Below the pieces are notes generated by a model. It was not told the DNA's origin. It did not search any database and saw only the letters and a list, made by a program, of their open reading frames with translations. A program made the position numbers and the translations under genes. From NCBI GenBank assembly GCA_011391175.1, contig JAABQZ010000001.1, forward strand, positions 5,915 through 69,914: a DNA stretch of 64,000 nt, read 5' to 3'. Below, piece by piece: positions 1-64,000 of the stretch; the first letter of the stretch is position 1; each line of letters begins with the position of its first letter. The DNA comes from Methylophilaceae bacterium. Its GTDB lineage: Bacteria > Pseudomonadota > Gammaproteobacteria > Burkholderiales > Methylophilaceae.

Positions 1-890
1 CTTGTGAATGCCACACATGGTAACTCTGCCATGATTCTCTTCGTTAAACCAGCCAATACTTTGCCCGGGCCGCATTCTGCTGCGTTTGTGATGCCTTGTG
101 TATGAATTGTCTGCACTGTTTCTACCCAGCGCACAGGTGAATACAATTGGCGCACCAATGCATCTTTAATTTTATCTGACTCGCTGTATGACGCTACATC
201 TGCATTATGAATCACAGGAATTTGTGGTGTGCTGATAGCCACTGTTTTTAAGTACGCTGCCAGATTTTCTGCTGCAGGCCTCATCAATGCGCAATGCGAA
301 GGCACGCTGACTGGTAGCGGTAAAGCGCGTTTTGCGCCCTTCGCTTTGGCAATTTCCATGCCTCGTTCCACCGCCGCTTTATTACCTGCAATTACTACTT
401 GGCCGGGTGAGTTCAAATTAACCGCTTCACAAACTTCATTTTGTGCCGCTTCTGCGCATACTGCACGCACAATATCGTCATCTAAGCCTAAGATGGCCGC
501 CATTGCGCCTACACCTTCTGGCACGGCACTTTGCATTACTTCCGCACGATACTTCACTAGCGGCAAGGCATCTGCAAAGCTCAAAGCATTCGCGGCCACT
601 AAAGCAGTATATTCACCCAGGCTGTGACCCGCATGGATATTGGCTTGCGGGCCGCCTGCTTGAATATAAGCACGATAAGTGGCAATGCCTGCTGTTAGCA
701 TCAGTGGTTGCGTATGTTGTGTTTGGTTCAACAGTTCATTTGGCTCTGTTGCCATCGCCCAAAAGTCAGTTTTTAAGATGTCAGACGCTTCAGCAAAAGT
801 TTGCTTAATAACGGGATTATCACCGAAACCAGCCATCATGCCGACTGACTGTGAGCCTTGGCCTGGAAAGAAAAATGCAAATTTACTCAT
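1..890 (-). CDS. fabD: Malonyl-CoA:ACP transacylase (3' end runs off the window)
   Basis: Not in the ORF track. Manual minus-strand translation from ATG at 890 gives MSKFAFFFPGQGSQSVGM...AGHSLGEY (GHSLG catalytic motif). Lies downstream of fabH. Confidence 0.96.
   Translation of the reverse strand, partial: MSKFAFFFPGQGSQSVGMMAGFGDNPVIKQTFAEASDILKTDFWAMATEPNELLNQTQHTQPLMLTAGIATYRAYIQAGGPQANIHAGHSLGEYTALVAANALSFADALPLVKYRAEVMQSAVPEGVGAMAAILGLDDDIVRAVCAEAAQNEVCEAVNLNSPGQVVIAGNKAAVERGMEIAKAKGAKRALPLPVSVPSHCALMRPAAENLAAYLKTVAISTPQIPVIHNADVASYSESDKIKDALVRQLYSPVRWVETVQTIHTQGITNAAECGPGKVLAGLTKRIMAELPCVAFT
621..655 (-). repeat. Intragenic copy of the dispersed 14-11-14 element (core AAGCCAATATCCATGCGG) inside fabD
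   Basis: Minus strand GGCCCGCAAGCC-AATATCCATGC-GGGTCACAGC. Positions 628-646 are identical over 19 nt to 51260-51278. Confidence 0.7.
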
Positions 891-905
891 ATTTTTAAAA
901 CCTAT

Positions 906-1859
906 TTAATACCTTAGCAGGGCGCTACCCCAAGTAAAACCGCCACCAAACGCTTCCATGAGGATGACGTCACCGCGTTTGATGCGGCCATCACGTACTG
1001 CAACGTCTAGCGCAAGCGGAATCGATGCGGCTGAAGTATTGCCATGTTTATCCACTGTGACCACTACTCTATCCATGCTCATGTCGAGTTTTTTGGCGGT
1101 GGCTTGCAAAATACGAATATTGGCTTGATGTGGCACCAACCAATCAATGTCACTTTTTTGCATGCCATTGGCAGTGAGTGTTTCATCTACGATTTGGTCT
1201 AGTGTATTCACCGCCATCTTAAATACCGCATTGCCTTCCATGGTTACTGTGTCTAGGCCAGACTCACTCCGCGGCACATGCAGCATATTTTCATAATTAC
1301 CATCGGCGTGTAAATGAGTGGAAATCACACCTTGTGATTCACTAGCTTGCAAAATGACGGCGCCAGCGCCGTCGCCCCACAAAATGCAGTTGCTTCTGTT
1401 GGTGTAATCTACAATGCGCGAAAATGTCTCAGCACCCAATACCAGTGCACATTTGGCAGTGCCTGTCTTGATGAAATTATCGGCCGTTGCCAAGGCGTAG
1501 ACAAAGCCGCTACACACCGCTTGTATATCGAATGCGGGGCAACCAGCAACCCCCAATTTGCGTTGCAATATGGTCGCAACGCTGGGGAAAACTTTATCAG
1601 GTGTCGTCGTCGCTACAATAATCAAATCAATATCGCTAACCGTTATACCTGCACTGATAATGGCATTTTTAGCGGCTTCAAACGCCAAATCGCTAGTAAA
1701 CTCACCTTCTGCTGCAAGGTGGCGTTCGCGTATGCCAGTGCGAGTAAAAATCCACTCATCGGTAGTATCTACCATGGTTTCTAAATCTTTATTAGTAAGG
1801 ATTTTTTCAGGCAAATAGCTGCCTGTACCCGTTATTTTTGAGTAAAGCTTGTTCGACAC
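906..1859 (-). CDS. fabH: Beta-ketoacyl-ACP synthase III
   Basis: AVCSGF catalytic Cys, [24 protein letters not shown] motifs. Confidence 0.97.
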
Positions 1860-2902
1860 TATACAACCTCTTCCGACACATTGGCCATGCTTGGCTGTAA
1901 GTGCTCAATTTCTAATTGCTGGGTAATGCGATTCAGTACACCGCTACGCGCCTCTTCAATCGCCACGTGAATAGCATGCAAAAAGGCGATAGGATCTGCC
2001 CCGCCGTGGCTTTTAACCACAATGCCGCGCAAGCCCAAAAAACTAGCGCCGTTGTATAGACGGGGGTCTAGACGCTTTTTAAACGCTTTAAGCACCGGCA
2101 TTGCGCCTAGCGCCATGATTTTGGTCAGCCAGCTACGCTTGAATTCTTGCGTTAAAAATTTGCCCATCATGTGTGCCAAACCTTCGGTGGTTTTTAGCGC
2201 TACATTGCCCACAAAACCGTCGCACACCACTAAATCCGTAGTACCTTTAAAAATATCATCACCTTCAACATTGCCGTAAAAATTGAGATGGCTAGCGCGT
2301 AGCAACTCAGCAGCCCGCTTCACTACTTCATTGCCTTTAATGTCCTCAGAGCCAATATTTAACAAGCCTACAGTGGGATTCGGCTTGTGCTCAACACAGC
2401 TCACTAGCATGGCGCCCATCACCGCAAATTGAAGCAAATGCTCTGCTGTGCAATCCGCATTTGCACCGAGATCTAGCATGTAAGTATTGCCTTTTTCAGA
2501 AGGCAATGCAGAGGCAATAGCAGGTCGATCAATGCCTGGTAAAGTTTTCAATACAAATCGTGCTGTTGCCATTAAAGCGCCCGTGTTACCGGCGCTCACA
2601 CAAGCATTCGCCTCACCAGATTTTACTAAGTTGATAGCCACGCGCATGCTGGAATCTTTTTTATTTTTAAGTGCGCTTTGTGGTGACTCATCCATCAACA
2701 CCACCTCAGTAGTGTGATGAATACGCAAATTAGGACTAGTATTGGCTTTGTGAGCTTTTAGCTCGGCTTGAATAGCATCCTCAAGACCAACCAGCACAAT
2801 ATTGAGTTGATTATCAGCTTTAAGCGCTGCGAGCGCAGCTGGAACAGTGACATGCGGGCCGTGATCCCCACCCATTGCGTCAATTGCGATTGTAATATCC
2901 AT
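1859..2902 (-). CDS. plsX: Phosphate acyltransferase PlsX
   Basis: [28 protein letters not shown] motifs; rpmF-plsX-fabH synteny. Confidence 0.97.
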
Positions 2903-3030
2903 CAGACTAATTAGATGTTTTTATGACGCAAATGTCAATGACACGCGTCAATGTGAAAATGCTTGCAGTTTGCAGAGATATGGGCATCAAAGTGTAGTTA
3001 TTCATGAGTGGCGTATATACTTAGACGTGC

Positions 3031-3053
3031 AAACGCCGCGCAGTGCGCGGCGT
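3031..3053 (-). terminator. Hairpin (terminator/attenuator) after rpmF
   Basis: ACGCCGCGC-AGT-GCGCGGCGT inverted repeat followed by a short T run on the minus strand. Confidence 0.55.
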
Positions 3054-3081
3054 AACAGTCAAGCACCAACAAGAGCGTTAA

Positions 3082-3261
3082 TTACTCGCCTTTTGTCGCA
3101 ATAACTTTGCGGCCACGGTAATAGCCGCTTGGGCTAATATGATGACGCAAATGTGTTTCGCCAGTCGTTGGCTCTACTGCCAAAGGCGGATTGACTAAAA
3201 AGTCGTGTGAGCGGTGCATACCGCGTTTGGAAGGTGACTTTTTGTTTTGTTGAACTGCCAT
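3082..3261 (-). CDS. rpmF: 50S ribosomal protein L32 (59 aa, below the ORF-track cutoff)
   Basis: Manual translation [59 protein letters not shown]; GGAG SD upstream. Confidence 0.97.
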
Positions 3262-3425
3262 GTGAATACTCCAAAAATTTTGCTAAAACACTGTTGCTTA
3301 TAAATATGCCGCTGAAAAAAATAGTACAACTAAAATTAAGCGCGCATTTTAATAGAATTGCCGACTAATGTAAATCAATAACTTAGCAATTATTATTAAA
3401 TACTTAAGTAATTATAAAGCCAACC

Positions 3426-3908
3426 TCACTTTATGAAACCTTTTAGCACCGCAAATGGGTTAGGATTATCGCCACTTTGGGTATTTAGCTTGCTGCAATC
3501 ATGTGCATGAATGGGGGCAATTGGCAACGCTAATAGCAACTCATCTTCTATTAATTCACTCACATCCATCTCATGGCTTGCTTCCAGCCAATCAATTTCG
3601 TCATTTTCTTCAGCCTCACTTATTTCTGTGCTACTAATTAAATAATCGAAGTTTAAATTCAAACTTATTAGCATTTCGTCTAAGCAGCGCTGGCAAGTAA
3701 CAGCTAAGTTGGCTTTTATATTTAAATGCAAGCTAGGCTGACGGAACTGCTTGCCAGTGCCCGACAATTGAAACTGAACTTGTGTATTTTCGTGGTTTGT
3801 CAGTATTTCCGCTAGGCGTGGCAACTGGGCTGTCACCAAACTATCACTTAGCTCTAGTTGGTTTTTTGCGAATTCTAAGTTGTTAATAATCAAAGATTTT
3901 TGCGTCAT
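3426..3908 (-). CDS. yceD: YceD/DUF177 family 23S rRNA accumulation protein
   Basis: CQRCL, LIEDELLLALP and NPFAVLK motifs; upstream of rpmF; ATG at 3908 preferred over TTG at 3923. Confidence 0.92.
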   Translation of the reverse strand: MTQKSLIINNLEFAKNQLELSDSLVTAQLPRLAEILTNHENTQVQFQLSGTGKQFRQPSLHLNIKANLAVTCQRCLDEMLISLNLNFDYLISSTEISEAEENDEIDWLEASHEMDVSELIEDELLLALPIAPIHAHDCSKLNTQSGDNPNPFAVLKGFIK

Positions 3909-4037
3909 TTTTAATAAATTCAAGTTTTTTTAAACTGCTTTTAGCATGCTACATATCCCTTACAGTGCGCTTGCGTGTTATACTCTAGCGGTTTTCTAGT
4001 TGTTATTTCAAGGCGTTGTAATTTTAAGGCTAAAGTC

Positions 4038-5456
4038 GTGTTCAAAAAAATTCTAGTGGCTAATCGGGGTGAAATTGCAGTGCGTATTGTACGCGCTTGC
4101 TCTGAAATGGGCATTAAATCTGTTGCGATTTATGCTGATGCCGACCGCCATGCGCTACACGTCAAAAAAGCGGATGAAGCCTACAATTTAGGCGCTGACC
4201 CAGTTGCTGGCTATCTAAATGCACATAATATTGTCAACGTCGCCGTAGCTGCAGGTTGCGACGCGCTACATCCAGGCTATGGTTTTCTATCAGAAAACCC
4301 TGAGCTGGCCGAAATCTGTGCACGTCGCGGCATCAAGTTCATTGGGCCTAGCGCATCGGTGATTCGCCAGATGGGCGATAAGATTGAAGCCCGTAAAGCC
4401 ATGACTAGCGCCGGTATTCCCTGCACACCTGGTAGCGACGGTAACTTGGCAGATTTAGATGAAGCCGTAGCGCTTGCTAATAAAATCGGCTACCCCGTGA
4501 TGCTTAAAGCCACTAACGGTGGCGGTGGGCGCGGTATCCGTCGCTGCGATTCAGAGAAAGAGTTATTAGGTAATTACGATCGCGTTATTTCTGAAGCCAG
4601 CAAAGCCTTTGGTAAACCTGAAGTGTTTTTAGAAAAATGTGTCGTCACGCCGCGCCATATTGAAGTGCAAGTGATGGCCGATAGTAAAGGGAATGTAATT
4701 CACCTGTTTGAGCGTGACTGCTCAATCCAGCGCCGCAATCAAAAACTGATTGAAATCGCACCCTCCCCGCAGTTGAGTCAAGCGCAACGTGATTACATTG
4801 GCGGTTTAGCTGTAAAGGCTGCGAAAGCCGTAGGTTACGAAAATGCGGGCACGGTCGAGTTTTTGCTTGATTCAAACAATACATTTTACTTTATGGAAAT
4901 GAATACACGCCTGCAGGTAGAGCATACCGTCACCGAGACCATTACTGGTGTGGATATTGTGCAAGAGCAAATTCGTATTGCCTATGGTTTGCCCTTGCAA
5001 TATAAGCAAAATGAAATTAGTTTTCGCGGTTTTGCTATGGAATACCGTATTAATGCGGAAGATCCGAAAAATGACTTTTTGCCCAGTTTTGGCAAAATTA
5101 CCCGCTATTACTCTCCCGGCGGCCCTGGTGTGCGCATGGATGCTGCCATTTACTCTGGTTACGTGATTCCGCCTTATTACGATTCGATGTGTGCCAAGCT
5201 AACGGTGTGGGCGCTGGATTGGGAAGGCGTGGTTGAGCGCGGCCGCCGTGCGCTGGGCGATATGGTGGTGTATGGCGTTAAAACGACCATCCCCTATTAT
5301 CAAGAAATTATGAAGCACCCTGATTTCAAGGCCGCCAACTTCAACACCAGCTTCGTAGAGAGTCATCCAGAGCTGACCAACTATGCAACAGAATTACCTC
5401 CTGAATTGATTGCGGCTGCGATTTCCGCAGCGATTGCAGCGCATGAGGGTATTTAG
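4038..5456 (+). CDS. pycA: Pyruvate carboxylase subunit A (biotin carboxylase)
   Basis: FKKILVANRGEIA, HPGYGFLSEN, ERDCSIQRR, EMNTRLQVEH; paired with the carboxyltransferase/biotinyl subunit; GTG start at 4038 inferred. Confidence 0.9.
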   Translation: MFKKILVANRGEIAVRIVRACSEMGIKSVAIYADADRHALHVKKADEAYNLGADPVAGYLNAHNIVNVAVAAGCDALHPGYGFLSENPELAEICARRGIKFIGPSASVIRQMGDKIEARKAMTSAGIPCTPGSDGNLADLDEAVALANKIGYPVMLKATNGGGGRGIRRCDSEKELLGNYDRVISEASKAFGKPEVFLEKCVVTPRHIEVQVMADSKGNVIHLFERDCSIQRRNQKLIEIAPSPQLSQAQRDYIGGLAVKAAKAVGYENAGTVEFLLDSNNTFYFMEMNTRLQVEHTVTETITGVDIVQEQIRIAYGLPLQYKQNEISFRGFAMEYRINAEDPKNDFLPSFGKITRYYSPGGPGVRMDAAIYSGYVIPPYYDSMCAKLTVWALDWEGVVERGRRALGDMVVYGVKTTIPYYQEIMKHPDFKAANFNTSFVESHPELTNYATELPPELIAAAISAAIAAHEGI

Positions 5457-5499
5457 CATGCTATTTCACATTTAGTAATTTTCATAAAGAAATAAAATT

Positions 5500-7353
5500 A
5501 TGAGCAAAATTCACATTACAGAACTGGTTTTACGCGACGGACATCAATCACTTATCGCCACGCGTATGCGCACCGAAGATATGTTGCCCATCTGCAAGCA
5601 GCTTGATGCTATTGGTTTCTGGTCAATAGAAGCTTGGGGTGGTGCTACCTTTGATGCTTGCGTTAGGTTTTTAAAAGAAGACCCATGGGAACGCTTAACT
5701 AAACTGCGCAAAGCGCTGCCTAACAGCCAAATTAATATGTTATTGCGTGGCCAGAACTTGCTAGGCTACCGCCATTATTCTGATGATGTAGTGCATGCGT
5801 TCGTGCAAAAATCTGCCGACAACGGTGTGGATGTGTTCCGCGTGTTTGATGCGCTAAACGATGTACGTAACTTGCGCGAAGCGATTAAGGCTGTTAAAAA
5901 AGTGAAAAAGCATGCCATTGGCACGCTTTCTTACACCACCAGCCCAGTGCACGATATCGATTACTTTGTGGCCATGGCTAAACAACTAGAAGACATTGGC
6001 GCAGATAGCATTGGCATTAAAGACATGGCAAGTTTGCTCACCCCTACTGCGGCAGGCGATTTAGTCAAAGCACTTAAATCTGCGGTTAGTTTGCCGATTC
6101 ATGTGCATAGCCATGCTACTTCTGGTTTTGCCAGCATTGCGCTGATGAAAGCAGTTGAAAACGGCGCGTCGATTATCGATACCTGCAATTCCTCCTTTGC
6201 CGAAGGTGCCAGCCACCCATCTACCGAAAGCATGGTCGCCGCTTTACAAGGTACCAAATACGACACTGGAATTGACTTGGCCAAGTTGCAAGAAATTACC
6301 GCCTATTTCCGCGAAGTGCGTAAAAAATATTGGCAGTATGAAAGCGAGTTTACTGGTGTGGATACTCGTGTACTGGTGAATCAAGTGCCTGGGGGCATGA
6401 TTTCGAACTTGTCGAATCAATTAAAAGACCAAGGCGCCTTACACCGCATGGATGAAGTGCTGCTAGAAATCCCACGCGTACGCGAAGATTTAGGCTACCC
6501 ACCTTTGGTCACGCCAACTTCGCAAATTGTGGGCTCGCAAGCGGTGTTGAATGTGATGACAGGCGCGCGCTATAAATCGGTAACCAATGAAGTTAAAAAT
6601 TACTTTTTAGGTCAATACGGCCAATCGCCAGCACCAGTGAACGCCAGCGTTAAAACTAAAGCCGTGGGTGATGCTGAGGTGATGACTTGTCGCCCAGCGG
6701 ATGTGTTAGCACCTGAAATGGCGAGATTACAAGCCGAATCTGATCGCATTGCGAAATCAGAGGAGGATGTTTTAACCTATGCCATGTTCCCCGATATTGG
6801 CCAAACTTTCTTGCAAGAGCGTAATGCGGGCAGCTTAAAAGTTGAGCCCCTACAAACCAAAGAAACAGGCAATACCAGCGCCGCACGTTTTGCGCCGAAT
6901 GAGTTCAACGTGACATTACATGGTGAAACTTTCCACATCAAACTCACTGGCAGCGGCCACGCCGGAGAAGAACAGCGTCCGTTCTACGTTTCAGTAGATG
7001 GTGTTGCCGAAGAAGTGATTGTAGAAACACTGGACGAAATTGAAGTTTCAGCGAACGGCGTCAGCACTGGCAATAAAAGCAGTGGCAAGAAAAAAACCAG
7101 TACGACATCCAGTGGTCGCCCTCGCCCACACCATGCGGGCTGTGTCACCACCGCCATGCCAGGTACTATTGTGGCAGTTAAAGTAAAAGTTGGCGATACA
7201 GTGAAAGCTGGCGATGGGGTGCTGGTGATTGAGGCAATGAAAATGGAAAACGAGATTCAAGCCTCTACCTCTGGCACTGTGGTGGCTGTGCATGTGGCTA
7301 AAGGCGATAACGTGACGCCAGATGAATCGTTACTGGAAGTGCAACCAGAATAG
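5500..7353 (+). CDS. pycB: Pyruvate carboxylase subunit B (carboxyltransferase plus biotin carrier; OadA-like)
   Basis: LRDGHQSL, WGGATFD, PGGM, VTPTSQ motifs; C-terminal EAMKM biotinylation site. Confidence 0.9.
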   Translation: MSKIHITELVLRDGHQSLIATRMRTEDMLPICKQLDAIGFWSIEAWGGATFDACVRFLKEDPWERLTKLRKALPNSQINMLLRGQNLLGYRHYSDDVVHAFVQKSADNGVDVFRVFDALNDVRNLREAIKAVKKVKKHAIGTLSYTTSPVHDIDYFVAMAKQLEDIGADSIGIKDMASLLTPTAAGDLVKALKSAVSLPIHVHSHATSGFASIALMKAVENGASIIDTCNSSFAEGASHPSTESMVAALQGTKYDTGIDLAKLQEITAYFREVRKKYWQYESEFTGVDTRVLVNQVPGGMISNLSNQLKDQGALHRMDEVLLEIPRVREDLGYPPLVTPTSQIVGSQAVLNVMTGARYKSVTNEVKNYFLGQYGQSPAPVNASVKTKAVGDAEVMTCRPADVLAPEMARLQAESDRIAKSEEDVLTYAMFPDIGQTFLQERNAGSLKVEPLQTKETGNTSAARFAPNEFNVTLHGETFHIKLTGSGHAGEEQRPFYVSVDGVAEEVIVETLDEIEVSANGVSTGNKSSGKKKTSTTSSGRPRPHHAGCVTTAMPGTIVAVKVKVGDTVKAGDGVLVIEAMKMENEIQASTSGTVVAVHVAKGDNVTPDESLLEVQPE

Positions 7354-7385
7354 TCAATTTCAAATTTTTCGTTTGAATAAAAAGC

Positions 7386-7419
7386 AAAAAGCCGACAGAA
7401 TGTCTTTGTCGGCTTTTTT
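7386..7419 (+). terminator. Rho-independent terminator after pycB
   Basis: AAAAAGCCGACAGAATGTCTTTGTCGGCTTTTTT. Confidence 0.85.
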
Positions 7420-7459
7420 AATGCCTAAATTTTAATAACTATACTTTTATCACTAATCA

Positions 7460-8041
7460 ATGAAACAAACCCTAATTTTAGCGTCATCTTCTGAGTATCG
7501 GCACGAACTGCTACTTAAACTGCAAATTCCATTTAGTGGTGTTTCTCCGCATGTAGATGAAACACCGCTTGAGGGGGAAAAACCACAAGAAACTGCACTG
7601 CGCCTTGCCCAAGTAAAAGCCAGAAAAGTGGGTAGCGATTACCCACATGCGTTGGTCATCGGTTGTGATCAAGTGGCGACGCTAGACGACGAACAGCTTG
7701 GCAAACCACTTAATCATGCAAATGCCACCAAACAACTGCAAAAAATGTGTGGGCGCGAAGTCACATTTCATAGCGCATTATGTTTATACAACGCCGCCAC
7801 AGGCAATATGCAAGCGGAGGTGGTGCCATATGTGGTGCGGTTCAGGCAGCTGACTGACGAACAAATTGAAAACTATCTCAGCAAAGAGCAGCCTTACCAT
7901 TGCGCTGGTAGTGCTAAATCAGAAGGCTTAGGTATTGCGCTGATTGAGCGCATGCTAGGCGAAGACCCAAATGCATTGATTGGTTTACCCCTCATTAAGC
8001 TGATTAACATGTTACAGAACGAAAATGTTAAGGTGATATAA
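7460..8041 (+). CDS. yceF: Maf family nucleotide pyrophosphatase (YceF-type)
   Basis: [35 protein letters not shown]. Confidence 0.88.
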
Positions 8042-8068
8042 GCGCCGTGAGTGCAAAAGTGGTAGCGC

Positions 8069-8096
8069 GCAAACAAGCCCCACAGAGGCGCGTCAA
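8069..8096 (+). promoter_or_regulatory. Putative ECF-sigma promoter for the DUF4139 gene
   Basis: GC-AAAC (8071-8074), 16-nt spacer, CGTC-AA (8091-8096); matches the generic AAC-N16-CGT ECF pattern. Confidence 0.4.
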
Positions 8097-8147
8097 CGTA
8101 ATACAAACATCGCCGTTTTAGAATCACCAACCTTTCTGGAGATTTTC

Positions 8148-9605
8148 ATGTTTAAACCCCGCCTTCTTGTCTTTGCCATCAGCACACTTTTCTCTTTAGG
8201 CGTTTCTGCCGTGGATAATAATCAAAACAATTTAATTGAAGCCCGCAGTACACTCGACGACCAACAAAGTGTCGCAGTCACCATTTATAACCAAGATTTA
8301 GCACTGGTAAAAGATACGCGTAAAGTCAGTATTAAGTCCGGTTTAAGCGCACTGGCATTGCGCGATGTAAGTGCGCAAATACGCCCAGAAACTGCGCTCT
8401 TAAGAAGTATCAACGCGCCTGGTAGCCTAATCCTGCTAGAACAAAACTTTGATTTTGATTTGCTCACCCCACAAAAAATGTTAGAAAAATACGTGGGGAA
8501 AACCGTCAGCATCATCAAAACTAACTACAAAACTGGTGAAGAAACCACTGAGCAAGCCACGGTGTTAGCCGCCAATAACGGCGTGGTGCTTAAGATAGGC
8601 AACCGCATTGAAACTGGAATACCAGGTAGGATTGTGTATGACGATGTGCCCGCCAATTTGCGCGATAGGCCCACTTTGGTGACGCAAATCAACAATAAAG
8701 GCGCAACTGAGCAAACGGTTGAATTAAGCTACCTCACTGGTGGCTTGGGCTGGAAAGCGGATTATGTAGCTGAGCTAAACGACAAAGAAGATAAGCTGGA
8801 TTTATCCGGCTGGGTCACACTCACTAATACCAGCGGCGCCAGTTATAAAAATGCAAAACTGCAATTGGTGGCAGGCGATGTCAATCGCGTGCAACAAAAT
8901 ATGCGCCCAATGGTGAAAAATATGCGTATGGAAAGCATGGTAGCAGACGCTGCCGCGCCGATGGCGGAAGAAAGCCTGCTGGAATACCATTTATACACGC
9001 TAGACCGCCCCACCAACATTATGGAAGCGCAAACCAAGCAAGTGGCCTTATTGTCTGCTACGGGCGTTCCAGCGCGTAAAGAACTGGTATTGCGTGGTGC
9101 TGATTACTACTATTCTGGTCAATACGGTGAAATTGGTACCAAGATGAAAGTGGGCGTGTTTGTTGAGTTTGACAACAAGGAAGCCAGTAAACTCGGCATG
9201 CCATTGCCCAAAGGCGTGCTACGTGTCTATAAAAAAGATAGTCAAGGTAACGCGCAATTTGTGGGCGAAGATAATATTGACCACACCCCAAAAAATGAAA
9301 CGGTACGTTTAAAATTGGGTGAGGCATTTGATGTGACTGCAGACAAAAAACAAACCGATTTTAAAGTGTTGCCGCGCCCCAGCAAAAACACCAACGCTTA
9401 TGAAAGCGCGTTTGAGCTAGTGCTTAAAAATGCAAAAAAACAAAAAGTAAGGGTGACCGTGCAAGAGCCGATTAGTGGCGATTGGAAAATTTTGTCTGAA
9501 AGCCACCCACACAACAAAGCCAATAGCCACTTAGCGGTGTGGAAAATTGATATTCCTGCAGAAAGCAGCACCACACTGACTTACAGGGCTGTAGTTAAGT
9601 ATTAG
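8148..9605 (+). CDS. Secreted DUF4139/DUF4140-domain protein
   Basis: Signal peptide; VTIYNQDLALVKD, LSYLTGGLGWKADY, LVAGDVNR, EYHLY motifs. Confidence 0.85.
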   Translation: MFKPRLLVFAISTLFSLGVSAVDNNQNNLIEARSTLDDQQSVAVTIYNQDLALVKDTRKVSIKSGLSALALRDVSAQIRPETALLRSINAPGSLILLEQNFDFDLLTPQKMLEKYVGKTVSIIKTNYKTGEETTEQATVLAANNGVVLKIGNRIETGIPGRIVYDDVPANLRDRPTLVTQINNKGATEQTVELSYLTGGLGWKADYVAELNDKEDKLDLSGWVTLTNTSGASYKNAKLQLVAGDVNRVQQNMRPMVKNMRMESMVADAAAPMAEESLLEYHLYTLDRPTNIMEAQTKQVALLSATGVPARKELVLRGADYYYSGQYGEIGTKMKVGVFVEFDNKEASKLGMPLPKGVLRVYKKDSQGNAQFVGEDNIDHTPKNETVRLKLGEAFDVTADKKQTDFKVLPRPSKNTNAYESAFELVLKNAKKQKVRVTVQEPISGDWKILSESHPHNKANSHLAVWKIDIPAESSTTLTYRAVVKY

Positions 9606-9670
9606 AAAGCAAAGTACTAGCAAGTAAATTACTCATAGGCTAATTAGCAAATTTTACCGAGAGATTTTAG

Positions 9671-9709
9671 ATGCCCTGTAAGCCAATACCCATGCGGCCT
9701 GCAGGGCAT
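9671..9709 (+). repeat. Dispersed 39-bp 14-11-14 quasi-palindrome, full copy
   Basis: ATGCCCTGTAAGCC-AATACCCATGC-GGCCTGCAGGGCAT. Confidence 0.85.
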
Positions 9710-9761
9710 GCCTTTTAATGGTATGCTTAATCAAATAACAAACTAAATGAAACAGGCTTAA

Positions 9762-10484
9762 ATGAAATACGGCACGCTCTACCTTATCCCTGTCACGCTT
9801 GGCGATGAAAATATCGCCGCCCTTCTGCCTACAAGTCTGCCGCCAGACGTGATTAAAATCGCCCAAAACCTTGAGCATTTTGTGGTGGAAAGTGAAAAGT
9901 CAGCGCGTCAATTTTTAAGCGCCATTAAAACTGCCAAACCTGTACGTGAACTCACCTTAAGTTTGCTCAACGAACACACGCTAGATAAAGACATCACCGC
10001 ACTGCTGGCGCCTTTACTAAAAGGCCAAGATGTTGGGCTAATGAGCGATGCTGGTTGTCCAGGTGTAGCCGACCCAGGTGCAAAACTAGTCGCACTTGCG
10101 CATCAAAAAAATATAAAAGTTGTGCCGTTTGTCGGCCCTAGTTCTATTTTATTAAGCTTGATGGCCAGTGGTTTAAATGGTCAGCAATTTACATTTTTGG
10201 GTTATTTGCCGGTAGATAAACAGGCGCGAAATATGAAGCTGAAAGAAATCGAAAAACGCTCACAAGCCCATAACGAGACGCAGATTTTTATCGAAACACC
10301 CTACCGCAACCAGCACATGCTAGAAGCAATTTTAAACAGCTGTAACGCCAATACCCTCGTATGTTTTGCCTCACAAGTCAGCTTGCCAGATGAATTGATA
10401 GTGACTAAACGTATTAGCGAATGGAAACAAAGTGCACTGCCAGATTTACATAAAAAACCAACGGTGTTTTTACTGTTATCCTAA
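9762..10484 (+). CDS. Tetrapyrrole-methylase-fold SAM methyltransferase (RsmI-like/YabC paralog)
   Basis: GTLYLIPVTLG, SDAGCPGVADPG, GPSS, FIETPYRN. Confidence 0.85.
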   Translation: MKYGTLYLIPVTLGDENIAALLPTSLPPDVIKIAQNLEHFVVESEKSARQFLSAIKTAKPVRELTLSLLNEHTLDKDITALLAPLLKGQDVGLMSDAGCPGVADPGAKLVALAHQKNIKVVPFVGPSSILLSLMASGLNGQQFTFLGYLPVDKQARNMKLKEIEKRSQAHNETQIFIETPYRNQHMLEAILNSCNANTLVCFASQVSLPDELIVTKRISEWKQSALPDLHKKPTVFLLLS

Positions 10485-10489
10485 AGACT

Positions 10490-11011
10490 ATGGCTGAATA
10501 CATACCAATACCAGAGCAACGAACAGAGGGTTACTTCCCTAATACCGGGAATACAATCATTGAACTCCATCGACTACTAGCAATTTTTTTGGCAAGTAAA
10601 AACTTTGCTAAATTATGTAAAAATTACCCTGGAGAAGGCTTTGACCCAATCCATAAGATTCAAGAAGTAGAAGAAGATGAAGTTACTAGAATCCTTCTAA
10701 GTCTCGCAATAACTGCTCGAGTTATAGACGACCGTGAAGATAGAGTGTTCGGGTTTCTTGGCTCCGATTGCGGAACACTACAAAAGAATACAGAGAACTT
10801 AGAAGCAGAAACTCTCGAATTAAGAGAAGCTTGCAACAAAATAATTCATGCTAAAACCGTGCGATTTGATGTTGAGGAACTTAATGTACAGCAATATTTA
10901 AATCCTATCATCTACCTATACGGTAGCACTCAAGGTAAGGAGTGGAGAGCTCAACTTGATGTTATCAAGTTCTGTAAAGAATATGTGTCAATTGTTTGTA
11001 AATTTTATTAA
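10490..11011 (+). CDS. Hypothetical protein, possibly HEPN-like
   Basis: 173-aa ORF starting 5 nt after the preceding stop; AT-richer codon style; [11 protein letters not shown] motif; overlaps rnhB 3' end by 24 nt. Confidence 0.65.
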
Positions 11012-11572
11012 AGCACGTACAGGCGCATAACTCAAACGATGTTGTGGGCAAATGCCATGTGCCTGCAAAGCCAATAGATGCTTAGGTGCGGGGTAGCCTT
11101 TATGCTGTGCAAAACCGTATTGAGGGTATTGTTTATCTAGCTCATACAACTCAGCATCACGCGCGACTTTTGCCAGAATTGATGCGGCTGAAATGGCTTG
11201 TACTTTGCTATCGCCCTTCACTATTGCTTCGCACGGCAAACTGATTTTGGGGCTTTTGTTGCCGTCTACCTGAACCAAATCTGGTGTGATATTAAACTGT
11301 ACTTGCATGGCCTCTATGGCGCGCTTCATAGCTAATAAACTAGCTTGAAGTATATTGATTTCATCGATTTCTTGGCAGGTGCAACTGGCAATGCCCCATG
11401 CCAGCGCTTTAGTTTTAATTTCGGCGCTTAAAAAATCACGCTTTTTCTCGGAGAGTTTTTTAGAATCCGCTAAACCTTCAATCGGATTATTCACATCTAA
11501 TATCACCGCCGCCGCGTATACGCTACCGGCTAGCGGCCCGCGCCCTGCTTCATCAACACCGCAAATTAGCAT
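10988..11572 (-). CDS. rnhB: Ribonuclease HII
   Basis: [31 protein letters not shown]. Confidence 0.97.
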
Positions 11573-11603
11573 AATGCATCCGAATTATGCATTTTAGAAT
11601 TCT

Positions 11604-12827
11604 CTACAGATATGACAGCACAACCTGTGCAGCTTTTTTGGCGCTGTTTTGCTTTAAGCTTTTATGAATGCTGGTAAATTCCTGCTCGATTTCTTTAATG
11701 CGGGTTTTATCTACCAACAATAATGAAACAGCATCGGCCAGTTTTTGTGGCGTGGCTTCTTTTTGCAGCAGCTCTGGCACCACAAATTTACCCGCTAAAA
11801 TATTGGGCAACCCCACATAAGGCAAATAATTCATGCGCTTCAATATCCACCAGCTAAGTGTTGGCATGCGGTAGGTAATCACCATCGGACGCTTAAGTAG
11901 CGCCGCCTCTAGCGTGGCGGTGCCAGAAGCGACCAGCACCACATCGGCAGCTTGCATGGCATCGTGTGCATGGCCAAATAAAATATCGAGCTCCAAATGT
12001 TCTAGGTTGATACGCTCCGAACTCAAGTTTTCTGCATCAGCTTTATCCTGCAGACTTTTTTCTAAACTTACTTTTTCTAAAGTCATTCTTTCTTGTATAT
12101 TTTTATACAGCGCTTGTTCAAATATCTGCCTTGTTTCACGGGTAATGAGCGGGACTAGAAATTGAGTGTTTGCATTATCTTGGTGAATCATGAGCGCAGT
12201 TTTAACAAATAGATCTGCGTGCTGGTGCACTTCGGATTGGCGACTACCAGGCAACATGGCCACCACAAACTTTCCATTTTCAATCTTAAGTAAATCGCGC
12301 GCAGCCTGCTTGCTGGGCTTTAGCGGTATTTCATCAGCGAGCGGATGGCCAATAAAGGTAACAGGTACCTTGGCTTTTTCGTACAAGGCTGGCTCAAACG
12401 GAAACAGTGCCAGCATATGCGACACTGCGCGTTTAATTTTGCCCATGCGCCCGCCGCGCCAGGCCCAAATTGAGGGGCTAACATAGTGTATAGCTGGAAT
12501 GCCACGCTTTTTAAGTTGACGTTCTAGCCAAAAATTAAAATCTGGCGCATCCACACCAATAAAAATATCGGGTTTTTCGGCTAACAACTGTTTAAGTAAG
12601 CTTTTGCGTAACTTGAGCAAGCCGTATAAATGCTTTAGCACTTCTACATAGCCACGCACAGAGAGCTTTTCGATAGGGAATAAAGACTTGGCGCCTTCTG
12701 CCGCCATTTTTGGCCCTGCAATGCCGATAAAAGTTAAATCGCTACGTTGCGCTTTGAGCGCACGCATCAAATGACATCCCAGCAAGTCCCCAGAAGCCTC
12801 GCCGGCTACGATTGCAATTTTTGGCAT
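11604..12827 (-). CDS. lpxB: Lipid-A-disaccharide synthase
   Basis: AGEASGD, DAPDFN, YVSPSIWAWR, LPGSR, SGTATLE. Confidence 0.96.
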   Translation of the reverse strand: MPKIAIVAGEASGDLLGCHLMRALKAQRSDLTFIGIAGPKMAAEGAKSLFPIEKLSVRGYVEVLKHLYGLLKLRKSLLKQLLAEKPDIFIGVDAPDFNFWLERQLKKRGIPAIHYVSPSIWAWRGGRMGKIKRAVSHMLALFPFEPALYEKAKVPVTFIGHPLADEIPLKPSKQAARDLLKIENGKFVVAMLPGSRQSEVHQHADLFVKTALMIHQDNANTQFLVPLITRETRQIFEQALYKNIQERMTLEKVSLEKSLQDKADAENLSSERINLEHLELDILFGHAHDAMQAADVVLVASGTATLEAALLKRPMVITYRMPTLSWWILKRMNYLPYVGLPNILAGKFVVPELLQKEATPQKLADAVSLLLVDKTRIKEIEQEFTSIHKSLKQNSAKKAAQVVLSYL

Positions 12828-12844
12828 ACTACACTTAAAGAAGG

Positions 12845-13627
12845 TTAGCGGATAATTCCGCGGTTGCTGCTTATTAGAAATTCGCTTAATAATTTGATTT
12901 CTTTACAGCTTTTTTGCATCTCGGCCAATTCTAGCTTGGCTTCTTCTAAAGTTAAACTATTTCGATACAGTGTCTTATAGGCACGTTTAATTTGCAGTAT
13001 GGTATCAGCATCAAAGCCTCGTCGTTTTAAGCCCTCAGCGTTGATACCATGCGGTTGTGCGTCATAACCTGAGGCGGTGATGTATGGTGGAATATCTTTA
13101 AACACCACCGAACCCACTGCCGTAATCACATGTGCGCCAATTTTACAGAACTGATGAATCAGCGTAAAACCACCTAAAATTGCGTAATCGTGAATATCCA
13201 CGTGCCCTGCCAGCGAGCTATTGTTGGCCATAATGGTGTTGTTGCCAATCGTACAATCGTGCGCAATATGCACGTAGGCCATAATCCAGTTGTCATTACC
13301 GATTTTGGTGACGCCTTTATCTTGCACAGTGCCTCGGTTAAAGGTGCAGAACTCTCTAATGGTGTTGTTATCGCCAATTTCTAGTGTTGTGGGCTCGTCT
13401 TTATATTTTTTGTCTTGCGGTTGTTCGCCCAAGGATGAAAATTGAAAGATTTGATTGTTTTTACCAATGCTAGTTGGCCCTTTTAAAGCCACATGGCTAC
13501 CAATACGCGTGCCAGCGCCTACTTTAACCCCTGCACCAATCGTGGTGAAGGCACCTACTTCTACACTGAAATCCAGTTCAGCTTTGGGGTCAATAATAGC
13601 GCTTGGGTGAATTTTCACAGACGACAT
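12845..13627 (-). CDS. lpxA: UDP-N-acetylglucosamine O-acyltransferase
   Basis: Hexapeptide repeats; PQDKKY, HIAHDC, HQFC motifs. Confidence 0.97.
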   Translation of the reverse strand: MSSVKIHPSAIIDPKAELDFSVEVGAFTTIGAGVKVGAGTRIGSHVALKGPTSIGKNNQIFQFSSLGEQPQDKKYKDEPTTLEIGDNNTIREFCTFNRGTVQDKGVTKIGNDNWIMAYVHIAHDCTIGNNTIMANNSSLAGHVDIHDYAILGGFTLIHQFCKIGAHVITAVGSVVFKDIPPYITASGYDAQPHGINAEGLKRRGFDADTILQIKRAYKTLYRNSLTLEEAKLELAEMQKSCKEIKLLSEFLISSNRGIIR

Positions 13628-13695
13628 ACTTAATTTTTAACTTTAACTTATAGTTTTAATTATTTGATTTTACTTTATATTTTTATTTATAAATT

Positions 13696-14163
13696 TTATT
13701 TTTTATCAATAGCTTTTAAAATACACATCATACTTGCTTCTGCCACCACTACGCCATCTACTGTAGCTACGCCTGTGTATTTCCAGATTCCCTTAAGAAT
13801 ACGGTCGATTTTTACATTTAAAATAATTTGATCGCCAGGAGACACGGGTTTTTTAAAGCGGGCGCTGTCTATACCAGCAAAATAATACACAGAGTCATCG
13901 GTTGGCTTGCTGCCCATGGTTTTAAATGACAAGATTGCGGCGGCCTGCGCCATGGCTTCTACAATCAGCACGCCGGGCATGACTGGATGATAAGGAAAGT
14001 GACCAGGGAAAAATGGTTCATTCACGCTTACATTTTTTAGCGCCGTAATTTCTTTACCAATTTCCATCGAAACCACGCGGTCAATCAATACGAATGGGTA
14101 ACGGTGCGGTAAATGATCGAGGATTTCGTGAATATCCATACTGGTAGATGCAATATCTGTCAT
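13696..14163 (-). CDS. fabZ: 3-hydroxyacyl-ACP dehydratase
   Basis: [29 protein letters not shown]; ATG at 14163 preferred. Confidence 0.96.
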
Positions 14164-14173
14164 TTTAGATTCT

Positions 14174-15241
14174 CTATGTTTTTTTATCAGCAGCCAGTAT
14201 TGCAACCATCTGCTCTAAGGCTTTTATTTTATCTGTTAATTGGCTCAGATGGGGACTTAAGTGGCGAATATTTGCAGCTGTTTTTAGCCAATCCTCATGC
14301 GCTTGTGAGGGCATCAGCGCAGTATAAGTGCCCGCTTTGTGTATGGAGCGCATGATCATACTACCCGGGGAAATGGTCACTTCATCTGCAATCGTCAAAT
14401 GCCCTAAAATCATAGCGGCTCCACCAATTTTACAGTGCTTGCCAATAACTGCACTACCTGCAATACCTACGCAGCCAGCAATCACGGTATGCGCACCGAT
14501 ACGACAGTTGTGCGCAATTTGAATTAAGTTGTCTAGTTTTACGCCCTCTTCGATGACTGTATCGTCGATTGCACCACGATCTATAGTGGTATTAGCACCG
14601 ATATCGACGAAATCATGTATCACCACACGCCCTACCTGAGGAATTTTTACCCAGTGTTTTTTGCCATGATTGGCTTCTTCTGCATAGCCAAAACCATCGT
14701 TACCTATGACACAGCCCGAAAAAAAATGGCAGTTTTTGCCAATTTGCGTACCATGTTTAATGGTGACATTGGCTTCTAAGATAGTGTTATCCGCAATACT
14801 TGAATTTCGCTCAATCACACAACCAGAGCCAATGGTAACGTTGTTACCAAACGTTACATGATGCTCAATCACAACATGTGCGCCTATTCTACAACTTGCT
14901 GGCACGTTAGCAGAAGCTTCAATGACTGCACTGGCATGAATGCCATTAGGAGTAGCATAAACAGGATTTAGTAGTTGGGATACCTTTGCAAAATAAGCAT
15001 AAGGGTTATCGGTAATAATTTTAGGTAAGCTGGTTAAATCGGCGTGCTCAGGCCGAATAATCACAGCACCGGCAGCAGTACTAGTTAGCTGCACTTTATA
15101 TTTAGCATCGTTAAAAAAAGCAATGGCACCAGCTTGCGCTAATGCCAATGAGCCTACGCGAGATATTTGCGTGTCAGGATTGCCTGATATTGAACCACCA
15201 AGCTGTTGGACGATTTGCTGAAGCGATAAATTCGGATGCAT
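14174..15241 (-). CDS. lpxD: UDP-3-O-acylglucosamine N-acyltransferase
   Basis: [29 protein letters not shown]. Confidence 0.96.
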
Positions 15242-15288
15242 TTGATATTTTCATACCGCAAATTTAAATACTATTTTTACCGAGCAAC

Positions 15289-15819
15289 TTATTTTTTACC
15301 TAGTAACTTGAGCACTTTGTCGGTAATATCAATTTTTTTGCTGGCATAGGCCACGCCGCTATATACCACTAGATCATAGCCGTCGGCTTCTGATACCGTC
15401 TGCACGGCTTTATTAATGCGGTCTTGCAGGTTAGCGAGTTCTTCATTTTTACGTAAGTTGATGTCCTCGCGTAGTTCGCGTTGCTTACGTTGGAACTCAA
15501 TTTTTAAGCTGGACACATCACGCTCTTTGTTACGGCGATCTGTTTCAGAAATAGTTAGCCTATCTTTGTCTAGCACAGTCTCAATATCCCGAATCTGTTT
15601 TTGCATACGATCTAATTCTTGTGATTTTGGACCAAACTCACGCTCAAGTTTTTTACCACTTTCTGCTGTTTGAGGTGCTTCTTGTAGGATTTTATCTACT
15701 TGCACATAGCCTATCTTAAGTTCTGCAGCATTTAAGCTTGCAGAAAATAAAAAAGCCGCTAATAATAGAATTTTAGGTAATAAAATCTTAGACTGGAAAT
15801 TCAATTTACTTCCCCTCAC
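15289..15819 (-). CDS. skp: Periplasmic chaperone Skp/OmpH
   Basis: Signal peptide, KIGYV, coiled coil, DITDKVL; position between bamA and lpxD; exact start uncertain. Confidence 0.92.
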   Translation of the reverse strand: MRGSKLNFQSKILLPKILLLAAFLFSASLNAAELKIGYVQVDKILQEAPQTAESGKKLEREFGPKSQELDRMQKQIRDIETVLDKDRLTISETDRRNKERDVSSLKIEFQRKQRELREDINLRKNEELANLQDRINKAVQTVSEADGYDLVVYSGVAYASKKIDITDKVLKLLGKK

Positions 15820-15919
15820 TGTTACTGTACACGCTACACATTATTACTAACTTGCTATACGTCAATTCTACATGCATTGGCTCTACTATTAAACTAGAAG
15901 CGCAAGTATATTAACTTAA

Positions 15920-18226
15920 TTAAAATTGTTGCCCAAGTTGAAACTGCAAGGTTTCTGTTCTATCTGTATCTGATGCGTTGAGTGCTTTAGCAAACACCAG
16001 TTTCAAAGGACCAAATGGAGAGAACCAGCTAATGCCTACGCCAGCGCCATATCTTAGCTCACCAAAATCGATACTCTCATTATTTCCATACACATTGCCT
16101 GCATCAATAAAAGCACTAAGACGAAATTGAGATGAATTTTTAATCAGTGGAACCGGAACAAATATCTCAGCGTTTCCCACAAACCGAGTTGTTCCACCAA
16201 CAGCAAAATCTTCATTAGTACCTGGATCAAAATCGCGTGGACCAATAGATCCATTTTCGTAGCCACGTACAGAGTTTACGCCACCCACATAAAAGTTTTT
16301 AAAGAATGGATATTCTTTATCGCCATAAGCATCTCCATAGCCTACTTCACCATTCAACATAAAGGTCACATTTTTAGTTATATCTTTATACCAAGTATGT
16401 TTATATTCAACTTTATAGTATTCCAAATCTAATACTGGTAAAGACACCTCTGCACTTAATCTTTGTAGCACGCCTTTGTTAGGAAACAAGACATTATCGC
16501 GCGAATCGTGTGACCAAGCTGCAGAGAGCTGTACTGAGTTACTGGTACAGCCACTTGCATTGCCGCAAAAATCTAAGTATTGCTTAGGGCTTTCCGAAGA
16601 TAATTCAATTTCGGTAAAGTCAGCAGTTAATCCTGCAGATATAAAATCTCTTTCACCTAGCGGCAAGCCAAAACGCACACCAGTACCGTATGAGCTACTA
16701 TTGTATGTACCAATATTGAGTGATTCCGTATCAACATCGCGTCGATATATATCGAATCCACGGCTTACGCCGTCAGGCGTAAAATAAGGGTCAGTATAAG
16801 AAAGTGAGTAGGTTTTATTAACTTGACCTGTATTCACTTGCAGTGACACACGGTTCCCAGTGCCTAAAAAGTTGGGTTGGTTCACAGTAACACCCAGCAC
16901 CACGCCTTCGTTACTTGATAAGCCTGCTCCAAACTGAATGCTACCTGTTGATTTTTCGGTTACATTTAAGTTCAAATCTACCTGGTCGGTAGTGCCAGGT
17001 ACAGGAGGCGTTTCAACATCCACCGTGTCGAAATATTGTAACCGCTCTAAACGCTCTTTTGATCGATTGATTTTATCCCCAGCATACCATGCAGACTCTA
17101 ATTGACGCATTTCGCGGCGCAACACAGAATCTCGTGTGCGCGTGTTGCCAGTTAGGTTGATGCGGCGCACATATACACGCTTACCAGGGTCAACAAAAAA
17201 AGTGAAAGCGGCAGTGTGGTCTTGTTTATTAATCTCAGGGATTGCATTTACATTAGAGAACGCATAACCCTCATTGCCCAGCCTGTCGCTAATGGCTTTG
17301 CTGGTTTCCGTCACTAATTGGCGGTTAAAAGTATCACCTTTACTGATTTTAACCAAAGGCTTCAAATCCTCTTCTGGCACTTGCAACTCACCAGCCAGCT
17401 TGACATCACTAATGGTGTACTTTTCACCCTCGGTAACATTAACAGTAATATAAATGTCTTGCTTATCTGGCGATATAGACACTTGTGTAGAATCAATCGA
17501 GAACTCTAAGTAACCCTGATTCATATAAAACGACTTCAGCGTTTCCAAATCTGCGGTAAGTTTTTGCTTAGAATATTGATCGTCTTTATTCCACCAGCTC
17601 ATCCAGTTTGGCGTAGTTAACAGAAACTCAGCACGTAAGTCTTCGGTAGTAAACACGTTATTACCTACAATATTGATGTCGCGAATTTTGGCAACAATAC
17701 CTTCTTCAATCTCAAACCTCACAGCCACGCGGTTGCGCTCTAAGGGAGAAACCACTGTTTTAACGGTGGCACCATATTTGCCTTGTGCTAAATATTGACG
17801 TTTAATTTCTTGCTCGGCGCGATCTAACTGGGATTTATCGAATATTAAGCCTTCAGAAATACCAATCTGCTTCAAACCTTCAGTCATTTTGTCTGATGGG
17901 AACGATTTATTGCCACTAAAATCGATTTTCGCAATAGCAGAACGCTCCTGCACCGTCACCACCAGCACATCACCATCGGCTTCGATACGTACATCTTTAA
18001 AAAAGCCTGTGTTATAAAGCGATTTAATCGCTTGCGTGGCTTTTTCTTCACTCATCACATCCCCCGCTTGCACGGGCAAATAAGTAAATATCGTCCCTGC
18101 TTCGGTGCGTTGCAAACCCTCTACACGGATATCTTTAATCACAAATGGCTCTAATGCAAGCGCTTGTTGGCTAAAAAGTGCAAAGATGAGTGCGGAAATA
18201 TGTCGCGTTTTAAATAAATGATTCAC
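15920..18226 (-). CDS. bamA: Outer membrane protein assembly factor BamA
   Basis: POTRA start FVIKDIRVEGLQR, VRGY motif, C-terminal QFQLGQQF; GTG at 18226 preferred over 18274. Confidence 0.96.
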   Translation of the reverse strand: MNHLFKTRHISALIFALFSQQALALEPFVIKDIRVEGLQRTEAGTIFTYLPVQAGDVMSEEKATQAIKSLYNTGFFKDVRIEADGDVLVVTVQERSAIAKIDFSGNKSFPSDKMTEGLKQIGISEGLIFDKSQLDRAEQEIKRQYLAQGKYGATVKTVVSPLERNRVAVRFEIEEGIVAKIRDINIVGNNVFTTEDLRAEFLLTTPNWMSWWNKDDQYSKQKLTADLETLKSFYMNQGYLEFSIDSTQVSISPDKQDIYITVNVTEGEKYTISDVKLAGELQVPEEDLKPLVKISKGDTFNRQLVTETSKAISDRLGNEGYAFSNVNAIPEINKQDHTAAFTFFVDPGKRVYVRRINLTGNTRTRDSVLRREMRQLESAWYAGDKINRSKERLERLQYFDTVDVETPPVPGTTDQVDLNLNVTEKSTGSIQFGAGLSSNEGVVLGVTVNQPNFLGTGNRVSLQVNTGQVNKTYSLSYTDPYFTPDGVSRGFDIYRRDVDTESLNIGTYNSSSYGTGVRFGLPLGERDFISAGLTADFTEIELSSESPKQYLDFCGNASGCTSNSVQLSAAWSHDSRDNVLFPNKGVLQRLSAEVSLPVLDLEYYKVEYKHTWYKDITKNVTFMLNGEVGYGDAYGDKEYPFFKNFYVGGVNSVRGYENGSIGPRDFDPGTNEDFAVGGTTRFVGNAEIFVPVPLIKNSSQFRLSAFIDAGNVYGNNESIDFGELRYGAGVGISWFSPFGPLKLVFAKALNASDTDRTETLQFQLGQQF

Positions 18227-18280
18227 TGTAAACAAATTATGTGTCCATGTTTGATGAAGTAGTCTATCAAGCAAAAGTTA

Positions 18281-19669
18281 TCAATTAAGCAACCTGTTGA
18301 AATCGTTAAATATCGCCAACGTCATCAATAAGCCGAGTATAGCAAAGCCTATTTTTTGACCTGCCAGCATGATGCTTTCTGAGACTGGTGAGCCTTTAAA
18401 AATCTCAACCGTATAATACATCAAATGACCGCCATCTAACACTGGTATTGGCAAAAGGTTAAGTACGCCAATGCTAATACTGACTAAAGCTAAAAAGCTT
18501 AAAAACGTTTTTAAACCCATGTGGGCACTTTTTCCAGCATAGTCGGCAATGGTGACTGGGCCACTAATGCTTTTTAATGACACTTGCCCCAGCAGCAATT
18601 TACCAAGCATCTTAAGACTAAAAACTGAGGTGTCCCAAGTTTTACTGACTGCTTTTTGTAAGCTTACCAGTGGCGAATAATTGAATTTCACCAATAGTTT
18701 GTCCAATTCTTTTTGGTCTATCTTCACTGCTGCGCCCATGCGACCCACACTTTTGCTATCTTCTTTTACTTTTTCGGGCGTTGCGGCAATACGCAACGTT
18801 TTTTGCGCGCGTTCAATCTCAAACCAGAGTTTTTTGTTCGGGCTGGTTTTAACAATATTCACTACTTGTTGCCAATCGGTAATTGTCACGCCATCTATAC
18901 TTATGATCTTATCCTCTACCCTAAAACCTGCTTTTTCTGCAGTGCTATCAGGCAGAATCTCGCCAATCACCGCAGGGATAGTCGGTCGATACTCTTCCAA
19001 ACCGATTTTCTTAAGCACATCCACTTCGCTGTCATTATTAACGCCTGCGAAGCTCAAGGTATGTTGAAACAGTTCATTGTTTTGATTGATGGCTTCGATT
19101 ACTACACTTTTATTTTCGAGTGACTCTTCAAGCAGTATCCAGCGTGCTTCTTGCCAAGAACTTACAGGCTCACCATTGATTTTTTGTAAGATCTCGCCAG
19201 AAGTTAAGCTAGCTTGCGCTGCCAACCCGTTACTCATCACCTCACCAATAATGGGCCGCGTGCCTGTAACCCCCAGCATGAACAAGACCCAATACAGTAC
19301 AATCGCCAGCAGTAAATTTGCTAGCGGCCCTGCAATGACAATGGCGATGCGCTTCCAGACACTTTGCCGATTAAACGCGCGCTGCAACTCTGTTTCAGAG
19401 TAATTGATTTTAGGTAGTTCTGGGTTGGCTGCTTGCTCTGCTTTTAACTCACGCTCGTCGAGCATTTTTACAAAGCCACCTAGCGGAATCGCAGCCAATA
19501 CAAATTGCGTCTTATCTTTACTAAAGGTTTTTTGCCATAAAGGTTTACCAAAGCCAATTGAAAACTTAAGCACTTTGACGTCACACCAGCGTGCGACTTG
19601 AAAATGGCCATACTCATGAATGGTGACTAATAACCCGATGGTGACAACAAAGGCAACTAGCGTCATCAT
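18281..19669 (-). CDS. rseP: RIP metalloprotease RseP
   Basis: HEYGH, PDZ domains, NLLPIPVLDGG. Confidence 0.96.
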   Translation of the reverse strand: MMTLVAFVVTIGLLVTIHEYGHFQVARWCDVKVLKFSIGFGKPLWQKTFSKDKTQFVLAAIPLGGFVKMLDERELKAEQAANPELPKINYSETELQRAFNRQSVWKRIAIVIAGPLANLLLAIVLYWVLFMLGVTGTRPIIGEVMSNGLAAQASLTSGEILQKINGEPVSSWQEARWILLEESLENKSVVIEAINQNNELFQHTLSFAGVNNDSEVDVLKKIGLEEYRPTIPAVIGEILPDSTAEKAGFRVEDKIISIDGVTITDWQQVVNIVKTSPNKKLWFEIERAQKTLRIAATPEKVKEDSKSVGRMGAAVKIDQKELDKLLVKFNYSPLVSLQKAVSKTWDTSVFSLKMLGKLLLGQVSLKSISGPVTIADYAGKSAHMGLKTFLSFLALVSISIGVLNLLPIPVLDGGHLMYYTVEIFKGSPVSESIMLAGQKIGFAILGLLMTLAIFNDFNRLLN

Positions 19670-20895
19670 ACGGTTGCGATAAGCCTAGCGTTATTTTTTG
19701 AGGTATTCGCTTCGGCAAAGCGCCTTGCTACTGCATCCACTTCAATTAGTTGTGCTAGCGATGACACAGGCTCAGCAGGAATATGATCTAGTGCGTTTGC
19801 AATCAATTTGGGAATATCTAAAAAGTGAATTTGCTTACTTAAAAATGCTGCTACCGCCACTTCGTTGACGGCATTGAGAATGGTAGGTGCAGTGCCACCG
19901 AGTTCAAGCGCGTCATAAGCCAATTGTAAACATGGAAAGCGTTTAGTATCGGGCGCTTCAAATTCTAACTTAGCAATTTCCAACAAATTGAGTGAAGCTA
20001 CGCCAGAATCAATGCGACTAGGATAAGCCAAAGCATAGGCAATTGGTGTGCGCATATCTGGATTGCCCAGTTGCGCCAACACACTGCCATCTAGGTATTC
20101 CACCATCGAATGAATGACGCTTTGTGGATGCACGACGACGTCGATTTGATTGGGCTTCGCATTAAATAGCCAATGTGCCTCAATCACCTCCAGTCCCTTA
20201 TTCATCAGGCTGGCAGAATCAATGGTGATTTTTGCACCCATCACCCAATTAGGATGCTTTAAAGCTAACTCAGGTGTTACATTCTCCAATTGTGTTTGCG
20301 TGTAACCTCTAAATGGCCCGCCAGATGCAGTTAAAATGATTTTTTTAACGCCCATTGCATGCATATCGCTGGTAGCCAATAAATTAGCACTTGCTGGAGG
20401 CAACACTTGAAATATTGCATTATGCTCACTGTCAATTGGCAACAGAGTAGCCCCGCCTGCCTTGACTGCTTGCATAAATAAACTGCCCGCCATCACCAGC
20501 GTTTCTTTATTTGCCAACAATATACGTTTACCCGCTTTAGCTGCAGTCATGGCAGGTTTTAAGCCAGCCGCACCGACAATAGCCGCCATTACGCTATGTA
20601 CTTTGTCATCACTGGAAATTTGCTCTAACCCGCCAATGCCTGATAATACTTGGGTGTGACTGCCATATGCTTTTAATTGACTACGCAACTCATGGGCAGC
20701 TTTCTCGCTTAACATCACGGCATAGTTAGGCTTGTATTGGACGCATTGTTCAAACAGTGCTGTTACATTACTGTTGGCAGCTAGCGCGTAAGCCTTATAT
20801 AGATTGGGGTGGCGAGCAATCACATCTAATGTTTGCTTGCCGATGGTGCCCGTACTACCTAAAATAGTGATATTTTGCACTGTCGTTACGACCAT
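19666..20895 (-). CDS. dxr: 1-deoxy-D-xylulose-5-phosphate reductoisomerase
   Basis: ILGSTGTIG, LANKE, PIDSEH, TASGGPF, HPNWVMG, NKGLE. Confidence 0.97.
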   Translation of the reverse strand: MVVTTVQNITILGSTGTIGKQTLDVIARHPNLYKAYALAANSNVTALFEQCVQYKPNYAVMLSEKAAHELRSQLKAYGSHTQVLSGIGGLEQISSDDKVHSVMAAIVGAAGLKPAMTAAKAGKRILLANKETLVMAGSLFMQAVKAGGATLLPIDSEHNAIFQVLPPASANLLATSDMHAMGVKKIILTASGGPFRGYTQTQLENVTPELALKHPNWVMGAKITIDSASLMNKGLEVIEAHWLFNAKPNQIDVVVHPQSVIHSMVEYLDGSVLAQLGNPDMRTPIAYALAYPSRIDSGVASLNLLEIAKLEFEAPDTKRFPCLQLAYDALELGGTAPTILNAVNEVAVAAFLSKQIHFLDIPKLIANALDHIPAEPVSSLAQLIEVDAVARRFAEANTSKNNARLIATV

Positions 20896-21695
20896 AAGTT
20901 GTATACGTAAATCATTAAAATTGCGATGGGTAGGCTGGGAATGATGCCATCAATTCGATCTAAAATACCACCATGACCAGGCAACAATTGGCCGCTATCT
21001 TTCATATTGGCTTGGCGCTTTAACATAGACTCAAATAAGTCGCCAATAACACCAAAACTGGTGATTAGCCATAACGCTGGAAATATTGCGAAGTTATTGA
21101 TGTTGAATGTAAAGTATAAAATAATCCCATAAATAGTAACGGCAATCTGCGCACCCAGCACACCCTCCCATGTTTTTCCTGGACTAATGCTGGGGGCAAG
21201 TTTGTGCTTACCAAAATTTTTCCCAGCAAAATAGGCAGCGCTGTCTGCAATCCAAATCGTTGCAAGTAGTGCCAGCAATAACCGTGGATCTGCACCTTTT
21301 GCGCAAATTAGCGCAAACCAAATTGACGCCATCAACAAAAGCCCCAGTAATGCTAGCACGTATTTGTTAACTACCCATTTCTTAGCTAGCCAGATTGGTA
21401 CAACCAGCGTCCAAAATAAAGCCACAATAAAAAAAACATTAAGTGATTTGAAGAAAAACCAATGGAAGCCATGTTGACCCAGCATCTGCACTGCAATGAG
21501 CCCTGCCACAGTAAAAACAGCCAAATAAATAGTACGCTGTTTAGTGAGCAATTGAATCATGCCAGCCCACTCATTTAAGGCCAGCAAAGCTAACACCAAC
21601 ATGCCATACGCCCAATAGGTATTGGAAAGCGTAAATAACGCAGGAATGAAGACAGCAACCAGCATTAATGCGGTGATGATGCGCGTCTTAAGCAT
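20886..21695 (-). CDS. cdsA: Phosphatidate cytidylyltransferase
   Basis: SPGKTWEG, KDSGQLLPGHGGILDRID. Confidence 0.96.
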   Translation of the reverse strand: MLKTRIITALMLVAVFIPALFTLSNTYWAYGMLVLALLALNEWAGMIQLLTKQRTIYLAVFTVAGLIAVQMLGQHGFHWFFFKSLNVFFIVALFWTLVVPIWLAKKWVVNKYVLALLGLLLMASIWFALICAKGADPRLLLALLATIWIADSAAYFAGKNFGKHKLAPSISPGKTWEGVLGAQIAVTIYGIILYFTFNINNFAIFPALWLITSFGVIGDLFESMLKRQANMKDSGQLLPGHGGILDRIDGIIPSLPIAILMIYVYNLWS

Positions 21696-21723
21696 GATTT
21701 TTAAACATAATTTGAGCTAAGCA

Positions 21724-22473
21724 TTAGGAGTTAGCCAATTGTTCACTGGTCCTGCCAAAGCGACGCTCGCGCTGTTGGTAAGACTGGATGGCTAATTGAA
21801 AAGCTTTGTCATCAAAATCTGGCCAAAGTGTGTCAGTAAAGTAAAACTCAGTATAAGCCAGCTGCCACAACAAAAAGTTACTTACACGTTTTTCGCCACC
21901 AGTGCGAATGAATAGGTCAGGCTCTACCGCATAGTGCATGGCTAAATACGGCGCCAAATCCTCTTCGGTAAAATTAGTTTTATTGGAGTTGTTGCCGACC
22001 ATTTGATTGGTGGCATTTAAAATATCCCATCGCCCGCCATAATTTGCAGCAATAGTTAGGGTTAAACCAGTATTATTTGCGGTTAATTGTTCTGCAGCTT
22101 GTATTTGTGCCACTAATTCGGCATTAAACTTACTCTGATCACCAATTAAAATCAGACGAATATTATTTTCATGTAACTTAGTGACTTCACGCCTAAGTGC
22201 GTCCATAAACAAACCCATCAAAAACGACACCTCATCTTCAGGACGGCGCCAATTTTCACTACTGAAGGCAAATAAGGTCAGATACTTTACGTTAAGTTTT
22301 GCGCATTGCTTGACTAAATCGCGCACCGTTTCTACACCGCGCTTATGACCTGCTACACGAGGTAAAAAACGCTTTCTCGCCCAACGGCCATTGCCATCCA
22401 TAATCACAGCAATGTGATTTGGAATTTCCCCTGAAATTGGAATGGTTTGCGTAGAGCTGGAAAATAAACCCAC
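21724..22473 (-). CDS. uppS: Undecaprenyl diphosphate synthase
   Basis: HIAVIMDGNGRWA, FSSENWRRP, RTGGEKRVSNFLLWQ. Confidence 0.97.
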   Translation of the reverse strand: MGLFSSSTQTIPISGEIPNHIAVIMDGNGRWARKRFLPRVAGHKRGVETVRDLVKQCAKLNVKYLTLFAFSSENWRRPEDEVSFLMGLFMDALRREVTKLHENNIRLILIGDQSKFNAELVAQIQAAEQLTANNTGLTLTIAANYGGRWDILNATNQMVGNNSNKTNFTEEDLAPYLAMHYAVEPDLFIRTGGEKRVSNFLLWQLAYTEFYFTDTLWPDFDDKAFQLAIQSYQQRERRFGRTSEQLANS

Positions 22474-22506
22474 TAATGTTTACCTAAATTAAGTTAGCCT
22501 AGTTAA

Positions 22507-23064
22507 TCAAACAGCCATCAAATCAGTTTCTTTGGCTGCGAGCAACCTGTCTACCTCTAGTACTGCTTTATCGGTAAGTTTTTGTACCTCATCTTGCGTA
22601 CGGCGCTCGTCATCTTCACTAATTTCTTTATCTTTAAGTAATCTTTTCAGAGTGTCATTGGCGTCGCGTCGCACGTTCCTAATCGCCACTTTGGCACCTT
22701 CTGCTTCACCACGTACGATTTTAGTTAAATCGCGTCGCCTCTCTTCTGTCAGCATAGGCATTGGCACGCGCACAAGGTCGCCATTCGTAGCAGGGTTTAA
22801 GCCTAAATCGCAATCGCGAATGGCTTTTTCCACCTTGCCTATCATATTTTTTTCGTAAGGCTGTACGTGTATAGTGCGCGCATCGCCCAAATTCACATTG
22901 GCCACTTGATTAACTGCCACCATGCTACCGTAATACTCCACCATCACATGGTCTAGCAAGCCAGTATGAGCGCGGCCTGTACGCACTTTGGCTAAATCGT
23001 TTTTTAAGGCTTCTAGCGATTTTTGCATCTTGCTATCAGCAGTTTTTTTAATATCATCTAACAT
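22507..23064 (-). CDS. frr: Ribosome recycling factor
   Basis: RTGRAH, LGLNP, LTEERR, IRNVRRD; ATG at 23064 with GGAG SD. Confidence 0.97.
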
Positions 23065-23127
23065 GTAACTCTCCAACTAAATACGCTCACTAAACTTTTT
23101 CAAAATACTTAGGTTACGAATTGGCTA

Positions 23128-23844
23128 CTATCCAGCCACTACGCGTGTACCTTCTTTTTCACCCATCACCACACGCTTGAGTGCGCCAGCTTTAAAAATA
23201 TTAAATACGGCAATCGGTAGTTTTTGGTCACGACACAAGGTAAACGCGGTTGCATCCATCACTTTTAAGTCTTTATGAATCGCTTCATCAAAAGTGACTG
23301 TGTCATATTTAGTTGCTTCAGGGTCTTTTTTAGGGTCTGCCGTATAAATACCATCTACTTTGGTGGCTTTGAGTACTATTTCCGCGTCTATTTCCATTCC
23401 GCGCAAAGCTGCTGCAGTATCTGTTGTAAAGAAAGGGTTGCCAGTGCCTGCACCAAATATAACTACACGCCCTTTTTCTAGCGCACGCAAGGCTTTTGCC
23501 CGCACATAAGGTTCAACAAACTCGATACCCAGCGCGCTTTGTACACGTGCTTCAACGCCCACATGGCGCATCGCGTCTTGCAGTGCCAAGGCGTTCATCA
23601 CGGTTGCCAGCATGCCCATGTAATCGGCAGTGGCTCTATCCATACCCGATGCTGCAGGCGCCACGCCACGAAAAATATTGCCACCACCAATGACAATGCC
23701 TACTTCAACACCTAACTCAACGATATCTTTCACTTGCGCTACGATGTCCGTAATCGTTGCACGGTTAATGCCATAGGCGTCATCGCCCATCAGTGCTTCG
23801 CCTGAAAGTTTAAGTAAGATGCGTTTAAATGCAGGTTTTGCCAT
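23128..23844 (-). CDS. pyrH: UMP kinase
   Basis: [24 protein letters not shown]. Confidence 0.97.
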
Positions 23845-23933
23845 GCGTTTCCCAGTAATTTTAAGTTTGCTTATTTAATCACAAACTTGGCGTGTTTGCT
23901 CGGTTTTTAAGGCAAATTATAGAAGTCCTGACG

Positions 23934-23963
23934 AAAAAAAAGTGGACACGAAGTCCACTTTTT
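23934..23963 (-). terminator. Terminator after tsf
   Basis: AAAAAAAAGTGGAC-ACGAA-GTCCACTTTTT. Confidence 0.85.
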
Positions 23964-23975
23964 CATTAGATAAGA

Positions 23976-24851
23976 CTATACCTTAGCGGCTGCCGCTACC
24001 TCTGCAGCATAATCCACTACCGCTTTTTCAATGCCCTCACCTACTGTGTACATAGTGAAAGAAGCAACTGATGCGCCTTTAGATTTTAATAATGATTCAA
24101 TGGTAAATTTGTCATCTTTAACAAACACCTGACTGAGCAAAGTCACTTCCTTTAAAAATTTTTGCACAGTACCATCCGCAATTTTTTCTAACATTGTTTC
24201 TGGCTTGCCCGCTTCTTTGGCTTTCTCAATCGCCACACGACGTTCAGCTTCAATTAAATCTTGTGAAATCCCGCTCGCGTCGAGTGATTTTGGTTTTGCC
24301 GCCGCAATGTGCATAGCAATATCTTTGGCTAATGTGTCATCACCGCCAACCAAATCCACCAATACGCCAATTTTGCTACCATGAACATAACTAGCCAATT
24401 TGCCAGCTGCATTAATTTTTACGAATCGACGTGGGGTAATGTTTTCGCCAATTTTACCTACCAACTGTGCACGGGTTTCTTCAACGGTTGCACCACGCAT
24501 GGCTAGTGCGCCAACTGCAGTAATATCTGCTGCATTGTTTGCTGCAACAATACCTGCCAACTCACTGGTAAACGCTAGAAAGTCTTCATTTTTTGCGCAG
24601 AAGTCAGTTTCGCTATTCACTTCAATCATTGCGCCAGATTTGCCATCCGCCGCAATTGAAACACCCACGGTGCCTTCTGCAGCCACGCGCCCTGCGGCCT
24701 TGCTGGCTTTGTTGCCAAAGCGTACACGCAAAATTTCTTCTGCACGCGTCATGTCGCCTTCAGCTTCTGTGAGTGCTTTTTTACAATCCATCATTGGCGC
24801 ATCGGTGCGCTCACGTAATTCTTTTACCATGCTTGCGGTAATTTCAGCCAT
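23976..24851 (-). CDS. tsf: Elongation factor Ts
   Basis: [24 protein letters not shown]. Confidence 0.98.
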
Positions 24852-24897
24852 GTCTTTAGCTCCTAATAGGTATATTTAACGTATATTTTTTAAATAG

Positions 24898-24921
24898 AAA
24901 AAGGGGCTATACGCCCCTTTT
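24898..24921 (-). terminator. Intergenic rpsB-tsf attenuator/terminator
   Basis: AAAAAGGGGC-TATAC-GCCCCTTTT. Confidence 0.75.
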
Positions 24922-24933
24922 CAATTGAAACTA

Positions 24934-25686
24934 TTATTCAGCTGCAACTTCTTCGGCCGCAACTTCTACTGTTTCTTCTTTAGCAGATTTTACCAGTTCA
25001 GTAATCGCATTAGCGCGACCATCTAACACCGCATCGGCCATACCGCGTGCATACAAACGTATCGCACGTGAAGAGTCGTCGTTGCCTGGAATCACATAAG
25101 CTACGCCGTCTGGTGAGTTATTAGTATCCACGATACCAATCACTGGAATGCCTAATTTAGCTGCTTCAGTAATCGCACCGCTTTCGTGGCCCACATCGAT
25201 AATGAATATCGCATCTGGCAAGCCACCCATTTCTTTAATACCGCCGATTGAACGCTCTAATTTTTCGATTTCACGCTTGTAACCGAGCGCTTCTTTTTTA
25301 CCAAATTTCTCTAAGCTACCATCTAACAACATGGCATCAAAGTCGTGCAGACGTTTAATCGATTGTTTAACCGTTTTAAAGTTAGTTAGCATACCGCCCA
25401 ACCAACGATGGTTAACGTAGGCACAACCTGCACGCACGGCTTCTTCTTTGATGATGTCGCGGGCTTGACGCTTAGTGCCCACGAATAGAATACGGCCCTT
25501 GTTGGCTGCCAATGTGCGTGTATATTTCATCGCATCTTCAAACAATGGCAAGGTTTTTTCAAGGTTTACAATATGAATTTTGTTACGATCACCAAAAATG
25601 TACTCTGCCATTTTCGGGTTCCAATAACGGGTTTGATGGCCAAAGTGAACACCGGCCTCTAGCATTTGACGCATAGTTACTGACAT
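24934..25686 (-). CDS. rpsB: 30S ribosomal protein S2
   Basis: [25 protein letters not shown]. Confidence 0.98.
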
Positions 25687-25781
25687 AATGACTCCATGTA
25701 AGGGTTAAACATTACATTCATCCACAATATTTGCTGCTTAATTATTTTAAAAGCCACAAACACCCTGTACGGGATGATGCA
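25687..25781 (-). ncRNA. rpsB 5' leader (t44/S2 autoregulatory RNA)
   Basis: Minus strand stem CAUCAUCC.../...GGAUGAAUG with internal GGGUG and downstream UAACCC, similar to the proteobacterial S2 leader. An extended -10 TGTTATCAT with GC-rich discriminator lies at ~25805-25819. Confidence 0.6.
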
Positions 25782-25915
25782 TTTATTTTCTGCAAAATTG
25801 CAGAGGCCGCATGATAACACTAACTGTTTGACTTTACTAGCTTAAAAGTAGTTATTTGACATAGCTCAGTACATCATTAGGCGGCTTTTTAGCTATTTTT
25901 TGCACGCGAAGGTGA

Positions 25916-25954
25916 CTAGCCTATAGGCCGCATGGATACTACCTCCCAAGACAT
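25916..25954 (-). repeat. Degenerate copy of the 14-11-14 element
   Basis: Plus strand CTAGCCTATAGGCC-GCATGGATACT-ACCTCCCAAGACAT; spacer and one arm match, other arm about 8/14. Confidence 0.55.
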
Positions 25955-26038
25955 TTTTATTTTTTATAATGTATTTTTTGAATAATGACTCAAAAAAATC
26001 ATTCAAATATTTAGGTATTTTATGCTATCTTAAAAAAT

Positions 26039-26362
26039 ATGTTTAAACGGCTTTCCATACATATTGCGTTAGTTTTCTTGTTTGCGTTTGCGCAAATAGG
26101 CGCTGTTACGCATGAAATTAGCCATGTTGAAGATAGTATCAAGCATAGCCAGCAAGCCCCTAGTAAGCAAGACCAAAGCACCCACAGCGAACAATGTGAA
26201 CAATGTATTAGTTTTGCCAAAATTGCGGGCGGCTTGGTCACCCAATGCCTTACACTACCTACTTTGCAAGCCAGTTTTATTACTTGCACACCACTTTCAA
26301 CCCAACCTTCATCTCAACTCCACACTGCTTACGCAGCGCGCGCGCCGCCTTCTCTCAGTTAA
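26039..26362 (+). CDS. DUF2946/CruR-like regulatory leader protein (N-terminal hydrophobic segment, His residues, CxxC, C-terminal RAPP)
   Basis: MFKRLSIHIALVFLFAFAQIGAVTHEISH...CEQC...YAARAPPSLS directly upstream of a TonB receptor. Confidence 0.82.
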   Translation: MFKRLSIHIALVFLFAFAQIGAVTHEISHVEDSIKHSQQAPSKQDQSTHSEQCEQCISFAKIAGGLVTQCLTLPTLQASFITCTPLSTQPSSQLHTAYAARAPPSLS

Positions 26363-26373
26363 ATATTAATTTC

Positions 26374-26412
26374 CCAGCGACGATTTAATCCGCTGGTACT
26401 TTCTATTTTCTT
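26374..26412 (+). promoter_or_regulatory. Hairpin plus U-rich tract between the leader ORF and the receptor SD
   Basis: CCAGCG-ACGATTTAATC-CGCTGG followed by TACTTTCTATTTTCTT, then GAGGA. Confidence 0.5.
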
Positions 26413-26423
26413 GAGGATTTATC

Positions 26424-28436
26424 ATGTATTTACCAAAAAAAATGGTTGCACTAGCCATCAGTAGTTTATTTATTGATAGCGCGTTTGCAGCGGAAAATAT
26501 CGATTTAGCTCCAGTTGCAGTAACAGGCAATCCGTTAGGCGTTGGCTCTGACGAACTGGTGGTACCTGTTTCTGTGCTCAATGGTCGTGAGTTAAGCCTG
26601 CGCCGAGAAAGCACATTAGGTGAAACGCTAAACGGCATGCCAGGTGTAACTGCCACCCAATTCGGGCCAAATGCATCACGCCCAGTGATTCGTGGACTAG
26701 ATGCAGAGCGCGTGAAAATTATGCAAAATGGCATCGGCATTTTAGACGCGTCTAGCTTAAGTTTTGACCATGCGGTGGGCGTAGACCCACTGATTATTGA
26801 GCAGATTGACGTGGTACGCGGCCCAGCCGCGTTGCTGTACGGCGGTAGCGCAATGGGTGGCGTGGTGAATGCAATTGACCACCGCATCCCCACTGAGAAA
26901 TTGGATGGTATTATTGGTCGTGCCGAAACTAGATTTGGCGGCGCAGATAGCACGCGGAATGCGGCGGCAGTGATTGATATTGGCAATGGTTTATTTGCCA
27001 TTCATGGAGATGTGTACAACCGCAAAAGTAGCGATCTAGATATTCCTGGTTTTGCTGTAAGCCGTCGCAAAAATGAGGCCGATGGCACGCCTCGCGAAAA
27101 TAAAGGCAAGTTAGTCAATAGTAGCGCTGAAGCTGACGGTGGCGCCTTGGGGGCATCGCTCACCTTTGATAAAGGTTATATCGGCTTGTCGTACTCTGTA
27201 TTAGATAGCAACTATGGCGTAGTGGCTGAAGAGGATGTCCGAATCGATATGAGCAGTGAACGATGGGAATTGGCTAGCGAATTCAAGGATTTGGGGAACA
27301 TAGTAAACCGAGTGAAATTTCGCATGGCGCACACTGATTACGAGCACAAAGAGCTTGAAGGCATTGAAGTAGGTACAACCTTTACCAACCGTGGTTTAGA
27401 GGGCAGTTTGGAGCTTGGTCACAGTAACATCGGACCAGTGCAAGGCGTATTGGGCTACCAATTCAGCAATACCAATTTTGCTGCGCTTGGTGATGAGGCT
27501 TTTGTACCTAGCGTGAACACACAAAATAAAGCGCTATATTTGTATGAAGAATTGCCGCTAGGCAATGGCGAGCTCAAGCACAAAATTACTTTTGGTGGCC
27601 GTTTAGGGCACACCACAGTAGACTCTAAATCAAGCCCAGTGTTTGGCGCAGCACAAAATAACAGCTTCAATCCCAACAGCTTTGCGCTGGGCGGTTTATA
27701 CAACATCAATCAAAACTGGTCACTCACCAGCAATCTATCGCACAATGAGCGTGCGCCTAGCTATTTTGAACTGTATGCCAACGGTGCGCATATTGCGACA
27801 GGCCAATTTGAGGTTGGCAACAGTAATTTTGATAAAGAAAAATCCAATGGCATCGACGCACAAATACGCTGGAAAGATGCCGATAATTCGTTTAGCTTAG
27901 GGGCGTATTACACGCGCTTTAGCAATTTTATTGGCTTATTTGATACAGGGACTATTGATGCAGGTTCTGGCTTACCCATTGCGCAATTTAGCGCAGTACC
28001 CGCCTCATTTAAAGGCTTAGAAGCTGAAGGCAAGTTTAATATTGCTAGCAATTGGGATTTAAGTGTGCGCGGTGATTATGTGCATGCCAAAGATACGCGA
28101 AATAACGATAACCTGCCGCGCATTTCTCCACTAAGGCTGGGAGCTGGCTTGCAGTATGCAAAAGGCGCTTTTAGTGCAAAATTAGATGTGTTGCGTGCCT
28201 TTAAACAAAACAACACTGCAGATAATGAACTGGCTACCGACGGCTACACTAACGTCAGTGCAATCATGGCTTATAAATTAGGCGGTTTAATTAATACTGG
28301 AAAACTCAATATAGAACTATTCGCCAAAGCCAATAACTTGCTAGATGACGAAATTCGCGAGCATGCTTCTTTCTTAAACGATATTGCACCAGCAGGTGAG
28401 AGGTCAGTATTGATTGGTGCCCGCGCCGATTTTTAA
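26424..28436 (+). CDS. TonB-dependent outer membrane receptor, ZnuD-like metal-uptake type
   Basis: Signal peptide; plug motifs STLGETL..PGV, FGPNASRPVIRGL, DHAV, VVRGPAALLYG; HNERAP..ELYANGAHIAT; C-terminal Phe. Confidence 0.9.
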   Translation: MYLPKKMVALAISSLFIDSAFAAENIDLAPVAVTGNPLGVGSDELVVPVSVLNGRELSLRRESTLGETLNGMPGVTATQFGPNASRPVIRGLDAERVKIMQNGIGILDASSLSFDHAVGVDPLIIEQIDVVRGPAALLYGGSAMGGVVNAIDHRIPTEKLDGIIGRAETRFGGADSTRNAAAVIDIGNGLFAIHGDVYNRKSSDLDIPGFAVSRRKNEADGTPRENKGKLVNSSAEADGGALGASLTFDKGYIGLSYSVLDSNYGVVAEEDVRIDMSSERWELASEFKDLGNIVNRVKFRMAHTDYEHKELEGIEVGTTFTNRGLEGSLELGHSNIGPVQGVLGYQFSNTNFAALGDEAFVPSVNTQNKALYLYEELPLGNGELKHKITFGGRLGHTTVDSKSSPVFGAAQNNSFNPNSFALGGLYNINQNWSLTSNLSHNERAPSYFELYANGAHIATGQFEVGNSNFDKEKSNGIDAQIRWKDADNSFSLGAYYTRFSNFIGLFDTGTIDAGSGLPIAQFSAVPASFKGLEAEGKFNIASNWDLSVRGDYVHAKDTRNNDNLPRISPLRLGAGLQYAKGAFSAKLDVLRAFKQNNTADNELATDGYTNVSAIMAYKLGGLINTGKLNIELFAKANNLLDDEIREHASFLNDIAPAGERSVLIGARADF

Positions 28437-28458
28437 TCAGTATCCATAGCGATTCAAT

Positions 28459-28497
28459 ATGCCCTGTAGGCCTCATGAATATTGGCTTACAGGGCAT
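28459..28497 (-). repeat. Dispersed 39-bp 14-11-14 quasi-palindrome, full copy
   Basis: Minus strand ATGCCCTGTAAGCC-AATATTCATGA-GGCCTACAGGGCAT. Confidence 0.85.
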
Positions 28498-28768
28498 GTG
28501 CTTTATTACTTATGAATATTTTTGCTAATTCATCTACTATCACTCATCTGCTTGAAGTGGTGAAGTGATTTTTTATCAACTTAGTAGCTGTGTTTGCCGG
28601 TGACAAAAAAGCACTTTTCACTTTAGCCTCTTTGGACTATAGGTGCTAAATAAAATTTAGTATACGATTTTCACTATAAACACTATTGTTTAAGTTTTTG
28701 AGTTTAGCCAGCTTCATTGGTGCTACTGACGCAATAAAAAATAAATTTGAAGCCACTTTGAGCAAATA

Positions 28769-29836
28769 ATGACAGCAAACGATTCCCTAGCAATAAAAAT
28801 ATGTAGAGTAATGTGCATTTTTTTCGTAATGTATGTTCACGTTAATCCTAGTAATGATATTTGGTTAGAAAAAGTTCCTAGCAATCTATCCTACATACAA
28901 CATATCGGGGATATCTTGCTGAATGTGCTAGGTCGTGCCAGCGTACCTGCATTGAGTGTATTGGGAGGCTACCTTGCAGTTTCTGCCTATAATCGCAGGT
29001 CAAATTGGTGGAAATATGTCAAGGAAAGATGGCAAACCATCGTGATTCCAATGATTACCTGGAACATCATCCTTATTATTTTATCTATACTTATATTCGC
29101 CACGATAGGAGCCTCAACTGATGTTGTAAGAAAAATGAGCCCTTTTCAACATATGTCCCCGTTAGTTCTTGCGGATTTGATAACCTCTTACAACAACGGC
29201 TCGGCTACTATAGCACTCAATTTTCTACGAGATATTTTTGTCTGCTCACTCATGTTTCCCTTAATAAATCAATTGGTGAAACGATTTGATGTTGCTGGAG
29301 TAGGTATTATTTGGCTTGTAGGGCTAACTGTAACTTTTTCCCCAATCGTCTTGAAGGCAAATATTCTAATGTTTTTTACTGCAGGGGTTTATTTTGCATT
29401 GCACTCTACAAGACTCATCCCTTCACCTCGGGTAGCGCTTAAACTAATCGCAACTTTGTTGATTGTATTTGGCTTGGTTTATTTTTTACCTGCGTTATCG
29501 GCCTATGCAGGTAAAGTCCCCAACACCATCTTTCGCGTATTAGTTACGACTGCATTTTTAATGGCATCAATCACTTTAAGTCGAATAAATGCTGGGAAGC
29601 TTTTAGCACGTTTAGAGCCAATGACTTACTTACTGTTTCTTTCACACACTACGATTTTTCTGGTGTTGTGGGGTGTCTGGCAAAGGCTATTTGGAAATGA
29701 GATGACTTGGCCATACCCACTATTTTTTATTATCGCGCCTATCATCGCGGTATTTATCGTGTATTGGCTGTACAAATTAGTTGCTTTAACACCAGTCATG
29801 ACACAGAAAATTCTTGCTGGTAAGAAAACAACCTAA
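28769..29836 (+). CDS. Acyltransferase-3 family membrane protein
   Basis: R..CIFFVMYVH N-terminal motif, RASVP..S..GGYL, LNFLRD, about 10 TM segments. Confidence 0.8.
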   Translation: MTANDSLAIKICRVMCIFFVMYVHVNPSNDIWLEKVPSNLSYIQHIGDILLNVLGRASVPALSVLGGYLAVSAYNRRSNWWKYVKERWQTIVIPMITWNIILIILSILIFATIGASTDVVRKMSPFQHMSPLVLADLITSYNNGSATIALNFLRDIFVCSLMFPLINQLVKRFDVAGVGIIWLVGLTVTFSPIVLKANILMFFTAGVYFALHSTRLIPSPRVALKLIATLLIVFGLVYFLPALSAYAGKVPNTIFRVLVTTAFLMASITLSRINAGKLLARLEPMTYLLFLSHTTIFLVLWGVWQRLFGNEMTWPYPLFFIIAPIIAVFIVYWLYKLVALTPVMTQKILAGKKTT

Positions 29837-29868
29837 TAATACTGAATAGCCAGCTTTAATTAAATCGT

Positions 29869-31017
29869 TTAGCCAACAATGTAAGTGATAATCATGGGCT
29901 GGGAATCTTGGTCGGCATATAGCGCACGAATTGACTCTACAAACTGTGCACTGGGCGGCGTAACGCAATCTAGATACACTTTGTAAAGCCCGCCATAGCC
30001 CATTTCGTTATAGCGCGCCAACATTTCCACTTCAGTTTTGCCTTCTGGTATACCTAAATGCAGTGTTGGCTTACTACCTTCAACACCAAACACAGGGGTA
30101 TCCCACAAAAACTGTGCAGCGCCTGTGTTTGGCAACTTCATATAAAAATATTTAAAATTATCATGTGTGTCCAAAAAGCCTCTGCGGCGGCGCTTCCACT
30201 CAATCAGGCCATGCCCAGGCTTGGCCAAGCTAACGCCATAATCACAGTAGTCATAACCATTTTCAATAGCGGTTTCTAGCGCCAAATGCAGATTAATCGA
30301 ATTCACCTCGCCCCAGCGTTTGTAGTCAGTAAATACACTACTTGGATAACCTAGTCGATTCACATGCCAATAGCGTTTGCCTTTGCGTGTGTATGGGTTG
30401 CCAAGGTGACAACCCACCTCTTCATCGCCCTGTAGCAGAACATCTAGTCTACCATGCGAATTTTGAGCGAATTTCTGCACCATCCCCGGCTCTAGTTGTG
30501 CTGCACCAACATCATGTCGTGCCGTAGCATAAGGCTTAAGCATTGTGTTTTCAATGGAATCAATTTTGTCAATGCTATCAACGGCTTGATAACGATAGTT
30601 AGGTCGCTCCGAATTAATTGAACGACGCAAGCTTTTGGAGTATGTAGCGACAATATCCTCAATTGACCGCCCTAGTTTAACAATAGTAATTAATGCAAAA
30701 GGAATACAAATCGCATCGCGCATCGGGTGCTCTGTCACATAAACTTTAGGGCCGCTAGGGATGTTTGGAGATGAGATGGTTGAGTCTGCACCTAGCAAAG
30801 CCATCAATACAGGCTTATTTTCTGGCCGTCCTTTGTAATGCACGGTGGTTAAATTAGCTTCATTGAGTGGAAATGAAAAATGCTGCCATTTGATACAATT
30901 TAAACTGGCGATGAAATGTTTGAGTTGGCCTTTTTTTTGCCTAATTTCAAACCTAAGTGAAGGTGAGACGCAGTTTTTTAATACAGATATGAGTCGACTA
31001 ATCCCCTGTTCCTGCAT
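29869..31017 (-). CDS. Hypothetical protein with FemAB/GNAT-like fold
   Basis: L..SIEDIVATYSKSLRRSI and AIENGYDYCDYG.S....GLIEWKRR segments resemble FemABX/Acetyltransf_6 proteins. Confidence 0.6.
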   Translation of the reverse strand: MQEQGISRLISVLKNCVSPSLRFEIRQKKGQLKHFIASLNCIKWQHFSFPLNEANLTTVHYKGRPENKPVLMALLGADSTISSPNIPSGPKVYVTEHPMRDAICIPFALITIVKLGRSIEDIVATYSKSLRRSINSERPNYRYQAVDSIDKIDSIENTMLKPYATARHDVGAAQLEPGMVQKFAQNSHGRLDVLLQGDEEVGCHLGNPYTRKGKRYWHVNRLGYPSSVFTDYKRWGEVNSINLHLALETAIENGYDYCDYGVSLAKPGHGLIEWKRRRRGFLDTHDNFKYFYMKLPNTGAAQFLWDTPVFGVEGSKPTLHLGIPEGKTEVEMLARYNEMGYGGLYKVYLDCVTPPSAQFVESIRALYADQDSQPMIITYIVG

Positions 31018-31242
31018 AATAAACCCTTAGCTAATTTATTGTTATTATTGAATTTTAGAAGTATGACTGCGAGATGAAACCTTTCGCAGACTCAGTATTA
31101 ATATAATTAGCTAGATTATAAATGAATCTAAGGGAAATCTTTGTAAAAAGCGCATCCAGCTTGCGTAAACTGCGTTATCGCTAGCATTAGCTATGTTAAA
31201 ATCAGTTATTCATTTAAGCATCTATCATAAGTACTTATCACC

Positions 31243-32040
31243 ATGACGATTACCATCAACAACGCTGAAGATATTGCTGCTATGCGCATCGCAGGAAAGC
31301 TAGCTTCCGAGGTGCTTGATTACATTACGCCATTTGTGGTGCATGGGGTTACCACAGAAAAGCTTGACCAACTGTGCCACGATTATATTGTGGATGTGCA
31401 AAAAGCGATTCCAGCGCCTTTAAATTACGCGCCAGATGGTCACACGCCCTACCCTAAATCTATTTGCACCTCTGTCAACCATCAAATTTGCCATGGTGTG
31501 CCAGGTGATAAAGTGTTAAAAAATGGCGACATTGTGAATATTGATATCACCGTGATTAAAAATGGTTACCACGGCGATACATCACGCATGTTCATGGTGG
31601 GTGAAGTGTCGATTCAAGCTAAAAGGCTATGTGAACTGACTTACCAAGCCATGTGGATAGGTATCCAGAAAGTAAAGCCAGATGCTACCTTGGGTGATAT
31701 TGGCCATGCCATTCAAAGCTTTGCCGAGAAAAATGGTTATAGTGTGGTGCGTGAATTTTGCGGTCATGGCATAGGTAAAAAATTTCACGAGGAACCGCAA
31801 GTTCTGCACTATGGCCGCCCTGGCACGGGCTTAAAGCTCAAAGCTGGCATGATGTTTACTATCGAGCCGATGATTAACGCAGGCAAGCGTGATATTAAAC
31901 AAATGCCAGATGGCTGGACCATCGTGACCAAAGACCGCAGTTTGTCGGCACAGTGGGAGCATACGATTTTAGTGACTGATACTGGTTTTGAGGTGATGAC
32001 ACTCTCTGCGGGGTCGCCTGCAACGCCTGTGCTCGCCTAA
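31243..32040 (+). CDS. map: Methionine aminopeptidase type I
   Basis: ICHGVP, DITV, GYHGDTS, CGHGIG..FHEEP, FTIEPM, QWEHT. Confidence 0.97.
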   Translation: MTITINNAEDIAAMRIAGKLASEVLDYITPFVVHGVTTEKLDQLCHDYIVDVQKAIPAPLNYAPDGHTPYPKSICTSVNHQICHGVPGDKVLKNGDIVNIDITVIKNGYHGDTSRMFMVGEVSIQAKRLCELTYQAMWIGIQKVKPDATLGDIGHAIQSFAEKNGYSVVREFCGHGIGKKFHEEPQVLHYGRPGTGLKLKAGMMFTIEPMINAGKRDIKQMPDGWTIVTKDRSLSAQWEHTILVTDTGFEVMTLSAGSPATPVLA

Positions 32041-32047
32041 TCTTTTA

Positions 32048-34639
32048 ATGTCAGCAGCCCTACCAGTCAGCCCAAATTCCCGCAATGAGCTGCTAGCACT
32101 ACGTAGCGATTTAAAAACACAGCAAGCTGCTATTGAAGCCAGCTTTTTGCTACATAAAAACCCAGCACGTTTATTAAAAAATCAAACTCAACTCATTGAT
32201 AAACTGCTTAAAACAGTATGGCTGCAAGCTAATATCCATGTGGGATGTGGCTTAATCGCAGTTGGTGGCTATGGCCGTGGCGAGTTGTTCCCTTATTCCG
32301 ATATCGACTTGCTCATTTTACTCCCTGAGCAATTTCCAGAAGGTGAAAACCTAAAAATTGAAGCACTGATTGGCTTGCTGTGGGATATTGGCTTAAATGT
32401 TGGCCACAGCGTGCGCACGCAGCATGAATGCTTGACCGAAGCGAGCAATGACGTGACGGTACAAACCAATCTGCTGGAAGCACGTTATTTAGCGGGTAGC
32501 AAAGCACAATATAATGCTTTTTTAAGTGCCGTTAATGGACAAATGCACCCTGCCGAGTTTTTTACCGCCAAATTTAAAGAGCAAGACATTCGTCACGCTA
32601 AGTTTAACGACACTGCCTATAATCTAGAGCCTAATATTAAAGAAAGTCCGGGTGGGCTGCGCGATTTACACATGATTTTATGGTTGGCACAAAGCCAAGG
32701 GCTAGGTAAAAGTTGGCTAGATCTTGCCAAAAATCAACTTATTTCAGGCCCAGAGTTGCGCCAAATTAAACGCCATCAGCGCAATTTACAAACATTACGT
32801 ATACGTCTGCATTACTTGGCTAAAAGGCGTGAAGATAGATTGCTATTTGATTTTCAAAATGAGCTAGCAGCCGATTTGGGGTTTGTTACTAACCCACGTA
32901 AGCGTGCTAGTGAACAGCTGATGCAAAGCTATTACAGAAGTGTAAAGTATATTAGTTTAATCAATGAGATACTTGTTAAAACTTTAGAGTCTACTTTAAC
33001 TAAAACTGCCGCCAATATCACACCTATTAGTGATAATTTTGAAGCGCATAACCAGTGGTTGCAAGCCAAAAATGCACGTATTTTGCAACAACAGCCTACG
33101 GCAGTTCTAGAATGTTTTTTACTGCTACAACAACACCCAGAATTAGAAGGCATGGGTGCCAATTTAATACGCCAATTGCAACGCGTTAAAAAGTTGGTTA
33201 ATCGCGAATTTAGAGAGTTAAATGATAATAAATCTTTATTTATCAATATATTATCGCAATCCAAAGGTGTAAACCACAGCTTGCGCCGTATGAATCGTTA
33301 TGGCATTTTAGGTCAATATATTCCTGCTTTTGGCAAAATTGTTGGTCAAATGCAGCACGACTTATTTCATGTATATACCGTAGACGAGCATATTTTAAAC
33401 GTACTCGCCAACCTGCGCCGCTTTGCCAAGCCAGAGTTGAAACACGAGTTTCCCCTGTGCAGTCAATTATTTTCAGCTTTCGAAAAGCCTTATTTGCTTT
33501 ACCTTGCAGCGTTATTTCACGATATCGCCAAAGGCCGTGGTGGTGATCATTCTACGTTAGGCACGCATGATGCAAAACGCTTTTGCAAACTACATGGCTT
33601 GCCCAGAGAAGACGCGCAATTAGTCGCTTGGCTGGTCGAGCAACACTTAAAAATGTCCAGCACCGCGCAAAAATCTGATCTATCTGACGCCAATGTAATT
33701 ACCCAATTTGCGCAGCTTGTTAAGACAGAAACACGGTTAAATGCCTTGTATCTACTGACTGTAGCTGATATTCGTGGCACCAGCCCTGCTGTGTGGAATG
33801 CCTGGAAAGCACGTCTGCTAGAAAATCTGTTTTACGCAACCAAGCGTGTTCTGAACGATGAAAGCTTTAACGCACAGCAAACTGCAGATATCAGGCAGCA
33901 AGAAGCGGCTGATAAACTGAATAAGTATGGCCTAAGTGCGCAATCTTATCGCTTGTTATGGGGCATGCTGGGTATCGCCTATTTCACACGTTATGAAAGT
34001 GACGAAATTGCTTGGCAAAGCCGCTTGCTTACGCCCCATGCACAAAGTGACAAGCCGATTGTACGTGCGCGCTTAAGCCCCAATGGTGATGGCATACAGG
34101 TCATGATTTACAGCAAAGACCAAGATGATTTATTTGCACGCATCTGTAACTTTTTTGACCGTATGGCATATAGCATCGTAGAAGCCAAAATTTACACCAC
34201 GCTACATGGCTACGCATTAAATAGTTTTAGTGTTTTAGATCAATCAGGTAAGTCAGTTAGCTACAGTGGTTTGTTAAAATTTATTGAAAACGAATTAACT
34301 GAAAAAATCATCTCACCTAGCATAGAAGCACCACTAGAAGGCCGAATTAGCAGGCAAGTAAAACATACGCTTTTTAGCACGCAAATTAACATTTATGTGG
34401 AGCAAAAAAATCTTCAACATACCATTCATCACACGATAGAGATTGTGACAGGCGACCGTCCTGGCCTGTTAGCAAAAGTAGCGTTTATATTTTTGCAGCT
34501 GGGGATAGATTTGCACAATGCCAAAATTAATACACTTGGCAACCGCGCCGAAGATAGTTTCTTGGTTTCTGGTAAACAAGGCGCAACACTATCTAATACG
34601 CAACTCGCCATATTGGAAGAAGAGTTGTTGCGTTTGTAA
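32048..34639 (+). CDS. glnD: PII uridylyltransferase
   Basis: AVGGYGRGELFPYSDIDL, KESPGGLRD, HD domain (YTVDEH, FHDIAKGR), two ACT domains. Confidence 0.97.
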   Translation: MSAALPVSPNSRNELLALRSDLKTQQAAIEASFLLHKNPARLLKNQTQLIDKLLKTVWLQANIHVGCGLIAVGGYGRGELFPYSDIDLLILLPEQFPEGENLKIEALIGLLWDIGLNVGHSVRTQHECLTEASNDVTVQTNLLEARYLAGSKAQYNAFLSAVNGQMHPAEFFTAKFKEQDIRHAKFNDTAYNLEPNIKESPGGLRDLHMILWLAQSQGLGKSWLDLAKNQLISGPELRQIKRHQRNLQTLRIRLHYLAKRREDRLLFDFQNELAADLGFVTNPRKRASEQLMQSYYRSVKYISLINEILVKTLESTLTKTAANITPISDNFEAHNQWLQAKNARILQQQPTAVLECFLLLQQHPELEGMGANLIRQLQRVKKLVNREFRELNDNKSLFINILSQSKGVNHSLRRMNRYGILGQYIPAFGKIVGQMQHDLFHVYTVDEHILNVLANLRRFAKPELKHEFPLCSQLFSAFEKPYLLYLAALFHDIAKGRGGDHSTLGTHDAKRFCKLHGLPREDAQLVAWLVEQHLKMSSTAQKSDLSDANVITQFAQLVKTETRLNALYLLTVADIRGTSPAVWNAWKARLLENLFYATKRVLNDESFNAQQTADIRQQEAADKLNKYGLSAQSYRLLWGMLGIAYFTRYESDEIAWQSRLLTPHAQSDKPIVRARLSPNGDGIQVMIYSKDQDDLFARICNFFDRMAYSIVEAKIYTTLHGYALNSFSVLDQSGKSVSYSGLLKFIENELTEKIISPSIEAPLEGRISRQVKHTLFSTQINIYVEQKNLQHTIHHTIEIVTGDRPGLLAKVAFIFLQLGIDLHNAKINTLGNRAEDSFLVSGKQGATLSNTQLAILEEELLRL
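32218..32254 (+). repeat. Intragenic copy of the 14-11-14 element in glnD (encodes LQANIHVG)
   Basis: ATGGCTGCAAGCT-AATATCCATGT-GGGATGTGGCTTA. Confidence 0.55.
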
Positions 34640-34664
34640 GTAATAAACCACGTGGCCTAAAAAC

Positions 34665-34703
34665 ACGCCCCGCAAGCCTCACGAGTATTGGCTTACAGAG
34701 ATA
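34665..34703 (-). repeat. Dispersed 39-bp 14-11-14 quasi-palindrome, near-full copy
   Basis: Minus strand TATCTCTGTAAGCC-AATACTCGTGA-GGCTTGCGGGGCGT. Confidence 0.78.
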
Positions 34704-34725
34704 CTACAAAAATACTCATCAAGCC

Positions 34726-35010
34726 TTAATCAAAGTGATAATGCTTACGTAGTGGTTTTTTCACTTCCCACAAGCAAGATAAACCTGCAGGAAACGTTAC
34801 CAAATCACCCTTACCAAAAGTCACGGGTGCACCACCATTTTTCGGCGTAATTGTTACTTCGCCCTCTAAAATATAGGCAATCTCTTGCGAGTTGTAACTC
34901 CATGGGAATTTAGACACTTCTTTAGACCAAGTTGGCCAGCTGGTTACCCCTAGTGCTGCAAGTTTACTGGCATCAGCTTTTTCTACAGTCACATTTAAAA
35001 TGTTATTCAT
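34726..35010 (-). CDS. Cupin_3 (DUF861/EutQ-like) protein
   Basis: LGVTSWPTW....FPW.Y...E.AYILEG, GDLVTFPAG, W.V..P..KHY. Confidence 0.88.
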   Translation of the reverse strand: MNNILNVTVEKADASKLAALGVTSWPTWSKEVSKFPWSYNSQEIAYILEGEVTITPKNGGAPVTFGKGDLVTFPAGLSCLWEVKKPLRKHYHFD

Positions 35011-35031
35011 TTTAATGCTCCTAAAAACAAC

Positions 35032-35052
35032 AAACCTCCCTAACGGAGGTTT
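35032..35052 (-). terminator. Hairpin between the two cupin genes
   Basis: AAACCTCC-CTAAC-GGAGGTTT. Confidence 0.65.
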
Positions 35053-35090
35053 ATTGTATGCTTAACGTACAAAAATACAATACACTGTTT

Positions 35091-35366
35091 TTAAGAGTGT
35101 TTGTAGTGCTTTTTCAGTTGCTTAATTACTTCCCATTGTGATTTCATACCTTTAGGGAACACCACAAAATCACCGGCTTTGATAGTTACTTTTTCACCAC
35201 CTTGTGGTGTTACTGTAAATTCACCTTCAAGCACGTAGGCACTCTCCGTCATACTGAAATCAAGTGGGAACTTAGAAGGCGCGCAATCCCAAATTGACCA
35301 GCTGGAAACGCCGAGTTCTTTCAATTTTTCTGGGGTTGGATTGTGATCGATTTGAATTTGGCTCAT
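35091..35366 (-). CDS. Cupin_3 (DUF861/EutQ-like) protein, tandem paralog
   Basis: LGVSSWSIW...SKFP, E.AYVLEG, GDFVVFPKG, KHY. Confidence 0.88.
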   Translation of the reverse strand: MSQIQIDHNPTPEKLKELGVSSWSIWDCAPSKFPLDFSMTESAYVLEGEFTVTPQGGEKVTIKAGDFVVFPKGMKSQWEVIKQLKKHYKHS

Positions 35367-35395
35367 GAGAATTCCTTAAAAATCATTAAAAATCA

Positions 35396-35425
35396 AAATA
35401 AAATGCCGCTTGCTATGAAGCGGCA
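35396..35425 (-). terminator. Terminator downstream of tRNA-Ser
   Basis: TGCCGCTT-GCTATG-AAGCGGCA with a T tract on the minus strand. Confidence 0.7.
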
Positions 35426-35448
35426 CCGAAGATTTCATACATAAAATT

Positions 35449-35538
35449 TGGCGGAAGAGGTGAGATTCGAACTCACGGTGGGCTCGCACCCACGACAGTT
35501 TTCAAGACTGTAGCATTAAACCGCTCTGCCACTCTTCC
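35449..35538 (-). tRNA. tRNA-Ser(TGA)
   Basis: GGAAGAGTGGCAGAGCGGTTTAATGCTACAGTCT-TGA-AAACTGT...GTTCGAATC...TCTTCCGCCA; long variable arm; encoded CCA; TATAAT plus GCGCGC discriminator at 35560-35571. Confidence 0.97.
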
Positions 35539-35595
35539 TGCGATTACTTTTGAAACGAAGCGCGCATTATACCCAAAAATATTGGGCTTGAACAT

Positions 35596-36129
35596 CTAGT
35601 CATCAACAATATTTTGCCCTGCAAACAGCACGTCGGTGTAGCCAAATTGGCTTAAATCAGTAATACGCATTGGGTATAGAATACCCTGCAAATGGTCGCA
35701 CTCATGTTGTACTACGCGGGCATGAAAGCCGCTGACCAACCTATCAATATTATGACCAAACTGATCAAAGCCTGTGTAATGCAGACGCGTATAACGCGGC
35801 ACCACGCCGCGCATACCTGGAACAGATAAACAACCTTCCCAGTCCTCTTCTATTTCGTCGCCAATAAAGTTTAAAGTCGGGTTAATTAACACCGTGTAAG
35901 GTACTAGCTCGGCATCTGGGTAGCGCGGATTTGCGCCAACGCCAAAAATCACCACTTGTAAGCTCACGCCAATTTGCGGGGCGGCAATGCCGGCACCATT
36001 CATCGCTTGCATGGTATCTTGCATATCTTCAATGAGTGCATGTAATTCTGGGGTGTTAAATTCTGTAACAGGTCGTGCCTGTTGTAATAACAGTGGCTCA
36101 CCCATGCGTAATACGGTTTTAATTGCCAT
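35596..36129 (-). CDS. def: Peptide deformylase
   Basis: [25 protein letters not shown]. Confidence 0.95.
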
Positions 36130-36142
36130 GTTTCTAATCCAG

Positions 36143-36892
36143 TTAAGCTTGTGCGTTTACACGCGCAATTTCCTCTATTAATTCACACACGCCTTGCATG
36201 GTGCGCGCTAAATTAGCACTTATATCTGCAAAGTTAATCCCTTTACTACTGTCACCGCGCCCAGCCGCGTGATTGACCACAGGGCATAATGCCGCATAAT
36301 GCAGTCCCAGCTCGCGCGCTAACACAGCTTCAGGCATACCTGTCATCCCGACAAGTGTAGCCCCGTCACGCTCTAGCTTGTTAATTTCTGCTGCGGTTTC
36401 TAACCGCGGGCCTTGCACACAGGCATAGACGCCAGTTTCTACCAAAGGTTGCTTAATATTGGCCGCAGCAAGCTTGCAAGCTTGTCTTAATTGGCTCGAA
36501 TACGGCTCGGTAAAGTCAATATGCTTAACTGGCAGTTCAATACCGTCATGATAAGTATTATTGCGACCATGTGTATAGTCAATTAACTGATTTGGTAGCA
36601 CAACATCTCCAGCATTGAGTTGCCCATCAATGCCGCCTACCGTGGCAATAGCCAACACACTTTGCGTGCCTGCTGCATGCAATGCCCACATATTAGCGCG
36701 GTAATTTACCGCATGTGGCGGAATCGTATGGCCTGCACCATGTCGCGCCAAAAAAACCACTTCTACACCTGCCAAATTACCAAAAATAAGCGGATGTGAA
36801 GCCTCACCATAAGGTGTTCGTGCAATTTCTCGCCGGCTTATTTGCAAGCAACGTAATTGAGTAAGGCCTGTGCCACCTATAATACCTAACAT
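36143..36892 (-). CDS. mtnP: S-methyl-5'-thioinosine/thioadenosine phosphorylase
   Basis: [48 protein letters not shown] (NHA suggests the MTI type). Confidence 0.88.
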
Positions 36893-37022
36893 AGTCTACC
36901 TAACATGATTGATGCCTAGCCATTATTGGCTACATATTTGGCTTATTGTAGCGCATGCAAGCGGCTTTCGCTTTAGGGTTTACATATTTTATGATGGACT
37001 TGTTTTATAGTGTACTAGTTAT

Positions 37023-37955
37023 ATGTCGGCACTGTTTTATGTCATACTTGCAATTATGGCGATTGATTCCGACATTTTTAATGTAACTAACAGCAAAAAT
37101 GCGCTTGATTTAAGTCTAGACGACAGTCTTAACTTAACTCAGCAGCATTACGAAAACTTTCCTGTGGCTTCATTTGTATTGCCTAAGCATTTGCGCGACC
37201 CGATTGCACTTATTTATACCTTTGCACGACAATCGGATGATTTTGCTGACGAAGGTCACCACAAGCCCGCTTGGCGCTTGGCAAAATTGCATGGTTTTAA
37301 GTTAGAGCTCGATTTAATTCGTGATAATGGCAAAACAAAATCACCGTTTTTTAACGAGCTTAGCACTATTATTCGCAAGTACAACCTGCCGCTAGAGCCA
37401 TTTTACGATTTGCTGGACGCATTCGGCCAAGACGTCACTAAAGAGCGCTATGCTAACTTTTATGAAGTGCTGGATTACTGTCGCCGCTCTGCCAACCCCA
37501 TTGGTACTTTATTGCTGCATTTGTTTGACAAAGCCACGCCAGAAAATTTAATCTATTCCAACAAAATCTGTACTGCATTACAGCTCATCAATTTTTATCA
37601 AGATGTTGCGATTGATTTTGAAAACGAGTTTCATAAAAGCCGCATCTATTTGTGCCAAGATGAAATGAAAGCCTACAGCGTGACAGAAGCCCAAATTGCC
37701 AGCCAGCATGTGAATAGGCATTGGGAAAGCTTCATGCTATTCAATATAGAGCGTGCAGAAGCCTTGTTAAAAGAAGGTAAGCCGCTGGAGCATATTTTGC
37801 CAGGACGTATGGGCCTTGAAATGCGCATGATTATTGCGGGAGGCGAACGCGTCATTTATAAACTTAAAAACGTACGCGGTGACGTATTTAAGCACCGCCC
37901 AACTCTGCAAACTTGGGATTGGCCAGTGATTTTACTTAACGCATTGCTGCGATAA
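37023..37955 (+). CDS. hpnC: Squalene synthase HpnC
   Basis: HYENFPVAS, DDFADEG, YCRRSANPIG, LQLINFYQD; start uncertain. Confidence 0.92.
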   Translation: MSALFYVILAIMAIDSDIFNVTNSKNALDLSLDDSLNLTQQHYENFPVASFVLPKHLRDPIALIYTFARQSDDFADEGHHKPAWRLAKLHGFKLELDLIRDNGKTKSPFFNELSTIIRKYNLPLEPFYDLLDAFGQDVTKERYANFYEVLDYCRRSANPIGTLLLHLFDKATPENLIYSNKICTALQLINFYQDVAIDFENEFHKSRIYLCQDEMKAYSVTEAQIASQHVNRHWESFMLFNIERAEALLKEGKPLEHILPGRMGLEMRMIIAGGERVIYKLKNVRGDVFKHRPTLQTWDWPVILLNALLR

Positions 37956-37982
37956 ACTTTGATTAATGACGGCACTAAGTTC

Positions 37983-38822
37983 ATGACGCCATTAGCATAT
38001 TGCAAACAAAAAGCCGCGCAAAGTGGCTCCAGTTTTACCGTGAGCTTTATTTTTTTACCAAAAACACAGCGCAATGCCATGACTGCACTTTACGCATTCT
38101 GCCGCGAAGTGGACGATGTCGTAGATGAGTGCACCGATTACAGCGTGGCCGAAGCCAAGCTAAATTGGTGGAAAAGTGAAGTGCAAAATTTATACGCCAA
38201 CACGCCACAACACCCTATTACCAAAGCCTTGCAGCCATTTGTGCAACAATTTAATCTCGCTCAAGAGCACTTTTTAGAGATTATTGACGGCATGGAAATG
38301 GATTTAAAATTCAATCGCTATGAAGATTTTAAGCAGCTGCAACTATATTGCTACCGCGTGGCGAGTGTGGTTGGTCTGCTTTCTGCCAGTATTTTCGGTT
38401 TTAAAAATCGTAAAACGCTTAAATATGCACATGACTTAGGCATGGCGTTTCAGCTCACTAATATTATTCGCGATGTAGGCGAAGATGCGCGCAGAGGCCG
38501 TATTTACTTGCCGCTGGACGAGCTAAAAAAAGCTAATGTAAGCGAAGATGATATTCTACAAAGTCGCGAAACACCTGCAGTAAAAGAACTTATCGAGTTT
38601 CAAATTGAGCGCGCAGAAAGTTATTACGACAAAGCTTTGCACGAATTGCCTGCTGAAGATGCCAAGCAGCAACGCACCGGGCTCATGATGGCGGCGATTT
38701 ATCGCACCCTATTGCGTGAAATTAAAGCCGATAGTGCTGAGAAAGTACTCAACAGCAGAACCTCACTGCCACCTTTACGCAAGTTCATGTTAGCAGCGAG
38801 AGCCTACTTCAAATATGCCTAA
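37983..38822 (+). CDS. hpnD: Presqualene diphosphate synthase HpnD
   Basis: SGSSF, YAFCREVDDVVD, YCYRVA, QLTNIIRDVGED..RGRIYLP; ATG at 37983. Confidence 0.93.
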   Translation: MTPLAYCKQKAAQSGSSFTVSFIFLPKTQRNAMTALYAFCREVDDVVDECTDYSVAEAKLNWWKSEVQNLYANTPQHPITKALQPFVQQFNLAQEHFLEIIDGMEMDLKFNRYEDFKQLQLYCYRVASVVGLLSASIFGFKNRKTLKYAHDLGMAFQLTNIIRDVGEDARRGRIYLPLDELKKANVSEDDILQSRETPAVKELIEFQIERAESYYDKALHELPAEDAKQQRTGLMMAAIYRTLLREIKADSAEKVLNSRTSLPPLRKFMLAARAYFKYA

Positions 38823-38858
38823 ATTAAACTATACCTAAAGTGAACTATATCTAAAATA
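38811..38858 (+). repeat. Three imperfect 16-nt tandem repeats spanning the hpnD stop codon
   Basis: AAATATGCCTAAATTA / AACTATACCTAAAGTG / AACTATATCTAAAATA. Confidence 0.6.
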
Positions 38859-38862
38859 AAGC

Positions 38863-40191
38863 ATGGCTAAACAAGTGATTATTATTGGAGCTGGAATAGC
38901 AGGCCTGGCAGCCGCATCCACATTGGCTTCCAGAGGCGTTAAAGTGATATTGCTAGAAGCCGCCGGGCAATTAGGTGGTCGCGCGCGTAGCGTCGCTATT
39001 GAATATAATAGCCAAGTCGTTCAGCTAGACAACGGCCAGCATATTATGCTGGGCGCTTATACAGAAACGCTTAAACTGCTTAAGCAAGTGGGGATTAATG
39101 CGCAAGATGCATTTATGCGCATGCCGTTAAGCCTAGAGCTGCAAAATTTAGCACAGCGTGATGGCAATAAAACTGTATTTAAACTGAATATACCTAGTTA
39201 TTTACCTGCACCCATAAATCAGCTATTTGGATTCTTAGACTGCCAGGGCCTGAGTTGGCGTGAACGTATAGCCGCTATTCAGTTTATGTTGCGCTTAAAG
39301 AACAGCCAGTATCAGCTTACTACTGACAGCCCTCTGGCTGATTTTTTACAGCAAAACCAACAGTCTAGCCAGGTGATTAGGCTGTTATGGGAGCCGCTAT
39401 GCCTAGCTGCGCTTAACACACCGATTAACTTGGCCAGTAGCAAAGTATTTTTAAATGTGCTAAAAGATACGTTTAACAGTAAGCTGAACAGCGACTTTTT
39501 GCTACCTAGGCAGGATTTATCACAACTATTTTCACAACCGATTGAGAGTTATCTCAAAAAGCATGGCGCAAAAATTCAGCTGAATCAGCGTGTTAAAAGC
39601 ATCAAAACTGATAAAAATGGCTACCTTGTTTACACCAAAGATGCACAATTTAAAGCAAGTCATGTCATCGTTGCTATTTCGCCAGTTCGGCTGCGGAACG
39701 TGATTACTGAGCTACCTAAACTGGAATTTGCTGCACAGCAAACTGATCGTTATGATTATCAGCCCATCTATACGATTTATTTGCAGTATGAACGCGACAC
39801 CACGCTGTCAAAACCTATGCTGGGCATGGTTGGCGGAGTCAGTCAGTGGGTATTTGATCGTGGTATATTATGCGGTCAAAATGGGCTAATGGCAGTCATT
39901 ATTAGCGCAGAAGGCAAACATCAGCAGTACACACAGGACACGCTGGCATTGAGGGTGGCGCAAGAGCTACGCGATGCATTTCCGCAACTGATTAAACCAC
40001 TCTGGCACAAAGTGATAGCTGAAAAGCGTGCTACTTTTTCCTGTGACGTAAACTTGCCACGTCCCGCTAACTTAACATCTTATACAGGGCTATATTTAGC
40101 TGGCGATTATACCTATGCGGACTACCCCGCTACCATAGAAGGTGCAGTGCGTAGCGGGCTTGCTTGTGCCGAATTAGTGTGCAATTCTTAA
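38863..40191 (+). CDS. hpnE: Hydroxysqualene dehydroxylase HpnE
   Basis: GAGIAG FAD motif, LGGRARS, LDNGQH, EKRATF, LAGDY...YPATIEGAVRSG. Confidence 0.92.
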   Translation: MAKQVIIIGAGIAGLAAASTLASRGVKVILLEAAGQLGGRARSVAIEYNSQVVQLDNGQHIMLGAYTETLKLLKQVGINAQDAFMRMPLSLELQNLAQRDGNKTVFKLNIPSYLPAPINQLFGFLDCQGLSWRERIAAIQFMLRLKNSQYQLTTDSPLADFLQQNQQSSQVIRLLWEPLCLAALNTPINLASSKVFLNVLKDTFNSKLNSDFLLPRQDLSQLFSQPIESYLKKHGAKIQLNQRVKSIKTDKNGYLVYTKDAQFKASHVIVAISPVRLRNVITELPKLEFAAQQTDRYDYQPIYTIYLQYERDTTLSKPMLGMVGGVSQWVFDRGILCGQNGLMAVIISAEGKHQQYTQDTLALRVAQELRDAFPQLIKPLWHKVIAEKRATFSCDVNLPRPANLTSYTGLYLAGDYTYADYPATIEGAVRSGLACAELVCNS

Positions 40192-40220
40192 CATGTCATT
40201 TTAATAAAATGGCTTGTTAG

Positions 40221-41108
40221 TTAGTAGCCTAGCTTAGCTTTCTCTCTTTTCAACTTATCTTTAACTCTTCTGAATATTCGATAAAATATAGGCGGGGTTA
40301 AGTCTCTCAAATAATTATCAAACACTAGCTCGCGTACTTCTTTTTTTGTTGCAGCATCATCGTCTGGGCGAGCTTTATACATGGTTGAGTGCGCCACAGT
40401 GTCTTCATAAATGCGCTTGGAAGCAGTGTAATAATACAGCGCTATAGACCGTCTTTTAACGTTTTCAGGGCAAGTCAGTGGGTCAGGGTGACCATGGAAA
40501 CTATCTGCATCCGTATTAAAAATGACACAGCGGTTATACACTGGTGCGATGGTATGCACCTTACCTTGCATTTTTTTATCCCAAAGCTCTAGATGGCCAC
40601 CATACTCATCTTTCCAGTCTTTGTTAAGATAGATAATGACATTGAGACGACGATTTAAATGTAGGGTGTCATTGATTCTAAAGTCCGCATGTATCCCTAA
40701 CTTTCCACCTGTCGCTGTTTCATGAAACCCGCCCCCAACAAAATAAGGGTCTGGAATAAGCGATGGAATAGTAGTGAGCGACTGTAAGAACTCAACGATT
40801 GCATGCGAGTTAAAGAAACCAAACACCTCACGAATAAAGCCGTTACAGTCTGCAGGCATAATTTGTCTCTTGTGCAAACCAGCATATCCGCCATTAAACA
40901 CTACATCACCTTCTAAGCCTTCAGTAGGAAAGTTATCAATGATTTTATTGATAAGTGCCTCAGGTAAAAAATTATCAATCACAATATGTGGGAATGGCTC
41001 AGCAAAGCAATAGTCCCCACTTAAATTTTCTCCAAATTGCTTCGCCTCTTTTGCGTTCAAATAAACGCCATCATCCATGGTAATCGGAAGTGTTGCTTGA
41101 TGAAACAT
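40221..41108 (-). CDS. 2OG-Fe(II) oxygenase
   Basis: PFPHIVIDNF, HADF (HxD), SFHGHP, RRSIALYYY. Confidence 0.88.
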   Translation of the reverse strand: MFHQATLPITMDDGVYLNAKEAKQFGENLSGDYCFAEPFPHIVIDNFLPEALINKIIDNFPTEGLEGDVVFNGGYAGLHKRQIMPADCNGFIREVFGFFNSHAIVEFLQSLTTIPSLIPDPYFVGGGFHETATGGKLGIHADFRINDTLHLNRRLNVIIYLNKDWKDEYGGHLELWDKKMQGKVHTIAPVYNRCVIFNTDADSFHGHPDPLTCPENVKRRSIALYYYTASKRIYEDTVAHSTMYKARPDDDAATKKEVRELVFDNYLRDLTPPIFYRIFRRVKDKLKREKAKLGY

Positions 41109-41205
41109 ACGCCGCCTTTAATAATAAACTATAAATTTGCTAAGAAATATATCTCAATCTTGATTGTTAAACAATAGCCTAACTAGCACAGCTCTAGGTG
41201 AGTAT

Positions 41206-42585
41206 TTACAGTTGCCTAAGCGCTTGTTCTAGACGTTCTACAGCAATCACTTCTAAGCCTGCAATTTTGGATTGGGGTGAATTAGATTTAGGTGCATTCG
41301 CTTTTGGCACAATGGCTTTGGTAAAACCTAGCTTAGCCGCCTCCTTTAAGCGCATTTGACCGCCCTGCACAGGACGCACTTCTCCTGCGAGTCCAACTTC
41401 ACCAAATACAATAAGTTTTGGCTCTAATGCTTTGTTTTTTAGTGAAGAAACTATAGATAATATAACTGCCAAATCGACTGCTGGCTCTGCAATCTTTACG
41501 CCACCGACTGCGTTGATAAACACATCTTGGTCAAAACATGGGATACCCGCATGGCGATTTAACACTGCCAACAGCATGGCCAAACGGTTTTGTTCAAGGC
41601 CTGTCGCTAAGCGCTTAGGATTGGGTGCGTGACTTTCATCTACTAGCGCTTGAATTTCGATTAATAGTGGACGCGTTCCTTCCATCGTGACTGTGATGCA
41701 ACTACCTGCAACTTGGCCTTCGTGATGCGATAAAAACAAGGCGGATGGGTTAGATACTTCGCGCAACCCGTGTTCTGTCATGGCGAATACACCCAGCTCG
41801 TTGACGGCACCAAAACGGTTTTTAAAAGCACGGATAAGACGGAAACTGGAGTTTTGATCGCCTTCAAAATATAAAACCGTGTCGACAATATGCTCTAAAA
41901 CCCTTGGCCCTGCTAGCGAACCTTCTTTGGTCACATGTCCGACCAAAATTACGGTAATGCCAAGTTGTTTGGCCAATCGTGTCAATTGTGCAGAACATTC
42001 GCGCACTTGCGCTACCGAACCAGGTGCGGACTGCAAAGCTTCAGAATAGACGGTTTGAATCGAATCAATCACTGCAATATTGGGTTTATGCGTATGCAAC
42101 GTGGCAAGAATTTTTTCTAGGTTGATTTCTGCTAACAACTCCACCTGGCTAGCATCCAAGCCCAAACGCTTAGCGCGCATGGCGATTTGCTGTGGTGATT
42201 CCTCACCACTCACGTAAATAGCCTGGCTAGATTTGCCTAAATGGCAAAGTACCTGCAAAAGTAGCGTAGATTTGCCGATGCCAGGGTCGCCACCAATTAG
42301 CACCACACCGCCTTCTACCAAGCCACCGCCTAACACGCGGTCAAACTCGCTAATACCTGTTGGCGTTCTTTCAATATCTGCGGCTTTGATGCTGCTTAAT
42401 TTCTGTAATTGGCTAGAGGCCGCTAAACCTTCAAATTTATTGGCGTAACGGTTGGTTGAGGTACCAGATTCTTCGATGCTTTCTACCATTGAGTTCCAAG
42501 CCAAGCATGCGGGGCATTGGCCTTGCCATTTTGGTTCGCTAGCACCACACTCGGTGCAGCTGTAGATAGTTTTTGCTTTTGCCAC
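41206..42585 (-). CDS. radA: DNA repair protein RadA/Sms
   Basis: C4 zinc finger, GDPGIGKST, KNRFG; GTG start at 42585. Confidence 0.97.
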   Translation of the reverse strand: MAKAKTIYSCTECGASEPKWQGQCPACLAWNSMVESIEESGTSTNRYANKFEGLAASSQLQKLSSIKAADIERTPTGISEFDRVLGGGLVEGGVVLIGGDPGIGKSTLLLQVLCHLGKSSQAIYVSGEESPQQIAMRAKRLGLDASQVELLAEINLEKILATLHTHKPNIAVIDSIQTVYSEALQSAPGSVAQVRECSAQLTRLAKQLGITVILVGHVTKEGSLAGPRVLEHIVDTVLYFEGDQNSSFRLIRAFKNRFGAVNELGVFAMTEHGLREVSNPSALFLSHHEGQVAGSCITVTMEGTRPLLIEIQALVDESHAPNPKRLATGLEQNRLAMLLAVLNRHAGIPCFDQDVFINAVGGVKIAEPAVDLAVILSIVSSLKNKALEPKLIVFGEVGLAGEVRPVQGGQMRLKEAAKLGFTKAIVPKANAPKSNSPQSKIAGLEVIAVERLEQALRQL

Positions 42586-42601
42586 GTAAATTATTTTACT
42601 G

Positions 42602-43984
42602 TTAATAATTATCTGGCATATAGCCTGTATTGGCAAAGTTTTCAAAGCGGGTGTTTTCACCAATAAACGTTAAGCGTACGCGGCCAATCGGGCCGTTACG
42701 TTGTTTGCCAATAATAATTTCTGCAGTACCTTTATCTGGACTATCTGGGTTGTACACTTCGTCGCGGTAGATAAATAAAATCAAGTCGGCATCCTGCTCA
42801 ATCGCCCCAGATTCGCGTAAATCGCTCATGACTGGGCGTTTGTCAGGACGTTGTTCTACAGACCGATTTAGTTGCGAAAGCGCTACCACAGGGCAATCCA
42901 GCTCTTTGGCTAATGCCTTTAATGAACGTGAAATTTCAGAAATCTCCGTCGCACGATTCTCGCCCTGCTTACCTGCAGGGGCTGACATCAGCTGCAAGTA
43001 ATCGACTACGATTAAACCCAACTTACCCGTTTGGCGGTGCAAGCGACGCGCTCTGGCACGCACATCAAAACTGCTTAAACCTGCTCCTTCGTCAATAAAA
43101 ATCGGTGCTTCGTTTAGACGGCCTAAAGCTGTGGTCAGTTTTTCCCAGTCCTCATCTTCTAAACGGCCAGTACGCATACGGTGCTGGTCTAAGCGCCCGA
43201 CAGAGCCTATCATCCGCATTGCGAGCTGTGTTGAAGCCATCTCCATGGAAAATACCGCTACCGGTAAACCAGTATCTAAGGCCACATTTTCAGCCACATT
43301 CAGCGAAAATGCTGTTTTACCCATCGAAGGCCGCCCTGCCACGATAATTAAATCGCCGCCTTGAAAGCCAGAAGTCATGCTGTCTAAGTCGCTAAAGCCA
43401 GTTGGAATACCCGTCACATCACTTGGATTATCGCGCGAAAATAGCATATCGATGCGCTCAGCCACTTGCGGCAACAGTTCTTTAATATCTTGAAAGCCTT
43501 GGCTACTACGTTGCCCACCTTCGGCAATTTGAAAAATTTTGGCTTCTGCCTCATCCAGTAGCTGCTGCGCATCACGTCCATTTGGGTTATAAGCACTATC
43601 AGCAATGCCAGAGCCCACTACCACCAGCTTACGCATGATGGCGCGTTCACGCACAATCTCGGCATAACGGCGAATATTGGCGGCGGTAGGCGTATTTTGT
43701 GCTAACGCACCTAAATAGGCGATGCCGCCTACTTGACTGAGCTCGGCAGTGCTTTCCAGCGACTCTGCCACTGTTACAATATCGGCTGGGCGATTATGTT
43801 CAATCAGCTTGCCAATGTGTTGAAATATGGTTTTGTGATCGTGCTGATAAAAATCTTGTGCACTTAAAATATCAGCAATTTTGTCTAGCGCTTCGTTCTC
43901 CAGTAACAAACCACCAATCACCGATTGCTCGGCTTCGATAGAATGTGGGGGGAGTTTAAGTGCGTCTAATTGTTCATCTGCCAT
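42602..43984 (-). CDS. dnaB: Replicative DNA helicase
   Basis: PPHSIEAEQ, GRPSMGKT, DYLQL, DLRESGAIEQDAD, KQRNGP; ATG at 43984. Confidence 0.98.
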   Translation of the reverse strand: MADEQLDALKLPPHSIEAEQSVIGGLLLENEALDKIADILSAQDFYQHDHKTIFQHIGKLIEHNRPADIVTVAESLESTAELSQVGGIAYLGALAQNTPTAANIRRYAEIVRERAIMRKLVVVGSGIADSAYNPNGRDAQQLLDEAEAKIFQIAEGGQRSSQGFQDIKELLPQVAERIDMLFSRDNPSDVTGIPTGFSDLDSMTSGFQGGDLIIVAGRPSMGKTAFSLNVAENVALDTGLPVAVFSMEMASTQLAMRMIGSVGRLDQHRMRTGRLEDEDWEKLTTALGRLNEAPIFIDEGAGLSSFDVRARARRLHRQTGKLGLIVVDYLQLMSAPAGKQGENRATEISEISRSLKALAKELDCPVVALSQLNRSVEQRPDKRPVMSDLRESGAIEQDADLILFIYRDEVYNPDSPDKGTAEIIIGKQRNGPIGRVRLTFIGENTRFENFANTGYMPDNY

Positions 43985-44032
43985 GGGCAAATTATACCCA
44001 ATAAAAAGCATGCCTCATTAAAAATAAGCAAT

Positions 44033-44060
44033 AAAAAAGGCGACCTAAGTCGCCTTTTTT
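44033..44060 (-). terminator. Terminator after rplI
   Basis: AAAAAAGGCGAC-CTAA-GTCGCCTTTTTT. Confidence 0.88.
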
Positions 44061-44077
44061 AATTAAAACAATACAGC

Positions 44078-44530
44078 TTAAGCAGCTTCGCCAACCACGG
44101 TCACGGTAATATCTACCACTACATCATGGTGCAACGCTACAGTGACTGCATGGTCACCAATCATTTTCAATGGGCCAGTAGGCATACGTACTTCAGCTTT
44201 AACCACTTCAAAACCAGCAGCTACAAGGCCTTCAGCAATGTCACCATTCGTCACAGAGCCAAACAAGCGACCATCAACACCGGCTTTTTGCGCTACGGTT
44301 AACACATAACCTGCTAATTGAGCACCGCGTGCGCTTGACGCAGCCAAAATGTCTGCTTGTTGTTTTTCAAGTTCTGCACGACGCGCTGCGAACTCAGCCT
44401 TGTTAGACTCTGTTGCACGTTTTGCTTTACCTTGTGGAATTAAAAAGTTGCGGCCAAAACCATCTTTAACTTTAACGATATCGCCCAACATACCTAGGTT
44501 TGCGACTTTTTCTAATAAAATTACTTGCAT
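44078..44530 (-). CDS. rplI: 50S ribosomal protein L9
   Basis: [33 protein letters not shown]. Confidence 0.98.
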
Positions 44531-44549
44531 AATATTTTCCTAGCCTCTC

Positions 44550-44783
44550 TTAACCTGGGTGTTTGTCTGTGTATGGTAACAATGCCAAAAAGCGCGCACG
44601 TTTTACCGCAGTAGTCAGTTGACGTTGGTATCTGGCTTTTGTGCCAGTCATACGGGCTGGAATAATTTTAAAGTTTTCAGAGATGAAATCTTTAAGCAAA
44701 TCTACATCTTTGTAATCTACTTCTTTAATGCCTTCTGCACTAAAACGGCAGTAACGGCGGCGTTTATACATTTCTCTTGCCAT
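44550..44783 (-). CDS. rpsR: 30S ribosomal protein S18
   Basis: [25 protein letters not shown]. Confidence 0.97.
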
Positions 44784-44793
44784 GGTGTAACTC

Positions 44794-45117
44794 CTAAATA
44801 TTCTTTAAATTAGCTTCTAATTTTTCAATATGAAGCTGTTCAATATGAAACACGAGTTGTGTACTTTTTGCGCTGCGCTTGGCTAAAAAGCCTTTGGCTT
44901 TAATATTTGAACCTAATTGAATGTTGCTGTTTGCTAATTCTGTCGCAATATTTCCTAGTGCGACCGCATTCACTTCACATTCCACTTTTCTTTTTAAGCC
45001 TGCCTCAGTTTGTTCCGAGGCATGTTGCAACACAAAACTTAACAACGGTATACCTGCTGGTGTATAGCGTATGGCCTCTAAGCCAACCACCACGCCACTC
45101 AGCGTTAAACTATTCAA
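44794..45117 (-). CDS. priB: Primosomal replication protein N
   Basis: [16 protein letters not shown]; located between rpsF and rpsR. Confidence 0.93.
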
Positions 45118-45133
45118 CGCTATAACTAATCAA

Positions 45134-45526
45134 CTAAACTGCCGCGGCCTCAGCAGCAACTGCTGGCTTGGCTGGCGCTTCGTCACGACTAATCACGTTC
45201 CGTGATTTTTCTTCTTTCATCATTGGGCTGGCTGCAGTCACTGCAGTTTTTGTGCCCATGGTTAAGTGGCGAATCACCGCATCGTTAAATTTAAAGCCGT
45301 GCTCAAGTTCAGCCAAGGCTTCTAGGCTACACTCAATATTCATTAACACATAATGTGCTTTGTGGATTTTTTGAATTGGGTAAGCCAATTGACGACGACC
45401 CCAATCTTCTAAGCGGTGCATGGTACCGCCACTGGCTGCAATTTGCGCGCGATAGCGCTCAATCATCGCAGGCACTTGCTCGCTTTGGTCCGGATGGACG
45501 ATAAATACTACTTCGTAATGACGCAT
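45134..45526 (-). CDS. rpsF: 30S ribosomal protein S6
   Basis: [28 protein letters not shown]. Confidence 0.98.
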
Positions 45527-45593
45527 ATTTTCTCCTTGTGGTTAAAGCCACCCACTATGCAACCAGAATTAACTGGAATGGTGTGGCAAGGTT
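45527..45593 (-). ncRNA. S6:S18 autoregulatory leader RNA
   Basis: Minus strand CCUUG-GCCAC...GUGGC-UUUAA-CCA-CAAGG-AG: stem sequestering the SD with an internal-loop CCR motif. Confidence 0.7.
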
Positions 45594-45806
45594 TGAAAGA
45601 GTCGCGATTATAGACAAAAAGCATTGATTAATCAAACACTTTTAAAGCCTTTTGCGTGGTTAATTAGTGAATAAGCACAAATAAATTAAAGCGAATTAGT
45701 ACACAAGCACTTAAAAAAGAAAGCCTAACTGGCTAATAACTTACTTGCAAAGTTGCTAACGCACTTATAAAGTGACTCCTTAACGAATTTAAGGCTAAAT
45801 GCTCAC

Positions 45807-46469
45807 ATGCAAAAAACCATCTTATTTTTCAAGCAATTTCCATTTGCTATGCTGCTGTGTGTGCAGTTATTGAGCGTGCTGTTTTATGGATTTATGACAG
45901 ACTCTAAAACTAGCCACCTCATTTTCAATTGCTTAGGTTTAATCGTGCCGATTTTAGCGGTGTGGACAGTTTATCGCTCGCCCGCCACCAATTGGATTGG
46001 TTTTGTATTAGTTTCAGCCTCTATCTGCACATCGCTGCTAGCCTTATTCGGTGGGCAAGCGCATCTTTTAGTTTGGGCGCATGCCTTTGAGAGTTTGCTA
46101 TATTTTTACGCAGCGATTAGCTTGGTCATGTATATGTTTAAAGACGATATTGTGACTTTGGATGAGCTTTACGCCGCAGGCGCCACGTTTACGCTACTGG
46201 TGTGGGGTTTTGCGCTGGTTTACTCGGTGTGTCAGCAAATTTACCCAAACAGCATCATAGGCGGTTCACCTGCTACGCAATTACGTAGTTGGATAGAGTT
46301 GTTATTTTTCAGCTTTAGCGTGCAATCTGGTACTGGGCTGAGCGACTTATTGCCTGTAAGCCCGCAATCGCGGGCCCTCGCCTCCATTCAAATGTTTAGC
46401 GGCGTAATGTATATAACGGTTGTGATTTCACACTTGGTCGGGCTTGCCGCCAGAAATAAAGCTAAATAG
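45807..46469 (+). CDS. Ion_trans_2 (potassium-channel-like) membrane protein
   Basis: About 6 TMs; C-terminal pore-like segment LFFSFSVQSGTGLSDLLP...R. Confidence 0.78.
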   Translation: MQKTILFFKQFPFAMLLCVQLLSVLFYGFMTDSKTSHLIFNCLGLIVPILAVWTVYRSPATNWIGFVLVSASICTSLLALFGGQAHLLVWAHAFESLLYFYAAISLVMYMFKDDIVTLDELYAAGATFTLLVWGFALVYSVCQQIYPNSIIGGSPATQLRSWIELLFFSFSVQSGTGLSDLLPVSPQSRALASIQMFSGVMYITVVISHLVGLAARNKAK

Positions 46470-46498
46470 TTAAATCTGCTTTAAATTATCCTAAAAGA

Positions 46499-46537
46499 AT
46501 GCCCTGCAAGCCAATATCCATAAGGCTTACGAGGCAT
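46499..46537 (+). repeat. Dispersed 39-bp 14-11-14 quasi-palindrome, full copy
   Basis: ATGCCCTGCAAGCC-AATATCCATAA-GGCTTACGAGGCAT. Confidence 0.85.
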
Positions 46538-46548
46538 AATTTTTTGAA

Positions 46549-48342
46549 TTAGTTAGTTTGTTTTGGCAGCGCGAATACCAACACCGCGTCACCCTGTTTG
46601 TAACCAAAAATAGAGTTACCACCACTAGCCACCGCAATATATTGAGTGCCATCTATACTGTAAGTAATCGGCGGTGCATTAACACCAAATTCCGATTTGG
46701 CTTGCCATAACAGCTCACCAGTTTGGCTGTTGTATGCGTTAAAGTTGCCTTCACCCTCACCCATAAATATTAAACTGCCTGCTGTGGCCAGCACGCCTCC
46801 AACTAAAGGTTGCGCAGTTTTGTTTTGCCAAACAATCTTGCCAGTGGCTAAATCAACGCTTGATAACAAACCCCATCGCGGATCTTGCGTGGGCTCACTG
46901 GCAGCATAACGAATGGCCGCTTTGCCGTTACTAGAGGGTGTTTCGTGCAGCGTATATTTAATTGGGGCATGTATGCCAGCAATAAATACGCGCTGGTTTT
47001 TCTCATCCAAACTCACTGGCGACCAGTTTGAACCGCCTAAAATGCCTGGATAGACAGTGGTGCCTTCAAAGGTGGCTTTTTTAAACATATTTTGCTGCGG
47101 TACAAACGCGTCCGATTTTTTAAGCAATTTGCCAGTAGCGCGGTCATGAATATAAAACCAACCAGTTTTGCTGGCCTGCCCCACTGCGGCAATGTTTTTG
47201 CCATTGAAATGGTAGTTAAAAAGTACAGGCGGGCTGGCTAAGTCATAGCCCCATAAATCGTGCGGCACTTGCTGATAATGCCATTTGCGTACGCCAGTGT
47301 TCACATCCAACGCAACCAGTGAAACTGTATATAAGTTATCCCCAGGCCTTGAAATGTCGTTCATTTGTGGGCTTGGGTTGCCTGTACCAAAAAACAAAGT
47401 GTCACTTTTAACATCAATTGCTGGCGTGCTCCAAGCAGAGCCGCCACCAAAGCGTGCTGAGTCAGGGTATTTAGCCAAATCAGCCTTTTCTTGCGCCACA
47501 TCGCGATTAAATTGCACACCATCCTCGGTGGATTCAGTGAAATTACCTTCCCAGCCATTGGCAGGAATTGTGTCAAACTGCCAGATACGCTTGCCGTCAC
47601 TGACATCATAAGCAGCAAGAAATCCTGGTCTACCAAAGCGCCCTGATACACCAATAACTGCACCCAAAGGTGCGTCTGCTGTCGGATTGTCGATATGTAA
47701 ACCGTAGCCTACCCCAGTAATGCCAACGATGACTTTGCCTTTATATACTACTGGCGCCATGGCGATGCCGATTCCCGTGCCACCTGTCACTTTACGGGCA
47801 CTATTGGGGTCGTCTTTATTCAGTGCATCTTGGCCTTCGGTAGTAATCGCGCTTTCTACCACGTCTATATCCCACTCTTTTGCACCCGTTGTTGCGTTAA
47901 GTGCGATTAAGCGCGCATCCACTGTACCAATAAACACTTTACCATTTGCAACAGCCACGCCCCTATTTGCTGGGCCGCAGCACATTTTCCAATCGGCGCG
48001 CTTATCATGGTTGTAGCGCCATAACTCTTTACCCGTTTTGGCATCAAGTGCCACCACATGGTTAAAAGGTAAAGATAAATACATCACACCATTTTGCACG
48101 ATTGGCGTTGCCTGAAAACTGGCACTAACACCACTGTTATATGCCCAAGCTTGTGCCAAGTCTTTGACGTTTTGTGTGTTAATTTGCTTTACAGGCGAAA
48201 AGCGCTGACTAGCGTAATCACGCCCAAAACTAGGCCAATCATTAGCCTCTACACTTGAATTATTGGGCTTGTAGTTTGCACCCCCACATGCAACGAGCGC
48301 AAGAAAACCAATCACTAATACTACTTTCAAAGACTTATACAT
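46549..48342 (-). CDS. PQQ-dependent dehydrogenase-fold (beta-propeller) lipoprotein with atypical active site
   Basis: Lipobox LVAC; W..FGRDY.SQRFSP..QIN, QATP, vicinal CC.NRG, GTGNPSP, PHDLWGYD, GG.NW, W-motif repeats. Confidence 0.88.
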   Translation of the reverse strand: MYKSLKVVLVIGFLALVACGGANYKPNNSSVEANDWPSFGRDYASQRFSPVKQINTQNVKDLAQAWAYNSGVSASFQATPIVQNGVMYLSLPFNHVVALDAKTGKELWRYNHDKRADWKMCCGPANRGVAVANGKVFIGTVDARLIALNATTGAKEWDIDVVESAITTEGQDALNKDDPNSARKVTGGTGIGIAMAPVVYKGKVIVGITGVGYGLHIDNPTADAPLGAVIGVSGRFGRPGFLAAYDVSDGKRIWQFDTIPANGWEGNFTESTEDGVQFNRDVAQEKADLAKYPDSARFGGGSAWSTPAIDVKSDTLFFGTGNPSPQMNDISRPGDNLYTVSLVALDVNTGVRKWHYQQVPHDLWGYDLASPPVLFNYHFNGKNIAAVGQASKTGWFYIHDRATGKLLKKSDAFVPQQNMFKKATFEGTTVYPGILGGSNWSPVSLDEKNQRVFIAGIHAPIKYTLHETPSSNGKAAIRYAASEPTQDPRWGLLSSVDLATGKIVWQNKTAQPLVGGVLATAGSLIFMGEGEGNFNAYNSQTGELLWQAKSEFGVNAPPITYSIDGTQYIAVASGGNSIFGYKQGDAVLVFALPKQTN

Positions 48343-48439
48343 AATTTAACTTAATTAAAATGAGTAATTACACAAAGTATACCGATTTGTATAGCGCTTG
48401 CATATATCATCGCTAATATCTGATTATTTTTATATTGAT

Positions 48440-48465
48440 GCATCTATTAATTAAAATTTATCGTA
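48440..48465 (+). promoter_or_regulatory. Putative autoregulatory ECF promoter
   Basis: GCATCT-N16-CGTA upstream of the sigma gene; resembles the CATC/CGTA-type promoters of SigK/RpoE-like ECFs. Confidence 0.5.
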
Positions 48466-48603
48466 TCTATTCTTACAAACTAACGCAGGAACCAAACTTA
48501 CAACCAAAGATTGAACTTGTAATTCCAACATTTTTTTACTCGTCACACCTATCTGAAATAAAAATTCAGGTAGTATCCAATATTAGTTAGTGGGTTAATT
48601 GTT

Positions 48604-49170
48604 ATGAAGCAAACAAAATCATCTGAGGAGCTGTTTCGCTTGCTAGCCTTAAGCGGTCAAGGTGACCGTGCGGCTTTCCAAGCGCTATACGAGGCAACTT
48701 CTGCCAAACTGTTTGGCCTGTCACTACGCATCTTAAGTCGACGCGATTTAGCAGAGGAAGCTTTGCAAGATGCATTTATTAATATTTGGCACCACGCGCA
48801 AAATTACCGCCCAGAAAAAGCAGCAGTGATGACTTGGATGACTACCATAGTCCGTAACAAGTGCTTTGACTTACTGCGCGCTATGCCTAAGGAATCGCAG
48901 TTGTTAGAGGAACAAAGCATGGACGATTGGGCTTCAGATGACTTAGGCCCTTTGGAAAAAGTCACAGAGCAAAGTCAATCCAAAGCACTGCTAAATTGCA
49001 TGAGCACACTTGCACCGCTGCAACGCCAAGCAATTGCACTAAGCTACTTTAAAGGCATGGTACACGAACAATTAGCAACACATATGGTGCAACCTCTAGG
49101 CACAGTTAAAACATGGATCAGGCGTGGTTTGCAATCTCTTAAAAGCTGTTTGCAAGGAGTATCCTCATGA
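48604..49170 (+). CDS. ECF sigma factor, SigK-like
   Basis: GDRAAFQALY, AEEALQD.F..IW, W...I.RN, PLGTVKTWIRRG; Cys132 and Cys182. Confidence 0.92.
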   Translation: MKQTKSSEELFRLLALSGQGDRAAFQALYEATSAKLFGLSLRILSRRDLAEEALQDAFINIWHHAQNYRPEKAAVMTWMTTIVRNKCFDLLRAMPKESQLLEEQSMDDWASDDLGPLEKVTEQSQSKALLNCMSTLAPLQRQAIALSYFKGMVHEQLATHMVQPLGTVKTWIRRGLQSLKSCLQGVSS

Positions 49171-49874
49171 GATACGACAATCAACTATTAGCCAATATGC
49201 TTGCTACGGAATATATTTTAGGCATGCTAAAAGGTGCTGCGAGAAGACGTTTTGAGCAATTATTAAGGCAACGTGCTGATTTAGCGCAAACCTTTCACTG
49301 GTGGGAGTCACATCTGCACTTGCTAGCGGACACTGTGCCAGCCACCCAGCCATCTAACAAGGTATGGCAAAACATCGAAAATCGCTTATTTAACGCACCG
49401 AGGACTAACTCTCGGGCTAACAATAGTAGCTGGTGGAAAGGTTTGGCATTTTTATCTACGGCCATGGCAGTTTCGCTTGCAACTTTCTTGGCAATTCAAT
49501 CTCCTAAGCGATTAGAAGATATTGCCCCTACTGCTGTGGCTTTATTAACAACAGAAAAAGCGGAGGCTGGTTGGCTTTTAGATGAAACCAAACATTCACC
49601 AACAGATATTGAGATTAAAGTACGTGCACTGACTAGCCTGCAAATCAAGCCCGATAACGCGTTTGAATTATGGCTATTACCCGCAGACAAATCTAAACCG
49701 ATTTCTCTAGGCTTATTGCCACAACAAGGGACTAGCGTATTTAAAGTGCCAGAGGAATTAATCGCGCAACTGGCAACTGGGTTGTTAGCTGTTAGCTTAG
49801 AACCCGTGGGCGGATCACCTACTGGTCAACCAACGGGGGCGGTGCTGTATCAAGGCAGGATGACTAAGACTTAA
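49167..49874 (+). CDS. Anti-sigma factor, RskA family
   Basis: EY.LG.L, P...VW..I, one TM, ELWLL....P.SLG, AVSLEP.GGSP.GQPTG; 4-nt overlap with the sigma gene. Confidence 0.92.
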   Translation: MRYDNQLLANMLATEYILGMLKGAARRRFEQLLRQRADLAQTFHWWESHLHLLADTVPATQPSNKVWQNIENRLFNAPRTNSRANNSSWWKGLAFLSTAMAVSLATFLAIQSPKRLEDIAPTAVALLTTEKAEAGWLLDETKHSPTDIEIKVRALTSLQIKPDNAFELWLLPADKSKPISLGLLPQQGTSVFKVPEELIAQLATGLLAVSLEPVGGSPTGQPTGAVLYQGRMTKT

Positions 49875-49933
49875 GATTTGTATTTGAAGCTTAGTTAATT
49901 TTTTAATTTTTATCGTTATTTAGAAAGTAGTAA

Positions 49934-50965
49934 ATGGGTTTAGCCATAAAATTAGCAGAATCAGGTAGCTTGCCCGACTCTATTGTGCGGCAAGGCATTC
50001 GGCAGTTAGTGAAACAACGCTTGGTAGAAATTTCAGCAAACAATTGTGAAATCGGCATGGCGCACATGACACAATTTATTGCAGCCATGAATAATTCGGC
50101 TATTGCCCCGCTGCCTGAACTTGCCAATTCACAACATTACGAAGTACCTGCCGATTTTTTCCATTACTGTTTAGGTGTTAATCGCAAATACAGCAGCTGT
50201 TTTTGGATGCCCGATACGCAAACCTTAGATGAAGCTGAAGTATTGGCGTTGGCGCAAACCTGTGACCATGCCGATTTACAAGACGGCCAAGCGATTTTAG
50301 AGCTAGGCTGTGGCTGGGGCTCACTTTCACTTTGGATGGCTGCAAAATATCCAAAAGCCAATATCACTGGCGTTTCAAATTCAAACTCACAACGTGAATA
50401 TATTATGAATACAGCTAAGTCGCGCGGCATCACTAATCTGAACATTATCACGGCAGACATGAATACATTTGAAGCGCCATCGACCTATGATCGTGTCGTG
50501 TCAGTTGAAATGTTTGAGCATATGCGAAATTACCAAGTGCTGTATGGCAAGGTCGCCAGCTGGCTAAATGCAGGTGGGAAATTCTTCAAACATATTTTTG
50601 TGCATCGCAATACGCCATATGTGTTTGATGTAAAAGCAGATGACGACTGGATGAGCCAATTCTTTTTTAGTGGCGGCATGATGCCCAGTGACGATTTGCC
50701 ATTGCATTTTCAGGATGATTTAAAGCTAATCAAGCGTTGGCGTTGGGATGGCACGCATTATGAAAAAACGGCCAATGCCTGGCTGGAAAACATGGATAAA
50801 AACGCCAAAGCCATTACCCCTATTTTTGCGGCGACTTATGGTGAAAATGATGTAGAAATGTGGCGTAATCGCTGGCGCATGTTTTACATGGCGTGTGCCG
50901 AATTGTTTGGTTATAACAATGGCCAAGAATGGTGGGTAACCCACTATTTATTCGAGAAAAGATAA
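49934..50965 (+). CDS. SAM methyltransferase, cyclopropane-synthase-like (short type)
   Basis: AN.QHYEVP..FF, KYSSC, LELGCGWGS, VSVEMFEHMRNY. Confidence 0.88.
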   Translation: MGLAIKLAESGSLPDSIVRQGIRQLVKQRLVEISANNCEIGMAHMTQFIAAMNNSAIAPLPELANSQHYEVPADFFHYCLGVNRKYSSCFWMPDTQTLDEAEVLALAQTCDHADLQDGQAILELGCGWGSLSLWMAAKYPKANITGVSNSNSQREYIMNTAKSRGITNLNIITADMNTFEAPSTYDRVVSVEMFEHMRNYQVLYGKVASWLNAGGKFFKHIFVHRNTPYVFDVKADDDWMSQFFFSGGMMPSDDLPLHFQDDLKLIKRWRWDGTHYEKTANAWLENMDKNAKAITPIFAATYGENDVEMWRNRWRMFYMACAELFGYNNGQEWWVTHYLFEKR

Positions 50966-50992
50966 TAGTTAGGTAAAGCTAATTAACACAAT

Positions 50993-51532
50993 ATGCCTAA
51001 ATCACAAATTATTTCCAACTTTATCTTGTTTCAAATTGGCTGGTTTGCCTGTGTCATTGGTGCGTCCAAGCAGTCCCCTTGGCTGGGTGTCATCGTGGTT
51101 GCTGCCATTGTGGTTTGGCATCTATCGCAATCCAAACAAGCTAAACCAGAACTAATCTTATTAGCGCTGGCATTAGTTATCGGTGGCATCTACGATCAAC
51201 TCATGCTAAGTAGCGGCTTAATCAGCTATCAGGCACATGGCTGGCTGGCCAGTTTAGTGCCCGCATGGATATTGGCTTTATGGGCAGTCTTTGTCACCGT
51301 ATTAAATGTAAGTTTACGCTGGATGAAAGATATTAAGTCGCATGGCAAGTGGCTGGTTGCAATCCTGTTTGGCGCCTTTGGTGGACCGCTGGCTTATATG
51401 GGTGCTGAGAAACTTGGCGCAGTGTCACTCAATAACTTACCTGCAAGTTATATTGCGCTTGCTGTTGGCTGGGCAATACTCACACCATTATTGTTGGTGC
51501 TATCTGAAAAATTTGATGGGTTTAAAGTCTAA
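50993..51532 (+). CDS. DUF2878 membrane protein
   Basis: NFILFQIGWFACV, P.WILALW..F, GGPLAY.G. Confidence 0.82.
   Translation: MPKSQIISNFILFQIGWFACVIGASKQSPWLGVIVVAAIVVWHLSQSKQAKPELILLALALVIGGIYDQLMLSSGLISYQAHGWLASLVPAWILALWAVFVTVLNVSLRWMKDIKSHGKWLVAILFGAFGGPLAYMGAEKLGAVSLNNLPASYIALAVGWAILTPLLLVLSEKFDGFKV
51249..51287 (-). repeat. Intragenic copy of the 14-11-14 element (encodes VPAWILAL)
   Basis: Minus strand CTGCCCATAAAGCC-AATATCCATGC-GGGCACTAAACTGG; 19-nt identity with the fabD copy. Confidence 0.6.
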
Positions 51533-52326
51533 TGATGAGCTGGCCCATTTATTTTTATAGTTTGGCAACCATTGCAATATTTGCCTTTGCTGGCTGGCTG
51601 CTAAGCTTGGCGCGAAAAAATGTCACACATGTGGACAGTATGTGGAGCTTGTTCTTTGTGATTGCAGCGTTTACCACTGCCGCTTTTGTGCTGTTTGTAG
51701 AGGTTGCTCCACCTAGACTGATATTGGTGCTGACCTGCGTGAGCGTTTGGGCGCTACGACTATGTATTTACTTAACATGGCGTAATTGGGGTCCACATGA
51801 AGACTCACGTTATGTCGAAATCCGCAAAAACAATCAACCGCATTTTTGGTTTAAAAGCCTTTATATTGTGTTTGGCTTGCAGGCGATATTGGCATGGGTG
51901 ATTTCTGTTTCTTTGCATGCTGCCATTGCAGCCACATCACCGCTTAACCTGCTTGACTATGCCGGCTTGGCTTTGTTCTTATTCGGTTTAGTGTGGGAAT
52001 CTTTGGCCGATTGGCAACTCAGCCGCTTTAAAGCGAACTCTAACAACAAAGGCAAGGTATTGAACACTGGTGTATGGCGCTACAGCCGCCACCCCAATTA
52101 TTTTGGCGAGTGTTGTGTGTGGTGGGCGTTCTACTTATTTGCTTTGGCTGGTGGCGCTTGGTGGGCCATGATTTCACCTATATTAATGACGCTATTATTG
52201 CTAAAAGTGTCTGGCGTTAGCTTGTTAGAAAGCACCATCGTAGAGCGTCGCCCTGCCTATGCTGAATATATACGCAGTACCAACGCATTTTTTCCTGGCC
52301 CTTTAAAAAGAGAATTAACTAAATGA
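51532..52326 (+). CDS. DUF1295 membrane protein (steroid 5-alpha-reductase-like)
   Basis: VD..WS, WALRL, EDSRY, E..ADWQL, WRYSRHPNYFGE. Confidence 0.88.
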   Translation: MMSWPIYFYSLATIAIFAFAGWLLSLARKNVTHVDSMWSLFFVIAAFTTAAFVLFVEVAPPRLILVLTCVSVWALRLCIYLTWRNWGPHEDSRYVEIRKNNQPHFWFKSLYIVFGLQAILAWVISVSLHAAIAATSPLNLLDYAGLALFLFGLVWESLADWQLSRFKANSNNKGKVLNTGVWRYSRHPNYFGECCVWWAFYLFALAGGAWWAMISPILMTLLLLKVSGVSLLESTIVERRPAYAEYIRSTNAFFPGPLKRELTK

Positions 52327-52946
52327 AAATAATAATTTTGGGTGCTTGTTTGCTGTTGGCTACTCCGTTATTGCAGGCAAAAGAGTGGGCATTTGATGTG
52401 TATTTAGACAAAAGCAAAATTGGCACGCATACGTTCACGCTTAATGATAGTACGCTCACTTCTAAAGCTAATTTCAATGTAAAGGTGTTATTTATAAATG
52501 CTTATAAATACGACCACGCCGCTAAAGAACAATGGGCTGGCGACTGTTTAAACGCGCTAGAAGCCAACACCACTGAAAATAAAGTAGTAACTAAAGTAAA
52601 CGGCAAACTGGATGCTGGCGCATTTAACGTTAAAAATGGTAGTCAAGAGCAAACCCTACCCGCTTGTGTAATGACGTTTGCCTATTGGAACCCAAAAATA
52701 CTACAACAAAGCAAACTGCTTAACCCACAAAATGCAGAGCATTTAGACACGACCATCACCAAGCTTGGGGACACTAAAACTGAGGTAAAAGGCAAACCGA
52801 CTGATACCGCACACTACAAGATTACTGGTGCGTTAAAAGGCGTTAAGAAGCTCAATATTGAGCTGTGGTACAACCAGGATAATGATTGGGTTGCGCTTAA
52901 ATCGGTGACCCCCGAAGGTTACAACATTATCTATAAGCTCAAATAA
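52323..52946 (+). CDS. Exported DUF6134-like protein
   Basis: Signal peptide; F.V.LD...IG.H.F, Y.Y.H...E.W...CL, CVMTFAYWN, LLNPQ. Confidence 0.7.
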   Translation: MKIIILGACLLLATPLLQAKEWAFDVYLDKSKIGTHTFTLNDSTLTSKANFNVKVLFINAYKYDHAAKEQWAGDCLNALEANTTENKVVTKVNGKLDAGAFNVKNGSQEQTLPACVMTFAYWNPKILQQSKLLNPQNAEHLDTTITKLGDTKTEVKGKPTDTAHYKITGALKGVKKLNIELWYNQDNDWVALKSVTPEGYNIIYKLK

Positions 52947-52979
52947 TTAGCCATTAATAATCAACCATGCGAGACCAAC

Positions 52980-53534
52980 ATGTTTAAAACCTTTAATCAT
53001 TTAGCAGTATGTCTAGGCTGCTTAATTTTAACAACTGGATGCGCGAGTCAAAAAATGAATGAAATCCCACTGGTAAACCAAGTTGATTTAGCCAAATTTA
53101 TGGGTGATTGGTATGTGATTGCGGTGATTCCTACCGCGATTGAAACTGATGCCCACAACCCAATTGAAAATTACAGACTGAACGATGACGGCACCATTTC
53201 CACCACCTTTACCTTTAATAAAGGCAGTTTTGATGGCAAAGCAAAAAAATATGAGCCAAAAGGCTTTGTGCTACCTGATACTGGCAATGCGCTATGGGGC
53301 ATGCAATTTATTTGGCCCATCAAGGCGGAATACCGCATTGCTTATTTAGATTCGACCTACCAAACCACCATTATCGCGCGTAACGCACGCGACTATGTGT
53401 GGCTGATGGCGCGCACCCCGCAAATTAGCGATGCTGAATATGAGAAGCTCACGGCGTTGATTAAAGGCTGGGGTTACGACATGACCAAGCTAATTAAAGC
53501 ACCGCAGCAAACGTTGAGTGAGAGAGATAAATAG
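52980..53534 (+). CDS. Bacterial lipocalin lipoprotein (Blc-like)
   Basis: Lipobox TTGC; VDL.KFMGDWYVIA; YVWLMARTP. Confidence 0.9.
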   Translation: MFKTFNHLAVCLGCLILTTGCASQKMNEIPLVNQVDLAKFMGDWYVIAVIPTAIETDAHNPIENYRLNDDGTISTTFTFNKGSFDGKAKKYEPKGFVLPDTGNALWGMQFIWPIKAEYRIAYLDSTYQTTIIARNARDYVWLMARTPQISDAEYEKLTALIKGWGYDMTKLIKAPQQTLSERDK

Positions 53535-53542
53535 AAAGAAAG

Positions 53543-54487
53543 ATGATGCTTAACCGTTTAAATTCTTTGCGTGTTTCCATATTAGGCTGGCTGGATAACA
53601 CTCACTATGTTAAAGAAACTACTTTGACAGAAGACCAAATCGATTGGACACGTGTTATCCCATTTGTATGTTTGCATCTCGCCTGTTTTGGTATTGTTTT
53701 TGTTGGCTTTAGCTGGTTTGCCTTAGCCTTTGCATTAGTGCTGTATATCGTCCGCATGTTTGCGATTACCGCGTTCTATCACCGCTACTTTGCCCACAAA
53801 GCCTTTAAAACCAGCCGCGCTGGCCAATTTATATTTGCGGTACTAGGCGCGAGTGCAGTACAGCGTGGGCCACTTTGGTGGGCATCACACCATCGCAATC
53901 ATCATGCGCATTCAGACGAGCAGATTGATGCACACTCACCGCATCAGCACGGCTTTTTATGGAGCCATATTGGCTGGTTTTTATCACGCGCCAATTTTTC
54001 TACCCAGATTGAACGAGTAAAAGAATTGGCACACTTCCCAGAGCTACGCTTTTTAGACCGCTTCGATATCATCATACCCATTGCCCTAGGAGCCAGTATC
54101 TATGCGCTTGGCGAGGCACTAAATATTGTCATGCCTGCCTTACAAACCAATGGCCTGCAGTTGTTTGTGTGGGGATTTATTCTCTCTACCGTATTGCTAT
54201 ACCACGGCACATTTTGTGTGAACTCGCTAGCGCATGTATGGGGCAAACGACGCTACGCCACGCGCGATCACAGTCGCAATAACGCGTTGATTGCGCTGAT
54301 TACACTGGGTGAAGGCTGGCATAACAATCACCACCATTTTCCAGGCTCAGCCAAGCAAGGTTTTTACTGGTGGGAAGTTGACTTTACCTACTACGGATTA
54401 CGCATATTGGCGGCACTGGGCATTATTTGGGATTTAAAAACTGTTCCTGTCGCCATTAAAAACGCGCACATCAAGCAAAGTAATTAA
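53543..54487 (+). CDS. Membrane acyl-CoA (delta-9-type) desaturase
   Basis: His boxes HRYFAH, HRNHH, GEGWHNNHH. Confidence 0.92.
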   Translation: MMLNRLNSLRVSILGWLDNTHYVKETTLTEDQIDWTRVIPFVCLHLACFGIVFVGFSWFALAFALVLYIVRMFAITAFYHRYFAHKAFKTSRAGQFIFAVLGASAVQRGPLWWASHHRNHHAHSDEQIDAHSPHQHGFLWSHIGWFLSRANFSTQIERVKELAHFPELRFLDRFDIIIPIALGASIYALGEALNIVMPALQTNGLQLFVWGFILSTVLLYHGTFCVNSLAHVWGKRRYATRDHSRNNALIALITLGEGWHNNHHHFPGSAKQGFYWWEVDFTYYGLRILAALGIIWDLKTVPVAIKNAHIKQSN

Positions 54488-54489
54488 CC

Positions 54490-55755
54490 ATGAAGATTGC
54501 AATTATTGGCTCTGGCATTGCCGGCAACACCCTCGCCCACCATTTATACAAAACTCACGACATCACGGTTTACGAGGCTAACAGCCATATTGGTGGCCAC
54601 ACGCATACGCATGACATCGAAATAGACCAAAAAAAATACACCGTAGATACCGGTTTTATCGTTTTTAACAATCGCACCTATCCAGAATTTATTCAATTGT
54701 TAGAAGCACATCAAGTGGCTTGGCAGCCCAGCAATATGAGCTTTAGCGTGCGCTGTGAAACCACCGGACTAGAATATAACGGCACTACCCTGAATAGTCT
54801 GTTTGCACAACGCAGCAACTTATTTAAACCCAGCTTTTACCAGATGATTCGTGACATTTTGCGCTTTAACCGAGAGTCACTCAGCTTACTGGAAAATGGT
54901 AACGAAATTGCCATGGGCGATTACCTCAATCAAAATAACTATGGTCAGCGCTTTATCGACCAATATATCATCCCCATGGGCGCCGCAATTTGGTCTACTG
55001 ATGCCGCGCAAATGCTACAGTTCCCAGCGCGATTTTTTGTGCGGTTTTTTCATCATCACGGCATGTTAAGCGTCAACAATCGACCGCAATGGCGCACCAT
55101 TACTGGCGGATCAGCCAGATACGTTGAGGCAATCACTGCGCCGTTTAAGCATGTTATTAAGCTTAACACGCCTGCCAAAGCGGTAAAACGTAATGCAAAC
55201 AATGTGGAGATTACTTTGCAAAACGGCGATACAGAACAATTTGATTATGTGTTTTTTGCCTGCCACAGCGATGAAGCTTTGCGCATGCTGACAGATGCAA
55301 CAAAATCAGAGCATGAGGTGTTAAGCGCAATTCCATATCAACAAAACAGCGCATATCTGCATACCGACGTTAACTTAATGCCTAAGCGCAAATTGGCATG
55401 GGCGGCATGGAACTACCATTTACCCAAAATGCCCAGCAATAAAGTTCCAAATAATAAAGTTTTGGTTACCTACAATATGAATATTTTGCAGAATATTGAT
55501 TGCCCACAACCTATTTTAGTCACCCTTAATCATACCGATAACATCAACCCTGCCAAAATAATCAAGCGCTTACAATACACGCATCCTGTCTACACCATAG
55601 CTGGTGCGGCTGCACAGACAAGGCATGCAGAAATTAGCGGACAAAACCGTACGGGCTACGCAGGCGCTTATTGGCTGAACGGTTTTCATGAGGACGGCGT
55701 AAAAAGTGCGCTGGCTGCGTTACTGCACTTTGAGAAGTTTGTCGCCAATGCATAG
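54490..55755 (+). CDS. FAD-dependent oxidoreductase (UfaD/RSP1091/Rv0449c-like)
   Basis: IAIIGSGIAG, GGH..T, VDTGFIVFN..TYP, AWAAWNY, GFHEDG. Confidence 0.88.
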   Translation: MKIAIIGSGIAGNTLAHHLYKTHDITVYEANSHIGGHTHTHDIEIDQKKYTVDTGFIVFNNRTYPEFIQLLEAHQVAWQPSNMSFSVRCETTGLEYNGTTLNSLFAQRSNLFKPSFYQMIRDILRFNRESLSLLENGNEIAMGDYLNQNNYGQRFIDQYIIPMGAAIWSTDAAQMLQFPARFFVRFFHHHGMLSVNNRPQWRTITGGSARYVEAITAPFKHVIKLNTPAKAVKRNANNVEITLQNGDTEQFDYVFFACHSDEALRMLTDATKSEHEVLSAIPYQQNSAYLHTDVNLMPKRKLAWAAWNYHLPKMPSNKVPNNKVLVTYNMNILQNIDCPQPILVTLNHTDNINPAKIIKRLQYTHPVYTIAGAAAQTRHAEISGQNRTGYAGAYWLNGFHEDGVKSALAALLHFEKFVANA

Positions 55756-56536
55756 CAAAATACATAGCAAGATTTATGCTGGCTGGGTGGCACACCAGCG
55801 CTATAGCCCCAAAAAACATGGCTTTCGCTACCGTGCTTTTATGATGTATTTAGATTTAGATGAGATTAATTTATTATTTAAGAACAATAAATTATGGAGC
55901 TATCTTAAACCAAATATTGCATATTTTAATCGTGCTGATTATTTTGGTGACCCTACTAAAAATCTAAAAAGTGAAATCAGCGATTTAGTTTTAAACGCCA
56001 CGGGCAAACCTGCGCAAGGTGCGGTGCGATTGCTGACCAATATGCGCTATTTTGGGCATTGCTTTAACCCGGTATCGTTTTACTATTGCTTTGAAGCGGA
56101 TGGCGTAACCCTGCAAGCGATTGTCACGCACATCACCAATACACCGTGGGGTGAAGATTATGCTTATGTACATGATTTTAATGCAGATAAATTGATTAAA
56201 AACACTAAAAATGGGGTGATTACTGCATTTAAACTGGATAAGAAATTCCATGTTTCTCCTTTTATGCCGATGGAAATTAATTACGGCTGGGCGTTTAAGC
56301 TATATGAGAAACAACTATTTGTGCACATGAAAAATTTTCAGCGCGGTCAGGAAATTTTTAACGCCACTTTGAGTTTGCAAGCACAAGAAATTACGCCTAA
56401 CGCATTGAATTTATTGCTGATTCAATATCCACTCATGACCATTAAAGTTGTCATTGGTATCTACTGGAACGCCCTACTACTCTGGCTAAAACGGGTGCCT
56501 GTTTATTCACACCCTATTACTATTAACAAAGACTAA
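55748..56536 (+). CDS. DUF1365 protein (UfaO/RSP1090-like)
   Basis: H.R..P..H.F.Y, FNPVSFYYC, NTPWGE, KKFHVSPF; ATG at 55748. Confidence 0.9.
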   Translation: MHSKIHSKIYAGWVAHQRYSPKKHGFRYRAFMMYLDLDEINLLFKNNKLWSYLKPNIAYFNRADYFGDPTKNLKSEISDLVLNATGKPAQGAVRLLTNMRYFGHCFNPVSFYYCFEADGVTLQAIVTHITNTPWGEDYAYVHDFNADKLIKNTKNGVITAFKLDKKFHVSPFMPMEINYGWAFKLYEKQLFVHMKNFQRGQEIFNATLSLQAQEITPNALNLLLIQYPLMTIKVVIGIYWNALLLWLKRVPVYSHPITINKD

Positions 56537-56544
56537 AAGTTACT

Positions 56545-57792
56545 ATGGAAACCCTATCTGCTCCGCTTAAAATAAAAAAACGTGCTGCTTGGCTGCAAAC
56601 TTTTGCTAAAGCGCAAGTGCTTAAAAAATTGACCAACCTTGCATACGGCCAATTAACGCTTATAGACGCCGAAGAACGCTATCAGTTTGGCACTGCGGGC
56701 GATTTAAGTGCAACGATTATTGTCAATGACGCACATTTTTACGGTGATGTAGCATTTGGCGGCAGCATTGGCGCGGGTGAAGCTTATATGCTGGGCTATT
56801 GGCATGCAGACAATCTCACCAATGTGGTTCGCCTGTTCGCAGCCAACCAAAACATCATGGATGCACTAGAAGGCGGTTTTGAGTGGCTTTCCAAGCCTAT
56901 TCTAAAGACGCTGCACTACTTAAACCGCAACACGCAAGATGGCAGCCGCAAAAACATTGCCGCACACTATGATTTAGGCAACGATTTTTTTAAACTGTGG
57001 CTAGATTCAACCATGATGTACTCTGCGGCGATTTTCGCACCTGCAGACTGCAGTTTAGAAGCTGCATCACTTAAAAAACTCCAAGTTATTTGCGATAAAT
57101 TAGACTTGAAGCCTAGCGATCATGTGCTAGAAATTGGCACGGGCTGGGGCGGTTTTGCTATTTATGCGGCAAAAAATTATGGCTGTCACGTCACCACCAC
57201 CACTATCTCAAGACAGCAATATGATGAGGCCAAACATAGAGTCACAGCAGAAAACCTTGAACATAAAGTAACACTTTTGTTAAATGATTACAGAGACTTA
57301 CAAGGACAATTTGATAAATTAGTTTCAATTGAAATGATCGAGGCTGTGGGCCATCAATTCTATGATGTCTACTTCGCTAAAGTCAGCAGCTTACTCAAGC
57401 CCGATGGTTTAGCACTAATTCAAGCCATAACCATTACCGACCAACGCTTTGAAGCGGCAAAAAATAGTGTCGATTTTATCCAGCGTTATATTTTTCCTGG
57501 CTCAAATATTCCTAGCAACACGGCTATGCTGCAAAGCATCACCAAAACATCCGATATGCGCCTGTTTGATTGTGAAGATATCGGCGCGCATTACGCCACC
57601 ACACTTCGCAAATGGCGTGAAAACTTCTTCGCTAATATTGCGCAAGTACGTCAATTAGGCTATTCGGAAGAGTTTATCCGCATGTGGGAATTCTATTTAT
57701 GTTATTGCGAAGGCGGCTTTGCAGAACGTGCGCTGGGCGATGTGCATTTATTATTAGCCAAACCACAAAATCGCAGGCCTGCATTAATTTAG
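56545..57792 (+). CDS. Cyclopropane-fatty-acyl-phospholipid synthase family methyltransferase (UfaM/CfaS-like)
   Basis: GEAYM.G.W, NIAAHYDLGNDFF, LEIGTGWG, SIEMIEAVG, YIFPG, WEFYLCYCEGGF. Confidence 0.92.
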   Translation: METLSAPLKIKKRAAWLQTFAKAQVLKKLTNLAYGQLTLIDAEERYQFGTAGDLSATIIVNDAHFYGDVAFGGSIGAGEAYMLGYWHADNLTNVVRLFAANQNIMDALEGGFEWLSKPILKTLHYLNRNTQDGSRKNIAAHYDLGNDFFKLWLDSTMMYSAAIFAPADCSLEAASLKKLQVICDKLDLKPSDHVLEIGTGWGGFAIYAAKNYGCHVTTTTISRQQYDEAKHRVTAENLEHKVTLLLNDYRDLQGQFDKLVSIEMIEAVGHQFYDVYFAKVSSLLKPDGLALIQAITITDQRFEAAKNSVDFIQRYIFPGSNIPSNTAMLQSITKTSDMRLFDCEDIGAHYATTLRKWRENFFANIAQVRQLGYSEEFIRMWEFYLCYCEGGFAERALGDVHLLLAKPQNRRPALI

Positions 57793-57829
57793 CGATGTTT
57801 GCATAATGGCACGCTTATAATAACCCCCT

Positions 57830-58546
57830 ATGCAATTTGCAAATATTGAATGGCGCGAAAATAAAGAGGCACACCAGCCCTACTCAATTGATTTTAATGA
57901 TGTTTATTTCAATACAGATGACGGTTTAGCAGAAACCGAGTATGTGTTTATTGCACATAACCAGTTACAACAACGCTTCTCCAACCCCAATCTAAGCAAT
58001 TTTACTATGATTGAAACGGGCTTTGGCACAGGTCTAAACTTTCTAGTTGTAAGCGCACTTTGGTTACAGCTAGCACCTAGAGACGCCACTTTGCATTATA
58101 TTGGCATCGAAAAAATGCCGCTTTCACCAGCCGATTTAACGCGCGCGCAGGCGCTGTGGCCCCAGTTTACCGATATTTCGCAAGCACTGATTAAGCAATA
58201 TTCGACACTTAAAACTGGCATTAATCATTTTAGTATCGCTGCAGGCCATATCCAGCTTGACTTACAGGCCGATGACATTATGCTCGTACTGCCACAGTTG
58301 TCGCATATCGCCGATGCTTGGCTGCCGGATGGCTTTGCCCCCGCCAAAAATACTGCCATGTGGTCCAGTGAAGTATTTGCACAGATGGCACGCCACTCAA
58401 AAATAGGTACGACCTTTGCCACTTTTACCAGTGCTGGCCAGGTTAAACGAGGTTTGCAGGCAGCTGGTTTTGAAGTCAGCAAGCATAAAGGCTTCGGCAA
58501 AAAGCGTGAAATGTTAAGCGGACTGTTTAATGGCTGGGTGTTATGA
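57830..58546 (+). CDS. mnmD: tRNA mnm5s2U methyltransferase (MnmC N-terminal domain)
   Basis: F.DVYF, ETGFGTGLNF, DGFAPAKN..MW, G.KREM. Confidence 0.9.
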   Translation: MQFANIEWRENKEAHQPYSIDFNDVYFNTDDGLAETEYVFIAHNQLQQRFSNPNLSNFTMIETGFGTGLNFLVVSALWLQLAPRDATLHYIGIEKMPLSPADLTRAQALWPQFTDISQALIKQYSTLKTGINHFSIAAGHIQLDLQADDIMLVLPQLSHIADAWLPDGFAPAKNTAMWSSEVFAQMARHSKIGTTFATFTSAGQVKRGLQAAGFEVSKHKGFGKKREMLSGLFNGWVL

Positions 58547-59760
58547 CGAGCGCAATTGTGATTGGTGGCGGCATTGCAGGTTGTAGCACGGCATTCGCAT
58601 TAGCCAAGCGCGGCATTGCAATTACTCTGATTGAGCGGCACGATAAGCTAGCGCAGGAAGCCTCTGGCAATCCACTGGCAATGCTCTATCCAAAACTGAA
58701 TATCAAGCCAACACCCGCCAATATACTTGCTTTGCAAGGATTTTTATTCACTCTTGGCTTATTAAAAAAGCTGCCTAAATCTACTGAAATTTTTAATGCG
58801 TGTGGGCAAATTCAGCTGGCGTTTAATGCGCGCGAGCAGGCTAAACAAACCACTTTATCTCAAACATCAGAAACTGAGTTTTTGAAATTTCAGACTTTAA
58901 ACACCGAAGAAGCCAGCGCAATCGCAGGCATCCCCTTAAAAATCGGTGGTTTATATTTGCCGCAGGCTGGTTGGGTTAAGCCGCAAGCCTTATGTGAAGC
59001 GCTTTGCAGCAACCCCTTGATTTCAGTTGTCACTTCAACCGAAGCATTAAGCATTGAAAAGCAGGATGAGCTTTGGCGCGTTACAGCGGCTAATCAACAG
59101 GCAATGAATGCTAATATATACGAAGCTGAGATAGTCGTCATTTGCAATGCCAACGACATCAAACAATTTCATCAGTGCACTAGTGCCGCCATTACCCCAG
59201 TGCGCGGCCAACTTAATTGGTTCAAATCTAGCGTTGAAAGCGAAAAGATTAAGCCAATTATTTGCAGTGACCATCACGTGAGCCCCGCCGTGGATGGATG
59301 GCACTGTGTTGGCACCAGTTATGCACCCAATGACCTGCATGCAGAGATTAGCCCAGCCGATACGCAACAAAACCTGAATGCACTGTATAAACTTGCGCCG
59401 GATATTTACAAGTACCTTGATATAGAAAGTGTGCAAGCACGCGTTGGCTGGCGCAGCCAAACGCTAGACTATATGCCGCTTGCTGGGCAACTACTCGATG
59501 AAGAACAATTATGTAAAAATCCATCACGTTACAACGCCAACCCTGCAAGTTTGCCATGGTTAAGTGGCTTGTATGTGAATGCAGGACATGGCTCTAAAGG
59601 CATGATTACCGCGCCCTTGTGTGGCGAATTAATCGCAGGCTTAGCTACCGATAGCCACTTACCTATCAACCTACAGTTAGCCAGCAAGCTCAATCCTAGT
59701 CGATTTTTGCTGCGTGAGCTCGGCTTAAAACAATTAGCCAACTCGCTCTTTGTTGCGTGA
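58543..59760 (+). CDS. mnmC: FAD-dependent cmnm5s2U oxidoreductase (MnmC C-terminal domain)
   Basis: IGGGIAG, ASGN, PVRGQ, DYMPLAG, GHGSKG..TAPLC, P.RF. Confidence 0.9.
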   Translation: MTSAIVIGGGIAGCSTAFALAKRGIAITLIERHDKLAQEASGNPLAMLYPKLNIKPTPANILALQGFLFTLGLLKKLPKSTEIFNACGQIQLAFNAREQAKQTTLSQTSETEFLKFQTLNTEEASAIAGIPLKIGGLYLPQAGWVKPQALCEALCSNPLISVVTSTEALSIEKQDELWRVTAANQQAMNANIYEAEIVVICNANDIKQFHQCTSAAITPVRGQLNWFKSSVESEKIKPIICSDHHVSPAVDGWHCVGTSYAPNDLHAEISPADTQQNLNALYKLAPDIYKYLDIESVQARVGWRSQTLDYMPLAGQLLDEEQLCKNPSRYNANPASLPWLSGLYVNAGHGSKGMITAPLCGELIAGLATDSHLPINLQLASKLNPSRFLLRELGLKQLANSLFVA

Positions 59761-59798
59761 ATTGTGAGCCAATTCACTTTTATAGATTAAAATTGGGC

Positions 59799-61715
59799 AT
59801 GCAAGGCATAAACCAACTCCTTAATCAAGCGCAACAGGCCGAGCTACAAGGCAATAGCCATGAGGCGCTCCAGCTATACCAGCAAATATTAAGGTTGCAC
59901 CCAACAGAGCTTGGTTTACACGCACGTTGTGGCAATTTATGCGCACAACTGCAGCGGTTCGAAGAAGCAGCAGGCTATTTTAGGCGGCTTTTACATGCCA
60001 ATAAAAAAAGTGATGACATACGCAACGCACTTTGTTATTGCTTAGTAGCACTGGGCAATCAAGCACACAGTAATAGTAATTATTTGCAAGCGGAAGCTTG
60101 CTTTGAAGAGGCCACACAGCACCAGCCAAGCAATGCAGTGTATTGGTATAACTTGGGCAACGCCCAGCGCGAGCTTGGCAAGCCACAAGCCGCATTAGAG
60201 AGTTTTAAGTTATCCATCAAATTCGACCCCAATGATGCCGATGCGCACAATAACTTAGGCAATGTACAGCGCGAATTGGGCAAACTGGATGCAGCCATTG
60301 CCAGCTATGAACGCGCTTTACAGCTAAACCCAAACTTACACCATGCCTTAGCGCATTTAGTACACCAAAAACAGCACATATGCGACTGGCATGGTTTGAG
60401 TTCAACAAGTTTGGATGCCCAAATCACAGAAATTCGTCGATTGGTGCGTGAGGAACCGAGTGCGCAAATTTCACCATTTGCGTTTTTGGCGCTACCCGGC
60501 GCCACTGCGGCCGAACAAAAGCAATGCGCTAGCAATTGGGCTAATAATCTATTTAGACATTTGGTTGAAAATAGCTCGGAGAGTGCGCCAAACAAAACCA
60601 AAGATGCAAAAGAAAAAATCAATATTGGCTATTTATCGGCAGACTTTAGGCTACATCCGCTAGCATTTTTAATTACCGAACTAATCGAAAAACACGACAG
60701 AAGTAAATTCAAGGTTGTGGCCTACTCTTATGGTGCGGTTGATAACACCCCCACCAGAAAGCGATTGGTAAAGGCGTTTGACCAATTTAACGATATTCGC
60801 TATTTAAACGATATCCAAGCGGCGCATAAAATCCAGCAAGATGGTATCGATATTTTGGTAGATTTAACGGGCTTTACGCAAACCAGCCGCACTGGCATTA
60901 TCGCACTTAAGCCAGCACCTATTAGCATTAACTGGCTTGGCTATGCTGGCACTATGGGTGAAATCAAGAGCGAGCTAAAAACAAACCCGCTGTTTGATTA
61001 TGTTTTGGTTGATCGCATAATTGCCCCCAACCCCAACGATTTTAGTGAACAACTGCTTTACCTACCTTGCTATCAACCCAATGACAGTCAACGCCCAGTT
61101 GGTAAAAGTACCACAAAAATTGAGAACAACCTGCCCGCTGATGCATTTGTATTTTGCTGCTTTAACCAAACCTTTAAAATTACCGCAGCGATTTTTTCAA
61201 CGTGGATGCGGATTCTCAAGCTAGCACCTAGTAGCATATTGTGGTTGTTAGATTGCAATCCATGGGCGAAAAGCAATTTGCAACGCGAAGCAGAAAATGC
61301 AGGTATTGCCACCGATAGAATTGTTTTCGCACCGCGCGTACCCATTGCCGAACACTTGGCGCGCCATGCGCATGCTGATTTGTTTTTAGATACCCTACCC
61401 TACAACGCGCATACCACCGCCAGCGACGCGCTTTTTATGGGCGTGCCCGTGCTAACGATACTAGGCAATACCTTTGCCAGCCGTGTTGCAGCAAGCCTGC
61501 TTACACGCGCAGGATTGCCAGAGCTAATCACCAACAACTTACCAGAGTATGAACAAAAAGCAGTATTTTTTGCACAGCATCCAGAAAAGTTGGCAGAACT
61601 CAATCGTGGGCAAAACAAATCACCTCTTTTTGATGCCAATCAATTTGCACGCGATATTGAACAGCAATATTTAAATACTTGGGCAAAATTAGACATAGGC
61701 ACGAAATTGCCATAA
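59799..61715 (+). CDS. TPR-containing O-GlcNAc transferase-like glycosyltransferase (GT41/SPINDLY)
   Basis: N-terminal TPRs; IGYLSADFRLHP, DILVDL.GFT, WLGYAGTMG, FNQTFKI, FLDTLPYNAHTTASDAL, SRV; ATG at 59799 preferred. Confidence 0.9.
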   Translation: MQGINQLLNQAQQAELQGNSHEALQLYQQILRLHPTELGLHARCGNLCAQLQRFEEAAGYFRRLLHANKKSDDIRNALCYCLVALGNQAHSNSNYLQAEACFEEATQHQPSNAVYWYNLGNAQRELGKPQAALESFKLSIKFDPNDADAHNNLGNVQRELGKLDAAIASYERALQLNPNLHHALAHLVHQKQHICDWHGLSSTSLDAQITEIRRLVREEPSAQISPFAFLALPGATAAEQKQCASNWANNLFRHLVENSSESAPNKTKDAKEKINIGYLSADFRLHPLAFLITELIEKHDRSKFKVVAYSYGAVDNTPTRKRLVKAFDQFNDIRYLNDIQAAHKIQQDGIDILVDLTGFTQTSRTGIIALKPAPISINWLGYAGTMGEIKSELKTNPLFDYVLVDRIIAPNPNDFSEQLLYLPCYQPNDSQRPVGKSTTKIENNLPADAFVFCCFNQTFKITAAIFSTWMRILKLAPSSILWLLDCNPWAKSNLQREAENAGIATDRIVFAPRVPIAEHLARHAHADLFLDTLPYNAHTTASDALFMGVPVLTILGNTFASRVAASLLTRAGLPELITNNLPEYEQKAVFFAQHPEKLAELNRGQNKSPLFDANQFARDIEQQYLNTWAKLDIGTKLP

Positions 61716-61766
61716 AAACTTGGCTTGTGATAAAGTTTAACCCATCACCAAATAATAGGATTTTAC

Positions 61767-62861
61767 ATGGCTGCCATTGATATTACCCCAGTGCTGAAAT
61801 ATATGACCGACAAAGGCGGTTCGGACCTGTTTTTTAGCACAGGCGCTTCTATACACATGGATGTTGAAGGTGAAACCATGCCAGTCAATGCGCAAAAAAT
61901 GACGCCAGGCATGATTAAAGAAATTGCCTATGCCATTATGAGTCCTGCGCAAATTGCGGAATTTGAAAAAGAATTAGAATGTAACTTTGCCATTGGTCGC
62001 AAAGATATTGGCCGTTTCCGTGTCAATGTGTTTAGGCAGCGCGGCGAAGTCGGTATGGTCATTCGCCACATTAAAACCGATATTCCAGACTTTGAAACTT
62101 TAGGTTTGCCACTGATTCTGCGTGAGCTCATCATGAAAAAACGTGGTTTGGTGTTGGTAGTAGGCTCAACTGGCTCAGGAAAATCAACAACACTAGCCTC
62201 AATGATTGATTATCGCAATGCCAATGAAACTGGCCATATTGTCACCATTGAAGACCCGATTGAGTTTGTGTATAACCACAAAAAATCGGTGGTGGACCAG
62301 CGCGAAGTCGGCATTGATACCCACTCGTTCACCAGCGCACTTAAAAATGCCATGCGCCAGGCGCCAGATGTGATTTTAATTGGTGAAGTGCGTGATATGG
62401 ATGGTATGCAACAAGCGCTGACTTACGCCGAAACGGGCCATTTATGTCTAGCTACCTTGCACGCAAACAATGCCAACCAAGCACTCGAGCGCATTATTTC
62501 ATTCTTCCCAACTGAGGCCAAACATGGCTTGCTACTTGGCGTTTCACTAAATTTGGTGGGCATTGTGTCGCAACGCTTAATTCCTGGCAAAGTCCAGAAA
62601 CGCGTGGCGGCGGTTGAGGTGCTGATTAACACGCCTTATGTGTCAGAGCTGATTCAAAAACAAAAAATGGGTGAGTTGAAAGACACCATGGCCGACAACA
62701 ACGATATTGGCATGAATACGTTTGACCAGTCGCTATTTAAGCTATTTGCCAACGGCAAAATTGATGAAAACGAAGCGCTGGCTAATGCCGATTCGCGTAA
62801 CGATTTATCACTAAAAATTCGCTTTGCTGCGGAAGGTAATGCGGGTGGCTTTGGTGGTTAA
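61767..62861 (+). CDS. pilU: Type IV pilus retraction ATPase, PilU type
   Basis: GSTGSGKSTT, TIEDPIE, QREVG.DT, AMRQAPD, ETGHL..ATLHANNANQ. Confidence 0.88.
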   Translation: MAAIDITPVLKYMTDKGGSDLFFSTGASIHMDVEGETMPVNAQKMTPGMIKEIAYAIMSPAQIAEFEKELECNFAIGRKDIGRFRVNVFRQRGEVGMVIRHIKTDIPDFETLGLPLILRELIMKKRGLVLVVGSTGSGKSTTLASMIDYRNANETGHIVTIEDPIEFVYNHKKSVVDQREVGIDTHSFTSALKNAMRQAPDVILIGEVRDMDGMQQALTYAETGHLCLATLHANNANQALERIISFFPTEAKHGLLLGVSLNLVGIVSQRLIPGKVQKRVAAVEVLINTPYVSELIQKQKMGELKDTMADNNDIGMNTFDQSLFKLFANGKIDENEALANADSRNDLSLKIRFAAEGNAGGFGG

Positions 62862-62886
62862 CTTTTAAATGGCTAGCGATGGATTG

Positions 62887-63816
62887 TTAATCTTTATGAT
62901 TTAGGGCTGCAGTTAACGCCGCTGCAATAATCAGCAGCCCACCCAACCATTCATTTAATGTCATGGCTTCGTGCGCTAAATAATACGAAGCGATAGCCGC
63001 CACGACTAGTTCAAACAAAAACAATACAGAAGCGCGGATTGCTGTCAATTGCGTCACTCCAAACTGCACTAGCATGGTAGCCGCTATTAGCAACAGCGCA
63101 ATAACCACAATCACCACCCAATGATTAGGACTGAAAAAACTTGGCGTGACAAAGTTTTGACCATAATAATTGACTAAGAATGGTGCAGAAAGCACCGCCA
63201 CGGCAATCACACCCACCCACACCGCAAATGATTTTTGTAGCAGGTTTAAATGACTGGATTTTCTGGTAATCACATTGGTCAACGAGAAGCCAATACCTGC
63301 AGATAAAGCCAACCATTCGGCAGCATTACGCGGAATAGGTAAACTGCTTTCTACGGCGCTAAATGGGCCTGCTAGCATGATATAGGCACCAACAAGGGCG
63401 ATACTAATCGAGATAAAACCAATTTTTGTAATCGGTTCTTTTAGCCAAAAGCGCGCTAGTAGCAATGTCCACAAGGGCGATAAATAAAATAACAACATCA
63501 CCCGCATCACTTCACCATCAATCACCGCCAGCACATAGCTCAGGTTAGTCCAGCCCGCAATAAGCCCAATCCAAACCACATTTTGTGGCTGCTTAAATAG
63601 CTCGCGCCAATGTCTAGCTAGATGTTTAGAGAAATAAGTGCCAGCCAACAGCGTGGCAATGCAATAGGTATAAAAGCTAGAAGCCACCCCCGATACGCCC
63701 GCTTCAGCCATCAAGCGATAAGGATACCAAATAATGCCCCAGCAAAAAGCGCCAAACAGCAGGCCAAATATCGCTAACGTATTTTTATTGGAATTAATCT
63801 TATTGCTATTAATCAA
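62887..63816 (-). CDS. DMT/EamA family transporter
   Basis: About 10 TMs; WGIIWYP, LLFYLSPLW, FELVV. Confidence 0.88.
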   Translation of the reverse strand: MINSNKINSNKNTLAIFGLLFGAFCWGIIWYPYRLMAEAGVSGVASSFYTYCIATLLAGTYFSKHLARHWRELFKQPQNVVWIGLIAGWTNLSYVLAVIDGEVMRVMLLFYLSPLWTLLLARFWLKEPITKIGFISISIALVGAYIMLAGPFSAVESSLPIPRNAAEWLALSAGIGFSLTNVITRKSSHLNLLQKSFAVWVGVIAVAVLSAPFLVNYYGQNFVTPSFFSPNHWVVIVVIALLLIAATMLVQFGVTQLTAIRASVLFLFELVVAAIASYYLAHEAMTLNEWLGGLLIIAAALTAALNHKD

Positions 63817-63843
63817 GTTGAATCCTAAATTATAATAGGGCCT

Positions 63844-64000
63844 ATGAACCCAAATTTGAGCCTGCTACAACCCTACCCGTTTCAGCGTCTGCGCGATTTA
63901 TTTTCTGGCATTACACCTAATCCAGCCTTGAATAACATCAATCTTTCCATTGGCGAACCCAAACATGCCACACCGCAACTGATTAAAGACGCACTCACCA
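63844..64000 (+). CDS. dapC: Succinyldiaminopimelate transaminase (5' part only)
   Basis: Manual translation MNPNLSLLQPYPFQRLRDLF...INLSIGEPKHATP. Confidence 0.88.
   Translation, partial: MNPNLSLLQPYPFQRLRDLFSGITPNPALNNINLSIGEPKHATPQLIKDALT

Follow-up and report, generated by a model that had tools for sequence, protein, structure and literature searches.

Copies of the element in the window and the genome

The window, the 64-kb stretch of Methylophilaceae DNA analyzed here in full, holds 11 copies of an element of 39 bp in which imperfect inverted arms flank an asymmetric 11-nt core. Eight of these had been claimed by a sequence-only reading and were borne out at the same places and on the same strands; the other three begin at 38900, 54081, and 59839. 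Full intergenic copies occupy a tandem spacer at 9671..9709 (+, 56.6 bits), the region 3' of a TonB-dependent receptor gene at 28459..28497 (-, 53.5 bits), and the space between convergent genes at 46499..46537 (+, 52.5 bits). Further intergenic copies lie directly past the glnD stop codon at 34665..34703 (-, 36.1 bits) and upstream of rpsB at 25916..25954 (-, 33.5 bits). Within genes, the copy in fabD (617..655, -, 37.4 bits) encodes GPQANIHAGHS, adjoining the conserved GHSLG motif, and the fabD ortholog of the site-poor genome G022 has no gap at this place. A weak copy in glnD (32217..32255, +, 10.9 bits) lies at a site that has equal length in all 32 orthologs shown, some of which carry partial states. 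The copy in the DUF2878 gene (51249..51287, -, 21.0 bits) is read on the opposite strand and shares with the fabD copy an exact 19-nt identity (628-646 and 51260-51278), which translates as PAWIL in the former and as ANIHAG in the latter, as originally described; the gene names fabD, glnD, and DUF2878 were likewise upheld. The additional copies are located in hpnE (38900..38938, -, 29.4 bits; also found in the related locus L015), in a fatty-acid desaturase gene (54081..54119, +, 32.3 bits), and, more weakly, in a TPR/glycosyltransferase open reading frame, toward whose 5' side it lies (59839..59877, +, 15.2 bits).

A weight-matrix scan of the Methylotenera genome (1.76 Mb) identified 210 sites of at least 22 bits, 175 of which reach at least 30 bits; the matrix was trained on the same genome, so that the bit scores are relative. 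The coding DNA contains 108 matches of at least 22 bits, compared to a mean of 5.3 (maximum, 9) in 10 synonymous-codon shuffles, and the predicted enrichment over a codon-aware null thus holds: the element is real and far above codon-preserving expectation. Conservation peaks in the 11-nt core, as had been noticed in the window, at 1.22 bits per position, followed by the inner arms (1.13 and 1.11) and the outer arms (0.96 and 0.69). A-rich and T-rich tracts are placed symmetrically 23 to 26 bp on each side of the center, extending the element to about 53 bp. Covariation between the arms is weak or absent, with a slight signal in intergenic copies (z of 3.7 to 3.8 at two outer pairs; two to three pairs affected), and a general count of dyads yields no peak at an 11-nt spacing because the arms are imperfect. 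No description of the element was found in the literature searched, which consisted of the main text of mostly open-access papers, and the text matches to the literal sequence were unrelated by title.

Placement along the chromosome and among relatives

On average, there is roughly one site per 8 kb (∼0.12 per kb), and about half of the copies are inside protein-coding sequence, where they mostly replace about 13 codons in place. One reading frame accounts for 65 of the 110 genic sites. The protein length is within 2 amino acids of that of the ortholog at 54 of 84 genic sites; a net gain of 10 to 20 amino acids is seen at 8 of the 84, and alignment gaps are present at 38 of the 84, compared to 15% elsewhere. 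Accessory genes are poor in sites (7 versus 103; 2.1 versus 8.6 per 100 kb). Convergent spacers hold 45 of 110 sites, with a preference for the 3' ends of genes. The sites are spaced more evenly than in a class-preserving null (coefficient of variation of 0.77 versus 0.96), and pairs less than 1.5 kb apart are correspondingly rare (9 versus 29). When 207 of the 210 sites were mapped onto G022, under the assumption of rough synteny, no polarity between leading and lagging strands (105:102) and no focus on the origin or terminus (chi-square P = 0.10) were detected. The synonymous-site conservation expected of the genic copies appeared only in part, as a modest excess in comparison with G088 (66/77 versus 0.73; P = 0.01) that is absent in comparison with G053 (63/134 versus 0.48). 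Among the intergenic copies, 45 of 100 have a T-rich tail; a terminator scan came out near its null (26 versus 19.7), and Rfam contained no match to the element. A secondary role of intergenic copies as terminators is possible.

The element is amplified in only 8 of 151 Methylophilaceae genomes, and close relatives can contrast sharply, with 200 versus 6 sites. Where sites are present, their positions are stable across genera: orthologous positions are kept at 18 of 20 mappable sites in G088 and at 11 of 16 in G053, with the core inverted at two orthologous spacers. By the near lack of covariation between the arms, the absence of strand or origin-terminus bias, the flipping of the core between orthologs, and the more even than random spacing, the element behaves as a double-stranded DNA site, independent of orientation.

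No gene was found to be codistributed with the sites among the families compared across rich and poor genomes, namely, HU/IHF, periplasmic ligase, comEC, H-NS, ScpA, ComP-family pilin, GIY-YIG, and Cro-like helix-turn-helix proteins. H-NS occurs in 1 of 34 genomes and the Cro-like protein common to G000 and G053 in 7 of 34, whereas comEC (31/34) and the ComP-family pilin (25/26), scored by presence only, are found in rich and poor genomes alike; periplasmic ligase also fails to separate the two groups. Small GIY-YIG genes were not found in four rich genomes and are present in poor ones. HU and IHF have equal copy numbers in rich and poor genomes, and no change was seen in the DNA-binding arm of the HU, IhfA, and IhfB proteins compared (IhfB from three genomes only). 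Gene-content lists against G022, judged by eye from N-terminal sequences and drawing on the incomplete G000 together with stretches of G053 (400 kb) and G088 (180 kb), yielded no convincing candidate among the entries listed.

Single copies of the core in phages and plasmids

What is new is that the chromosomal core also exists singly, at fixed positions, in phages and plasmids. The exact 21-nt core was detected in 80 viral contigs, compared to none for the reversed pattern. Beyond the search pattern, the viral flanks agree with the chromosomal consensus at positions 32 to 34 (25, 26, and 29 of 45 loci; P from 1e-5 to 1e-9); the outer-arm positions are mostly unconserved in viral copies, and viral contigs seldom carry the core in its chromosomal variant (1 and 3 matches). 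Of 47 dereplicated viral loci, 5 adjoin a tyrosine integrase, 13 a primase or helicase, and 2 a terminase, and 27 have no assigned context, these assignments resting on scans of 59 and 30 of 83 flanking open reading frames. The range claimed here is kept to Proteobacteria, since the low-GC viral contigs have no assigned hosts. Candidate core matches were also seen in Corynebacterium and Staphylococcus phages.

Two placements recur. In a tRNA-Pro integrase family (integrases 58 to 100% identical to the query), the core is centered exactly at -34 from the center of the anticodon loop in 18 of the 22 att regions recognized in 30 loci. An arm-like repeat flanks it on one side and, 34 bp away, the crossover region on the other; the opposite att arm bears a match to the IHF consensus (two mismatches or fewer) at +45/+46 in 19 of 22 regions, and no canonical IHF site was seen to fill the -34 slot in this family. 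The second placement is at putative replication origins which, like the arm sites, were assigned from layout. Among close primase-helicase relatives, two direct copies of the core bracket iteron arrays in 18 of 18 cases, and 8 of 9 distant relatives carry one reversed copy (26 of 27 primase loci overall); a weak test for iterons in the viral flanks gave 4/47 versus 7/1880. In a family of 4-kb E. coli MOBQ plasmids, the core lies between the iteron origin and mobC. ST32-like phages carry the core as well, as do 144 of 5,426 E. coli genomes; a search of plasmids with a 61-base window copy produced nothing meaningful.

A candidate DNA-bending site and its alternatives

Positions of this kind in att sites and origins are slots for DNA-bending host proteins, and the unrelated partner genes at the viral copies point to a reader supplied by the host. 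The reading that we prefer, at a little short of even confidence, is that a conserved architectural protein of the host binds and bends the element, which measures ∼39 bp, or ∼53 bp when the A/T tracts are counted. The likeliest such protein is a member of the IHF/HU family that would recognize a noncanonical core. IHF or HU itself as the reader is possible, if doubtful; the canonical IHF consensus matches 0 of the 210 sites. In mobile elements, the site would act as a hinge for folding the intasome or the origin. Against a host reader, a phage excisionase might also recognize a slot in this position. In rich hosts, the same hinge may set local DNA folding or topology, with a preference for tolerant segments of proteins and for the ends of convergent genes, so that a bending-protein site would have been amplified into a chromosome-wide lattice for some presumed selective reason. 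Because HU and IHF numbers are equal and their binding arm is unchanged in the sequences compared, the patchiness of the amplification must have some cause besides the reader.

The main rival is an account of this spread, and a bending-protein reader would be compatible with it: the chromosomal copies might be signals for DNA uptake or for recombination after uptake, propagated by molecular drive like USS and DUS, which we consider possible but on balance improbable. Origin by substitution, frame bias, even spacing, lack of strand bias, depletion in accessory genes, and location in convergent spacers are all common to the element and to USS/DUS as described in PMC2817400, and drive by an uptake sequence fits this genomic signature equally well; furthermore, comEC and a ComP-family pilin are present. 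Conversely, the element is about 7-fold sparser than DUS/USS, which occur at 0.8 to 0.9 per kb, and it is long and largely palindromic, whereas uptake sequences are short and nonpalindromic (PMC2817400). The distribution of comEC, pilin, and ligase fails to track the number of sites, and uptake gives no reason why phages and E. coli plasmids should have one copy each, at a fixed place, in their att sites and origins.

The placement near primase and helicase genes (13 of 47 viral loci) and near the iteron origin of a plasmid, together with a part of the core that resembles a DnaA box, could suggest that a factor for replication or restart is recruited here (a helicase/primase loader, PriA-type or weak DnaA-type), the sites being backup loading points along the chromosome. 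This is unlikely given the balanced leading and lagging strands, the use of both orientations at phage origins, the scant hairpin covariation, the lack of a full DnaA box in all 210 sites, and the lack of an evident role at att sites. Less likely still, and already largely refuted, is a selfish REP/MITE-like or Ssn/SRM-like hairpin repeat that spreads by insertion and doubles as a bidirectional terminator. Patchiness among kin, the preference for 3' ends and convergent spacers, the T-rich tails of 45% of intergenic copies, the slight outer-arm covariation, the excess of gaps, and the few genic sites that gain 10 to 20 amino acids are all compatible with it. However, no part is better conserved than the loop, codons are replaced, not added, at most genic copies, and site positions hold steady from one genus to another. 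In addition, the Methylotenera genome (83.5% complete) has no match to a Y1 (RAYT) transposase, a REP GTRG-type tag lies near 13 of 210 sites compared to 22% of random places, target-site duplications are at or below the null, and the SRM pattern matches 0 of 210 sites, with no flanked or codistributed small GIY-YIG gene.

The weak covariation, strong intragenic enrichment, modest third-position conservation, and lack of RAYT, REP tag, and target duplication thus favor the part of the sequence-only reading that predicted a protein-bound DNA site over an RNA hairpin or ordinary REP; its further suggestions of a recombinase site or a matS/parS-like organizer did not stand. A tyrosine-recombinase crossover site is highly improbable: inverted arms do flank an asymmetric core and phage copies do adjoin integrase genes, but the att-region copy is 34 bp off the crossover, the spacer of 11 bp exceeds the 7-bp overlap of lambda (PMC4880445), its direction is inverted between orthologous copies, there is no enrichment at synteny breaks, and the single tyrosine recombinase found in the genome, for which XerD-like is the top-scoring assignment, has no adjoining site. 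A regional organizer is contradicted by the absence of origin-terminus focus and replichore polarity, and no sequence match to matS or KOPS was found.

Tentatively, we suggest an unrecognized sequence-specific DNA-bending site of Proteobacteria that may act as a hinge in the att sites, origins, and packaging regions of phages, plasmids, and islands. In some Methylophilaceae it would form a chromosome-wide lattice, at one site per 8 kb, that overwrites 13 codons in more than 100 proteins, either as a sequence-encoded nucleoid scaffold or as a third, independent uptake signal built on a bending-protein site. Two things unconnected in the literature searched, a genome-wide protein-rewriting repeat and a motif found at functional junctions in many mobile elements, are thereby joined. 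With the core present on a small E. coli plasmid and in phages of E. coli, that species is a place to look for the reader; identifying it would reveal either a new architectural protein or a second code of recognition for IHF/HU. The relatives with 200 versus 6 sites offer a natural experiment on whether sequence-encoded sites organize the nucleoid and on whether drive, beyond the two uptake systems already known, can prevail over constraint on proteins.

Several known systems resemble the element in part. matS/MatP, parS/ParB, and KOPS/FtsK are also dispersed protein-binding DNA words that occur inside genes; unlike them, the element has neither origin-terminus clustering nor replichore polarity. 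REP/BIME repeats with their RAYTs, among which REPs carry a GTAG/CGTC-type tag at the stem foot and RIB/BIME-1 binds IHF, likewise run to hundreds of imperfect palindromes, located at the 3' ends of genes and distributed patchily among relatives. The element differs from these in having no tag, RAYT, or tandem mosaics, in its conserved loop, and in that half of its copies arose in frame by substitution. IHF sites contain an 11-bp core between two kinks, the lambda H2 offset is near -33, and we know of no genome-wide IHF lattice that overwrites codons. The element takes the same slot between arm-type and core sites as the bending proteins at the lambda-type IHF sites H1, H2, and H' (PMC4880445). 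It is similar to these sites in its length of ∼35 to 39 bp and in being accompanied, on the opposite arm, by an IHF-consensus match, but it is near-palindromic, used in either orientation, and devoid of the canonical consensus. The NTS/SRM repeats of Ssn nucleases are, like the element, hairpin-like, repeated hundreds of times, and possibly linked to transformation; their loop identity is not essential, whereas the loop of the element is its most conserved part (PMC11893778). Finally, compared to the USS of Pasteurellaceae and the DUS of Neisseriaceae, the element is 3 to 4 times longer and has palindromic arms in a single site, and, unlike either, its core serves mobile elements as a single copy where the host chromosome is devoid of it.

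Distribution and anatomy of the element

All eight copies of the element that a sequence-only reading had placed in the window were found there, together with three more. A weight matrix seeded with four window copies and iterated to convergence on the window's own genome (1.76 Mb, 83.5% complete; nearest glnD relatives labeled Methylotenera or Methylophilaceae) came out close to the consensus proposed in that reading and recovered 210 sites of at least 22 bits and 262 of at least 14. Coding DNA contained 108 matches of at least 22 bits, compared with 5.3 in synonymous-codon shuffles. The gene calls come from a codon model of our own that overlooks a few genes; some sites counted as intergenic (e.g., 54081) are therefore genic. 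An Rfam search of the window matched nothing except a tRNA. A tRNA gene occupies window positions 35452 to 35538, and contigs of related organisms diverge at its ends in an integration-hotspot-like manner.

Conservation is highest in the 11-nt core and lower in the arms, and A-rich and T-rich tracts are placed symmetrically, 23 to 26 bp from the element center. Base pairing between the arms matches the level expected from shuffling at nearly every pair, the exceptions being pairs 4/36 (z 3.8) and 6/34 (z 3.7) in intergenic copies; genic copies show almost no pairing signal. In two orthologous spacers, the window's genome and the site-rich relative G088 carry the core in opposite directions, while the arms and flanks still align. 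The element is a double-stranded site whose direction is irrelevant. One copy of the window's genome (contig C74, near 873), matching a site in G053, another site-rich relative, has its core region split by ∼50 additional bases.

Convergent spacers carry a site most often (45 of 110), followed by tandem (42 of 649) and divergent (5 of 185) ones; in tandem spacers, the two orientations are equally common (20:20 at ≥30 bits). A regional organizer resembling matS or parS, as had been proposed, is not borne out by the 207 of 210 sites mapped on G022, a complete site-poor relative: the leading:lagging ratio is 105:102, and no region is significantly favored (P = 0.10). Sites are spaced more evenly than under uniform and class-preserving nulls (coefficient of variation, 0.77 versus 0.96 to 0.97; P = 0.001), and sites are four-fold rarer in accessory genes.

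Genic copies and related genomes

Among the 110 genic sites, 65 share one frame, giving DALQANIHAA-like peptides. Where a G022 orthologue exists (84 sites), amino acid identity is 36% within the site, versus 72% for the whole gene and 73% in random windows. Net length changes by no more than 2 amino acids in 54/84, so most copies replaced existing codons; 8/84 gained 10 to 20 amino acids, and gaps are found at 38/84 sites versus 15% elsewhere, so some copies may be insertions or sit in variable linkers. The glnD orthologues show partial site states without indels, and a few weak matches, as in secD, are merely conserved peptides. Third-position conservation is modest: in comparison with G088, core third positions are better kept (66/77 versus 0.73) and first and second positions worse (0.84 versus 0.96), and the comparison with G053 shows no third-position excess.

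Only 8 of 151 family genomes, spread over four genus codes, have 45 to 192 pattern matches; the others have 0 to 11, the reversed-pattern control gives 0 or 1, and a class-wide sample of 300 genomes gives 0 to 2 each. In stretches partly picked around known matches, 18 of 20 mappable G088 sites (34 in 180 kb) and 11 of 16 mappable G053 sites (25 in 400 kb) have a site in the window's genome; for G022, the corresponding counts are 1/15 and 1/18. The sites are thus old and maintained. Several of the six G022 sites of at least 22 bits adjoin variable loci: the best (L088:7958) lies directly upstream of a umuD/umuC-like pair, and the remaining strong copies flank lipopolysaccharide and type I secretion loci. 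Their location suggests that they were imported from site-rich kin or that copies at other places have decayed.

Comparisons of selected gene families, and of gene content against G022 over the 83.5%-complete genome of the window, 400 kb of G053, and 180 kb of G088, found no gene that tracks site-rich genomes. A G088 locus (L334:83-5527) encodes an SMC-like ATPase and two unannotated neighbors in what we read as a Wadjet-like layout, along with a PIN-type toxin-antitoxin-like pair; these genes directly adjoin two element copies (5505 and 6963). Contig C11 of the window's genome carries, as recognized by eye, a RuBisCO/phosphoribulokinase/CbbX-like cluster and nitrate assimilation genes, absent from G022.

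The core in phages and plasmids

A 21-nt core matched at least 80 viral contigs, versus none for the reversed pattern. In 47 dereplicated viral loci, the neighboring gene is a tyrosine integrase at 5, a primase/helicase at 13, and a terminase at 2; 27 have no assigned context. Beyond the search pattern, viral bases follow the consensus of the chromosomal copies at positions 32 to 34 (P = 1e-5 to 1e-9), more weakly at 4 to 6 and 36, and at no others. In a tRNA-Pro integrase family (30 loci fetched), the core lies exactly at -34 from the anticodon-loop center in 18 of 22 recognized att regions, with an arm-like repeat to one side of it and the crossover region to the other; 19/22 have a match to the IHF consensus across the crossover, at +45/+46. 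Comparison of one primase over the 27 of 58 loci extending to the gene's 3' end showed that close relatives (18/18) have two direct copies, 64 to 70 and 215 to 224 nt behind the gene, flanking short repeats, and that distant relatives have a single reversed copy (8/9).

One phage family (L096, L105, L107, L132, L143, L155, and L157) carries the core 58 bp from the integrase gene and ∼670 bp from what we read as a reverse transcriptase-like gene of the diversity-generating retroelement type. At L087:7955, in the further genome G033, the core overlaps the apparent 3' end of a tRNA gene beside an integrase remnant, and two large viral contigs (L112 and L113) show a symmetric double IHF-like sequence ∼20 bp after the core. 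Lytic phages also carry the core: ST32-like phages in a long noncoding gap after the RNA polymerase gene (phage ST32, L340, 1501 to 1529) and K64-1-like Klebsiella jumbo phages (H182 to H189) twice.

The core was found in satellite-like Escherichia coli elements and in 498 plasmid records, which, among the 40 matches listed, belong mostly to an E. coli MOBQ family of 4 kb. The single record examined has the core flanked by the iteron region and mobC. In the prototype plasmid, as described in PMC6856555, iterons, DnaA boxes, and an AT-rich region lie upstream of rep; IHF goes unmentioned there.

A predicted architectural site

That unrelated mobile enzymes share a motif, placed in the same type of slot, suggests a DNA-bending host protein; this candidate would recognize the phage, plasmid, and chromosomal copies alike. 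The element's size, symmetry, and A/T tracts fit the wrapped DNA footprint of IHF/HU-type proteins. The canonical IHF consensus is absent from the 210 sites, and HU and IHF do not differ between the site-rich and site-poor genomes compared. One study describes HU as a facilitator and IHF as confined to Proteobacteria (10.1101/2023.11.06.565760).

Our preferred, if tentative, reading, to which we give slightly less than an even chance, is that some lineages amplified the site because selection favored a folding lattice with even spacing. Amplification of the chromosomal copies by an uptake-type drive, which could be combined with selection for a lattice, is the main rival and somewhat less likely: it would yield the same genomic signature but leaves the att and origin copies unexplained, and known uptake sequences are far denser. 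The earlier suggestion of a tyrosine recombinase-type site with a directional spacer fails on the reversed core and on synteny breaks, where sites are not enriched. The REP/MITE and Ssn/SRM readings failed their tests: the 83.5%-complete genome yielded no Y1 transposase, GTRG-type tags and target duplications are not enriched at the sites, and none of the 210 matches the SRM pattern (PMC11893778).

A literature search, with supplements and subscription papers outside its scope, found no description of the element. Judged from sequence, it is a predicted architectural protein site with an uptake sequence-like spread that would belong to neither family; it resembles DUS/USS in genomic signature and differs in density, which is seven-fold higher for DUS/USS (PMC2817400).
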